From: Lytechinus pictus
Taxonomy: Eukaryota
Length of the DNA stretch: 64,000 nucleotides
Direction: 5' to 3'
Assembly (NCBI RefSeq): GCF_037042905.1
Contig: NC_087246.1
Location: 55,738,001 to 55,802,000, forward strand
In this document: positions 1 through 64,000 of the stretch, piece after piece
Layout of the letters: every line of letters begins with the position of its first letter
How positions within the stretch are numbered: position 1 is the stretch's first letter
Notes under the pieces: generated by a model
Seen by the model: the letters and a program-made list of their open reading frames with translations, nothing else
The model's database searches: none
What the model was told of the DNA's origin: nothing
Position numbers and translations under genes: made by a program

Positions 1-2727
1 TCTCTACTAAATCAAAGTATTCTTTCATATACAAAATGTAATTGATGTGCATATTTGCCACTGCGTAAAAATTTGTGGTCACTATGGAAAAAAACGCTCC
101 AAATGTAATGCTTTCCTTCTATGCTGTCTTTTAAAACTTTTCCCTTGTATGAAGTGAAAACTTTTTTAATCACATTAGTAAATGGTAACTAATGAAATCT
201 TAATCAAACATCAATTAATCTTTTAAAAACTTGAATTTCTTAATTGTTTTTCATTTTTTATCTCTTGGCCCTGAATTCAGTCCTGTCATGGGTGCTAACA
301 AATCACTTTGTTACAATAGAGTACAAATCTCTACCTTTTCACATATATTCTAAATGAAACAAATTATTTTTCATGTACATTCAATTCTTTATCATAAGCC
401 ATCTTTCTTATATGCCATTACAATTTGAAGGGATTTATCTCTGTTCTAAATGGCTACAACTCCAGAGCAAAATTCAATCAAAATACAGTTGAAATTTCAT
501 AACAGATTCTTTAGGCAGTTGGGTGGAACATTTTGATGATAGAAATGTTAAATTAAGTCACAGTAAAAATATGATGGTAGAATTGGTCCTGAAGATCAGA
601 TGACTCTATTACAGTCACTTAATGATTCATGATCAGCTTCCACATGCTAGAAGCACTGATTCCTGCACATCACATCCCAAATATATGACAAAACTCAAGA
701 TGATAACAGCTACACTGACTTCTAAGTGGAAAACAATCTATTTCTAGGTGCTAAAACTTCCATGCAATTATCTCACTAGTGTCAGAACTCCTTTCTCATT
801 ACTTCACGTTCAATTTCAAGTTTGGCGAACCCCAGAGTGGCCGGTCGCCCCCACACCTTCCACGCGATTACACGGGCCCATGATGAGCTCTCACACGTCA
901 CGGTGCGCACGGCGAGCGTGATGCACGCCGACACTTCAGCCGAGGGGAATTCGCCCACCCCTCGCCAACGGGAGTGCCGTCGATTGGATTGGAAAAAGAG
1001 TGTTTGACGAAAGAGTTGGAGAGGATTTTTGTGTAATGGGATGGAAAATGTGGCAAATGATATTGCACATCTCTGTCTGCTCAGCCATATGTTATGAAAA
1101 TATGATAGTGATACCAAGTTAATCTCTTGAGTATATAACAGACTAGCAAGTCAACAAGCCAACATATTCTTCATACCAAGAAATATTTTCTTTTTGTACC
1201 ACAGAAGTATCACAGCTATCCCAGTAGCTATAATGAATATAAAAATTGGCGTGGATTTTCTGTTTTATCCATATGAAGTCAGGAAATTTGAAGTTCATGT
1301 ATGCAAAACAATTGTATAGGCCTGAAATATTGGATTGAGCTTTAGCGGCAATCATAGTGGGGGGGTTAATTCAAAGTTCTTTTGTTAACTAAAAAGGGAA
1401 TGCATGCACTCATTCAGTTCTGAAAAATAAACTGTTTTCAAATAAAACATTGATAACATGAACATGAGATGAAATTAGTTATTCGCTTTCATATCAACTG
1501 TAAAGCTTTATATGTGATTTTTCACTTTATATCTTAATATCGCATCCTAGTATAGTATACGGTGTCTTCACTTTCCATGCAGAGCTCTCAACATGGAAAG
1601 AGTATTTGGGTGTTATGAGTCAGATAAAGGAAGGAATAAAATAAAAAGAATAAGTATTAAAACCAAGGTTCTCCACTCATGTAGGTCAACATACCATGAT
1701 GAATATAGACCCATGACATGAGATATCTGTCTAATTCTCTGATGAGTAATTAATCTCATCAAACCTCTGTAAACAATGACAGTTCTATCCTCTTTAAACA
1801 ACGCAAGATGTCAAAGGTTGCATTCGCCAAATCAGGGCCCCTTTATGCGTCCCCGGGGACCGTCGTAATATTTCTGCTGGTGAAATTGGAGACATTGTTC
1901 ATAAATTCAAGCGAGGATGTCATTACCGTCTTGAGGAATGGCCGCCCCGCGCCTCTGCTCCCATCGTTGACGATGACGGCGACAATGCTGCCCTCTCGTA
2001 CCCGCTGATTCCGCCGCATGTTTAACACATGTACGGCCGGCGCTGCATGCGGGGAGCCCATTCATCACTTATTCATGTCTTCTGTCTGACTCTCCCCAAC
2101 ACTGCCATGGCCCAAAGTTGTGATTGCTGCCATATTGGATTACCGCTCTAATTTATCAGCCATCCGACGCGCATAGACGGCATTCTCAACAACACTCATC
2201 TCCCGTTCCATCTTCTCAAGCGTTTTCACACTAACAAGGAAGTGGTGAAGAATCTAAATACATACGATCAAACACCTTCAGTGTTATACACATTTGGATT
2301 TCATTTAATACTGATCATCCTATTTCTGAATGAATGGGTGTTTTTATTCAAGAGAACTTCAATGCAATGGGAGTTACAATTCTGGTGAATCTGGTGGATG
2401 GAAAAATAAGGCTGAGTTGTTTTAAAAGAAGTTGTATATAGAGAATTATTGTAAAGCAAATTATGATATTTATGTACCTCAAGTAATATCTCACTTAGAA
2501 ATTGATCAAAAATTTAACTTGCAACCTATTTCAATCTAAAAAAAAAACATTAGTTAAAAAAATAACAATGAGCAGAAACACTCTGGGTGTGATCAGGGAT
2601 TGATTGTCAATTACAATTTCTTCCTAACGTTCAAATCATACTCCTCCATTAACTGTATTACCTTACAAGAGATGGAGAGGCCTGGGTATAGAAAAGATTC
2701 AACTTAATTACCATAACCAGCAGGTCT

Positions 2728-2969
2728 NNNNNNNNNNNNNNNNNNNNNNNNNNNNNNNNNNNNNNNNNNNNNNNNNNNNNNNNNNNNNNNNNNNNNNNNN
2801 NNNNNNNNNNNNNNNNNNNNNNNNNNNNNNNNNNNNNNNNNNNNNNNNNNNNNNNNNNNNNNNNNNNNNNNNNNNNNNNNNNNNNNNNNNNNNNNNNNNN
2901 NNNNNNNNNNNNNNNNNNNNNNNNNNNNNNNNNNNNNNNNNNNNNNNNNNNNNNNNNNNNNNNNNNNNN
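2728..2969. other. Assembly gap (242 N)
   Basis: Run of n bases. Confidence 1.
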
Positions 2970-3135
2970 TGATGATCGTGATGATGATAATGAAGATGAT
3001 GATGACTGTAATGATGCTGCTCATGCTGCTGATAAGGAAGATGATGATGGCGATGATAATGATGTTGATGATGCCTATGATGATAAGGATGATAGTGATA
3101 ATGATGACGATGATTGTGACGATAACAATAACGAT
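2970..3135. repeat. Degenerate (GAT)n trinucleotide microsatellite abutting the gap
   Basis: gatgatcgtgatgatgataatgaagatgat... It explains the poly-Ile ORF 2704-3159. Confidence 0.95.
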
Positions 3136-3803
3136 TAATTCAAAATAGATCTTCATCACCCATGTACTACATCTTATGAGTGAAAAACTATTTTAAAAAA
3201 CAATGAAATCCATAAATTGCTATTAATTCAATTCATATGCGATGTATTACACCTCTTCAGGAGTATGTCATCTAAGGTCAATTCAATCAATTTTGATTGG
3301 TAATGACCAAGACTATCGTTGCATGGAGAGGGGTAATGTCATCACTGCTTAATGAAGGGATCACCATGCATCTATCTAAACTACAATGAAATTATCTAGT
3401 CATTTCAAGGATAGTAACACATCTGAGTGAAATATGTAATATCAGTGTACCTTGATAAGCCTAGGGGTTGCCCCTTCCCCCCCCCCCCCCAATAAAAAAA
3501 ATTGATTTAAAAAAAAAATATATATTTTTTTTTAATGCAATAGACACTAGGTGGGAAAACATTAAAAAATATGACTTATCCTCTTTTCATTAACTTTTAT
3601 TTTATGTATCTTATCAGAAAGGCACCCCCATCTTTCTCTTAACTCCAGCTTGCCCCAGGATATACCTCTGATGAAAGGTGGTGAATGAGAGTCCCTTACT
3701 GCATTGGTAAAACAGCTATGCTCTGAATATCATGGTCATGTCTTTATCACTTAAGATCATCACAAAGACACCATGTACCAGGCACATAGGCATAATGACA
3801 CTT

Positions 3804-4080
3804 CTGGGCCCTGTCTTACAAAGAGTTGCGATTGATCTAATCAATCACAACTATGGACGGCCAGCAACGTCAACATCTATTAAGCATGTTTATTCAAAAT
3901 ATTTTCTAGCTGTGATGTATATTCATGCATTCATTGTTTTCTTGAAAAATTCACTGCGCTTCTCTTTGCATACAAGGACATTGCGCAAATTTTTCGTAGA
4001 AAAAAATTATGACACTGATGGATTTCCATATAGTTACGATTGATCGGACCAATCGTAACTCTTTGAAAGACGGGGCCCAG
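3804..4080. mobile_element. MITE with about 50-bp TIRs (Harbinger-like)
   Basis: Left end ctgggccctgtcttacaaagagttgcgattgatctaatcaatcacaactat; reverse complement of right end ctgggccccgtctttcaaagagttacgattggtccgatcaatcgtaactat. Confidence 0.9.
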
Positions 4081-4556
4081 GTGTCAGTTCTAAAAGCCTG
4101 GCCTTTGTTATGAAAAAAAGAAATATAAAACAAAGAGAATACAGTCCCCACTACCAAACTGCCACCTGAATTCAAAGTGTCAAGTGCCTTGGTAATTAAA
4201 GTAACTCAAACTGTAATAAAACTTATACATATAAAACTTTTCTAATATTTATCTGCGGGCTGTTATTTTTTTTTAACTTTAAACCACTATACAATTTACA
4301 TCATGAAATATCCATCCACGGCCCAAAATATCACAAAATAACATTCTGCATATTTAATAGTCCTTATTGCCAAGGTTTAAGTACTGCCTAAGTTTTATGT
4401 GTGCCAGAAGAGTGGGAGATTTGGTGATATTGGGCTAGCAAAATGGTAAATATTGTGAAAAATGTTGCTAATTTGGTAGTAAATGAACTGGGACAGAAGG
4501 GATGAAGTGGGACAGTCGGGAGAAGGTGGAAATAAAACTATTCTAGCAACAATAAT

Positions 4557-4623
4557 AGGGCCTGCTATGAGAGCAGTTTTCGGAACTGAAGTGGCTACCC
4601 TGGGTAAATATACCGTTATTACT
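4557..4623 (+). mobile_element. SINE 3'-tail fragment
   Basis: agggcctgctatgagagcagttttcggaactgaagtggctaccctgggtaaata is nearly identical to the reverse complement of 59143-59196 and similar to 30352-30398. Confidence 0.75.
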
Positions 4624-6888
4624 AAATTGCTGAGCATTCATTTCTATCTATATTCATGGGGAAATTACTTTGATGTTCACAAGTACACCCAATCGAGATG
4701 TAAAAGATTAAGTGATCAAAATGTGATTGCAACAAATATCTTTATAAGCTAATCATAGTAAAATTGACTTTTTTACAATTTTGCTCTCATACAAGCATCC
4801 ATCAAATACATCAAACATACCTGGAACCTCAATTATCATATTTTCAAGATCTCTTACATATTCCACAAACAAATCAGTAGATCTCTTTCTTGATTCTTCC
4901 CACGAATATTGGGCCCCGGTGATCTGTGTAATTCATGGGGTATCATTCGCCTCCCGTGATTTACAGCCGGATAGAATTTTCTACAACGACATCCCCGGTC
5001 ACGGGGACGATGGGACCGGGAATGAAGAAAGGAAAACATGGCATAGGGATTTACATGTATATTAATTTCATGCTTGGTGTTAGACAGTTTCAGACCTAAT
5101 ACATCATGACTGACAACCCAGATAAACACTTGAATACTGATTGAGGCTGAATACGATTCTCAATTTTTATTACTATTTCAGGATTTCCCCATTATGATCG
5201 TCAGGATTTCTTTATAACTCCATGATGTATCATTTCATTATCAGGAGCTGATTTATTAGATCTATTACCAAAGAGAAACTATGTTGCTAAGGGATTTGAT
5301 ATGCGTATGGATTACAAACACCCTTTTCATGAGCAACTTCTGGTTGATTGGAACTCTGCAGCTATATTTCTAGTTCAAATTCTTATTGCAGTCATGTTTT
5401 GAACCCCATTTAAGCATCACTTATGTTGATACAAAATAATTCAGATATTCTAGATTATCAATTCACTTTCTCGTGGAACAAACAACAACAACAAAATCTA
5501 CTCTCTTTTGAAAAGAAGTAAACCTAGGCTAGACAACCAAACACAGAAAGGGTGTTTGTAATGTATATCTCACTCAATTAGCAGTAATAAATGAGTGAAA
5601 AGTTTTATCCCAAATCTAACATTCAAACTGAAAAGTGTTTTGTAGATCAAATGCATGCATCAATAGCATCCCTTTTCAATAAGAAAAACCATGTGTATTA
5701 CAATATTAAAAATGTATCTCTTTCTTTTCTCATGCTTTCTCAAATATGTAATCTGCGAGGGCTATGGTACTGACCTGGATATTTCAAAAAAAAAATCTGG
5801 CCAATATTTTCCCCTGAAAAAAAGATATAACATATAAAATATGAAATTTCTCTTTTTTAAAATTATATATTATTTCAGGTCATGGCACATATGAGGACTT
5901 TGTAAAAAAATGAGTACCGGTATGTCTTGTAAATTTGAACATGAAAGCATCTATTACATCTCAACATAATCTTTTTTCTGTTTGAGGCAAAAATGGCTCT
6001 TATTTTGTATCAATCTATCCCCCCCCCCCTCTCTTTCTTTCTTGGCCCATCTACAGTAGATCCACCATCGGAGAAGTCGAAGACGTACAAATACTTGGGA
6101 TTTCTACTCCTATGGTGTATCTAATCAAAGCCTTTTCAGCCACTGACTGAGGGAAGGTGGTGCAGTGATCCTAGCAGACAAAACTAATTAAGCTATCAGA
6201 ACTTTTTCATAAAATGCCATCTTCACAAGAAAATAATTAAATTAAATGACGAATCATCATTGGCTCTTTTTGAGTGAAAACTTATATCCTAAAATCTGAC
6301 TTTCAATAACTGACAAGCATTTTGCAGATAAAAAATGCATGCATTTCAGATTTCCCATTGACATGGGAGGTGATTTGCAGCATGATGAGATACATTGATG
6401 CCTTTAAATGCCATTATATCACCACATACTTCATCCTATTCATTGCCACCATTCAAACCCTTTGTCTATTTAACCTTTAATACAGAGACCCCACCACGCT
6501 TATGACCGGCAACAAAAGACTAAGACAAAGACATGATGAATTTAACCTTCTAAGGACAGTTCCATTTATAGACCCAAGCTTGAAAGCCAGTCATGCATCC
6601 TTCCAGAAGGCCACAGCAGCAAAGGGAGGGGGTTTGTGGGGAGACCGATTTAAGAATGGGTGCCAAGATTGCCCCCTTGCTTTGGACAACCCCCATGGAG
6701 ACGGACCAAACTGTAATCTAGTAAGACAAAGCCAAAGTATTGTGCGGTTACTACCCCCTCAATGCCAACTTCTACTCCAGTCAGGTATTGATGAGGTCTT
6801 GTCACCTGTTTGGAGGCTATACTGTTTTACAAGACCTCAGAATAAAGAGCACCTGCCCGTATCACATATCCAAATCACAATCGATAAG

Positions 6889-7382
6889 AGCGGGGGGGGG
6901 GGGGGGGGGACTCAAATTATAACATGATACCTATGTGCCGCACCAAAAAGAAAAACAGGGGGCTCTGGAACTAAACTTTGGTTCTAAAATGGGGGTCTCC
7001 AAAACTGCTCTAGGATCAATGATTGCTAAAAATGCAATGCTCTGGAAAGGCAAGAATTCTGTGTTTCGGAGCTTTGCATGAATATGCATGAAATTGGTCA
7101 TGACGTTTCTGTGCGATGAACCAATCAGCGGTCTCCGAATCGCTGTGCAGAGCTTTGGCTATCCGTTGAATGCATCAATGGCAATTTGCCAATGTGCTGC
7201 GCTGAGTATGAGCGGGCACTGGAATGAGAAATCATAAAATTGGAGTCTCCATAAAGGGGAAAAATAGGAATTTCTATGGCTTTGGAACGGAAATTTAAGC
7301 TGAAAATGGGGGTCTCGACTGCAGCACATACAATATGTATCATACATTAATACTAAGTACCCCCCCCCCCCCCCCCCCCCCG
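6889..7382. mobile_element. Degenerate non-autonomous DNA element with poly-G/poly-C ends
   Basis: Poly-G + actcaaattataacatgatacctatgtgccgc pairs imperfectly with gcagcacata...atcatacattaatactaagta + poly-C. Flanks tcgataag/tagataag match 7/8. Same architecture as 61912-62520. Confidence 0.6.
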
Positions 7383-8557
7383 TAGATAAGCCACATGGCA
7401 GATAAAGATGGTACAGTTTGAAACTGTGATCGGTTAGCATTCCCCCGAACACTTCACTTCTTATCACCAATGCTAATCTATAACTTTTCATAGCAAAAGA
7501 AAAGATTGTCTGAAGCTCAGTTAATTCTAGACTAGAAAATGATTAAATGGTACAAAACCAGCCAAAGAAGGAAGTAGAAATACTAAGTCACAAAAACATG
7601 AAAATTATTCATTTTCAGTATAACTTTTAAAATGTGTAATCGATCAATTTAAAAGAAGAGACCTCTAAAAAAAGAGAGCAAGGCAAGAAAGATGTCTGGC
7701 CTCATCCCTGGATCTTTCTGATCTGAAAGACATCTTTAAAATGAACTGGTATCAAAGGGGTCTGGTCACTTCAATGATAAATTAATCCTAATCCAAGGGG
7801 TACCTATTGTTCCTGTATTGATCCAAATTTTATCCAGAGACAGGAGAACAATTGCACTATACCCCCCTTACATCCACCCTAATCAATCTTAGCATGTGTT
7901 GTCAGTCTGTTGAGCTAGTTCTACCAAAGAGGGGTATCTTGTCATCTGGAACTTTCAGAACAATGGCACAGCCCGGTATAGATTTTTGATCTCTTGATTA
8001 ATAATTCAGGGAGTACAGGACCAGTAGCACATTGCCCTATTTTGGGGGGCACTTCTGAATGATGATGAATGGTAAGTAATTGATGCAGAGATGTAACAAC
8101 CTGGCGGGCAGGAACTCTGGGCATTAACACCATGAATAATCAACATGATATGGTCAATTTTCTCACAATGATGGGTGAATAATTAATGAGATCAAAGTTC
8201 CAATCGACTGCAGGAAGCTAAATGAATCGAACATCGATTTGTAAGAAATCACTATTACCACGGCGACTCACACTTGTTCTCACAAGAGACAATGGGCATT
8301 ATTCTTTGCCGTTATGTCCTTAAAATCTACAGCCGATATGGGTCCAAGGTTTTGGTATCTCCTGTCATTTGCTGGGGTTCACCACCGAACACTAGTTCCA
8401 ATAAAAAAGTGGTTCCACGAGCAGCGATTATTAAAGGAATCACTAGACATTCACTTACTACTTGTAGTCATTTGAATGTCGGAGGGTATATGTATACTTT
8501 ACTCGGTGTCCATGCCATATGATAAAGACTTACTTTATTGTGCTTTTAGATTCATTT

Positions 8558-8625
8558 CATTCTCCTGAAGACAGCAAGAACATCATTCTCCTGAACACAG
8601 CAAGAACATACTAGTTGAAATAGTC
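8558..8625 (+). repeat. 26-bp tandem duplication with hammerhead-like CTGAAGA...GAAA core (possible Penelope-type remnant)
   Basis: cattctcctgaagacagcaagaacat / cattctcctgaacacagcaagaacat, followed by actagttgaaatagtc. Confidence 0.45.
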
Positions 8626-11490
8626 AGTTAGGATGGTCCTTTCAGGATGAATAAGACACCCAAGAAAAATTAATATGTGTACCTTTACATCAATGAGCTT
8701 CCAAAGTTGAGGGTTAAACACTAAGGCAAAGATATATTTACATAATATTACAGTAAAATAAGAAGATTTTTTTTAATTTCTTTGTACTTGACAAAAATAT
8801 ATATCCACCCCCTCTATTGTTGATGGCTTCAGATTATACAACAAAATGACCAACAGTTTCCTGGCACTATTTGGGTAATTTCATGCAGTGTTTACAAACT
8901 ATAAATACTCATGTCTGAGGAACAGGTTTTAAGAGGCATAAACCTTCACTACTGACAAAGTAAAAGGGAATTACTGACATGGAGAATACCCAGTGTCTTT
9001 AATGAAACTCAAGTACATCAACAATACCCCAAGAACGTGTGGCACCAACGGGGGTTTGGTGCATGGCTGGTAACTGGCTACCAAAGAGCAGCTGCCTTTT
9101 AAGATACTTCCCTCAATGTCACTGCTCTTCAATGCGACCAGTTAATATAAAGACACTAATGATGAGCCACTATTCATCTCGATGTATGGATTAAACCTCA
9201 TCACTGTACTTGGCCCAGTCCCAACTTAAATCAATGTTTACAAACACTACGCAACAATGCCATTCAAGACAAGGTCTTTGCCACAACCGCCAAAGATAAA
9301 GGAACTTGCCATTAGATCAAAGAAGAGACATGCTCTCCTTAAGATGAAATCATAATGACATTTAGAAGAATAAAGAACATCAACTCTGGCACCTAGGGAG
9401 CCAAGTGATGAAGTGGGTGGCCCTAGACAGTTAGGCACAAGCATATCCATAACAATGTGGAGCAAAGATGGCTTTAATCTTGGGAATGAACACCCTTGTA
9501 TTAAACTACTTGAGATAAAAAAAAACTTTCTATGAATTAAAGAAGAGTCCTTTTTTCCCATCAAGAATGGTAGTGGTGGTCATTAGAAAAAAGAACATAA
9601 AATCTGGCACCAATGGATCCAGGAAGTGAAGTGGGTGACATTTGGCAGTGAAGACACAAGCCCATCTGCAACAACATGGATAAAGGAATTTTCCATGAGT
9701 CAAGACCCTACCATCTCTCATTAAGAATATGCCTTAATGAAAATTTGATAAGAACGTTAAATCAGGCACCAACGGAACAAGGCAGTGGGGTAGGGGTCGG
9801 TTTTACAATGAAAACAAAAGTACATCCATAACAATGTAAATAGGAGAAAACTCTGAAGTTGTCATTAACACCCTTTAGTGAAACCCTACATGTATGTGTA
9901 GACATCATGGGACCACATTGTGAATCTAACTTAAGTACATAGGAGGTTTGGTATATTGAGAAGATGTAAATAAGTGAAGGAAAAAGTGGAAGGGGGAGAA
10001 AAGAAAATTGTCCATGAAGGAAAATGGAGGATAGAGAGTATAAATGAAAATAAAACAATTTAAGTGATAGTGACAATCAAAGATGGATAAGACTGAAAAC
10101 TAACCAATAGTTAAATGTGCATCCCAGAAAAAAAAGGGAAACACATATAGATACCACAAACCTCAAATGTGTTTTGAATTGATATCAAATATGAAACTGA
10201 GTGGGAGAATACGATATCCACTTAGATTTCAGACCTAATTTTTAGTAATTATTCATGCAAGGAGATTGCAACTTTGTTGTATCCTAAACAAAGCTGGACC
10301 CATTTGTTGTTTGAAAACTTGGTCCTGGAATTGTAATTCTGAATGATTCTTTCTTATCTTTTCATGAACTTCCATATTATTTCAGGTAGATAAAGTTTGA
10401 ATTGATTTCATGAAGATACATATGAAATATCATAAATTATTTGTCTGTGGTGAAACTAGATGAGAATCCCAGTTTTCTTTTTTTTTCTGAGGCACACTAT
10501 ATTGGAACAATGGTGTCATGTTCTTTTTCCTTTCTAAATATAGACACGCATAGTTGGGCTGTCAGTTTGTGGGGAGAAAAAAAAATAAAAAAAAAAAAAC
10601 TGTCAAGGGTGCTTAGACAGACATCTAGGATTATAAAATACAATGAGACAATGACACAAAGGGACAAAAGGAAGCAGAGACTGCTACATGACAACCTACT
10701 TGACATTCAGTCTAGGCGTTGAGTAGTGTTAATCTACTATGTATAAAGGTGCTTATGGAAGGGGCAGGGTAACTAATCCACAGACACCAAGCTGTCAATA
10801 TTGTGGAGTAGAATTTATTGATCAAAAGAAGAATAAAGTCTGATCCCCTTACAAGTAATTAGTGAGAGTAATAGTAACGACTTACTTGTAGCTAATACTC
10901 ACCAAAGTTGTTTGATGCAGGCAAATTAAGATTACTACAGAGATATTTTTGTCATAGTAAAGTTGAACTTATAGATCAAGATTACCTATGATAGAGATAA
11001 CTGTCTCTCAGTGTCATTTTATGTGACTTTGGATTCAGTCTTAAAATGATTTCCATGCGCAAGGTTGTGTTTCATAAAGCTAAGTTCTGCCCAACTTTCC
11101 ATGCAATGTAACATGTTCTTGGTTGCTAAATCATATTCTCAATTCTTTTTAATTCCTATTAGCTGCAGCATATGATCTATCAACTTTCAAGGCTAAAGTT
11201 TTTCTTTGTTAACACAAATATCTGAATGTTAAGTTTAGTACTTGTTAAAAATTTGATTAGGGTTATCAAAAATCTGCTATCAATCAGCAAAAAACAGAAA
11301 AAATTGTGGGTATCTCATTGCACACAACAGGTCACCAGTTGAATGGTGAAACTGAAGTTAGAATCACATGTCTACATCTTAAAACACTTCTGTTTATATG
11401 GAAACCCTGACAATTTAAATAGCACTTTCAATACTTCTCTGACTTTTCTTGCAGAATAAGGATAAGATTTGTAGCCAGTAATACAGTTAC

Positions 11491-11652
11491 GGCGCAGTCA
11501 CACTTCGTCTACGATGATGGCCTTACGAGTACAAAACAGCTAGGTTTTTTTTTTTTTTTTTTACCATCTGTATGTGGTTTGTACAGAAATCCGTTAAAAA
11601 GGGCAGTTTTGGACAAGCAGTGTGGATGCTGCAGGGGAAATGTGACTGCAGC
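11491..11652. mobile_element. Short MITE
   Basis: The ends ggcgcagtcacactt and aatgtgactgcagc are imperfect inverted repeats. Confidence 0.6.
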
Positions 11653-12424
11653 ATCACCAACACTATCTTTACTAGGAACTTTTCAATAATTCAGCCCAAA
11701 AGGGAGAAACAATAATATAAACAGTATCCAATATACAGGTCTATGCCCAAGTCAAATATTTGGGGATCAGAGAAAATATCACTTTCAAAGAGGGATATAA
11801 CACATATTTAGCATATTCTGGCCTAGATACTGCTTCAACTTTGACAAAAATTTCATTCATGGAATGTAAAATTATGGCAATTTAGCCGTAAAGATTACAT
11901 CTCCTTTCACTCGAGCAGGAGAGCCAACAATTTGCAACATTTCAGAATTGTAAGCTTTTGTCATCTAGATCTGGATAACTTGCTAAAGCGGTGGACTACT
12001 GAAGATTGCAAAAAAATTGAGGATGGAATTTGGTGCTGCTCCTTTCATTCAATCCATGCCTAGTCAATACCTGGTCCACTGCGAGTGGTCATAAAGCAAC
12101 AAAAATGTAGAAAAGTTCAGAGTTTTCAGTTCAGACATACAGTAAAATTCACAAACATTGACAGGTCCATACCATAACCCATCTACTCCTTAGGATTCAC
12201 TCACACAACTCATTCTTCTTTCTCTCTGTGTTTGTTGTAGCACTCTATAGAAAAATTCATGAAGCATCTGAATCAGTCTTATTTTTCTAGAATGAACAAT
12301 TTTTAAAGGTAAATACTTAAATTTTCCTTCACTTTTAGCAACAAATTGTCTTGCTTAGCCACCTCGTTTATATAAAATCAAAGATACATCAGAGGCAGTA
12401 TGATTTTTTCCGGAATGAACAAAC

Positions 12425-12526
12425 CTTTTTTGTTGCTAGCCCCGGTTCTTGGTCCAGTAGCCCCATGAGAGCGGGAACGTTGCCCTTGGCAGACTCCATC
12501 ATCCATTGCCTTTCTAGAGGTTCAAG
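12425..12526 (-). CDS. sowah: Sowah-like gene, exon H, pre-ankyrin helix (34 aa: LEPLERQWMMESAKGNVPALMGLLDQEPGLATKK)
   Basis: tttcttccttacag|CTT acceptor, AAG|gtttgt donor, 102 nt, phase 0/0. The peptide matches the SOWAH pattern LEPxExxWxxxxAxG...LLxxDPxLAxK(R/K) that precedes DFxxG(F/Y)TALHWAAK. Family recognised from memory, not by a search. Confidence 0.85.
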
Positions 12527-13034
12527 CTGTAAGGAAGAAAGATACTGGGCAGAATAAGTACATATCCGGGGGTTATGAAAATGCAGTACATACTTGCTTT
12601 AAAGACATTGGTATATGATATAGAGATTTTGATCTATGATGTGTATTGAATTTAGATTTGTCCATATGGATTTGATAATACCCAGGAAGAGAGGGGGGGG
12701 GTCAAATTCATGCATTTTCAAGATATCTGTGACCAGAAAATCAAAATTTTCAGGGCTACATTATTTACACACATATCACATACACAGGAAATATTAGAGA
12801 TCTTATATACACCTCAGTTCATTTACAGTCAAATAAAAAAATACAATTTTTTTTTATAAATGAGACCAATGGAATGCCTAGTCATCTTGGGTAATATAAA
12901 TTTATGATTCCACCTAAGAATAGTATAAACTAGAAATAATGAAGAATACAAACTGTTGCCATAATGTTTGTTACCGTGAGGTTAATATTCTATATTTAAA
13001 ATAGCTTCATTTCTATGAATGATAGAAACACAGA

Positions 13035-16000
13035 CATTCATTCATTCATTCATTCATTTATTTATTCATTTTTCCAACAAATTTTACAATGCAATAATAA
13101 CAATATATAAAACATAACATCAGACAATATAGATGACATAAATATTCAAATAAACCAAATATATAAAATATACACTTGATACAGAAGATAATATTTCCAA
13201 TTTGATAATAATATTATGCAAGATACATGAGATATGTTGGAAAAATGGAGTGGCCCACTAAAAAGCAAGCTTGTAGAGGGTGGACCACTCAAAAAGAAAA
13301 AAAGTATAACGTATAACACTTAGATCTATATGGACCGAAAAAAGCAGCAATACAAAAAAGATGAAATAAAGATATGAATAAATACTTATAAAGATATGAA
13401 AAAAATAATTATAATAAATGAAATAAATATTAAAGTGAGCAGAGACAACAAAAAAAGACACGGAGACACAACAAAGCAAAACAACAACAACAAAAGATAA
13501 GACACACAAAACAGAGTAAAAATAAACAAACATTGCTGCACAAACTGCGAAAATCCGAAGAAGGGAGAAATGAAGAGAAAGGCAAAGAGAGAGGAGAGAG
13601 GGAGAGAAAGAGAGAAGTGTAGTCAATCTAACACAATCACCGAGGGTAACCTGTAAACAGGTAAACAATAAATAAATAAATAAATTATAGAGGTAAAGGA
13701 ATCAATGTGGGGTTTTGTAAGACTGCAACAAAATGAATTTTAATTTTCTTTTAAATGAATTAAGAGAAGGGGAAAGCTGGATATCAGGGTGAAGAGAATT
13801 CCAAAATTTTGGGCCACTATATATAAATGTATTTTGGGCGAACAGCGTTCTGAGCATAGGCAAATGAAGGTCATTGCGACGTCTTGTAGGGTAATTGTGT
13901 GAGGAGCTGTTTTTTAGGAACATGTCATGAAAAATAAAAGGAAGCATATTGTTATTGTATTGGTACATAAATTGGCCAAGCTGGAGTAGGTAAAGATCAG
14001 TGATCTTCAAAATTTTGTTTTCGAAAAAAATAGGATCAGTGTGGGAACGTGCGTGAGAAGAAAAAATAATCCGAAGTGCTTTCTTTTGCAGCAATAAAAT
14101 CCTGTTAAGTAAAGTTTGATGTGTGTTTCCCCATATAAGAAGACCGTAGTGAAGATATGGTAATACTAAAGAAGAGTAGAGTGTGAGTAAGGAAGTCGAC
14201 GGGAGGAACATTCTTAATTTATTCATGACACCAATATTACGAGAAATTGTTTTGCAAATATTGTCAATATGACACTTCCAAGAAAGTTTATTATCTACAG
14301 TGACACCTAAAAATTTAATATTCGATACACATTCCAATTGAAAATTATCAAACTTAATACTGTTGGGTAATGAATTTAAGGTGTTACTGTACAACATGTA
14401 TTTTGTTTTTTCAATATTAAGAGAAAGTTTGTTACTTCTAATCCATTCGAGTATTTTAGATAGTTCTTGATTGATTGTTTGAACAAGAGTGTGTGGGTCT
14501 TTATCAGAAATAAATAAATTGGTGTCATCAGCAAAGATTATGAAAGACAAAATTTCAGATGATCTGCAAAAATCGTTAATATATAATATGAAAAGAAGAG
14601 GTCCCAAGAGGCTTCCTTGTGGCACACCGCAAGTAATGTCACATAAGTTGGAAGAATGGTCATTCAACGAAACAAATTGTTTTCGATTGGAAAGGTAATT
14701 CCTGAACCACTCCAAGGCCTTGCCACGTATACCATAATGAAAAAGTTTGCTAAGTAATATTTCGTGGTTGATTGTATCAAAGGCCTTGGAGAAGTCCAGG
14801 AATATACCAACCATATGAGAAGATTTATCTAAGGCATGAGCTACCTTTTCAATGAATGACAGCAGAGCATGAACGGTACTGTGTTTTTCTCTAAAGCCGA
14901 ATTGAAAATTTGAGAATATATCATGATCTTTTAAGAAAGTGAAAGTTCGAACATATATGATTTTTTCTAAAATTTTTGAAAAACACGGTAGTAAAGAGAT
15001 TGGACGATAATTATTAACACTCAGCCTGTCCCCCTTTTTATACAATGGGATAACTTTAGCGATTTTCATAGAATCAGGAACTTGCCCGTTAATTAAAGAT
15101 AAATTAAAAATATGAACTAGGGGAACAACAATGAATGGAATAATTGATTTTACTATAATATTATTAATATCGTCATATCCAGAGCTTTTCTTGTTGCCTA
15201 AGTTAGAAACAATGTCCATGACTTCATGAATATGCGTTGGATTTAAAAAGATCGAGCTTGGGTTGGAGGGACCAAGAAAATCAGAGAAATGCCCGCGAGA
15301 GGGCGGTATATTGTTGGCCAAATTTGTACCTATGGAAGAAAAATGAGTATTAAAAGCATTTGCTATATTACCAAAATCTTGAATAACCATATCATTTGAT
15401 GATATTTTTGTAATGTCAATTTTGTTATCCGCTATGTTCATGGCTTGTTTAAGAATTTTCCAAGTGTTTTGCATATCATGTTTATGTAATTCTAGTTTAT
15501 TAGTAAAATATGTTTTCTTTTCTAAGCGAATTATTCTCGTCAATGTGTTTTTGTAAGATGTATATTTATCTCTATTTTGTTCATTAGGTTTTGATTTGTA
15601 TTTATAATATAGGCTATTTTTTCGATTTATTGAACGAAGTAAAGATTTTGATATCCAAGGAAGTCTAGGAGTTTTCTTGTAATCATTGTTGTTGTTCTTA
15701 CTTTGCTTTGGAAGAAAGGTATCCATGTGCCTATTAAGTAAAGTAATAAAATTATCATATGAAGAGTTAACATCAGTTGAATCAAGAACACAAGACCAGT
15801 CCACATTTTCTAAACTATCATTCAATCTGGATAAATTCCGTGCGTTAACTATACGTCGTAGAGGGCGGGGGCCGTGAATATTATTGGGTTGCGATAATTT
15901 GTAGGAAGTCATTATCGGGTAATGATCAGTTGTATCTGAAAGAATAATGTATGAATCAGGATGAGGAACAACATTGGAAAAAATATTATCAATTAAAGTA

Positions 16001-16870
16001 CTAGATAAATTTGCAACACGAGTGGGTTTGGTAACGAGTGGCAAGAAAGAGGCAGACAAAAATGTTTCTATAAACTCATGTGCAATATTATTAGAGGCAC
16101 ATTTAAGAATATTTATATTAAAATCTCCCATAATAAAACAATCTTTATTTTTAAACATATTATTCCGAAGTATGTCCGATAAACGAGCAATAAAATCGTT
16201 ACCATTAGAGCTTGGAGGGCGGTAAACAACACCTACAATAACATTCTTACCGCCTGAAACTTCAATTTCTAGAAAAAGAGATTCCATGATATCATTACTA
16301 ATTGAAATTGTTTCGTGGACAAAATAACGGAATTTGTGAAGAATATACAACGCGACGCCTCCACCCAATCTCCCCTGTCGGTTTTTAGTAACAAGGTTAT
16401 AATTATCAATAGAAAATGGAAGGTTGGAGTCCTGTGAAAGCCAAGTCTCTGTTAAACCTATAACAGATAATGGTTTAGGAGAGGGATTATTTAAAAGCAA
16501 CTGTAGTTCATCAAAGTGTTTATTCAGGCTTCTTATATTAAGATGAAGAAGAGAGAGTGTGTCACAATTAAAGTTCATGGTAATGTTGTCAAATTGAGAA
16601 ACAGTAATATATTTACTAAAATGGTTATTTGCTGGATCGTGTTGACCAAGATTAAGTAGCAACTCTACGGCCGATGAATTGATTTGATCAGCTATAGAAT
16701 CATCATAAGTACCTAGAGAATTTGATGGAGTTGTGCTGCTTGGACTAAGAGAGGACCTGAACAAATCAAATAAATCATCGTCTGTTATAGAGTTAAAAGC
16801 AATATGATCATTCAGCGTAGCCATGGCAAAACGGTGAATTACTGAAGCCAACGGTGTGGTCAGAAGACTG
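13035..16870 (-). mobile_element. 5'-truncated non-LTR retrotransposon (ORF2 + about 665-nt 3' UTR + (TGAA)n tail); no ORF1
   Basis: ORF2 as above. The minus-strand 3' end reads AATAAATAAATGAATGAATG... (plus-strand (CATT)n at 13035-13058), typical of L2/CR1-group microsatellite tails. AT-rich intron resumes shortly above 16870. The 5' boundary is approximate and I saw no clear TSD. Confidence 0.9.
13702..16824 (-). CDS. LINE ORF2: apurinic-like endonuclease + reverse transcriptase (CR1/L2 group, Crack/Daphne-like), 1040 aa from the first ATG
   Basis: Uninterrupted ORF; ATG at 16824 in GCCATGG context (the ORF track starts at TTG 16851). EN motifs HLNIRSL, GLTETWL, GVVYRPP, GDFNIN, TLIDNIF, TDHYPI. 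RT motifs NYRPISLL, QFGFR, FLDFSKAFDT, GVPQGSLLGPLLF, FADDT, KFLGV. C-terminal HNYPTR. Confidence 0.97.
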   Translation of the reverse strand: MATLNDHIAFNSITDDDLFDLFRSSLSPSSTTPSNSLGTYDDSIADQINSSAVELLLNLGQHDPANNHFSKYITVSQFDNITMNFNCDTLSLLHLNIRSLNKHFDELQLLLNNPSPKPLSVIGLTETWLSQDSNLPFSIDNYNLVTKNRQGRLGGGVALYILHKFRYFVHETISISNDIMESLFLEIEVSGGKNVIVGVVYRPPSSNGNDFIARLSDILRNNMFKNKDCFIMGDFNINILKCASNNIAHEFIETFLSASFLPLVTKPTRVANLSSTLIDNIFSNVVPHPDSYIILSDTTDHYPIMTSYKLSQPNNIHGPRPLRRIVNARNLSRLNDSLENVDWSCVLDSTDVNSSYDNFITLLNRHMDTFLPKQSKNNNNDYKKTPRLPWISKSLLRSINRKNSLYYKYKSKPNEQNRDKYTSYKNTLTRIIRLEKKTYFTNKLELHKHDMQNTWKILKQAMNIADNKIDITKISSNDMVIQDFGNIANAFNTHFSSIGTNLANNIPPSRGHFSDFLGPSNPSSIFLNPTHIHEVMDIVSNLGNKKSSGYDDINNIIVKSIIPFIVVPLVHIFNLSLINGQVPDSMKIAKVIPLYKKGDRLSVNNYRPISLLPCFSKILEKIIYVRTFTFLKDHDIFSNFQFGFREKHSTVHALLSFIEKVAHALDKSSHMVGIFLDFSKAFDTINHEILLSKLFHYGIRGKALEWFRNYLSNRKQFVSLNDHSSNLCDITCGVPQGSLLGPLLFILYINDFCRSSEILSFIIFADDTNLFISDKDPHTLVQTINQELSKILEWIRSNKLSLNIEKTKYMLYSNTLNSLPNSIKFDNFQLECVSNIKFLGVTVDNKLSWKCHIDNICKTISRNIGVMNKLRMFLPSTSLLTLYSSLVLPYLHYGLLIWGNTHQTLLNRILLLQKKALRIIFSSHARSHTDPIFFENKILKITDLYLLQLGQFMYQYNNNMLPFIFHDMFLKNSSSHNYPTRRRNDLHLPMLRTLFAQNTFIYSGPKFWNSLHPDIQLSPSLNSFKRKLKFILLQSYKTPH

Positions 16871-17510
16871 GTAGAAAGGAAAAGAAATCATATCATTGTC
16901 AATATATATATTATATTTGTGTAAGGTTTCATGATAAGTAAACATTCATAGATAAAAGTTGAAATAATGGAAAGGATCCCCTTTTTAGTGTATATATCCC
17001 CTCTGGAATTTTCAAAGCATGATTTACAACAGGTGTATATTGATATATCAATTTAAATAATATTCCCATAAATTATATATGTATAAATATGAGTAATTGC
17101 ATAGATTCAATATAGACAACATCTTTGTCAAGTTGGCATTAAACACGAACTAAATACCACTGCCAAGGTTTGATTAACAGTTTTATTCATATGTGCAATA
17201 TGTTTCTACATTTTACTTTGAAATTTTCAATTTGGTAATGTGTTTTTTTTTTCTTAATACTTACCTACTGACACAAATCTATAATTCAAACAATTCATCA
17301 ATATCATAATATATAACACAAAACTAGGAAGAATGATTAAAATTACATCACATTAAACATAGCAGTGGTATTCAGACTGTTTTCCAAGGAGGAAATATTC
17401 AAACATGCATTATTGAAGTTTGGTGATAGTGCAGTTGCCATAGCTGCAGTTTGCAAGCGATTGCTTGTGCTAAAGGGATGTGTAACAAGGACAGTAAGAC
17501 ATGGCTGTGA

Positions 17511-17785
17511 CCACTGGCGGATCCGGGGGGGGGGGGGGGGGGGCACAGCCAGCCCGTGCCCCTCCCCCCCCCCCTTTGAGAAGCAAAGTTAAAATTTGTA
17601 ATTTTAAGATGCCATTACAACAGAAATGTGCTCTCCCCCTTTGAAAGTGAAGACCTTTTTTTTTTGGGGGGGGGGCTTGTCAAATTTTTTTGGGGACGAA
17701 ATATCATTAATTATTGGTTAAAAACCTTTTCTTTATTTTTTTTCGCGTCAAATTTTTCCTCAGAAAAATGTGCCCCCCCTTTATT
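17511..17785. repeat. Interspersed repeat with ggcggatcc-poly-G start (hAT-like MITE fragment)
   Basis: ccactggcggatcc(g)n gcacagccagcccgtgcccc... with internal tgtgcccccc repeats; start resembles the 49921-50113 termini. Confidence 0.6.
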
Positions 17786-17789
17786 CTGG

Positions 17790-18115
17790 AGGATTCGGGA
17801 ACATCCGTGGGGGATTCGGCTCGTGCATTTTATAATGTTCAAAACCAGCCGAATACTCCCGAATGTGGCCATGACAAATATCATTCGGGCCACATTCAGG
17901 ATGTATTCGAATGGAATTCAGTTGGATTCTGGTCAGTTAGTTCTTGGCGATTATGCTCCGATTCAGGACCTATCCCGGACCTATTCGTCTCAGATTCCGG
18001 GAGCTCCCCGAAACAGACACGAATAGGTTCGAATTAATCCAAATCAGGCCATATTCAGGCAGAACGGGTCCGAATTTATTCAGGAGAATTAGGTTTTGGT
18101 GAAACACTGGCTTAA
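17790..18115. repeat. MITE-like fragment rich in attcgg/ccgaat subrepeats
   Basis: More than 10 copies of attc(g/a)g or ccgaat; ends in ggtgaaacactggcttaa; only one end visible. Confidence 0.5.
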
Positions 18116-18581
18116 GAATATTTCACCTCCTATCTGACAGTCATCAAACATAATGTAGATTACTCATTTCAAGTGTAGTTAGGATGGATCCAATTTACTA
18201 TATCTCTGTAGTCACAGGGTAAAATTTACTTGCAATTGACCATGGATATTTTTTAAGATAAAAAAGTAGCAAACAACACAAGACAATATTTTGAAGGATG
18301 ATCAGATAGAACACAATTCAGTGTAGGCCTTATAATTTTACAACAATCTCCCCCCCCCCCCTATCTCTATATCCCTCTCTCTTTCTCTGCCCTGTGCAAT
18401 GACACAAAATGAACATGCAGGACTTTAATGTATTAGTAAAACCACGTTCAGTCATATTCTTCCTGTGCAGTAGAACATGAAATTGATGTGACCCTAATTT
18501 ACCATCTACCTTAGATAACACACATGTATAGTCTGTATGTGGCCAAAAAAGGCAATTATAGGCACCTTCAAAAAAGTCTGT

Positions 18582-19043
18582 GGCTTGTATTCTGAACTCG
18601 GGTTTAACTTAGGCCATGGTCTAACTCTGTGCTTAAATTATGGGATGCTAAAAATGTCACAATTTTGTTAGCATGGTGTACTTATGTTTACTGTGATCTT
18701 TCCTAATCCTGTAGTGGTGAAGACATCTATCTTTAGTTTTCCTTCCTGGTGGGTGTTTCATAAAGCTGTTCGTAAGTTAAGAGCGACTGTAAGAACGACT
18801 GGTGATCCTTTCTTGCGGTAAATGGTATTTCATTGGCGATGGTTTAGCGCGTAAGAAAGGTTCACCAGTTCACCTGGCTTTATGAAACGGCCCCCAGGAC
18901 AGTTAAGAATGACTTGGGAGTTAAATGAGCGGATACATCAAACCTCTGCTGTTAAAAAGAGTTATGTCTCAAATTGGCTCTCCATAGTTATACCACAACT
19001 TTAAACCAGAGTTTAAATTAAACCCGAGTTGAGAATACGAGCC
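18582..19043. mobile_element. MITE with about 40-bp TIRs and 3-bp TGT TSD, hosting a nested MITE
   Basis: Left ggcttgtattctgaactcgggtttaactta; right end reverse complement ggctcgtattctcaactcgggtttaattta; tgt at 18579-18581 and 19044-19046. Confidence 0.85.
18746..18897. mobile_element. Nested short MITE (Harbinger-like, CWG flanks)
   Basis: ctggtgggtgtttcataaagc ... gctttatgaaacggcccccag, plus internal inverted actggtgatcctttctt / aagaaaggttcaccagt. Confidence 0.85.
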
Positions 19044-19307
19044 TGTGTCTTTCAGCAGAGAATCTGCCTCAGCATCTTTTCAACTCTAATGACCCATGCA
19101 GAAATACTGGCGTGAAATTCTGCATTAAAAAATCACTGAAAGATGCAACTTAACTAAACTTGTTAAGGTGCCTGGTGCACAAAGAGTTGATTTTGTAGCT
19201 CTTTCAGCAATGGGCCCCTAAGCCCACATGCTTTTACACATAAATTGTGTCCTTCTAGCTCTGAGCTAGGCCATGTTGCATTTAAGTACTATGATGGTGA
19301 CTTCGGC

Positions 19308-19523
19308 GGTGACACCACATCTGCTCCTGCAACATTTGTTACGGCCTTAATGTCTCAGAGAGCATAGGGTTAGAGTTAGGATTGTATTAGATTTTTTTCA
19401 AAATAATGTATTAAGATAAGGATTAGGGTTTATTTAGTTTTGAAGGTTAGGTCTTAGGTTTGGCTTAACGTGCAAATTTTCAAGTGCAAAAAAAATTGTC
19501 GCTGGAGCAAATGGAATGGAACC
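19308..19523. mobile_element. Element with subterminal inverted repeats and internal degenerate GGTTAG repeats
   Basis: catctgctcctgcaacatt pairs with aattgtcgctggagcaaatg; interior agggttagagttagg...gattagggtt...ggttaggtcttagg. Confidence 0.55.
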
Positions 19524-20575
19524 TGCTTTGCCATCCAAATATACTTACAATGGAATCCTTGGTTTTGATTGGTCATTGAGCATTGTAGCCACAGAATATA
19601 CCATTGGATGACAAAGTTACTGTAAAAGCAACTTTTATGCAATGGGCCACAAGATCATTTATATTCACCATATATATTTTAAGAGAATAAATTAGTTGCT
19701 ATATGAATTGGGAAGGTTTTTAAAGGTGATTTTTTTTCACCCAAGAATATATACCTACCAACAAACAATTTCTTCAAATGTCTTTCTTATGATGACATCT
19801 TTTTTCGTCAAAAAATTGGTAATTTTAACCAATGTGTTAATAGAAATCATGATCACCCTTCATAAACCCACACCAAGCCTTATTGCCATCTCCATATACG
19901 ACTCAATAAATAACAGAGTGAGACCATGAATTGAAAAAAGAAAACAAAGAGAAAAGAAAGTATACAAGGAACAATGAACTAGCCTACATTTATATTCAAT
20001 TTAAACAGGGGTGACTGAACAAGCAATCACAAATACAACATGTTCACAAAGATGAAATGCAAATGGATAAACAATACCTGAAAATGAAAGTTAAACTTTA
20101 ATAAAGAAGCCTCAAAATATTTATTTGGTATTCCTTGGATATGTTAAGACTTTGTAGTTACCTATTCACATGAAACCAAATGTGTACAATTGTCCAAGAA
20201 GATTGGTTACACCCGTGATTATGTAGCCTTCCTTTTTATAACACTTTAATTGGGTTATTGTATGGTGTCCCCTTACTGCGGCAGCCCGAAGACGTATCGA
20301 GGTCCCCGGGGCAAGGTGTCCCCCTGAATTAAATGAGGTGCCCCCCCAAAAAAATAAAGATTTTCAAAACTTGTCAAAGGAAAAAGAAGGGCAAAAAATT
20401 GCACCATTATTCCAGCCTCTTGAAAGCCTACCCCCCCCCCTGAAAATATATATTTATTAATTTATTTTTGGATAACAGTGAATATACTGACACATATACA
20501 TGATGAAAATGAAAGGAAAGAGCGATGAAAATTTCACATACAAAATTTTAACCAAAAAAGAGACATTAACTCAAA

Positions 20576-21175
20576 TTAAAAGACAAGTCCACCCCAACAA
20601 AAAGTTGATTTGAATAAAAAGAGAAAAATCAAACAAGCATAACACTGAAAATTTCATCAAAATCGGATGTAAAATAAGAAAGTTATGACATTTTAAAGTT
20701 TCGCTTAATTTCACGAAACAGTTATTTGCACATCCTGGCTGGTATGCAAATGAGGAGACTGATGACGTCATCCGCTCACTATTTCTTTTGTATTTTATTA
20801 TATGAAATATGAAATATTCTAATTTTCTCCTCATTGTCATGTGATACAACGATTTATTCCTCCCTGAACATGTATAATTAGCATTGTTTAAGACTATATG
20901 GTTCAGTCAAGTTGGTCCTTATTGTCATATAGATAAAAAATGAAATATTGTATAATTCAAACAATAAAAAACAAAAGAAATAGTGAGTGATGGACATCAT
21001 CAGCTGACTCACCTAGTTGTGCATATCACTGTTTTGTGAAAAATAAGCAAAATTTTAAAATGTCATAACTTTCTTATTTTACATCCGATTTTGATGAAAT
21101 TTTCAACACTATGTTAGTTTGATTTTTCTCTATTTATTCAAGCCAGCATTTTCCTGGGGTGGACTTGACCTTTAA
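20576..21175 (+). mobile_element. TTAA-flanked MITE with about 145-bp TIRs (Kolobok/T2-like), copy 1
   Basis: ttaa|aagacaagtccacccc ... ggggtggacttgacct|ttaa with long imperfect TIRs; near-identical to the reverse complement of 48399-49376. Confidence 0.93.
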
Positions 21176-22245
21176 CAACCTTGTACAAAGCAGGTTAAAA
21201 CAGAAAATAATCCAAATGAAAAAAAAAATCAGGCTTTTCAAAGAGATGATTAAAAAAAGTATTTTCAAAAGTTAAAGACAACAAAAGACAACAGTGAAAG
21301 GGAAATTTGAAAATTTGAAAAATTTGTATAACGAAAAAAAAAAAAAACTAAAGCACAGATTTTTTCCAAAGCGATGAATATGAAACTATATTTTCAAAAA
21401 TGTAAAAAATGAAAAGGAAAAGAAGAACAAATGCAAATGAAATTTTGCATTAAAAATTAATAAATAATCAAAACTAAAATGCATTTCCCTAATTAATATA
21501 AGAAACTAATAAACAGAACAATGTAAAGTAATTTAAAAGGGAAAAAATAATTGAAAACAAAACTGAAAATTTGCAAACAGAAATCATACAATGGCAAAAA
21601 TAATTAAAGCTCAGACTTTATTCTCGAATAGATTAAAAAAATGATTGAGGGAATGTAAAGAATTTTAAAAAAATAGAATATTGCGAACACCAATGCAGTT
21701 AGAGAAAATTGAGCTTTGATAAAAAGACTTCAGCACTGCAAAACTGCATTTAAACTTTAAAAAATATGAAAATATATTCACACAATAACTAAGACAAACT
21801 TTTTTCATATTCATCAAGAGCAGGATCTTGAAGAATAGAAAATAGATGTGTTTTAATACCCTTTCCCTTTCCAAATTGAAATCTATTAGAATGGATTAAT
21901 AGCACATAATTTCATAACAAAAAGTATTGAGCTGACATTTGAAATTCATTTTGTTGGGGAAAATGTGTCAAATAGAAACAAGAATTTCAAACACAAATTT
22001 GAAAACCAAAGAATTATTTTTCTGTGTGTGAATATGTTTTCTAGCAAGAGATAACAGAGCATCGAACAACAGAACTTAAAAGAAAAAGAGATATCCCAGC
22101 TGTCAACATGTTGGGGTTTTCTTCTTTCACCAAAGCACCAAAAAGCAAATACCACAGTCTGCAGCTCAGAGAAAAAGAAAGCAGTGAAAAAAAAAGGAAA
22201 TTGAAATTGCAGAACACTAAAAAATATCTCAAGCTTTGGGGTTAC

Positions 22246-22332
22246 CTTAGCTGGTGTGTCTGGATACGAGTTTCCACTACTTGTGGACTTTATTGATCGT
22301 AATGTGTCCGATGAAACGGATTCGGTTAAATC
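22246..22332 (-). CDS. sowah: Sowah-like gene, small exon G (29 aa: DLTESVSSDTLRSIKSTSSGNSYPDTPAK)
   Basis: ttttcatgcttacccaaag|GAT acceptor, AAG|gtaacc donor, 87 nt, phase 0/0, a GC-richer island in a very A-rich intron. Confidence 0.7.
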
Positions 22333-23900
22333 CTTTGGGTAAGCATGAAAATAATGAGGTAAAAACAAACCATTTCATGAAGAAATTTTTTATAAATCTA
22401 TTTGATACATTAGCTGATATAATTCAACACATTTTAAACAAACAGTTCAAATTTTGCAATTGTAATTAATAGTAGGCCTATGTGGTGCAAACAAATTTGT
22501 TTAAACGTCACTAAATCCTGCTAATTTAATTTCACGAAAATTTTGCAGCAAGATAAATTGGAAGCAGAATTATGATTAAGAGAAGTATGATTTGAACGTA
22601 AATCCGTAACTAAAATACATATATATGTACATGTATATAATAAATTTGTATAAAAATCATTTTTACAAATTGAAGACCCACAACATAAAAAGTTAAACAT
22701 TTTCTAATAGAGAAGTAAAAAATCAAAACAAAATTTCTAAAATCTATGCCAAATAAAAATGTCCAACTAATAAAAATGTGTGAGTTATTCTTCAATACAC
22801 ACCTAACATGAAGACACTACATATCCTATTTCACTTGGTTATTTCAGTTATTTAAATCATTTCACTAACCTTTGCTTCACTGAAAAGCAAAAAAAGCACT
22901 TTCTACAATTATCGAGGCAATATTCATTTGAAAGTTGCAATCCTGTAATAACCAAGAGAAAATCCTTAACTTTTATTTCAAGACAAGTAAATGTTAGAGC
23001 GCCACCTTTTGAGCCCACTACCTTGCAACCATCAATTCCTTTGAGTGAAAGTTCTGTTAGTTTACAGAAGGAGAAGATGTTATTGGTAATGGATCCAATC
23101 AGCTGTATCACTTAAGCCAGTTGGAGGTGGATGGTCCTTATAAAATCTCTGTCAAAGGATTCTTTTTTTCCCCTTTCTTTCCTTTTTATTCCAGAGTACA
23201 CAAAAGAACCTTTATTTCATAATGTGAACAAAAATAATAACAAACAAAATTCTTTTACATAATCATTTTACATATCTTCTTTTACATACACCAATTTTAT
23301 ATATTTTCTTCAAATTAAAAACATACAATTTAACATCTTTTTATAAATGAAAGAGTACTTGTGCTGCCTACTTTATCAAATAATTCCTAGGCTATACGAC
23401 CCCCATTTCTTACAGAATTTCTTAAATTAGATTTTTTCACACAAAATGTACCTTTCAAGATCAAAATATCACTCTATTTCCTCTTCAAGGAGAACAAAAT
23501 TTTGTTGTTTGTTGTCCTTTTTTTTTCATTTTCATCTTTGTCACCTCTCTCTCTCTTTCCTCCTATCACAGTGGAATAATTTTAACACATTTTTTGCCAT
23601 TAACATTCATTCCATAGCCAATTTTTGTACAAATGTACAAAAATAGCAAAAAGGACCCACTCCCACCATCACCATAAAGCAAAAACTCAAATTAGCCTCT
23701 TGATTAATTCTACTCATTGTGTGTGTTTGTCTATTTCTCTTATCTCCCTCACGCTTCAACCAACTCTCTTTCTCTCTATCCCTCACTCACACTGCTTTGA
23801 TTTAATTTTAAGCATGCTATTGAATGGAGAGAGACACAAAAAAAATACTTTCTTCTACATGTATAAGTATAGTTAGTTACATCACACACAAACAAGCACT

Positions 23901-24132
23901 CACTCTAAATTCCAAGAATTAAAAATAAATCCAGATCGGCTGTGAATAGAGACCAGCCGAATATTAGATTTAGATTTAAACCTTGTTGATTTAAATATAA
24001 ATCTGAAAGATTTGAATTTAAATCTTTTGAGATTTAAAAGTTAATCCTTAAGATTTAAAATAAATTCGAAATTCTGCTGGTCACTATTCACAGCCAATCT
24101 GGATTTTTTTTATCCTTGGAAGTTTTGGAGTG
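23901..24132. mobile_element. Foldback MITE with about 60-bp TIRs, CACT...AGTG ends
   Basis: Left cactctaaattccaagaattaaaaataaatccagatcggctgtgaatagagaccagc; right end reverse complement cactccaaaacttccaaggataaaaaaaaatccagattggctgtgaatagtgaccagc; internal agatttaa repeats. Confidence 0.85.
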
Positions 24133-24733
24133 TATATAGGCCTAAAATCAAACCATTAGTGTTATTCTGCCACCCAACCCTATCGTTCTTCTATCACAAA
24201 ATTCCAAGTAATCTCATAATGGTGACCTATATAGTGCTGACACAGCAAAGTGAGTTCTAGGAAAATCATATCAATCATTTCTTTTCATAAATACAGAACA
24301 TGTCACCCACACCAGTAAACACACTCTACGTTATTGAAAACATTAGAAGTAAAAATCGATATGTTTCAGTCATGCTGTATACATTACACAGCACTTGCTT
24401 GCATTATTTTATATTATATTATAAGAAATCATTGTGAATCCACACCCTATCACCTGTGAAAACACGATTCTTGAGATATAAATTGAAAATATACCTGGCA
24501 TTTCATTAACTAAGTTAAAGTCACTGTGGAATACTTTTTAAAGGATTATGAAATATTCAATTGAAATCTGTAAATCAAGGTGCTTTTAGGAAGAATCATA
24601 ACACATTAGTCTCTAAACAAATCATGTCTCCTGTCAAGAGATGATTTTGCAGTTGATTATAGAGGCAATCTTGGTGAATCATTCCATGGTGCAATAATCG
24701 GCAAGCCTTGTGATTGGTGCAAACGTGTCAAGG

Positions 24734-24878
24734 ACCCTGTTTCATAAAACTTATTATTAATTACAAATGCTAGAATCTATGACAAATCTGATGTCAGCCA
24801 ATCAAATGACAGCACATCAACAACTAACATTGGTAACTAGCGACTTGTCATTGATAATTAGTCTTATGAAACGGAGCC
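24734..24878. mobile_element. Old short MITE with central CCAAT box
   Basis: gaccctgtttcataaaact ... agtcttatgaaacggagcc, aag on both sides, cagccaatca inside; ends about 30 bp from the exon F donor. Confidence 0.6.
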
Positions 24879-24909
24879 AAGTTTTGTGGAAAAGGGAGAC
24901 TTGCATTAC

Positions 24910-24960
24910 CTGCTGGACTTCATGGGCTAGGTCTTCATTACTATCACTGATGGACGAATC
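24910..24960 (-). CDS. sowah: Sowah-like gene, small exon F (17 aa: DSSISDSNEDLAHEVQQ)
   Basis: ttaacag|GAT acceptor (weak pyrimidine tract), CAG|gtaatg donor, 51 nt, phase 0/0. Acidic/Ser composition fits the region before the SOWAH ankyrin module. Confidence 0.6.
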
Positions 24961-27824
24961 CTGTTAATTCAAGGGACTTTATCAATTAGAGTCAGGACAT
25001 TCATACTGATGAAAAAATCATGGGTTTTGTAAACTTTAAACCTTTTCACATCATTATTCATTCATATACCATAAATGTAAACTAGTAATGTGACTGTTTG
25101 TTTAGTTATTGTTTGGGTTGCTATGGTGGTTGTCATTGTTGCTACTGATGACATTGTTGTTATTACTTATTATCATATTGCTCAAATTACTGCTGGTGCT
25201 TTTGAAAGATTAACGGCAATTGCCAAGTATTGTAGTTGAGTTTTGTAATGTACATGTGTGCTTACAAGAAAACATGAATTCAAGTAACATGCTGGCAGAA
25301 AAAACATTAGACATACAATGAGAAAACAGTTATTCTATCAAATATGAATGAAGAATTTGGTAACAATCATTTAATACAATGAGAAGACACTTCATAACTA
25401 TGAAAGGAATTGGAAAGTGACATTCTTCACCAAAAGCAAAAAAAAAGGTTCATCTTTTCAGGAACACACACTTCAAAGAACTTCTGACCCCTAACAGTCA
25501 AAGTCGTTCTGACGTAAAAGGTAAAAATGATAACTCTTTCCTCATTCCACAATCTACCTCTTGATACAATTCACTTGAAAAACAGTTAAAATCAATCATT
25601 ACACATCAATTCCATCTAAGAGAGACACAACAAGATATTGAATCAGTCTAAAGCTCTTAAACTGGTCTCTAAATCACAATTCTAAGTATTCTGTTTACAG
25701 CAAATCAATTCAAGCAAGCATAATTTTAACAAAAGACTCAGCCGTTTCTGAAAGCCAATCTGAATAGTAGAAGTGATTCTTTTTAATCAACAAGAGGCAA
25801 TGATCTTCCTGGCTCCACATTAAGGCTATTTAAACTGATATGACTGCAGGACCTACATCACAGACTTATATTCTGTAAGACCTTAGTAGACAATCATAAT
25901 AGAATGGAGTACTTGAGGAAACAGAGAATTAAGCCAGTGAATACCGAGTAATCTTAAAATTTGTCTTAATCTCTCTTAAAATCAATATAAAACACAAACT
26001 GAAGTAGTAATTTCTACTCCACAATATATAACCCAAATTTTCCTTGCATTTTCTGGAGATGGGGAATGGTTTGGGGTTGACTGATGTGATATAAGATTCT
26101 ATAACACTGCTCAATATGAGGTTAATAATTTCTTTTCAACACAGGAGACTATCCAGCAGAGTTTGAAGAACTGAAGTTATCGTTGCATATTAAGTCTCAT
26201 TTTATCTCACTGTTATATATCAATAACGTAGGCACAGGATCATTTCTATCAAGGTATCAAATTCCATTTGCCCCCCCCCCCCCCATGCATAGATCTGCAT
26301 TGGCCACTCTTCATCCAGGAACCCATATGCAGATGGGACCCAAAAACAAAACAAGTACATGAAATAATGATAATGGCACCAAAACTGGGAACCAAGTCTT
26401 GGCAGCTGAGCCATTATGTAAGGCTCAAGCTAAATGGGGATACACATTAGGTACATAATGTGATTATGGTTTGTTTCTACCCACATGATTTGAGCATGGA
26501 GTGGTGGTGTAGTATAATCGAGTTCGTAGTTCTATAAGTTGAGAATTAACTCTCCCTATAACCCCCCCCCACCCCCCCCCCAAAAAAAAAGAATTGATAT
26601 TTATGATCAGAGTAGAATAAAATTTAAAGTAAGCCCTATGCATTCTTGTGACCCAAATGTAAACAGTCTAAGCAAGGTCAAAGAAACTGATATCATAAAC
26701 AATCACCCCCTAAAAGTAATAACACATAAATAAATAGACAATGAATAAATCAAATAAGAATGATAGAAGTCTTTACTGGCATTAATAATGATGAAGCCCA
26801 TAAAAGTATGATCACTGTGTTCAGATCTAAGTAAGATCTGTAGAAGACAATGACTATTCAAAATCACATGCCATACCATTTCACAATTTACACATTTTAT
26901 CAACTTGAAGTTCACTCAGCGAAATATCTTCTTGATGAAATTATGACCACAACTCACCCATACAAATGATTCATTACATGTACATAACATTATACATATA
27001 TTTCTGGTTACTAACATCCAACTCATATTGTATTCAATCCAAGAATTAGATGGAACTCGTCTTGGCAAACACAACAAAGGGATTTGAAAAAGAAATATGT
27101 ATGTTAGATGCAGAAAAAGGAATTGCTAAATAAAAGAATGAAAGAAATTGAACAGAAAATGGGAATTTAAAGCTGTGTAATCACATAAGATTAAAAGCTC
27201 AAGCATGTTCATCTTAGTAAGAATAGTGTGTGGGCTCAATAAAAACTATTCATCACTCTCTGAGGGGGGAAGATAAGGACCATTGTAGGGTGCTTTTAAC
27301 AGGACTGGGGCTATTGTCTGACCGGTCTGAGTGGGGGGTTTAGACTCCCTGCTGACCGATACACCTCTAAAATCTATTCTAAATCAGAAAATAAGAATAA
27401 TTCTACTAAGGTAAAGAACCTGCTTGAAATAGACCGGATTTCATTCCAAGAGGAAGGGGCGGAAATGCGAAAAACAAGAAATCATTGAAGAGAACAAGTG
27501 GGATATGTCTTACTAAGATATCAAAATGTTTCTAAGAAGTTAAACACTTCAATGATTATATACATTTCAATTGAAAAGCAGAATAAATGTGGAATACATT
27601 TTAATATCAAAGAGAAAATCTTTGAACATATCCAATCAATAAACTACTGAAAATTTACTTAATATTCAAGTCATTTTTTTTCAATTGAAACAGAAATATT
27701 CAAGTCCCAACTGAAAACTTATTTGATCTCCCATTAACAGTTTAATAGTGTGTTTATTCAGGAGAATTAAAAATTCTATTCTTTTCCATTTTCTATTATT
27801 GTTTGTGTGTGTGTTTATTTTCTT

Positions 27825-27883
27825 GAAGCGCCATGAGCACCGAAAGGTGGACCTGTGCGCTATATAAGTAACCACCATTATTA
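27825..27883 (+). mobile_element. L2/SINE-type 3' tail fragment
   Basis: gaagcgccatgagcaccgaaaggtggacctgtgcgctatataagt...cattatta matches the typical L2-derived tail (AAGCGCnnnGAG...GCGCTATATAA + (TTA)n). Confidence 0.65.
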
Positions 27884-30196
27884 ATTGAACACCACTAAAT
27901 TTACCATTCTGGCCAAATTATGAACAATGATGTGCAATTCTAAATACACTCATGCAAATGTATGCAAAGCTCCAACCCAGAGGGTACAATGTGAAGAATA
28001 CAAAATATGCATACCCAAAATAGCCAGAAATACATAGGGGAGAAGTAAAAAGTAGTGAAATATAAGAATTTTCCATCTAAATATAGTTGATAATTTAATA
28101 ATTCTTCACTTTGATATGAACAAGTGGTGAACTTTGACAGGTCATACTACAAGAAATCCTTTAGAAGATGACACTTTGTGTCAAAACACATTATCAATAA
28201 GAAGCAGAGATATCCAGAGAGACTTTTGACTAACGGTTACCACACACTGCTTTTTGGATTGGTGATTAGTAGATATAGCCTCTTAACAACCTACAATCTG
28301 AGCCAAATACCATTACGCCTTTCACCACAAAGAATTGTTTCCAGTAAACAAGCATTAGAAGAAAACACAAACTCTTTTCTTCTTTTTGATTTACTGGAGA
28401 ATTCTTTCTCCTCATCCCTCCCCCTGCTAAGTACCCCTCCACCTCCTATCCATTGGGGCACTCCATTAAAAGGATTAATCAATGGTCACCGGGGCACCAT
28501 GGTCATTGACAAAGTTTCTAATGATGTCCAGGGACACTAATGGTCAGTTTGAAGGGGTCATTCTGAAATAATCACTTGGGATAAATTCACACTGGTCATT
28601 TTTTCTCTCTATACTTTAGGTTAAGAATCATAGAAGAGTGTGAGGAGATATTTCATTTGATTCATATACAAAAAAAATTATACAAACAAAATGAGTGTGA
28701 ATGACTTAGTGCTCTGGATTCTTTTTTCTTTTTTTTTTAATTCTCCAAAGTTTGTCAAGGTCATACAAGAGATTGAGGAGCAACTAACGCTGCCATCTAC
28801 AAATCCCTGGTGTTTACAAGAGCGCAGTTGCAATGCCATCAACACCTACATGTATTCTGTATCAATAACTTAATGATTCATTGATCTTGTCATGTTATGA
28901 AGGCTGAGCAATAAGGATGGCACAAACCTTAAGGGATCTGTACAGAAAGATAAAGCCTTGATTCTGGAAGGATCTTCAAAGTCAAAATCAGTTTTCAAAC
29001 TAGTCAATGTGAAAGACTCCTTCTCTTCCCCACCTTCTATTGTCTGCCGTAGACCATCCCAAATCACTACCTGTCTTCCAGGTCCAGTGTAATAAATGAT
29101 CAGCCGATTTACAAGCCCCTTTCCTATTCATCAACATCCATCCATCAAACCAAATACAATCCAATTCCTTATCTGCTCCAGAAGAACTATTGCAAAGATT
29201 AATGACCACATTCCCAAATACTGTTTTTTCTGTTAAGATCATAATGACTTCATTGACGACACGAACACTTGAAGAAATGCCTTCCACGACATCTCCCGAT
29301 TCCTTGTTCCTGTCTTTCCCATTCTTTCTCCGATCTCTTACACCCTTAAAACCCAAACACAACACAAACGAACCTAATGATAATCACTGCAGCCACACTT
29401 GAATGCGGGATGGGCACCCATTTTTCTTCTTTTCACCGGTCGTGTAGAGACACTAATGATGATTACAGAATAATTTGGATTAGGTGTAGCTAATACCTTT
29501 GGTCTCCGCCAGGGCAAATTATGCAGTTCAACTATAGAGGCAAGCAAGATTTATGATATTGCCTGTCTGATACTTTGGTCATATATTACTTGTTCCAGGA
29601 CTGAGAGGGGGAGGTAGAAAGGCCGAGATACAAGGCGTGAAAAGCTAAAGCAAAATTTGGTGAAAAACCGCAGAAATGGGAGACAACTCAGTTCAATAAA
29701 GCAGAAAATAAGTAAGAATGGAGAAACAAGGCGAGGTTCTAAAAATATTGATACAGACACAACTGCATTTTGATGGAGGAAAAATTGAAAAATGTAAATA
29801 AAATTCTAAACCAGAAAAAATGTTAGTGATGATTTGAATGATATATATTACAGTGTTGTCAGTACCATTTTTCTAAAAATCAGTATAAAAAAAAAATTTC
29901 TCCCTTGAAAAAGAAAGGTTTCAAAATCTCAAAGAAATTCCTTCCATAATGAGGGCTTTAGTTACAATTTTTATTCCTGATAATGTGCTAAGGAAGCATG
30001 GAAAGTGTATATTAGCAGCACAGCATGAACCATGTGAATCAAGTGTGAATCTCTAAGGATGGTAAACAATGTAGATCTCAACCATATATTGTGTTAAAAT
30101 ATTATGATCAATTGAAAAGTTAAATTCTCTTTCTCAACCTGAATCAAACGTTTCCTTCTCCCAACTCTCTAGATTAATTATAAGCTGGGCTAAGCT

Positions 30197-30680
30197 GGGC
30201 AAGGTGGCTCAGTGGTTAGCACACCCATCACATGAACAGGGGGTTGTGGTTTCAATCCCTGGCAGAATCATTCAAAAGACATTTAAAAAGGGTACCTTGC
30301 CAGGTGCTTGGTGTATAAGAATAGAAAATGATAATAATATATTATCTTAAGCAGGGCCTGCTGGAAGAACAGCTCACTGCTGAAAGAGACAATCCTAGCC
30401 GCCCTTTCACACAATAAAAAATTGTAATTTGACTAATGATTCCAGTGAAAAATAAGGCGAATGACAGATTTTTAGCACATGTGAAACCAAACTAGAATCA
30501 CGCACGCTAATCACAATAACGAATTCAAATTTTACTCCAGAGGTGAATTCCAGTCAAGTTTCACTCAAATTAAGGGAAGAATTTTCCATGTGAAAGGTCC
30601 GGTGATTCTAAAGACGAAATGCAATCATCGTTACAATGATGATTCAAGATTCACGTGTGAAAAGGCCCTAGGTTAATCAG
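30197..30680 (+). mobile_element. tRNA-derived SINE interrupted near its 3' end by a MITE
   Basis: Pol III A box tggctcagtgg (30205-30215), B-box-like ggtttcaatcc (30248-30258), tail agggcctgctggaagaacagc...cctag|gttaa related to the 4557 and 59140 copies. Confidence 0.7.
30399..30668. mobile_element. MITE inserted in the SINE tail, TAG TSD
   Basis: gccctttcacac ... gtgtgaaaaggcc; tag at 30396-30398 and 30669-30671; internal tgtgaaa repeats. Confidence 0.75.
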
Positions 30681-33600
30681 AGTTATATTCATTATTGCTA
30701 TCATTATCAATTATTGACAGATAAATTAAAAGAAATAATTTCTTATATATTTTGTGTGACACCAAGGAGGCAAGGACTATAATACAATGGCCAATGAAGC
30801 ACCGCTGGTATCAACGGGTGAAGAAATGTTCACCAACAAAATGTATCATCATGCCACTCTGTCCAACATCACCTTTTCATTTTGAAATACCACCAAAACA
30901 TTTAGGACCACCATGGTAATTTGGTTCTATAATGTGCTAAATTTCACAAGCCCAGTAAACTTTAGCAAGATTCTTTACAATAAAATAACAAGAGGCATTT
31001 TTAGGGTCTTTCTGACTGACAGAGTATGGCCGTGTCTTACACGCAGCTACCCTGAAGAGAGTTTTGAAGTGTTTACAGCATTTCAGAAGCATCAAGCACA
31101 TCTGGACCACCCCTGCACCACTTGATCATGAAAAGAGAGGTCTGAATGGAAATTGGAAAAACACAAATCTTAAGATTTTGTACATAAAAGGAAGGAATTC
31201 AATTGAATTCAATTTCCAGAGCAGGACAAGTTTTATTTGGTACTATTGGTTCTTTGATCACGGGAAAAACACTCCTCAACACGGTCCTGTGAATAGGTTA
31301 TGGTGCATTATCGGACATCTGCATTTCAATTAAGAATTTTTTATATCTTTTTCTCAGCAAGTAACTGGCAGAGGTTAAACCGGTAGAGTGGGATAAGGAG
31401 GTTGTAAATATATTGATATCAAGGGGAAATGAAAGTGACGAACGAGTGAGAACATTTGCAAAAGGGAGGAAATAGTTTCCATCCTTTCCCCATTTAACAA
31501 AGAAACGTCACACATCTCGAAGGCCTTCTTATTTGAACCTTCGCTTAACCGTGGGTGACATAATCTTTTCCTTGCCTTGTCACTCATCGACCTGGCCTTC
31601 TAAAAGCAACAAAATATTTACATCCCAAGTTGGACTAAAATCCTTTTTCTCTCACTTCTGCCTCACAATGGTAATGAGTATGTGGGCAGGCACCGCGAGG
31701 CCGATTAGAGCATGCCGCACAAAGCCCGGCTTTTACCACCATTCACGCTAGGTGCTAACCCAGGCGACAGGCAGAGACAAAGTGGCTGAGAAGGTGTGCG
31801 CGGAGCCCTGGCTTTAGAGGAGCCCGGCATGACCGATTCCAATCCACTCTCTTACTCTGAAAACTTTTCAATTTCTCCACTCTTCTGGACTTTTACCCCG
31901 CTAAAGAGGAGCTCAGACTGTTGTGACAGATTTAGAAGCTAATCCGCCTACTAATCCGTCTGTGTTGGTACAACTGAAAACAGTTAAATCCCCGCAAGAC
32001 AATGGATTGAGGAAGAAAGGAGGTATAGTGAAGAAGGGTGCAATGGAGACACCCTTAACAGGATTTAGAAACCAAAGCGGTTTGTTCCTCGTCAATTAAT
32101 CCATGTTTGTCCCCCTACTCTACTCTAAAATCGTTTCCGGTCACTCGTGTCATAATGCGTCGCTTCCATGAAATGCGTGGCACATTATTATGACAGCTCT
32201 GGTTGCACTATTTGGCCCTGTACCATGGATCAAAGGTTGAGTTGAAAACACCAAAACGCTAATCCCAGTGCCTCAACATGAAAAATAACATGCTTTCTAA
32301 CCCTGGAGAGTCCAAGTAAAGGCCTCCAAGGTACTTAGATAAAATAAAGCGGCATTCAATCTACAGTCAGCATGCATAGATTTATCTTTTTGTAGACCCT
32401 CAATAACTTAAGTTTGTTTTCATCTTCAGAAGTAGACATAAAGAAGATGATGCAAAAATACAGTTTCATTTCCATTTCAGTCAAGGAAAAAAAAGAAGAC
32501 ATGAAATAAATTTGTTGTCTCTTGGCCAGGAAACATAAATCCCAAATGTGCTTTCATGAAACTAAAAACAAGTGAGTACCATTTGACGAATGTGTGTGAT
32601 TGTGAATATGAAGCACTATACGAATAAAGAAAAGGGTCAAAGGCTCTAATGTTGGTAAAAAAAAGCTGTTAAGTAATTATTGCAGAGAGCACAATAAAAC
32701 AAACCTTCCAATTAATATGCAACTGAATTTTCAACCAATCATGAATGTGCACTTCAGACTTGCAAATTATTTTGTTTACATTGTTTAAATGCACCCCTTT
32801 CTTCAATGGTAAAATATGGGACTTGATTCCTACACGTATCTCAATTCATACCGTAGACAGGTGTACTTTTGTAAAATATCAATTCCCTTGGTATTATGGA
32901 TAATTAAAAACTATTAATAATAAAAATGAAATAACAAAATGATAAAGGGGACAGTCAATCATATCACTGTACAGTCACACGCGTGACTTTTTCAAAGAAA
33001 TCCATTATGACAGTTTTTCACACTTTCTTTGTATGGTTAAATGATTTGTTTTCTATTTTATTTGACCTCTCAGAGTTATAATCAAAGAACACAATCTTGA
33101 AAGTAAAGGTAGTGCACATGTTTTTGATACTGACAGCTGACATCTAAAAAAGAAACGAGGTGATTCCTTCATACACAAATGTAATTACATAACAGAAGAG
33201 AATTTCAAAAGGGGCAAAAGTTATGTGGGTGTAAACTGAATCCATTAATGACAATTATGTACAAAACAGCATGGTCATAAGGTATAATTTGTGGGGGAGA
33301 TTATAGGAATAAATGGGTGGAATATTCATTGTTTGAAACATTGAAATTCAAGGAAAATTGATATAGTATGAGAAGATAGCCAAATAAATATTTGGAGGAC
33401 GAAGAAATAAAATCTCAAGTAAACTAATTATACAAATAAATGATAATGGTAATCATACATTTTGATCAAATTTTATATACTGGGAGTGGTCCATCTTTTC
33501 ATGTGAAACAAATGGAATCATGTTAAAAAACAGATGGCACATTGAGGTTTCATATATTATATAAAATAACTTCCATCTATTTTAAGAAAAAATTAAAAAT

Positions 33601-34529
33601 CACTCAATTATGACCAATGAATCGAACTTCTTTCTGGTATCCATAAAAATGCTTGCAACAAACAAAAATCATCAATTATTTGAAATATTGGTTGACTGCC
33701 ATATCAATTTCCATATCAAATTCAATATTCACACACTATTAATTCCCAAGAAACAAATTTCTTTCAGTGGAGATTGTGTTTACATATTGAATGGGGGTCA
33801 AACATATTATTCTGAAAAAGGGACATTTGAGAAAACTGAATGGATTTTGTATTCATAGTATATGGACTTTATCTGCCCCATGGTGACAACTAAATAATTC
33901 ATGCCTTAATCAAATTATTGATATTAATGGTAGAGGTTTTTTGCATATGTATGTGTTTGCATCAATAGCCCATGCCAAACACCAATTCAGTCAAATAACC
34001 AAAATACAACTGGAATTATTGTAAATCATATATTTTTTTACTAATCTACTGTTAAAGGGTACAACCTGAGAGAAAAAAGTAGTTCAATAAAACATTGACA
34101 TGTTTTTAACACTTTAATATAGATATTAAAAACATACCTCTGTCCATTTGTGGCAAACCACAGTCTATCACTTATATCTATATAATCAAGAAACATCCAC
34201 GGTGGTCATGAAATCCAAAGAACTCACCCTAAACCCTACCAGAAAGATCTTTAGAAAGAAAAGAAATGAGAAATGAAAAAGAAGAAAGAGCACACGACTG
34301 GGAATGCCGTTCACCCATGTACCTCGGAATATGGGCCATTAAAGCTACTGTAATTTATATAAGTAATGAAAGAAGTTAAAACTTTGGGAAAAAAGTATTT
34401 AAAAAAAAAGGAATTTCCCGACACAGTGTGGGATAGGTGTATTTGACTACATTGAAGTAAAAATAACATGCATATCACGTGGGTATGAACACATTTGATA
34501 AAGGTAAAAACAGTGGAGATGGAATATTC

Positions 34530-35037
34530 TTGGACCCAGTTTCATATTTGATTTTTGATGATCAGACCTTTATGGTAACTACCAGTGTTATAGCTACAGT
34601 GGATGGCAGTGGTCAGGCCCAACTGGCACAGAAGATTTCTAACCACCACTTATCATGAAAAACACTGCTTGTGTTTCAAACACAACTCCTTGCAAAGAGG
34701 AGTTGCACTTGTGTTCATTTCCATCTTTAATCTTGTTTTATTTGTTCAATTTACATTAAACATCCTTATATTAGATAAATATTTCTATTTTCAAAGATTT
34801 GCTAATGTCAGATTGTTATTACATTGATGTTCCTTCACTTTTGGCTTATGACCTGTAACTGGCCTGAAAAAAAAACACTTTCAATGCCGTGAAGTAGCGA
34901 CCACCACTAAAATGGGTCGAGCTGGACACTGGTAACTACCATGGAAACCTTGATTTTTATTGACTGCTTAGCCTTTGTTAACATAGAAGTTACCATAAAT
35001 TTGCATTGTTGTAAGTCTTCATATGCAATGGGCTCCA
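34530..35037. mobile_element. Old degenerate MITE
   Basis: Ends ggacccagtttcata / tatgcaatgggctcc; internal inverted atggtaactaccagtgt / acactggtaactaccat. Confidence 0.45.
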
Positions 35038-37026
35038 TATAAATACTACTTCACTTTTTTAATTTTATCATATTATAAATTGCATAGCGTTCATATCCTT
35101 CTGTATAACAAATTCAGGAGGTTTTTCTTCATAGTTGCACAGGAAAATTACCTCAAGACAGATGTAGACTACCATAGAAATCAATCTCATTCTTTTTTTA
35201 TACAAAAAATGTTAAGACTGTCTCAAAACTTGTTCAAAAAAAAATTCAAGGAAAAACACATGCATGTAGACAAAAAAGCTGTTCACAAAAATTGAACATT
35301 GATCGATCACTAGTTGGAATTTGAGTGGAGGTAACTGACCGACCTATAATGAGGTTAACACACACACACAATCATGACTATAAGACAGACTATCATTAAT
35401 ATGGTAAATGCACATTATGACAAGTAGATAAAAGACTCCTTGTTTGTTTCTTCTTGCACCAATAACTTGATGGCAAATCCCACCAGCACTTTAGCGACCA
35501 GACTACTTTTATCTGTTTCCTTCAAGGAAATGTTCTTCACATGTAGAACATCTCGCTTAACATCAGCAGAAAGCTGTCTTCACCTAATTTACACACGCAA
35601 TCCCCAAAGATGATGAAAATGAATAGAAAAACAAAAACAACAATTGACGAAGGAAAAAATGATGAATGAGGAAGACTCGATGACCTGTCAGCCAGGATCA
35701 TTTTTCAAACATAGGGTAATCATCGGGGCTTAATCCACAAGTAAGGCACCGGGACTATTCACAATTGATATTACCTATATGGCCTTAGTCCATGAGTTAA
35801 TGAGAAATCTGTTTCTACATAAATGTTTTTGTTATGGATCCCTCTCTTGTTGAAATTCTATTGAAGGAATGACTGATAGCACAGGAATAAATCATTATCT
35901 AATCTCGGGCTGTGGGCTACCACGATACACCCGTCCACCGACGAAGAAAAGGAAGAAAAAGCTCTTACAAACGGAACAAAGGCCGGAACGACTAACATGG
36001 GGAAATTTGTCAAAAAGGGTAATGGATGGGTGCTGATGAGCGACGTTCTCAAATACAAGGGGATAATGGGATGGTTATGACAAGCAAAAGTCATAAATTG
36101 TACAAGTTTATTAATGTGATGCACTCTTCAATGCTTTATTTCTTCAAAGGTGTCATTGTACACATGTCATTTTCAGTTTCTTTCTTTGCTCTCAAAAGGT
36201 AATCCTTATTCAAAACTCTGTTCAAAGATATTATATAAAGGGAATTGACCTGAGGTTTAAGATAATCTAGAATTTACCATAAACCAATTAATGCAGGAAA
36301 CGTTTGCAGCATCATTACGCTACCTTTGAGTATTTTATGCAGTGTTTCCCACCCTAAATATCATGGGAAACGAAAATGAACAAGAAAGAACAAAAAAATG
36401 GGGGAAAAAGGATTCAAATGAAGTAATAAATATCCAAGTCACATCAACGAAAAGCCATAGAACCATTGTAAAGCTGATTTAACTTCTTTTCCATTTTTCT
36501 GAAGTATAACAATTTTACGGAATTTCCAGTCATGTTTTGGTGTGTGGAAATATGGACGAGAATGTATCCCACAATGTTAGAAACTAAGACCAGGAAGAAG
36601 GAAGAAAATCAAAAAATTTGATCTCCTATCTAAATCTCAGTTTCAGCTTAGTTCATTCCACATATTTTTATCTTTTATTTTCTGTATCAGAAAACACATC
36701 AGAAAATGCAATATGAATCAATATTCCTTCAACAATATTTGATAACATATCCATTCCAATCTTTTGCAACCTGCTGCATCAGAACTGCATGTATACAATA
36801 TCCATACTGGTGGATATGAGAGTAATGTAGTGAGACACCATATCCACAAAAATCTTCAAGGTAAAGGTGTATATTTGTTGTAAAGTATGTTGTCCCTTGG
36901 TATAGAGGAGATTGCTAATTGTAAAAGGTAAATGGAAAAGAAAAATCAACGTTAAGACCCATAGGTCATCTGGATCATCTGGACGTAGAACAAAAGATGA
37001 AGATGTGGCAAATTAACACTAGATTC

Positions 37027-37180
37027 CAGGGGCCTGTTGCAGAAAGTCTCGCAATCAAACGCAACTCTGAAAATCATTCACGACTTGATTTTCAACCAAT
37101 CAAGAGCGTGCATTCGGGACTTACACTTGATCTTTTTTTACTTGAGTTTAACCACAACTCTTTCTGCAACCGGGCCCCTG
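37027..37180. mobile_element. Short MITE with central CCAAT box (Harbinger-like)
   Basis: caggggcctgttgcagaaag ... ctttctgcaaccgggcccctg; aaccaatca near 37094. Confidence 0.85.
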
Positions 37181-40100
37181 ATAAATGATAGCTCAAGAAG
37201 AGAGTAAATAATTGTAGGATTCTTATATGGCAGGATATACAGCATTTCCACATGTTACTTTTCTACTAATAATGGTCAATTCTGACCATTTACAAACAAT
37301 CCTCTCTTATACTCCAGTCACATTGATGGAACCGACTCTAAACTGACCGATGTTATGTCATTGAAAATAGTGTAAAACCTTCGGTCGGACAGGAGTCGGT
37401 TTTGCGGGTGTGACCGTAGCGTTCCAAAAATCTGGATTCAACACCAATCACCGACATCAAATTGACCTTGCATTCAATATAATGATTGGTTGAATATTTC
37501 TCTCTATTTGGGGGGAGTTGGTGATGGCGAGACGGGAGTCTCAGGGGACCTGTTATGGTCCACTGTAATCCACTTTAAACTGACTGGTCATGTGATTTTT
37601 AGTTTGACGAGAAAGAAACCCTGAGATGAGGTTTCCATTTGATTGATCTCAAAAGAAAGATTATCGCTCCATGTTGAACATAAGGACTCAATACACTATA
37701 GATGGGACTAAACAGATAACATACAAAACCTCTCAAGTGGATTTCCATTTCAACACGAATGAAAGAGATGGAAGGGGCCCTACCCATTCTCTTTTCTTTC
37801 CACATTTATCTTTCCTTTTTCATATTTTTAAAATCTCTCCTGAGACTCTTAATTCAGGATGGGATCTTTTTTGACAAAACAGTATTTTGTTCTCTCTGGT
37901 ATTTAAGCGGATGTTTGGGGGATTGGTGGCCGAAAAACAAGTTCCTAATCTCTCTGTCTCCAAAAGCATCTAATGCTGTCTACCATTTTCTCTCATTGTA
38001 AAATAAAAGGGAAGGACAATTATTTCTGCTGCCAGAGATAAAGAGAATTACATCAATAAGGGTTCTTTTTAATCTGTAATAATTCTTGTAAACAACTTCA
38101 AATCAACTAAAAATGTTGAATGCTCTTGGAAAATTCTTACTTCTATCGTGATATCTAGTTCATAGTTTGTAAAAAAAAAAATTCTTACATTTCTAGACAT
38201 CAATTTTTTTTGTATATTCAAAAGCACTACAGTGTTCTTTGAAATTTCAGGTTAAGTCGAGATTGGTGAGAAGAGCTCTAATAGATAAATAAAGAGTACT
38301 TATCAAAACAAAATATAAAAAAAATTATTAAAAAATAACAGGACACACAAAAATATTGAAGACCAAATGAATATCAAAATGCATATTGATTCATTTCTTG
38401 CTTATTGCATATTCATGCCATTTTATTTCAACATTTATTCAACCTTATCTAAAACAGACAAGTAGGCCAGATGCAATCTGGTATTAGGACTATGATTACC
38501 ATGAAAAAGAATGAATTCAGGGAATCTTTCCTGCACGCACGGGATGAGGCAATCATATATATGATGTTAATAAATCCTTGATGACAAAGACCATCAAACC
38601 AAGAGTGTATCTCCACAGGTTTGATGACCTGGTGACACAATGGTTCAAACGTGGCCAACATTAAACCTAGGAACAAAAGATGCCACCGAACTACCCCCAA
38701 TCAATAGTCAAAGAAGCACAATCTGATCAATCACACGCAATACATGTTCAACTTGTCACTTCAGATTCAAAGGACGAACACAGGTGTCTATTGTGACAGT
38801 GAATGGGTCCCTCGTTCTATCCCGCGAGCATCTCCCTATTCTCATCTTTATGCCTCCTCATTCGGGGGGGGTTACCAGTGATAAATGAACGTCAGGCTTC
38901 ATACAAATGAGGAATTTGGGGTGAAAAATGTTGGACAGATGTAAATCTAAATCTAGCTTAGGGGACATGAAGCAAGCTTCAATGGTGGAGCTGTGAACCG
39001 GGATAACCGGTCGGCTTCAAGCCAGGCAGACACTCTAATCTTTTCATTCCAATCTGGTACAACAAATTATATCCTAAAAAGACGACTGCCGTACTCGTAC
39101 CCTCTCCCTCTGCATCACATTCCAAACAAAAATAGTTGAGGGCATGCTGCAAGAACCTGTGTTCTGTCACAGTACGAAACTGGGGGTGCTTTCTTCAGGA
39201 AAGACTCTTGACTTGACAAAAGACAAACTTTTTGACAGAAGAGCATTCAATTTCAGAGGGGGCAATAAAAAAATCCACAAAATTAATGCACAACAAACGG
39301 TACAATGGAAATAGCTACTGTTAATCTCTGAATAAAGAATGAGAGAATGGGGAGATAGGAGTATAAAGTTATAATCGATTGCAGGAGGCCCGCTTCTTTC
39401 TTTAATATTTATTTTTATTCCTGCTAGATTGTCTCCAAGGATATAAAGTTTGCTAGCTTGTATAATGGGCAATTGATCACTTGGGGGTAATTTATGAGCC
39501 TTTCGAGTGGCATTAGGGGTGATGACTTGTAGAGTTATAAAGAATCAAATAGAAACATGCCTCAAATAAATGCCATCCAGCAATACATACCACCCAACTG
39601 GTAAATTGATGAGCTAGGATGTTAGCATTTTCCCCCAAATATAAGCTTGTCTTATTTATGAGCTCATCATAACATATTCAAATACGGCTCCACTCCACTC
39701 GTCATCAAATGTTATTTCAATGAAAACATCCAGAAAAGGCATGGGGGCGGCATGATTATGATTATTTTCTCACAAAAAAGTTAAAACCCCATGAATACAA
39801 AGTAGACCAATTGGCATGCTGGTCCTAAAGACTCACAAAAGTTTATATTGCCCAAATTGTGCAGAAATAATATGTTCATGAGGATCAAGACAGCGGCACA
39901 TGAAAGGTTACGACAAGCCAACATTCCATGAAAATTAACTTCTTATCCATAATCGAGTTATAACCATTCAACCTAGAGATCAGCAGAAGTCACATTCTAT
40001 AACAAAGCAATCAAACATTTTCACAGAATTACAAAGATCAAAATTAGCCATTACACACTCAGCTGTAATCTCAATTCTGAACAGATTTATGGGACATTTA

Positions 40101-40597
40101 TCAGACTTTACTGTCTATTCTTCAAGAATTATTACATTGTGGGCCACATTCACAAAACCTTTTAAAAAAGGAGAAAGTCAACCACTTAATTTATCTGTTT
40201 GTTCAAGAATTAAGATTTGAAAATGTGGACAACCTCACACAGACAAAATGGAAAAAAGTATCATTCCTACTCCTTATTCATCTTCAAATACATGTACACA
40301 GTATTATGATGATGTATGTGGTTGAATGGAAATCATAACAATTTTCTCATCATTCTGATAATTTTCCTGATTAATCGGTAATATCTCTATATCCTATTTT
40401 TTAAAATGACAAACTTATTGTTCAAAACATTATACACATTACAATGGCAGCACTATACCAGTAACTTGCAAAAGAGAGAGCAAACAATCAAGATTGTTAT
40501 GTACCATTGAAATCTTCATCAAATGAAACCTTGTATTATATATAAAAGAAATAGTGTATTGCCGGAACAAATAGAAGGAAAAAAATGGTATACTTAC

Positions 40598-40666
40598 TGA
40601 TCCAACTAAGTTATGTTCTTCTTCATCATGATGATGAGCTGGAGATACACCATTTTGAACAAGTTT
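40598..40666 (-). CDS. sowah: Sowah-like gene, internal exon E (23 aa: KLVQNGVSPAHHHDEEEHNLVGS)
   Basis: tttttattcatag|AAA acceptor, TCA|gtaagt donor, 69 nt, phase 0/0. Confidence 0.75.
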
Positions 40667-40937
40667 CTATGAATAAAAACCAGAGATATAAATCAAACAA
40701 CATCATTTATCTATATCATTCCAATCAAAGCAATATCGGCTAATTACAAAGGTCTTTGATCTTATTCCAAGAGCAGTCAAATTTCTTTCATGGTCATACG
40801 TATTACATCGGAATGCTATTAGTAAAACCACCATAAAATGATAGTTATCAGTGGCAGCATTCATGGTTTCATCAAGGAGCAAGTGGTTCCATGCATTATA
40901 TAAAGATTAAAGTACGAGAGCATTGTGTCTCACTTAC

Positions 40938-41081
40938 TTCAAATACTTCGTCATCATCTTCATAATAATCGTACTCAATATGGTTAATATTTTCGGCGTC
41001 CTTTATTCCGTCAGAGAAATTCACAGAAAAATTGCAATCTAGCACATCATGATTGTTTCTTTCAGGCAAAAGGCACGCCAT
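40938..41081 (-). CDS. Candidate alternative first coding exon (MACLLPERNN...YYEDDDEVFE, 48 aa)
   Basis: ATG in actATGG context at 41081, open frame to a consensus GAA|gtaagtga donor in phase 0, 271 nt upstream of the exon E acceptor. Confidence 0.45.
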
Positions 41082-42660
41082 AGTTAAAGAACAATCCTCG
41101 GATGTTTCTAGTGTAACAGTGAAACTGTACAAATACAAATTTTATGTGCATACACACAACCACTATCAAATACATACAGAGTGATTAATCTTCGCAACAA
41201 TACACTGAGACAAAAATATCATAATGGGGCCATCAATCGATTGTATTATCTTACAAAAGTGATGAAACTGAATGATTCAATTTTCATGAATAGTAATTTC
41301 ACCAGGAAAACTCATACATGTCACATAAATGAAACCAAAACCAATTGATAATCAATATAGACTTACTTGTAGATAAAGCACTATTAATTATTAAACTAGA
41401 TTAATGTGAAAATATAAACAAGTTTAAAGTCATGTAATTATCTATTTGAAATTCACTTCCTTTTCCTCTCCAATAATTCTGAATAACACATTTGTTAGTA
41501 CTGTTAAAAGATGAAAAATTCTTTACTAAAATGCACATCAGATTTTTAATATATTAATTGTTTTCCCTCCCATTAAGTAAAACAAAACGATCAATCTTTA
41601 ATTTACATATAACAATGTCAAATAATATTAAAATATGGTACTAATTAATTGATTAATTTTTAGTATACCTGTTACATATTAGTATAATTCATACATTTGT
41701 ATATATAAAACAATTTGGATCTAATTAAGTAAATGAAACTATCTACAAAAGTTCTAAATATAAAAAAAGGTAAATGTTCTATGTATATGCTGCTCAGTAC
41801 AAAAGGTTTACAAGTTACTTATCAAAAGTGTGCATGATGTAGTTATTATTAATAATTGAAATTTATATCACTAAATATGCATATATAAGAGTTTTCCTTT
41901 AAGAATACATAAAAAGACAGTTTGCTGGAATAAAGAACCTATATTGATTTAAAAAACAATTATATGAGTATGGTGCATAATTTAGAAGAGTCGATGAAAT
42001 TTGATATTTTGTTAAATCCAAATTTTGACTCTCATTCCCTCCTCTACTCTACCACTCCATCCCCGCCACCTTTCTCGATTTCTATATCTTTATTTTCTGC
42101 CCCCCCCCCCTCCCCTCATTTGCAATTCACCTATTTTCTTCTCCTCAGATCTCACTATAATCTAGATCAGTCCATAAATTTGTGATTACAATTACTTCAA
42201 ATGTGGAGAGCAGGCAGTAGTATTTCTATCTTCACACCAAAGACCAGATCGGAGCCTTCTCCAACACGGTCTTGTGTCGAATGAGTGTCAAGGATTAAAT
42301 TCTCAAGATTTGTTTTTCATTGACAACACTCCCCGAGTGTTGTCACATAATCTGGATAAGCGTTGGAATACCACTCTGCTTCTATCACTCTGAATTCACA
42401 CTATGATTTGAAATCTTAACAAAAGGTTCTGACCCAAATCATTGCCCTTGGCCTTTCCATGATTTTTTAACAAGTTTTAAAACCTTGATATTCGTATTTC
42501 TGACAGTTATAGAAATCTAATCCTTTTCTCTTAGCTCTTTGTACTTGTAGGTGAAGATTTCAAGAGACGAGTTATCACTATGGTGAGTCATATTTAAATA
42601 ATTACCCCCCTTTCTCTCATTTTCCCCTATCTCTCGCTCTCTATGTCTCTTACATACTGT

Positions 42661-43136
42661 ATATGCTTTTCACACTGCATTTCCTTAACCCCATACTATC
42701 CTTTACCCCGGACTATCCTTAACCCCATACTATATTTTTGGGGTTTCACACTGTCTTTCTTAACCCCATACTATTTGCTGAGCTGGGGTTAATGCCTTAA
42801 CCCCGGACTATCATACAGCTCATGAATATTGATGATTTTGCCACACAGAGCGTGATTAACGTGCAATTTCAACTTCTGTGATTGGCGAATGCTTTGCCCC
42901 ACTTTTCCTTAGCCCGGTTTCGTTTCACACAGTTATCTCTTAGCACCGCATAAGCCGGCTAACCCTGCTCTTTTGCAGGGCCAGATAGTACCGTATTATT
43001 TACTGTGCGAGCCCACTTTGCTAAAACGTAGTGTGAAACCGAAGTGGGCTAAGCTTAACCCAGAAAATTGGTGGGCTTAGTCCACCCCACCAATTTCCCG
43101 GGGTTAAGGAAAATATGCGCAGTGTGAAAAGCATAT
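42661..43136. mobile_element. MITE with 18-bp perfect TIRs and internal 17-bp subrepeats
   Basis: atatgcttttcacactgc ... gcagtgtgaaaagcatat; (c)cttaacccc(at/gg)actat occurs about 5 times; inverted ggggttaagg near the right end. Confidence 0.88.
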
Positions 43137-43648
43137 TTGTCTCCCTCTCTCCCTCCCTCTCTTTTTTTTTCTTCCATTTTCAGCTTCTCTACTTCCCTGG
43201 CTCCCTCTATATATCCCCTTTTGCTATCATCAAAACATGTGTATGCACAATGCTTACATATGTACAGTACATCTGAAAATTAAATATTACTTAGAGTATA
43301 CAATAAACTTCTGCAAAACAGAATCATAATTTTGAAATTAGTGAAGTACTGTGAAAAGACAAGCCATCAAAATTCAAAATCATGCACTGTCACACTTAAT
43401 GAAGCTACAGGCCTACACTTACCAAATCTGATTTCGGAATTCGAATATGATTAGAACACTCTTTAACTGGCATGTAATTGAAATGCACCATTCCAAATTC
43501 GTCAAAAGAACATAGTTTCAAAATTGATTTATATAAAATAAAGAATTTATATCATGCAATAGAAAACAATGCATTCATCAAATCATAATTGCTAGTATTC
43601 GCAAGACAGGGATACATGGCTGGCTTAAATTTGAATGCAGCCCCTCAC

Positions 43649-43777
43649 CTTTGATAACTTGGGTGTGCGTTTGCCCCCAAGCTTTGGGGTTAGTTGAGCT
43701 GCTGAGGCCGCTTCTTTTTCTGCTTCTCTCTCAAAGAGCTTTCTTGCCCTTTGAACGCTAGGAGAACCATCTGGTTT
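43649..43777 (-). CDS. sowah: Sowah-like gene, internal exon D (43 aa: KPDGSPSVQRARKLFEREAEKEAASAAQLTPKLGGKRTPKLSK)
   Basis: ttgctatag|AAA acceptor, AAG|gtgagg donor, 129 nt, phase 0/0. Too short for the ORF track; translated by hand. Confidence 0.8.
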
Positions 43778-45771
43778 CTATAGCAACCAAGTACACCAGC
43801 AGACAGGCAAGTGCAAGAAAACAATGAAAGAGCAACACAGCAATAAAGGAAAAAAAAGCAGGGTGCAGGTTAAAGTAAGAAATTTCAAGCAAAGTTTGGT
43901 CATCATTTAGGATAAAGGGAAAACACAAATGAGAAAGAGTCAAGAAAAGGAACATTATTTGGACAAAACAATACACACAATATCATGGTGCAATTAAACA
44001 TTGGCCACATCAAAATCATGCAGGAGAACCACCCCCCCCCCCTCTCTTTTTTTTTTACTATCAACTAAAATCATTTAGACTATGCTTTCTATTTCTAAAA
44101 GGACAAGCTGAATTGCTGAAAGATTATAAAGTTCAGTTTAGATTTAAATTTGTTTATCTCAATCTACAGAAAGGCAACATGAAACATGTATGTAAACATG
44201 AGAGAAGGTTACAGTACTAAAGGATTACATAATTCATGACTGGATTGAAGAAAAACATGACATATATAGGATGTCTAAATGCATTTAGAATAATAAGATC
44301 CAATACATCAGTTCATTATTCATATATCACCAAAACTAATCTCTGTGTTCATTTCATATTTCATGTTACATGAGTATAGTTACAACTTAAATATTATTGA
44401 TAAATATAATAGGATAGGATAATGTTGAAATATGTACTTTTTAAAAAAGGAACTGTCTCTGAATCAAAATAAACCAAGAAAGATTGGTGAAGATAGGTTG
44501 TTCTAATTTATTTTTATTGGATGTAGGTTAAAAGTAATATGCAACAAAATAAATAACATTGTGCCAATAAATATAAAACATTGTTTTTATAAAACTCATG
44601 CATTGCATATTAAAGCCCTTTGTTATATTCAATACTTTCAACAAAAAATCTTTTCTAAAGTAAGTATGAAGCAGATATAAAAATGTAAGCCCGAGTATGA
44701 TCGATACAGATCTCACTCATGCATGCAGATTTTGAGTTCTCTCAAAAACATACAATAAAGGATATAGAAACCAAAGCAATTTGATTTTCGAAAAAGAAAA
44801 TCAAGATATTGAGCTTTATATGTCATGCATTTTGCATCTTCAATCAAAGGTATGAATCTAATAAGGAGATATTGTTAACTTTAACCTTACATGCTCGCTG
44901 AGTAAGTCCCATTTTTTATAAGAAGAAAGTGTAATAATAGCAATCAAAGAGTAATAAGCAAATTCATCAACACAGTATCTAAGCCAAGTTTACTGTAGGT
45001 ATTAGTGAATTTGTATACACATTATATAAAAGATAATTTTTGGTGATATCTAGAATAGGAATAGAATATCCAAACTGGATTCAAATTAAACCAACGTTAA
45101 TGCACCAATCACATGGTTTTAATACAAGTTTCTATGCTGGTCTTTGATTCTTTCTGATTGAAACAATTCATCATCCGCTTTGATGGGATATTGTTATTCA
45201 TGAAGCTTGTATTAAAGACTAGAAAAGATTAGGGTTGTGGGCAAATACAAATTCAAATCATTTGAAAATTTGCAAAGGGGATGATAAAAAAAATGTGGTG
45301 TGGTAGGTTAACAACGCATCATCCTCTGAAATGACTGTGATTCGGTATCATATCATCTGAATACAATCAACCCATCCGTCAGTCAAGAAAAGATGATAAT
45401 CTTTGGCACTTTTGGGTACAAAAAAAACTGAAGAAATTGAGTTGCATATGTTGAACTAGGAATAACTGCATTCACTCTTGTTAAGAGGTACTTTCAGAAA
45501 CCTACAAGATTTACTTTCATCTGTTTTCATATTTGAAAGGACAAACTGTGGACTGTTTAATATGCCATTTCTCCTGAAAAGAGAATGGCATCCCTCCCTT
45601 AACTAAACTAGATACCACCACCATCCACTACACAGCATATTTTCGCGTGAACTATTATGGAGTTAGTTGGCAATATGAGAAGTATGTGCAAGAGATTGTG
45701 ATAGCTTTCTTTTTATTCTTAGCAAGGAAGCGGCGGATGATTTTGAAAGGACTGTCTGAGGGGATCCTAAC

Positions 45772-45912
45772 CTGCATTTCTGAGACTGCTTGTGACACAG
45801 GTGGAGCAAGAGGCATGGAAGAAGGAGGGGGCGTCGGCTCCTTGGAAGGTTCTGTCTTCTCAGTAATCTCCATGGCCACAGGAGTCTCTTCTTTCTTATC
45901 TTCATCAGTAAC
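45772..45912 (-). CDS. sowah: Sowah-like gene, internal exon C (47 aa: VTDEDKKEETPVAMEITEK...QAVSEMQ)
   Basis: atccttgatag|GTT acceptor, CAG|gttagg donor, 141 nt, phase 0/0. Confidence 0.8.
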
Positions 45913-46351
45913 CTATCAAGGATAGAATGTAAAGATTTGATTTAAGGGCTGTCAAATAACAATTTATTAACCTTCAAAGTTGGATTATTTCTACTTAGAT
46001 TGCTGGCCAAAGGTTATCTGCAGATATATTGTATGGACTGTATAATAGCATGCACCGCATGGTCACCTTCGTACTGTATGTAGATAAATGAAAGAAGTAG
46101 TTTACTGGTTGTACCTAACCTTAAAGATCATATGAACCGATTGAAATTATAAAGAGAACAGAAAAGATGGACAGATAATTCCTCAACAGTAATGCTACTG
46201 ATTTAAATTGCAACATTTAACCTCTCCCCACCAACTTCATGGGGTTCTTTTTTTACAGAATTAAAAAAAAAAGTTGGTCCTTCCAGCAAAATACTGTAAA
46301 ATTTGATTCTAGGAGCATGAAGTCAATACTAGAAAGCATTCTGAACGGAAT

Positions 46352-46455
46352 GGGGATCATTTCAAGAAGTGTCTTGTCGATAATCTCTCTCTCAACCAAT
46401 CAGATCAAAGATTACAGCTTATAACAGTTGTCACTGAAAATCACTGGTAAATTAT
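46352..46455 (+). repeat. Remnant of a CCAAT-type MITE family (related to 60697-60820)
   Basis: Shares ccaatcagat...agcttataacag...tgaaaatca with 60750-60805. Confidence 0.5.
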
Positions 46456-47066
46456 AGTGAGCAATTGTATTACCGTACACACGCATCATACGCGGCAGAA
46501 ATAATTTCATACGCTCAAAACTTTGCAAAGTCCATTCAAAGGGAACTTGAATGGAAAGATGATGAAAAATTGTCAAAAACACATTTTCACAGTCCTTATA
46601 TTCTGAAAATAATAATTTTGCTGTTTTCTCAACTTTTCTCACAGGAAACACACTTTTGGTAAAAAAAACGATACCATTTTCAAGAGGCCAAAATATTTCA
46701 CATGCAAAGAGGAGTGAGATCGGGGGCTGATTTCTTAAAAAGAAAAATTATTTCAGCAACATTTTTGCATCTTTATATTCTGTAAGTATTTGTCTATGTA
46801 TGGATGAAGTTTGATGAATTTTATGATATTGTGTTTGATATGACTGAATTTATGAAAAGTGTTTGGTAATACGATCCACTACCATACTTCATGAAACTCT
46901 CTCCTGGAACCCACTGCACATGATACATTATCAATCAAAGTATTAATGACTGTTTTTTTTATAATTCAATTTGCCTCTGATTGAGAAGCTATATGAATAA
47001 ATAATATTATCATATGTTTACTTCAATTGCAGAGCTTTATGAAATATTCTCCTGAACATAACAGAC

Positions 47067-47300
47067 CTGTATTTCTACCGGAGGTGGATGTCGAGCCTCA
47101 GGCTTGGGAAGATCATCATCAGGAGCAGAAGAGGCGGAGGCAGTGGCAGTGGTGGTGGATGAGGATGGGGAAGGGGAGACAGCAGACTGTCTAGGAGGAC
47201 TAGCTGCTTGTAACCGGGACTCCTGCTCAAATTTATCCAGAGCATCCTTCACTCCTTCAATCTGACTCAGTTCTTCTATCACCTTCTCTCCAACTTTAGT
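47067..47300 (-). CDS. sowah: Sowah-like gene, internal exon B (78 aa: TKVGEKVIEELSQIEGVKDALDKFEQE...PPPVEIQ)
   Basis: atcctttcag|ACT acceptor, CAG|gtctgt donor, 234 nt, phase 0/0, in frame with flanking exons, GC-richer than the surrounding intron. Confidence 0.85.
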
Positions 47301-47557
47301 CTGAAAGGATAAAATAGAAAGAAATGAGTGATATATTAACAGAGGGAGAATCCATGATACAAGGAATGACTATCATGAAGACTGTCACCATGTTTTTAAC
47401 TCATTTCTTACTGGGGCACAGTTATCCATGTATACTATATAGTGATGAATTAGTCGAAGGAAAAAAGACATGAAATAAATTCATCATTGTAATTGGTTGC
47501 AATAAATATACCCCTACTTATACTTAAGCCTTAAATAAAATCAAACCAGACATGAAC

Positions 47558-48288
47558 TTAAAGGGGTACTCCAGGCTGAAAATAATATAATTTGAACAGA
47601 TAAAGCAAATCAGACAAAAAAACACTGAAAATTTCATTAAAACCAGACAATAACAAAATTATGACATTTCAAAGTTTTGCATTATTTCGGTGAAACAGTT
47701 CTCTGCATGTCTTCATGAATATGTACATGTAATAAGCAAGGTGATGATGTCACACCCCCAATTATTCTTTTGTATAAAATTACATTCATTCAACTTTTGT
47801 CCTCCAAAAATGGTACAAATTTAATTGACTACTGATCAGGGGTGTGAGTGGTCACAAATAAAAAGATCTGAAAAAAGCTGAAGAGTGTTGAAAAAGTCTG
47901 AAATAGAAAGAGCTCCCATATTTTTGTACAGAGGAAGGCCAAAAATAAGCTGAAATTAAGCTGAAAATCAAAACAATGAAATCTGAAATCAGATAAAAAT
48001 CTGAACTCTTACACCCCTGTACTGATGTAAGATGTGAGGTGGTGTAAGATAATCATTACTGTACATTATTTTGTTACAAGGGAGACTAACATGCATACAT
48101 GAATATATGAAATTATTATGATTTCATTTAATAACATGAGAAAAGGGAAAGTTTTCACAAAATATTGCTAAACTTTAAAATAACTTCCTAATTTGTTATC
48201 AGATTTTGATGAAATTTTAAGTGTTTTACTTGGTGAAATTTTGTCAGGTTTAATTATTTTCAGCCCAAAGTACTTGTACCTCTTTTAA
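47558..48288. mobile_element. Older TTAA-flanked MITE (Kolobok/T2-like) hosting a nested element
   Basis: ttaa|aggggtactccaggctgaaaataat ... attattttcagcccaaagtac...ttttaa; shares cactgaaaatttcat and ttatgacattt with the 20576/48399 family. Confidence 0.7.
47837..48019. mobile_element. Nested CAGGG...CCCTG element with 7-bp TSD (tactgat)
   Basis: caggggtgtgag / cttacacccctg TIRs; tactgat at 47830-47836 and 48020-48026; internal (a/g/t)ctgaaa subrepeats. Confidence 0.88.
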
Positions 48289-48398
48289 TACTCTTTACGT
48301 AACATTGATTGACTTAAATTCATTCTCATTTTTCTTTGTATCTTTCAAACAAAAATGGAGACCTCCATATGTTCACAAAATACTTTAAAACCATATCC

Positions 48399-49376
48399 TT
48401 AAAGGTCAAGTTCACCCCAGGGAAATGCTGACTTGAATAAATAGAGAAAAATCAAACTAGCATAGTGCTGAAAATTTCATCAAAATCGGATGTAAAATAA
48501 TACCCCTTTCATAAACCCATCCCCCAATTATCCGCCTAAGAGTAATGTGGATAATTCAATAAAAATTGCATTCACAAACTCCGTAAATAATCCGCACTAT
48601 TTTTTATGAGCGCCCGACCTGAAAAAGGTGGATAATTGTCATGGCAACTGCACACACCCCCTCCGATAGGGTTGTGTTGGAAAAGGGTGACCTTGTGACC
48701 GCACCATGGCAATTATCCGCATTACTTTGGAAATGCATTCATTAAGTCAAAATCTGGTCCCGATGCCGCTATTATGCTGATAATTGCACCATCGAGATAA
48801 TGCAGATAACTCTGGTCCCGCTCCGATTTTACGACCAAATTATGCGGATATTATCCGCATAATTGGGTTTATGAAAGGGGTATAAGAAAGTTATGACATT
48901 TTAAAGTTTCGCTTATTTTCACAAAACAGTGATATGCACAACTAGGTGAGTCAGTCGATGTCCATACTCACTATTTCTTTTGTTTTTTATTGTTTGAATT
49001 ATACAATATTTAATTTTTTATAGATTTGACAATAAGGACCAACTTGACTAAACCATATAGTATTAAACAGTGCTCATTCCACATGTTCAGGGAGGAATTA
49101 ATCATTGTATCACTTGACAATGGGGAGAAAATTAGAATATTTCATATAATAAAATACAAAAGAAATAGTGAGTGGATGACGTCATAGTCTCCTCATTTGC
49201 ATACCAGCCAGGATGTGCATATATGTATAACTGTTTTGTGAAATTAAGTGAAACTTTAAAATGTCATAACTTTCTTATTTTACATCCGATTTTGATGAAA
49301 TTTTCAGTGTTATGCTTGTTGGATTTTTCTCTTTTTATTCAAATCAACTTTTTGTTGGGGTAGACTTGTCCTTTAA
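48399..49376 (-). mobile_element. TTAA-flanked MITE copy 2 (inverted relative to 20576-21175), interrupted by a nested MITE
   Basis: ttaa|aggtcaagttcaccccagggaaatg ... caactttttgttggggtagacttgtcct|ttaa; collinear with the reverse complement of copy 1 once 48501-48885 is removed. Confidence 0.93.
48501..48882. mobile_element. Nested PIF/Harbinger-type MITE, 19-bp perfect TIRs, TAA TSD
   Basis: tacccctttcataaaccca / tgggtttatgaaaggggta; taa at 48498-48500 and 48883-48885; the empty site gtaaaataagaaag is present in copy 1; attatccgc subrepeats. Confidence 0.95.
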
Positions 49377-49920
49377 ACCAAGGATGTATTGCACATCCGA
49401 ATGATAGGATTACACCAATGATCATCAGTCTTCTAGGTTTTATGATTCCGCAAAACTTGTTCTAAATAACAAGTTACAATCTGTGTGACTGTTACAAGCT
49501 ATTTTGTGCATTTGATTGGCAGAAAGCCAATCCATAGACAAGTGCAAAACTTCTTCAACAATGAGCAACCCAGTTCTGTTCTTTTGTTTTTATTCATCTA
49601 TCAAAGAACAAAACAAAAAATCTAATTCCTTTAGAACTCTTCTTTTAGTCTCCTTTGTGTTTAAGGACAAAAGCTCAGTGTAAAACAAAATCAAATATAT
49701 AATTTTGTGTCTAACAATGACACATAGAATTTTAGCAACAACAGTGAAATAAAAAAATACATGGATATATAAGCACAATGTTTAAAAAAATTAAAACGTA
49801 GTATTTTCATAAATGAATGATAAAAAAGCACAAATATAAATCCGAAGATACAAAATTTATTTTTTTCTCATTTGGAGATTAATCAATTTGATCTCACTGA
49901 TAAAGTATCTTATTTGTTAC

Positions 49921-50113
49921 CAGGCACAGATACAGAGTCAGATTTTAACGGGGTGCGATTTGGTCCGAAAAATTTGACAAGCAAAAAAAAAGGTTATTGC
50001 TCATTTTACAGGTGCACAATGAAGAATTTCTATGGGGTTCACCACTACATTTTCAAATTTTAATAATAGGGCGCGCCTGCAACTTCTGCCACCCCGGCCT
50101 GGATCTGCGCCTG
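49921..50113. mobile_element. Short CAGGC...GCCTG MITE with 5-bp TSD (gttac)
   Basis: caggcacagatacag vs reverse complement caggcgcagatccag; gttac at 49916-49920 and 50114-50118. Confidence 0.75.
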
Positions 50114-51984
50114 GTTACATTTACCCCCTGTCATCTGCCTTCAAATGGATAAAGCAAGCCATATAGTATATCATCTAAATAGCATTATGAATATGATGCT
50201 ATTTTGGGTCTAATAACATGATGCACAAAATAATATGACATACAAAATACAAGCATTTAGGTTATGACCCTCTTTCCATTTCCTTTGCGCAAACTGTATA
50301 AAAAAAAATTAATATTGAGCTCTAATTCAGGCATCAATCTTTATGAAGTTGGTGTGAAAGAATGATTTTTGATAAACGGGGCCATTTGTATTAGATCAAA
50401 ACAAAAGAAATAAAGGGAGGAGAGACAAAGATAGAAACAGAGACAGAAGGTGAGAGGTTGATGGTTTCCGTCGCCTGGCTCCATGCCTATTTATTGATAA
50501 TTGTAGGCATTAATGGGAGCAGGAAGGAATGGGTGATTAAGCAAGTATTTAATTCCTTTTTTTGAATTCTATTGAGGATTCTCTTCACCTCATTTATCCA
50601 ATTGGGAGGTCCGTTCACATATCATGGCTAATAATCTTGTATGATCGTGGTTTGTACACATATATGTGCCACTATCGCAAATTCTTCTCATTATGCATGT
50701 AATTTTAAATGTTTATATTTGTTTTAAGTTGTCGTTACTGACAGTCAGATTGTTATTGGACTTATGAAATAGGCCTACATGTACATGTAGGTTTAGGGTA
50801 TGTTAACTTCTTTTCATTATCATACCAAGTTTAAATTTCAAAACTTTAATTGTTTACATACAAGTAGATAAATGAGATATTAAATTGTGAATTGGCAAAA
50901 AATATTTGTGAGAGCTCATTGATTAATTCAATCACCATAAATGATACTTTGAACAAGGGTCCCATATGATTTGAGCAAAGTTCCATATGATAAATCAGAT
51001 AAATCAAAAAATTTCCATTCAATGATTTGTCTCCAGTACTGACTGCAAACCAGTCTCTGTGTCTTCACCCATATCTGATTTTCAAAAAAATTGTGTTCCT
51101 GATCGACAAATGTGAACTGGCTCATACTGGAGTGCGTCTTGTTCTGCTCCATTTGATCGTATTGACCACAGAGAGATTAATAGTGTATGAAATCACAGCA
51201 GAAGTCAACATTCATTTATTTGTGTTTTGGAAGAACTTAAAAACTCCCCCTTTTTTCAGTCCGTCATTGTTACAGCACCCACAGTTATCTAAGCTGGTAT
51301 AATCGACCCTTTCATCCACAATTACAAGCAGAATAGAAGAAATTAAAAGGAGGACAAAGTGGGTAGCCTGAATGGTCGGATGCTGGTTGTCATGGTTTTT
51401 GCATGGCTAGCCCTGTGTGCCAGGATGTACAACAAAAATAATCAGAAAGAAAGGGCACTGCAGGTGACTGAACATCCAATTACCATTATCTTTTTATCCC
51501 ATAATGAGCCCTGAAAAACACATATTGATCTTTTCATCCCCCTTCCTCTTCCTTTCTTCTCTCTACCACTGCACTCATAATTTGTTTATCTGCCGTGCAT
51601 TTACTTTTGATTGAACACTAAATAAATTTAGAGTTATGTCTTTGGAGGATAATTTCAACTCATTCACCCCTCTCCAAAATATAATCGAAGGGTCTTCTTC
51701 AAATGCACAAAACTTAATATAATTGAGAATGGTCAACGCAATTTCAGATCCGATGATACCTTATTGTTATAGTGATTGGCTCCTCCTATTGATGCTATGT
51801 CCTTCACCTTCCATTTTAACTTCCCATAATCTTTCCTGTTAAATTTCTTTCCTCTCTCTCCAACTTTCCAATAATTTTTTTCCCAAACTGGTATCACTGA
51901 TTTTTCTTTGTATTTCTTTTTCTCAAGAAACTTCATTCCAGTGTCACAAGTGGTAAATGGTCGTGATTTTGACCTGATTGCTAA

Positions 51985-52125
51985 GAAAGCATGAATGCTT
52001 GCAAGCAAGCAAACAGAGGACAGACATCTTAAGGTCCTCTCCGAGGGACCTGGTAATGAGGATACATGCCTTTTCAAAAGGCACTAGCGCACCAAGTGGG
52101 ACTCAAACCCAGGTCACCGTAATCT
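51985..52125 (-). mobile_element. tRNA-SINE remnant (Deu-domain-like core)
   Basis: Minus strand: B-box-like gggtttgagtccc, then gtccctcggagaggaccttaag, similar to the conserved central domain of deuterostome SINEs (from memory). Confidence 0.55.
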
Positions 52126-52501
52126 TCTGACTGGTCACTGCTGCATATATTTTGTGATAGATTACAAACAATTATAGTTATGGGTCCCAAACATAATATG
52201 ATTTGCAGTTTTTTTTTTTTTTTTTGGGGGGGGGGGGGAAGGGGGGTAGTTTTTACTAGAGTTTTAACGCAAAATAAATAGACTGAATTGAATTGAAAAA
52301 ATACCTAATTGCTATCTATAGGAAGACCAAAATATTTGAATAATAAGGGTGTTCAAAAGAACATCATAAAATAAGAGTATTCCAATACCTTCATTAGATG
52401 TACATAAAATGATGGCTTTGAACATTGAAGATAGGTTATCCTCACACTATCCTCCACTCCAAAATACTGCAACTCTAAGATAATCCTATGATCATACTTA
52501 C

Positions 52502-52822
52502 ACTAACAACAGAATGTTGGTCCACCGGTCCTGTATAGATAGGTGCTGAAATGGTAGGTCTAGGACTACCTGATCCTTTGGGCTTTGGACTGCTCCTTCC
52601 ACTCCCCGATGATCCATTCTGAGCCGAACTGTGATCATGTGACTTCTTTTTCCTTCTGGTGGGTGCAACAGGCTGGGTCTCTGTCTCCATGGGTTGTTCC
52701 GGAGCCGGTGGCGGCCATGACGGTTTGGGAGCACGCGACTGTGCAGACCGGATGATGACATGTTTGGGTTCTATCCATTCCCGATAGAAGTATTCATTCT
52801 TAAGGACCAGGAGCTTCTCGCC
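52502..52822 (-). CDS. sowah: Sowah-like gene, internal exon A (107 aa: GEKLLVLKNEYFYREW...PVDQHSVVS)
   Basis: Minus strand: polypyrimidine tract + ttcacacag|GGC acceptor, AGT|gtaagt donor, 321 nt, phase 0/0, open frame. GEKLLVLK resembles the GVKFVVLRKK end of the SOWAH N-terminal domain (recalled from memory). The rest is Pro/Ser-rich with a basic RRKKK patch. Confidence 0.85.
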
Positions 52823-53577
52823 CTGTGTGAAAAAAAAGAAGAAACAATAAATATTCAAAATCAATGTATAAAAGACAGAGAAAACTGTGCTTACATGTAA
52901 ATATTTATGCCATTAAGTCAAGTTTGTACTCTTTAATTATCTTAAATACTTTCTAAAATATTTTCTAAACTGGCAATACATCTAGATTCCTAGCTTGTAA
53001 TAGTAACATGTTCAAACATACATGTCTGAAAATTTAATATTGAAATTTGGTATGACAAAACAAACAAACACAGGAAACCATAGACCAAAATAATCTCGTA
53101 GAAAATATGAATTTGAAAATTCCACATCTAACCAGTTATGCCAAGAATGTTTCCCTAATCCTTGTATAATACATATTGGTTAATGACTTCAGATATGATT
53201 TCTTGAATAGTGAAAATGGTATGATTTTGGAGGCCTTTGCTTCATCAGTTCCCTTAAATAGCAACGGAGCAGCTGTTTAGGTTGCGGTTTGGATCATGGT
53301 CAGAAAGTTAAGGTGGATGGTAGTGGTAGCAGTGGCTAGTGCGTAAGGGGAAATCCACCAGGATTTATTCTTGTTTCTCCCTAAAAAGTTCCAATCTCCT
53401 CACTTAATCATGTCTAACCTTAGCTGGAGGGAGATTAATGTACTTATTTAATGAGCTTGAGTAGTTCAGGTTTAGTAATATTGTGGTAAATTGTGCTAGA
53501 AAGGGGGTTTGCTGGAACAAGTGCATGTTATGAACATTCTTTCTTATTTCTTTCTTCATTTTTTTCTCATTTAAGTC

Positions 53578-54318
53578 ACCCTATCCCGGTGGGGGGGGGG
53601 GGCTTTTTTATTACCTCCCCTCATCATTTTTCGTGATAAACCTCTAACGTGAAAAGATTGCGCCGCGACATTTCATGACTTTTTTCCCTTTAAGTCTTGT
53701 GCAACTTTTAAGACCAAATTCATGATGCAGAGATGTGCAGTTCTGAAGTTACATAACACTTTGTAAATGCATACATGTCACATCCAAAATTGCTCAAAAA
53801 CGTGATTTCCTGTCAAACTCCAATGCAAATTGTGTCTGTAGGCAAAATTCATAAATGTATCATTATTTTTAATTATAAAACTTTCAACAGCAATGGATTT
53901 CACATCATTAAAGACTGAAAAGTGTTGCTGACAATTTCCATTGAAAAACGTAAAAGTCAAAAACAAAAAAATACATAAGTTTTAAAAACAACAAAATACA
54001 TATGAAAATATAATATTGCCATCTTTTAATATATATGTGATAATAAATTTAAGAAATGTCCAGACCAAAATGTAGCAGTTTTGGGACTTTTTTTTAAAAT
54101 TTACAATAAAGTTATGATATCACGCATTAATTAGCATAATTAAAATTTGAATAATTTTGGTACAATTGACAATTCAATTGTGGAGATTACGTCATGGGTG
54201 ATGTGCGTGCCAAATTCTGTTGCGATCGTGCAAGCAACAGCCGAGATCTGAGGGGGGCTCTTTTTGCCCCCCCCCCCCGAACTATGCAATTTAAAAATAG
54301 CCAGGACTATAGGGTTAA
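53578..54318. mobile_element. piggyBac-like non-autonomous element (CCC...GGG|TTAA)
   Basis: Left accctatcccggt(g)n (TSD degraded), right ccaggactataggg|ttaa; subterminal G/C runs. Confidence 0.6.
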
Positions 54319-56629
54319 GTATGTTCAGATGTGATATCTTTTAATAGCACTGATGACACAAAAATAGTAATATACATTAAAGTGGGGCTTCAGTTATTTC
54401 CTTCCCATGGGTTAAGATTAATTCTTCTTCAAATCCTTGGTCCATATGTATTTATTTTTCCTATTTTTGTCATTATTTTATACATTCAATTATTTATCAA
54501 TATGTGGTTCACAAAAATTTTACAAAGACAATGCCCTTTTTTTATATCAAGTGAATGTACAACTGTACTTTCATCTAGCAATCTTTCATAAGGAGACGAT
54601 TATATTCATGACCTCACATTTTACAAAGACGCAAGCCAATATGAAATGCATGTTCCTCAGAAAACGTACAAATATGGCCAACATAGGACAGTTGCTCTAC
54701 TGCCCACCCTCGCAGTCTCGTCCAAAGAAATTAGTAAAAGGAACAGAATGTAGAGTCTGCAACCATCGATTAGATCAAATATGGAATATCCTGTTCTACT
54801 AATCTTCAAGACAAACGTTACACATGTAAAACTGGTTTTTTCTTTTCCTCCAGACCCGTCACTTTCCATTTTCCCTTGCGTTCCGGCAAAGGCTTGTCCA
54901 AGCAGAGGGTGCTAACGTCCATAGGGTGGAGTCCAAACGGAACTGTCTTTAAGAGTGACAAATCCTTTGACACTTGTAACAGATCAGTTTGGGATTGCTT
55001 ATTATCAATATGGTGTGTTCATACTTAAGCTTATTCATACTACATAACTTTGTTTAAGATGTTACATTTATGATTAGAAAATATTAACTTTATGTTAGAA
55101 TAGATCTATAGAAGAGGAAACAATTCTCAAACAAAGAGGGCAATAGATTTCATTGCAATCAATCAGGAATTATCACAGATAATAAAAAAGGACTGAGAAA
55201 GTCCTATATTACAATTAGAGTAGCCTACTAACAAATTGTTTAGATTTAATTTAACCAAGTTTGCGCTGCAGTAACATTCAATAATACATGTGCGTACTCA
55301 GCTCAGTACTATGAGAGGCCGGAGTTCCAGATAAGGTTTCACTTACTTTTAATTAAGAGAAGCAAGTGATCACAGTAAATCAATAACTTTCAAAATTCTT
55401 TACGAATTGTATCCATACTATAAAAAGTCAAATTAGCTAGATATCAAAGGAAATTACACAAAACTATGATGTCAAAAAATTCATAATCATTCAACAAAAA
55501 ATACCACCTTTGTGAAAGGGAACCATAGCCTGATCAAGAAAGTCCTTACTTCAACACAAAAATAAGGCTATTGTGCTAACAGAGAGAAAGAAAATTTGAT
55601 ACATACAGTATATGCTGTAGCAAATATCATAATAGTTTTTAACATGACTCATGATACACTCTTAAACTTCAAGAAGAATTGCATTTTTAACCCAATTCAA
55701 ATTGTTGTTGTATTTGCCCCTCTGTCTCTTAAAACAAAACCTCCAGGGAGGGTTTCAAATTCAGGACAAGAATGATACATGCATGAATCAGGATTTCTGG
55801 CATACTTGCAAAGTGAAGTCCGTTTCATTTTCAAGAGTGTGAACGTGGGTACAGTCCTGCCATGAGATCGCTGCTGGGCACAACATCACAACCCACGGAC
55901 CAAAGTCTCAGGGATACAAGCACTTTTGCCTCATTTGTAGGCTGTCGAAACTACTTAGGGAAACAAATGCTCCGCCAGAAGAGATTGCTAGACTTGTTGC
56001 GGGGGACCTGATCGGGCAACCAAACCCTGGATAGGATGTAAGCCCTTCCTTGTATCATCCTTAACAAATTACCTCGTAAAAGTCACACCAACAAACATTT
56101 TGATGTCAAAAGGATCAGAAACAGATGATTGTGGAGCAGTATTAGGGGGTCTAATTAAGTGTAGGAGGAATAGGAAGGGTGGAGAGTGTTTTCTGGCAAA
56201 AGTGACAAATTGCTTTCTATTTGTAACAACTTGTGATGAATATTAATCACCTCATCCTTCCATGTTGAACATGATCTCGATAAACATTTATGGAGCTCAT
56301 CTGATTGGCCACAATCCAAGAACTTTTTTTTTTTTCGTTAAAACCAAACTGATGTCAATCAACTATAGCATTTGGGAGATTGCATGACGAGAGAAAGAGA
56401 GAGCCTTTGCAGAGTTGGACTCTTTATTTTTTTCTGATCCCAACAGGAATGGTCAATGATCCCAACATGTACTTCCTTCTTTATCTATTATTCTTAAAAC
56501 TTGGGGAGACCCTTTGCTCATGTGTACCCCATACTTTTGAACAGACATCCTGAAGACAACCAAATTTGTATCTCTGTTGAGTTTTTCAAAACTGTTCCTA
56601 AAAACCTTTCTTTTTGCTTCTTAATTTCT

Positions 56630-56703
56630 TACGTGCCTTGAGCACTCTACAGGGAGGATTTGGCACTTTAAAAGTCATATGTAATATTATTATTATCATT
56701 ATT
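56630..56703 (+). mobile_element. L2/SINE 3' tail remnant
   Basis: gtgccttgagcactctacagggaggatttggcactttaaaagt...(att)n, similar to 27825-27883. Confidence 0.5.
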
Positions 56704-59124
56704 CCCTTTCTTTTCTTTTTTGTTCTTCAAAGTCTACTACCTTCATGGTTACTTTATGTGTAGATAGTAGAGAAGATGGAAATAGGAAAAAGAGAGGTTC
56801 ATGAACAGAATCCAACATACTTATTTGCCAATTACACTGCATAAACTTTTTTTTTTTAGATTGCATAAACTTGATAGTTGAATAAATGTTTTCATTTTGA
56901 GATTGCTGTAGTGTTTGCTGTTCTTCAAGGCAATATGCCTGTCCAAATATTAAATATGTTAAGTTTTCAAAACTTTCTAAAAAATATTTCTCCGGTTTGA
57001 TATACTAATACATGTATACACATAATTATGCTGTCCAACATGGAGATGGATTATCAAGTCCAGTTTTACCAGTAAAAACATGTATACATGTATATGACAT
57101 TATCAGGATCGTACATTTTGAAGCTATACACCAAATAAAACTAGGCAGTACAAAGATTTGATATACATGTATAGAGGAAATGGCTGAAGTAAAGACCTTG
57201 CAAATACATTTCCTGCTTTCAACTAAATCCATTTCAAATGTTTGTGTGGATCATCGCTTTGCATGTTTCTCATGGATGGAGAATGAAAAGAACATGTTAA
57301 TGTGATTGATCAATCACCTTTGATTGCTGAAAGAGCTGTCAAATCAAAGGGTTCCATTTCTTTCTATTCTGTTAGCAATCCCTGACGTGTACAAATTTGA
57401 AAAATTGCCGTGTTGAGCACTTCTGCGATCATAGAGAGAGAGGTCGGACACATGTTGGTGAGGGGTCTCTTTGCAGGGGGGCACGAACGTACATGCCAAC
57501 CATAAACGCCAATGTGTTGGGCTAATTTTTCTCCGTCAGGATTTTTGGCGGGATGTGACCGAACGGGAAGGGATGATCAATTGTTTTCTCCATCGCAGCA
57601 GGTGCGCATCTTAAGACCCTAAGAGTTCTGTTGGTCCCCTTGGTGGTGGCTCCTACCAAGGGGATGCCTATCCTGGATCCCTGGGTCTACAGGTGGTACA
57701 GACGTGAACAAACATAACATTGATCGATGGCTACCCGTATTGGCATTGGCTGCACAATGCAACTCCACAGATTGCATTTAATCTTGATTTCTCTTTCTTC
57801 AGATTACCAAAAAGTACAACTGGTACACGTTGTCCTCAGCCTCTCCCCCTCCCCAACCTTCCTTCTCTCTCTTTCTCTCCTTCTCAGGTAACGACTCTGA
57901 CCCATCTTCATCCTCACCTTACGTTCCACACCCTCTATTCTTCTAATTCATCATCCATTCTCTCTTCCGTGTTCATCTTTAATAGCAGTCACCCTTAATC
58001 GCATCTCAAACGGATCATACCATTTACCTCCTAAAAATTCCAGAAGGGCCCCAAAAAGAGAAACATTCCTACATGTGTACATGTTGAAAAAGTAATTCCC
58101 ACATCCCCCTCTGGTGTCTAAATGCATTTGTCGTATGTACACATGTATTTGCCTCAGCATCAATTGCACGGCACTTCATACTGATTGTTAAGGATGTTTA
58201 AAGGCACACACTAAGAAGACATTAAACTATTTCAACTTTTTTTTTCTTAGAATTTCTAAGAGAAAGGGGACTAAACATTTGCACTGGCTCTTTCATTGAT
58301 GTGAACAATATCTAATTTCAGGCCTTGCCAGTTTATTTGATTGTGCATTCATGTCATGAAGTTTTTCCCAAAGGCCTGAATGCTGAATTACATGTATCTT
58401 GGTTCATACATAAAATAAAGCCTCGACATTATACTATGTACATGTACTTGCATAAATATGATCTAAATTTAATTTCCTGTCTATAAGAAATCTCCTTTAC
58501 AATTACATATAAAAAAGGTTAACCCTATTAAACTGGATTTCACATACATTAAGCTCTACAGTAGGTGTTAAGTTGCAAGCTAAGTGCAATATGATATCTT
58601 TGAGAAATACAACTCCATTTAAATCTACACGTATCATCTAACTGGATCCCAAAGCCACAAATTAGCAGTCCTTCTGCCCCATGACTTTCCTTAATACTGA
58701 AGTATAATTACATGTAGCTCATATTCAGAGGCAAGATTTTTATTAAAAAAAAAAAAAACAGACTGGGTGATTTGAAGTTCAGGGATGACCTTTTGATGTT
58801 GATCTTGCGCTGTTTGTTAAAAGCAGCACAAGTCGCCCTAATCTGAAATAAAGTTAGTCCTGTGATGAACCACATTAAGTGTCAAGATATACATAATGTC
58901 ATTTGAATAATTTCTGTAAACCCAGATGAGGTGTAGGAGCTAGGAAGGCATTGTTAATTTTACTTCCAAAATCAACACAAAACTTGAAATAATGATAATG
59001 GTGTGAATTTATAATAGTGCACAAGCCGTCCTACCATGCGCTCAGCAAGTTTTCCTGGATATTAACAAGCTACAATATAACATCTAGATATTAATCTAAA
59101 ATAACCAAATTAATACAAAAATAA

Positions 59125-59325
59125 TAACAATAATGTCATATTTTACCCAGGGTAGCCACTTCAGTTTCGAAAACTGTTCTCCCAGCGGGCCCTGCTTCAC
59201 ACGATAATGTTATTATTACCCCGGCTTTAGCTCGGCTACCTTGATCGGGTGCTCGAACATTCAAGGTATTTCTTCCTACCAGATACCCATTCACCTCACC
59301 TGGGTTGAGTGCGGCACAAATAGCA
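59125..59325 (-). mobile_element. SINE 3' half
   Basis: Minus strand gccgcactcaacccaggtgaggtgaatgggtatc (common SINE core motif) ... agggcccgctgggagaacagttttcgaaactgaagtggctaccctgggtaaaata + (att)n tail. Confidence 0.75.
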
Positions 59326-59483
59326 AACATTAGCTAAAATTTTGCATCACTCGTTGGAATTCCTACATCCTAAAATCACCTAATATTCATTTTCTATCAT
59401 TTCACACTCGGTCAAAAAGTTCTACAACTTTTGAAGGTCATAAACCTGAAGACTACTGATTGTCTTATAGCTCAAAATATGCA

Positions 59484-59920
59484 TTAAGGCCACTGCATAC
59501 CGTACGACCCGACTGGTCTACGACTGATCTGCAACTGAGTGAAGGGAAATGTGAAGTTAAAGCTCTTGTCAGCTTGAGACCGGTCAGAGATAAATCGCAA
59601 AAAAATCGTAAGGATTTGACATGTTGAATCTTTACAACTAGGTCGCAAGCTCAATCCAACTTTCAGCCAATCAGACAGCAGAGTCGTGCTTAGACACCGA
59701 CACGTAGATTATGCAACTCCCATACGCAGTGGTAAGCATCATTTTCTCAGTTGATATGTCAAAAAGCAAAAAGCGTATGCGTGAGTCGCAGACTATAATG
59801 GTGGTCGGATCGCAAGGTGTGCGGTGTCCAGGCTTATCACTTCCTTGGAATTCAGCTCACCCCACTCAGTTGCAGACCAGTCGTAGACCAGTCTGGTCGT
59901 AAGGTGTGCGGTGGCCTTAA
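59484..59920. mobile_element. MITE with about 55-bp TIRs (GGCC ends, TTAA/TWA flanks)
   Basis: ttaaggccactgcataccgtacgacccgactggtctacgactgatctgcaactgagtg ... cactcagttgcagaccagtcgtagaccagtctggtcgtaaggtgtgcggtggccttaa; internal cagccaatcag. Confidence 0.92.
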
Positions 59921-60696
59921 CAGGTACCTAGCCCATTCATTTAACTTTATTGTGGGAGAATGCAAGTGCCCATCATGACAGTATACATTGCACCTGATTG
60001 TGATAAAAATTATTATTTTACCCTTTTTAATAATTTTATTTATTTGTTTATATGAAATGAACTTTACATCAGGCCAGGACTCGGGAACATTTCCTCTATA
60101 ATACTAAACCACTATCTAATACAACAGCATACATGTACATGGATATTATAACTAAAGAAATATCACTTTTATATAAAATTTCTATGATCAATGACCCCAA
60201 CAATGTGGGTGGTATATTTTCTGCTATTTTAAGAAAAGACTTATGTTAACCTACAGGAATATAACTATAACCCCACAGATAATAATAAACATTTCTGAAC
60301 TTCAAACTCAAATGCACAGATAAAAACATAGTAATCTGATTGCAATCCCCGAAGCTTTGTGGTTTACACATTTTATGACCATTTTGTTTGTTTGCTAGAG
60401 CTGCAGTGAACTCTCGAACGACATTTGAAAATGTTTCGTAAGCATTCATCCGCGTCCTACAAACGGAAAAAAGGAACATATTTGGCACGATGTGAAACCG
60501 TGAGACCAAGAGCACATCTGATTTTACGTAGCCAGAATCACAGACAACCAAACCCCTGGATAGCAATAAAAACATCCTGTCTAATCCGTTGATTATCGAT
60601 ACTGACTTTCAAGTTAGTAGTTCCAGATTTGGTGATGTCATCCAATGTACTTCACACTCCCGGTTGATGATGAAAGATTCTGTACTGTTTAGACAA

Positions 60697-60822
60697 GGGG
60701 GCATTTCATGAAACTAACAGTCAGTCCTTTTCACTGACAAATTTGCTACGAGCCAGTCAGATGTAAGGATTTCAATAGCTTATAACAGACAGTTAGTGAA
60801 AATCATGAATTATTTGTTCCGG
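60697..60822 (+). repeat. Remnant of a CCAAT-type MITE family
   Basis: Starts ggggcatttcatgaaac; similar to 46352-46455. Confidence 0.5.
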
Positions 60823-61139
60823 GAAAATTTCAAAAGACATAATATACATAACTAGGTTGGGTTGAACACTTTCAAGCTTATTCTTGACATTTTTGTAATT
60901 TCACAAGATAATTTGTTTCAAAGTTTCTCATTTATTGATTATCTTTACAAGAAAATCCAGATTGCTGAATATTGCACGCATGTATAATGTGTTTTACAGT
61001 GGAGACATATGACCATGATTTTCGGATATCCTTTCATTTCATATGACAATTATGTTAACTTTGAAAAGGAATTAGTGTTGTATTCAAGATCAGACAATCC
61101 GAGACCAAGAGCAAGACCAGACACCCCAAGACCAGCATA

Positions 61140-61542
61140 TTAAAGATAAATGAAAGTAGTTGCAGTAAACACTGATTTCACGAGAAAGTCAGTAAAACCA
61201 GGCTTTATTGTCACTATATCATCGAGGATCTAGATCTGGTACAGTTACATAAACTGAACTTTGTGAAATCTTGAAATCTACGCTGAAATATGTTCACACT
61301 GAAGATCACCAACACAGATAAGCGCACATGGGACAGTGTATTATTATTGCTTTGAATGTTGGCCCGACGCTTGACCCGAATCCCGTGCTTATTTGCTAAT
61401 TTCTCAGCAATTACACAATTTCTTCCAGAATCCTTTGGCACATGTTTTTTATTTAAACAAACAGACACTTTGGTGGTCATTTCATTGGATTCTGTATGAA
61501 CTCATTTTGAAATCGTCACTACAAACTGGTATTTATCTTTAA
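61140..61542. mobile_element. TTAA-flanked MITE with short TIRs (Kolobok/T2-like, a separate family)
   Basis: ttaa|agataaat ... atttatct|ttaa; subterminal gtagttgcagtaaac vs gtcactacaaactgg pair weakly. Confidence 0.7.
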
Positions 61543-61911
61543 TTGGGCACGAAGACAAAACCGTTTACGTAAGCCTGCACTGAATTTTTAAGGTACGACG
61601 AGCATGTGCTGACAGCAACAACAACTTACTCTAGCTCGATCATACATGAGCGCGCTCTGCATGCATTGACAGCATCATTTTATACTACACTGGGCTAGTT
61701 GGGGCCCTTACACATTGCGCAGCACATGCATGATTGATAGCAGTTCTTTGAATGTTGCAAACTAATACTCTGTGTATACGCACGTACGTACGTACTTCTG
61801 CATCTTGCGGCAACGCCAAGCTGCTACAATCAGGCAGGTGACTGACCAGGGCACGGTAGAGATGATTGCGACTGTTGAGATTTATGTGCAAAACGATTAT
61901 TTTACTAGCTG

Positions 61912-62520
61912 CTCGGGGGGGGCCACTTACATTGACGAGTGGATACCATGTGCGACCCAAAAAAAATGCAAAAAGGAGGTCTTTTTCAATATAGGGCACG
62001 TTACGTACGTAATGTAATAAGGGTGTCAAAAACACTAAAATAATGAAAAAAGGTATCTATTTTTTATAGAAAGCTACGTGTTTAGGGTCAAATTTGCGAT
62101 GGTATCAAACATTAAGACTAAATTGTTTTATAAAGGATGTACTTTTTGCCCCAAGAGTCAACACTACGTGTTTAGAGTCCCGGTTTAGAGTACGATTGCG
62201 CGAGGTGTGGGAGCGGTTGGGGCTGTACTAAACCCAACGATGTAGGTAAAGGTAAACCCAACGACCGACGTCTGTGACATAACAATTAAAATATCGCTGT
62301 ACTTGTTTAGGGGTTCAATTCAGGGAATACTTGCCAAGAGTATCGTTTTGTTTTCATTACTTGTTAAGGGTAGTGTTTCACACGCCAATACTTGTTAAGG
62401 GGTGCATTTTCAGAATATGGAAAATACGTGTTTAGGGTGCTTTTCGAGACCCCATGGTCGCGCATGGTATCCACTCGTCAATGGAAGTGGCCCCCCTACC
62501 GCCACCCCCCCCCCCCCAGG
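61912..62520. mobile_element. Non-autonomous DNA transposon, about 40-bp TIRs behind poly-G/C ends, 8-bp TSD actagctg
   Basis: ggggggccacttacattgacgagtggataccatgtgcgacc / ggtcgcgcatggtatccactcgtcaatggaagtggcccccc; actagctg at 61904-61911 and 62521-62528; internal tacgtgtttagg repeats. Confidence 0.92.
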
Positions 62521-62562
62521 ACTAGCTGGTCTCATGCTGGTCTTGGCCAAAAAATCAGAGAC

Positions 62563-62785
62563 CAGGGGGGCGTTTCATCAAACAATTCGTCGGTGGTTTT
62601 CTCCGACTAATTTTGATTTTCACCGACTAATTTCATTTTCACCGACAATTTTGCCATCACCGACTAAATTCCATTTCATGAAAATTTGTCGGTGATTTTC
62701 TCCGTCAAATTATTGGAAACCACCGACTAATTTTGTCGGTGGCCTTTACCTACCGACAAAACTCATTTTCACCGACTAATCAGCC
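62563..62785 (+). mobile_element. Left end of a Harbinger-like element with an array of caccgac(t/a)aa subrepeats
   Basis: The start cagggggcgtttcatcaaac matches the 18746-type TIR; about 10 ccgac/gtcgg units in both orientations; right TIR not found. Confidence 0.6.
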
Positions 62786-63134
62786 TTTTGTGGACCTTCG
62801 CAGCTAAAATTGATCAATTTCAGTTGATTTTCAATATAACATTTTAATAAATTGCTTATTTTTCATTTCATTAAGAAAATTCAAAGAAAATGTATCTATT
62901 TTTAGTCAATGACAAATAAAAAGTAGACATTTCAAGAATCATATTTTCATCTTTAAAACTATATTTTCATAAATATTAATCGATACATAAGAAACATCTT
63001 CAAATGTACACATTTTTTCAAACATAATTTTCTTCAACCGAATAAATCATTGTGCATTTTTTAATCGATAATGTCTGATAATGTCTTAAAACTGTGGCTT
63101 CATTGACTTTTGTACAAGTTTTTCAATATTCATT

Positions 63135-63295
63135 AGTGTTGTTGGTGTTGCTGCTGTTGTCATCGTGGTTGCTGGAATTGCAAGTGTTTTTGCTGCTGCT
63201 CTTGGTGTTGTTGGTGTGGTTGTTGTATCTCTTACTGCAGTTATGGTTTCGGCTGCTGATGCTGTTGTTGCTCCTGCTGCTGTTCATGTTTATTG
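63135..63295. repeat. Degenerate (CTG/TTG)n trinucleotide repeat
   Basis: gtgttgttggtgttgctgctgttg... It explains the poly-Leu ORF 63094-63315. Confidence 0.9.
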
Positions 63296-64000
63296 AAGTA
63301 ACTGAAATGGAATAAATTTATAGAGCATGTGATATTCTATTAATAAAGATATTAATTTCCATCATTATTGATATCAAAGTCATTTATTCCTAATTTATCA
63401 TTGTTAAAACTTACATTTTTTAATTTTCAATGTTTCAAATAATAACTTTAAGTTCTAAATGGTTAAAGTATTGTCACCAAAGCCTTATTAAACAACGAAA
63501 ACAAACAAGTTAATAACAAAGAAATGCATAAGAAAATGATTTAAATGTACATGTATACACAATTGATTTTAATTAATGACTTGGGTTTTTCTCATTGGTT
63601 TACCAAAGAAAGGGAGTCAAAATCCAAAATTATCACATTTGGTCTTTATTTCTTGATTTAGAGCAAAATGCTGATTTCATGCAAGAGTCATGTTATCATA
63701 AATAAAAAACCAACATCGGGAGCAGCAGCATACCTGCTGATTTCTGAAGTGAGTGCACAATCAACAGGCAAGATCCTGAGGCACGCCCCCCCCCCCCCCT
63801 ACCAAGATCATTTGAATTAGTGAGGTTTAATGACTGCTTCTGTAGTCATTACATTTATCTGATTTACACAGGCCTACAAGAGATATTAAAAAAAATTGTG
63901 TTCTTTTTGGGGTAATCTTCTGGTGTTCCTCCCTGACAAAGCAGATGGTGATGGTGTGTGAGTGTGGGGGGGGGGTCTAATAGGAATGCAGAACAATGGA

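Follow-up and report, generated by a model that had tools for sequence, protein, structure and literature searches.

The Sowah Gene and Its Neighbors

The 64,000-nucleotide stretch analyzed here, referred to as the window, is the middle of a minus-strand Sowah gene at C2:55738001-55802000 of Lytechinus pictus. The family is also named sosondowah, CG10632 in Drosophila, and ANKRD43/56/57/58 in vertebrates. The coding content of the window consists of Sowah exons 3-10, which run from 52822 down to 12425 (Table 1), and all eight have a GT donor and an AG acceptor that follows a pyrimidine tract. Since each exon length is divisible by three, all eight are phase 0, and spliced together they encode 378 aa with zero stops. 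The eight phase-0 exons and stop-free frame described in a first-pass annotation are reproduced, as are its introns of up to about 15.6 kb (5201, 1154, 1994, 2982, 15,637, 2577, and 9719 bp) and its more than 11 kb of apparent intron at each window edge (the exon-free flanks measure 11,178 bp at the right edge and 12,424 bp at the left).

The Sowah identity proposed at that stage is borne out by protein comparison. The 378-aa peptide aligns without gaps to residues 65-442 of the L. variegatus SOWAHB-like isoform X1 (XP_041454516.1, P0010) at 97.1% identity, and it is 80% identical to S. purpuratus SOWAHA (XP_030831443.1; Pfam WHD_SOWAH). Because of the ungapped identity to L. variegatus, the exon chain is, on this comparison, not a chance assembly. 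NCBI names the orthologous protein SOWAHA or SOWAHB-like in three sea urchins, and in the alignment of Kerner et al. (2009, Additional file 5; PMC2674049) the same S. purpuratus protein is treated as orthologous to Drosophila CG10632 (sowah). Each window exon maps to one genomic place only, on the C2 minus strand, and Sowah is single-copy.

Exons 1-2 lie 9.4 and 19.5 kb past the right edge of the window, with the start codon at C2:55821650 (-). They encode the N-terminal winged-helix domain, which is completed by the first ~13 residues of exon 3, while the remainder of that exon is a Pro/Ser-rich linker. The winged-helix assignment rests on precomputed PF25877 (WHD_SOWAH) matches on eight orthologs (P0001, P0003-P0009) and on the alignment published by Kerner et al. 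(2009, Additional file 5; PMC2674049), in which the S. purpuratus N-terminus lines up with CG10632 of fly, beetle, Lottia, and Capitella. Exon 3 is 99% identical to residues 65-171 of P0001, and its mismatches with S. purpuratus fall mostly at the third codon position (10/8/35). At the other end of the chain, exon 10 carries the conserved pre-ankyrin motif of CG10632/Sowah proteins in other phyla (Kerner et al., 2009, Additional file 5 alignment). The lengths of L. variegatus isoforms X1-X6 (XP_041454516-21) fit skipping of the 43-, 17-, and 29-aa phase-0 exons. The window exons encode the tail of the winged helix, a long disordered linker of frame-neutral cassette exons, and a pre-ankyrin capping motif.

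Exons with Pfam Ank matches are found 70-94 kb past the left window edge, on the same minus strand and in compatible phase. Together with exons 1-2 to the right of the window, they would give Sowah a span of roughly 160-180 kb; of the flanking 200 kb, half was covered. The family trait of two ankyrin repeats (..ALHW[AG]AKHG.. / ..GYTPLH..) preceded by the conserved motif is found here. Within the window, the intron between exons 9 and 10 houses an intact non-LTR retrotransposon ORF, which is not part of Sowah and has no S. purpuratus match in the colinear comparison. The assembly gap, flanked on its right by an imperfect (GAT)n microsatellite, has no exon of the chain near it, thus the 378-aa frame is independent of the gap.

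An Irx homeobox gene within a few hundred kb, sought on the strength of the first-pass annotation, is present 67.6 kb from the Sowah start codon, in a head-to-head, divergent arrangement. Its first homeobox exon, of the TALE type, gives a Homeobox_KN match (1.3e-10), and the exons that follow encode the homeodomain's second half as well as an IRO-box-like motif. The exon translations are near-identical to the printed irx_Strpur protein, in a match that covers the homeodomain and acidic region and continues past them. The string KIWSLA, of which the Irx sequence file of Kerner et al. (2009) contains 37 occurrences, is also present in L. pictus (L007:9306-9998). PDB matches of the homeodomain (TGIF, PKNOX, MEIS, and PBX) support the TALE class only, as the PDB holds no Irx homeodomain structure. 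With an Irx-type TALE homeodomain and an IRO box, the neighbor is a member of the Irx family. The S. purpuratus genome contains a single Irx, and the L. pictus gene, its ortholog, is the dorsal-ectoderm regulator irxA. FTO is located on the other side and is tail-to-tail with Sowah, so that the order on C2 is FTO (55.63 Mb), Sowah, Irx (55.89 Mb).

Table 1. Features of the L. pictus Sowah locus. Positions are those of the window unless preceded by C2; identities are to S. purpuratus unless stated otherwise.
Feature	Position	Strand	Description
Irx homeobox exon	C2:55889214-55889309	+	TALE
Non-coding block	60194..60697	.	82.5%; core 60540-60632 kept in Diadema
Non-coding block	57188..58208	.	85%, 1046 columns; no other long genomic copy
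Diadema-kept cores of block 57188..58208	57377-57422 and 57469-57619	.	First has 31-bp run identical in all three species
Non-coding block	55821..56379	.	88.6%; core 55870-55997 kept in Diadema; no other long copy
Non-coding block	54653..55025	.	82.6%; core 54901-54983 kept in Diadema; no other long copy
Sowah exon 3	52502..52822	-	107 aa; splice sites and frame
Non-coding block	51129..51508	.	86.2%
Non-coding block	50318..50620	.	Core 50505-50552 kept in Diadema
Sowah exon 4	47067..47300	-	78 aa, disordered linker; splice sites, frame, genome mapping
Sowah exon 5	45772..45912	-	47 aa; splice sites, frame, genome mapping
Sowah exon 6	43649..43777	-	43 aa; cassette, missing in L. variegatus X6 and, judging by length, in X4
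Sowah exon 7	40598..40666	-	23 aa; acceptor is target of back-splice-like RNA junction
Largest non-coding block	38523..40200	.	77%, 1703 columns
Core of block 38523..40200	38878-38964	.	95%; 85% to Diadema
Non-coding block	35282..36317	.	79%, 1066 columns
Non-coding block	30898..32222	.	79%, 1412 columns; core 31952-32076 kept in Diadema
Three non-coding blocks	27128-27551, 28168-28605, 28931-29570	.	~82% each
Sowah exon 8	24910..24960	-	17 aa; cassette, in L. variegatus X1 and S. purpuratus, missing in X2; within colinear S. purpuratus match 24878-24994
Sowah exon 9	22246..22332	-	29 aa; kept in Diadema
Non-LTR retrotransposon ORF	13702..16851	-	Intact, 1049 aa; endonuclease and reverse transcriptase
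Sowah exon 10	12425..12526	-	34 aa; E.(Q/E)WM...LL.QEP.LA.KK motif
Block run 3′ of exon 10	4806-5368, 6370-6879, 7733-8456, 8957-9393, 10603-10933	.	S. purpuratus colinearity
Assembly gap	2728..2969	.	In intron after exon 10, 9.5 kb 3′ of last in-window exon
Ankyrin exon	C2:55667464-55667550	-	Pfam Ank match
Ankyrin exon	C2:55661444-55661516	-	Pfam Ank match
Last Sowah exon	C2:55659570-55659889	-	Ankyrin part
FTO_NTD	C2:55628920-55631123	+	

Conserved Non-coding Blocks in the Sowah Introns

Alignment of orthologous echinoid loci shows the intronic conservation that the first-pass annotation named as a check. Blocks colinear with S. purpuratus number 39 and cover 17.3 kb, or 27% of the window, of which 16.1 kb is non-coding. 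The S. purpuratus locus used in this comparison stops before the far side of the assembly gap is reached. The 31 non-coding blocks are 70-89% identical, as against 63% at four-fold sites. The sole neutral yardstick in this comparison is provided by 157 four-fold sites of Sowah itself, 36.9% of which differ between L. pictus and S. purpuratus. Non-coding sequence in 50-column windows of at least 90% identity amounts to 6.2 kb, and the block cores reach 89-100% identity to S. purpuratus, a conservation much higher than that of the Sowah linker exons. Eight non-coding cores are also colinear in Diadema, whose lineage split from the camarodonts near the Permian-Triassic boundary, ~250 My ago. The non-coding blocks show no 3-base mismatch periodicity and match no Rfam family, and no second long genomic copy was found for the blocks tested. 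By these measures, about 30 single-copy intronic non-coding blocks in the window are under purifying selection, and the array of conserved non-coding elements across the Sowah introns, with conservation above that of neutral sites, is as the published Irx-Sowah block predicts for a bystander gene.

Regulatory Targets of the Conserved Blocks

The conserved blocks would be cis-regulatory modules, many of which may serve Irx, leaving Sowah as a bystander gene, as shown by experiment in Drosophila and chordates. We infer that the blocks act on Irx rather than on Sowah by analogy with fly, amphioxus, and fish (Maeso et al., 2012, as cited in PMC12311624 and PMC5803294). Taken as a whole, the locus is read as the middle of a single-copy Sowah, divergent from a single Irx and tail-to-tail with FTO, with constrained intronic blocks as Irx-serving modules and Sowah as the bystander, a reading to which we assign a probability of about 0.87.

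The alternative that survives best is that the intronic blocks regulate Sowah itself, FTO, or the internal promoters of ankyrin-only transcripts, making Sowah a target. The blocks are inside Sowah and none is tied to Irx by present data, FTO is nearby, and the separate ankyrin-only NCBI model of L. pictus would require a promoter of its own. However, enhancers in the large introns of Drosophila sowah drive the Irx genes ara and caup, and an insulator-bearing insertion in these introns prevents ara/caup from being expressed in vein 3 or in the wing hinge. Deletion of the 3′ end of fly sowah complements the tilt mutation, therefore the tilt phenotype does not come from lost sowah function. The excess conservation of the cores over the linker exons also points away from Sowah, being what is typically seen where elements serve a developmental regulator (PMC5728398). 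Regulation of Sowah or FTO by the blocks is thus unlikely, though it is the alternative to be taken most seriously.

One Sowah Gene or Two

A second alternative is that echinoid Sowah is split, with a winged-helix-only gene ending after exon 10 and, 70-94 kb to the left, a gene with the ankyrin part only, in which case the window would hold a 3′ end. The NCBI models of four echinoderms end right after exon 10, namely all six isoforms of L. variegatus, the two models of S. purpuratus, the four of Diadema, and the one of Amphiura, and the L. pictus ankyrin part is annotated as a separate 204-aa protein named SOWAHB-like. S. purpuratus SOWAHA and L. variegatus X1-X6 contain the same exons as the window, run on into the intron that follows exon 10, and terminate there without an ankyrin repeat, whereas L. 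pictus RNA is spliced there. In three ribo-depleted L. pictus runs, with an exon depth of only 1-3x, exon 10 has coverage on the strand expected of it, no reads lie between 10,601 and 12,400 (1.8 kb past the exon-10 donor), and seven reads are spliced at this donor. Splicing joins exon 10 to 15 nt that encode DFITG, as would be expected where the first ankyrin repeat begins (compare KDFTSGYTALHW in Nematostella), and a transcript contig of 1942 nt continues for 699 nt beyond exon 10. Moreover, the exon 10 motif is the one that immediately precedes the ankyrin repeats in other phyla, and the published Strpur-CG10632 model unites this N-terminus with these ankyrin repeats (Kerner et al., 2009; PMC2674049). 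The passage from exon 10 to the ankyrin exons is phase-0 to phase-0 compatible; a direct joint is found in none of the RNA reads or protein models examined, and NCBI models keep the parts separate. Two separate genes are improbable, and current echinoderm annotations probably cut Sowah in two. With exons 1-2 to the right, ankyrin exons to the left, and RNA spliced at the last in-window donor without read-through, the window is read as the gene interior that the first-pass annotation described.

The proposal that the blocks are transcribed and have escaped annotation, whether as alternative exons, as a long 3′ UTR, or as non-coding RNAs, draws on the NCBI S. purpuratus model, which runs ~5 kb past exon 10 through sequence orthologous to window 6-12 kb and treats the stretch orthologous to the 4806..10933 run as terminal exon/UTR, but it is very improbable given the lack of codon periodicity and Rfam matches and the finding that blocks 7733-8456, 8957-9393, and 10603-10933 are essentially RNA-free in the three L. 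pictus runs. Block 6370-6879 abuts repeat-derived RNA coverage at 6801-7000.

Separately, the RNA reads contain a back-splice-like junction to the exon 7 acceptor, with an unplaced 15-nt insert. The putative circle would comprise exons 7-10 plus a 15-nt exon, for a length of 324 nt with the 17-aa cassette exon or 273 nt without it, and no in-frame stop occurs in the exons read. It is conceivable, if doubtful, that the window exons mainly give winged-helix-only products and circular RNA while the ankyrin exons are transcribed separately, the gene being part-dismantled and the locus held together by intronic Irx enhancers, some ~250 My old. If true, echinoid Sowah would be more than an intact, passive bystander, and its dismantling route would differ from retrogene replacement in tetrapods.

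Relation to Known Irx-Sowah Loci

The biology of the Irx-Sowah block is already known (Kerner et al., 2009; Maeso et al., 2012), and the present reading draws on PMC2674049, PMC5803294, PMC12311624, and PMC5585340. As in the bilaterian Irx-Sowah (Irx-CG10632) block, an intron-rich Sowah with conserved non-coding introns is linked to Irx (Irimia et al., 2008; Kerner et al., 2009, PMC2674049; Maeso et al., 2012, Genome Res 22:642). S. purpuratus Sowah and Irx are both in published data sets (Kerner et al., 2009; PMC2674049), whereas the L. pictus copy is on a chromosome-scale contig with exact exon and block coordinates. Large sowah introns beside Irx genes are shared with the Drosophila Iroquois complex, though the fly has a cluster of three Irx genes and the urchin one, and the fly enhancer evidence is genetic whereas the L. 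pictus blocks are known from sequence conservation. In the literature examined, no demonstration of enhancer activity on Irx was found for any echinoderm. Tetrapods have lost the linked multi-exon Sowah, in contrast to L. pictus, in which Sowah and Irx are physically linked as in non-tetrapod bilaterians.

Gene order kept by shared regulatory DNA has a textbook case in the Irx-Sowah block, and an intact block in L. pictus is the expected outcome. What is added here are base-level exon coordinates, ~30 constrained non-coding blocks, and eight cores ~250 My old. Since L. pictus is convenient for reporter injection and genome editing and has a single Irx gene, these blocks, with their eight old cores, are ready candidates for asking whether enhancers in a bystander gene serve its neighbor. 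In humans, long-range regulation reportedly connects FTO with IRX3/IRX5, as Smemo and colleagues are said to have described in 2014. FTO and Irx likewise share one chromosome segment in L. pictus, with Sowah between them. With FTO on the far side of Sowah, the same DNA bears on how the vertebrate FTO-IRX3/5 landscape arose.

Exon structure and identity of the Sowah gene

Contig C2 of the L. pictus assembly (811 Mb in 368 contigs) comprises 70,580,802 bases, and the window within it (C2:55738001-55802000) has a G+C content of 35%. The minus strand of the window carries stop-free blocks bounded by AG and GT, in which eight exons were placed exactly by using two L. variegatus proteins as guides, namely SOWAHB-like isoform X2 (XP_041454517.1) and the longer isoform X1 (XP_041454516.1). 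All eight exons possess an AG acceptor, a GT donor, and a length divisible by three, and their splicing yields a stop-free chain of 378 aa. The introns between them measure 5201, 1154, 1994, 2982, 15637, 2577, and 9719 bp. The first-pass annotation had described eight phase-0 exons in a stop-free 378-aa frame, and recomputation agreed with it in every number, including the largest intron of about 15.6 kb. Since the only gap in the window (242 N, adjoining a (GAT)n-like microsatellite) sits in the intron after exon 10, 9.5 kb past that last in-window exon, the frame is independent of it. The peptide aligns gap-free to residues 65-442 of isoform X1 at 97.1% identity; for the protein of S. purpuratus, the identity is 79.5%.

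The assignment of this chain to Sowah, also proposed at first pass, is borne out by three lines of evidence. First, a phmmer search of exon 3 against 1.8 billion representative proteins returned one strong match, L. variegatus 'ankyrin repeat domain-containing protein SOWAHB-like isoform X2', which is 429 aa long and 99% identical (E 7.5e-62). Second, precomputed Pfam annotation places PF25877 (WHD_SOWAH) on all relatives found; the S. purpuratus ortholog is named 'SOWAHA', and the UniRef name is 'SOWAHA-C winged helix-turn-helix domain-containing protein'. Third, and independently, Kerner et al. (2009; PMC2674049, Additional file 5) aligned 'Strpur-CG10632', whose N-terminus is the same as that of the relative P0004, with the CG10632 proteins (sowah in Drosophila) found in many phyla. 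NCBI already lists a C2-encoded 'SOWAHB-like isoform X2 [Lytechinus pictus]'. Pfam searches with individual exons gave noise only, the winged-helix region by itself retrieved relatives from sea urchins only, and an Atlas match to the winged-helix part, scoring 0.75, is a lead only.

Among the six L. variegatus isoforms (446, 429, 417, 403, 400, and 386 aa), the length differences are exactly 17, 29, and 43 aa or sums of these. As these values equal the lengths of three phase-0 exons, the Sowah linker is composed of frame-neutral cassette exons.

Features of the L. pictus Sowah locus (plain coordinates are window positions; C2 and L011, an L. pictus ankyrin region, are named where used)
Feature	Position	Strand	Detail
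Sowah exon 1	C2:55821522-55821650	-	19.5 kb past right window edge
Sowah exon 2	C2:55811436-55811497	-	9.4 kb past right window edge
Sowah exon 3	52502-52822	-	107 aa
Sowah exon 4	47067-47300	-	78 aa
Sowah exon 5	45772-45912	-	47 aa
Sowah exon 6	43649-43777	-	43 aa
Sowah exon 7	40598-40666	-	23 aa
Sowah exon 8	24910-24960	-	17 aa
Sowah exon 9	22246-22332	-	29 aa
Sowah exon 10	12425-12526	-	34 aa
Ankyrin exon	C2:55667464-55667550 = L011:9464-9550	-	encodes SALHWGAKHG...; Pfam ankyrin match
Ankyrin exon	C2:55661444-55661516 = L011:3444-3516	-	encodes GYTPLHVAAMH...; Pfam ankyrin match
Last exon	C2:55659570-55659889 = L011:1570-1889	-	stop-terminated; left of window, Sowah strand
Three alternative 3′ exons	C2:55643666-55647035		13-16 kb downstream
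Assembly gap	2728-2969		242 N
Non-LTR retrotransposon ORF	13702-16851	-	uninterrupted 1049 aa; Exo_endo_phos and RVT_1
Dispersed repeat	46466-46890		dozens of copies, 75-86%
Dispersed repeat	47835-48000		many copies, 98% identity, many chromosomes
Dispersed repeat	56496-56703		dozens of copies, 75-86%
Irx homeobox exon	C2:55889214-55889309	+	TALE homeobox match
FTO_NTD match	C2:55628920-55631123	+	tail-to-tail with Sowah

Extent of the gene

In a genome search with isoform X2, each exon mapped once, to the minus strand of C2. Ankyrin-motif scans of the 64-kb window gave no match because the repeats lie outside it. In Nematostella, amphioxus, insects, and others, the motif encoded by exon 10 comes immediately ahead of the ankyrin repeats, and the published Strpur-CG10632 model has the urchin N-terminus and these ankyrin repeats in one protein (PMC2674049). 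The NCBI models of L. variegatus, S. purpuratus, Diadema, and Amphiura all end shortly past exon 10, and the Amphiura Sowah locus spans 270 kb. The winged-helix and ankyrin parts are likely one gene, with the RNA reads seen stopping short of the ankyrin exons, and there are indications that echinoderm annotations split or truncate Sowah, an observation that is new but incremental. The window is most likely the interior of Sowah, as had been suggested from the sequence, with exons 1 and 2 to its right, the ankyrin exons to its left, and RNA spliced at the exon-10 donor.

The ankyrin part has two alternative 3′ ends, formed either by the last exon right after repeat 2 or by three further exons. 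In the NCBI L. pictus annotation, this part is a protein model of its own, 204 aa long, which begins at a Met within the first ankyrin exon.

Transcription at exon 10

RNA evidence was drawn from window 6601-12600 in three ribo-depleted RNA runs and one contig set. Coverage of exon 10 is 0.8-3.4x, and its first mates map to the plus strand, which fits a minus-strand RNA. Seven reads of one run are clipped exactly at the exon-10 donor, RNA depth is zero across 10,601-12,400, and a 1942-nt contig carries exon 10 at 700-802, so that 699 nt of it extend beyond the exon with no match to the adjacent intron. Splicing therefore carries the transcript on past exon 10, and the leftmost 12.4 kb of the window are intronic in the sampled RNA. 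The NCBI read-through as the main 3′ end in L. pictus was set aside given the zero depth past the donor, the exon itself having a depth of just 1-3x.

Downstream of exon 10, at 4806-10933, are five conserved blocks, and the NCBI S. purpuratus model puts the orthologous stretch (L013:63667-69597, in the S. purpuratus Sowah locus) in a terminal exon/UTR, the gene ending at L013:68281. Essentially no L. pictus RNA comes from the blocks between 7733 and 10933, and block 6370-6879 adjoins repeat-derived coverage at 6801-7000. Either the two species differ in their Sowah 3′ end or the S. purpuratus model reflects artefactual read-through. Reads and contigs also pile up at 6801-7400, nearly all of them clipped (poly-G and other tails) and matching at 95-99%; this pile-up is a repeat family expressed elsewhere, not this locus.

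In transcript sense, the clipped tails run from exon 10 through 15 nt, GACTTTATTACCGGG (encoding DFITG), into the first 16 nt of exon 7 (40651-40666), and this junction of the exon-10 donor, the 15 nt, and the acceptor of the upstream exon 7 is carried by seven reads of one run. Such a join has the form of a back-splice, as in circular RNA. Judging from the family alignment, the 15 nt are probably a micro-exon downstream of exon 10, since DFITG fits the start of the first ankyrin repeat, where Nematostella has KDFTSGYTALHW. Searches of C2 with the 15-mer (<=1 mismatch), a 30-mer (<=3 mismatches), and splice-site-flanked versions did not recover the insert, nor did a degenerate pattern for DFITG, run over all retrieved DNA, match C2. 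A circle of exons 7-10 plus the micro-exon would measure 324 nt with the 17-aa exon and 273 nt without it, and the exons read contain no in-frame stop. The back-splice-like junction is new but incremental.

Repeats within the introns

The non-LTR retrotransposon lies in a Sowah intron in the same orientation as the gene. Its absence from the S. purpuratus locus makes a recent insertion probable, and its uninterrupted frame is possibly that of a still active element. The repeat at 47835-48000, which extends beyond the stretch searched, is a very young family given its many copies at 98% identity.

Conservation of non-coding sequence

The S. purpuratus Sowah locus (78 kb), retrieved via its protein, was compared with the window by blastn, giving 39 colinear blocks that cover 17.3 kb (27%) of the window, of which 16.1 kb is non-coding at 70-89% identity. 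The four-fold degenerate sites of Sowah (n = 157), used as a neutral yardstick, differ at 36.9%, so every block is more conserved than the silent sites of its host gene. Neutral DNA was accordingly rejected as an explanation of the blocks at 70-75% identity, the four-fold sites being merely 63% identical (157 sites of Sowah alone). Several non-coding blocks surpass exons (exon 4, 73%; exon 5, 71% identity to S. purpuratus), and 50-column windows with >=90% identity amount to 6.2 kb of non-coding sequence. Mismatches in the non-coding blocks lack three-base periodicity, the counts by codon position in exon 3 being 10/8/35, and Rfam gave no match. Within a 3.6-kb test stretch, the only element with other copies was a 200-bp dispersed repeat between blocks. 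The divergence of L. pictus and S. purpuratus has been placed at ~50 My ago (PMC10273620).

In Diadema antillarum (gene span 96 kb), four exons and eight non-coding cores align with their order perfectly kept. Between the two camarodonts, identity within these cores is 89-100%, and the longest run identical in L. pictus, S. purpuratus, and Diadema is 31 bp. Diadematoids belong to Aulodonta, and the split between the Diadema and Lytechinus lineages is that of crown Euechinoidea. The age of this crown group has been put around the Permian-Triassic boundary (PMC8940180). The coordinates of the blocks, eight of whose cores are of deep age within the echinoids, are new but incremental.

The neighboring Irx gene and the regulatory reading

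A genome scan with a TALE homeobox model located an Irx homeobox exon 87 kb past the right window edge and 67.6 kb from the Sowah start codon. A second exon encodes the rest of the homeodomain (its second half) and an acidic stretch, and a third contains the motif KPKIWSLA; the three translations match the printed irx_Strpur protein near residue for residue, S. purpuratus having a single Irx gene (Kerner et al., 2009; PMC2674049). The chromosomal order is FTO, Sowah, Irx, and since Sowah is on the minus strand and Irx on the plus strand, the two are divergently transcribed. The PDB contained no Irx homeodomain structure, and an Atlas search with the Irx C-terminal exon gave only sub-threshold matches with unrelated names. 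Three further TALE-homeobox matches lie within 380 kb on contig C7 (C7:19591828-19968238), each in a stop-free open frame of 270-297 aa; they make up a TALE gene cluster that is poor in introns and has no relation to the Irx locus.

Both the nearby Irx gene and the intronic conservation anticipated by the first-pass annotation were found, the former on the same scaffold and the latter reaching S. purpuratus (16.1 kb colinear) and, for the eight cores, Diadema. It is a near certainty that the window is the interior of an Irx-linked Sowah gene full of constrained non-coding DNA. The locus represents the already known Irx-Sowah block in one more species, as the S. purpuratus genes were in a 2009 data set (PMC2674049) and the urchin proteins had been named by NCBI; papers that quote Maeso et al. 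(2012) cite Irx-Sowah as a regulatory block conserved across bilaterians. In Drosophila, ara/caup are driven by enhancers in sowah introns, and the tilt mutation is complemented by a deficiency removing the 3′ end of sowah. The Iroquois-Sowah linkage is described as having lasted >600 My, with tetrapod Sowah remnants still carrying Irx modules. By the precedent of the fly and of these remnants, the conserved blocks in L. pictus would be enhancers, many of which may act on Irx, and the odds that Irx is their target appear slightly better than even.
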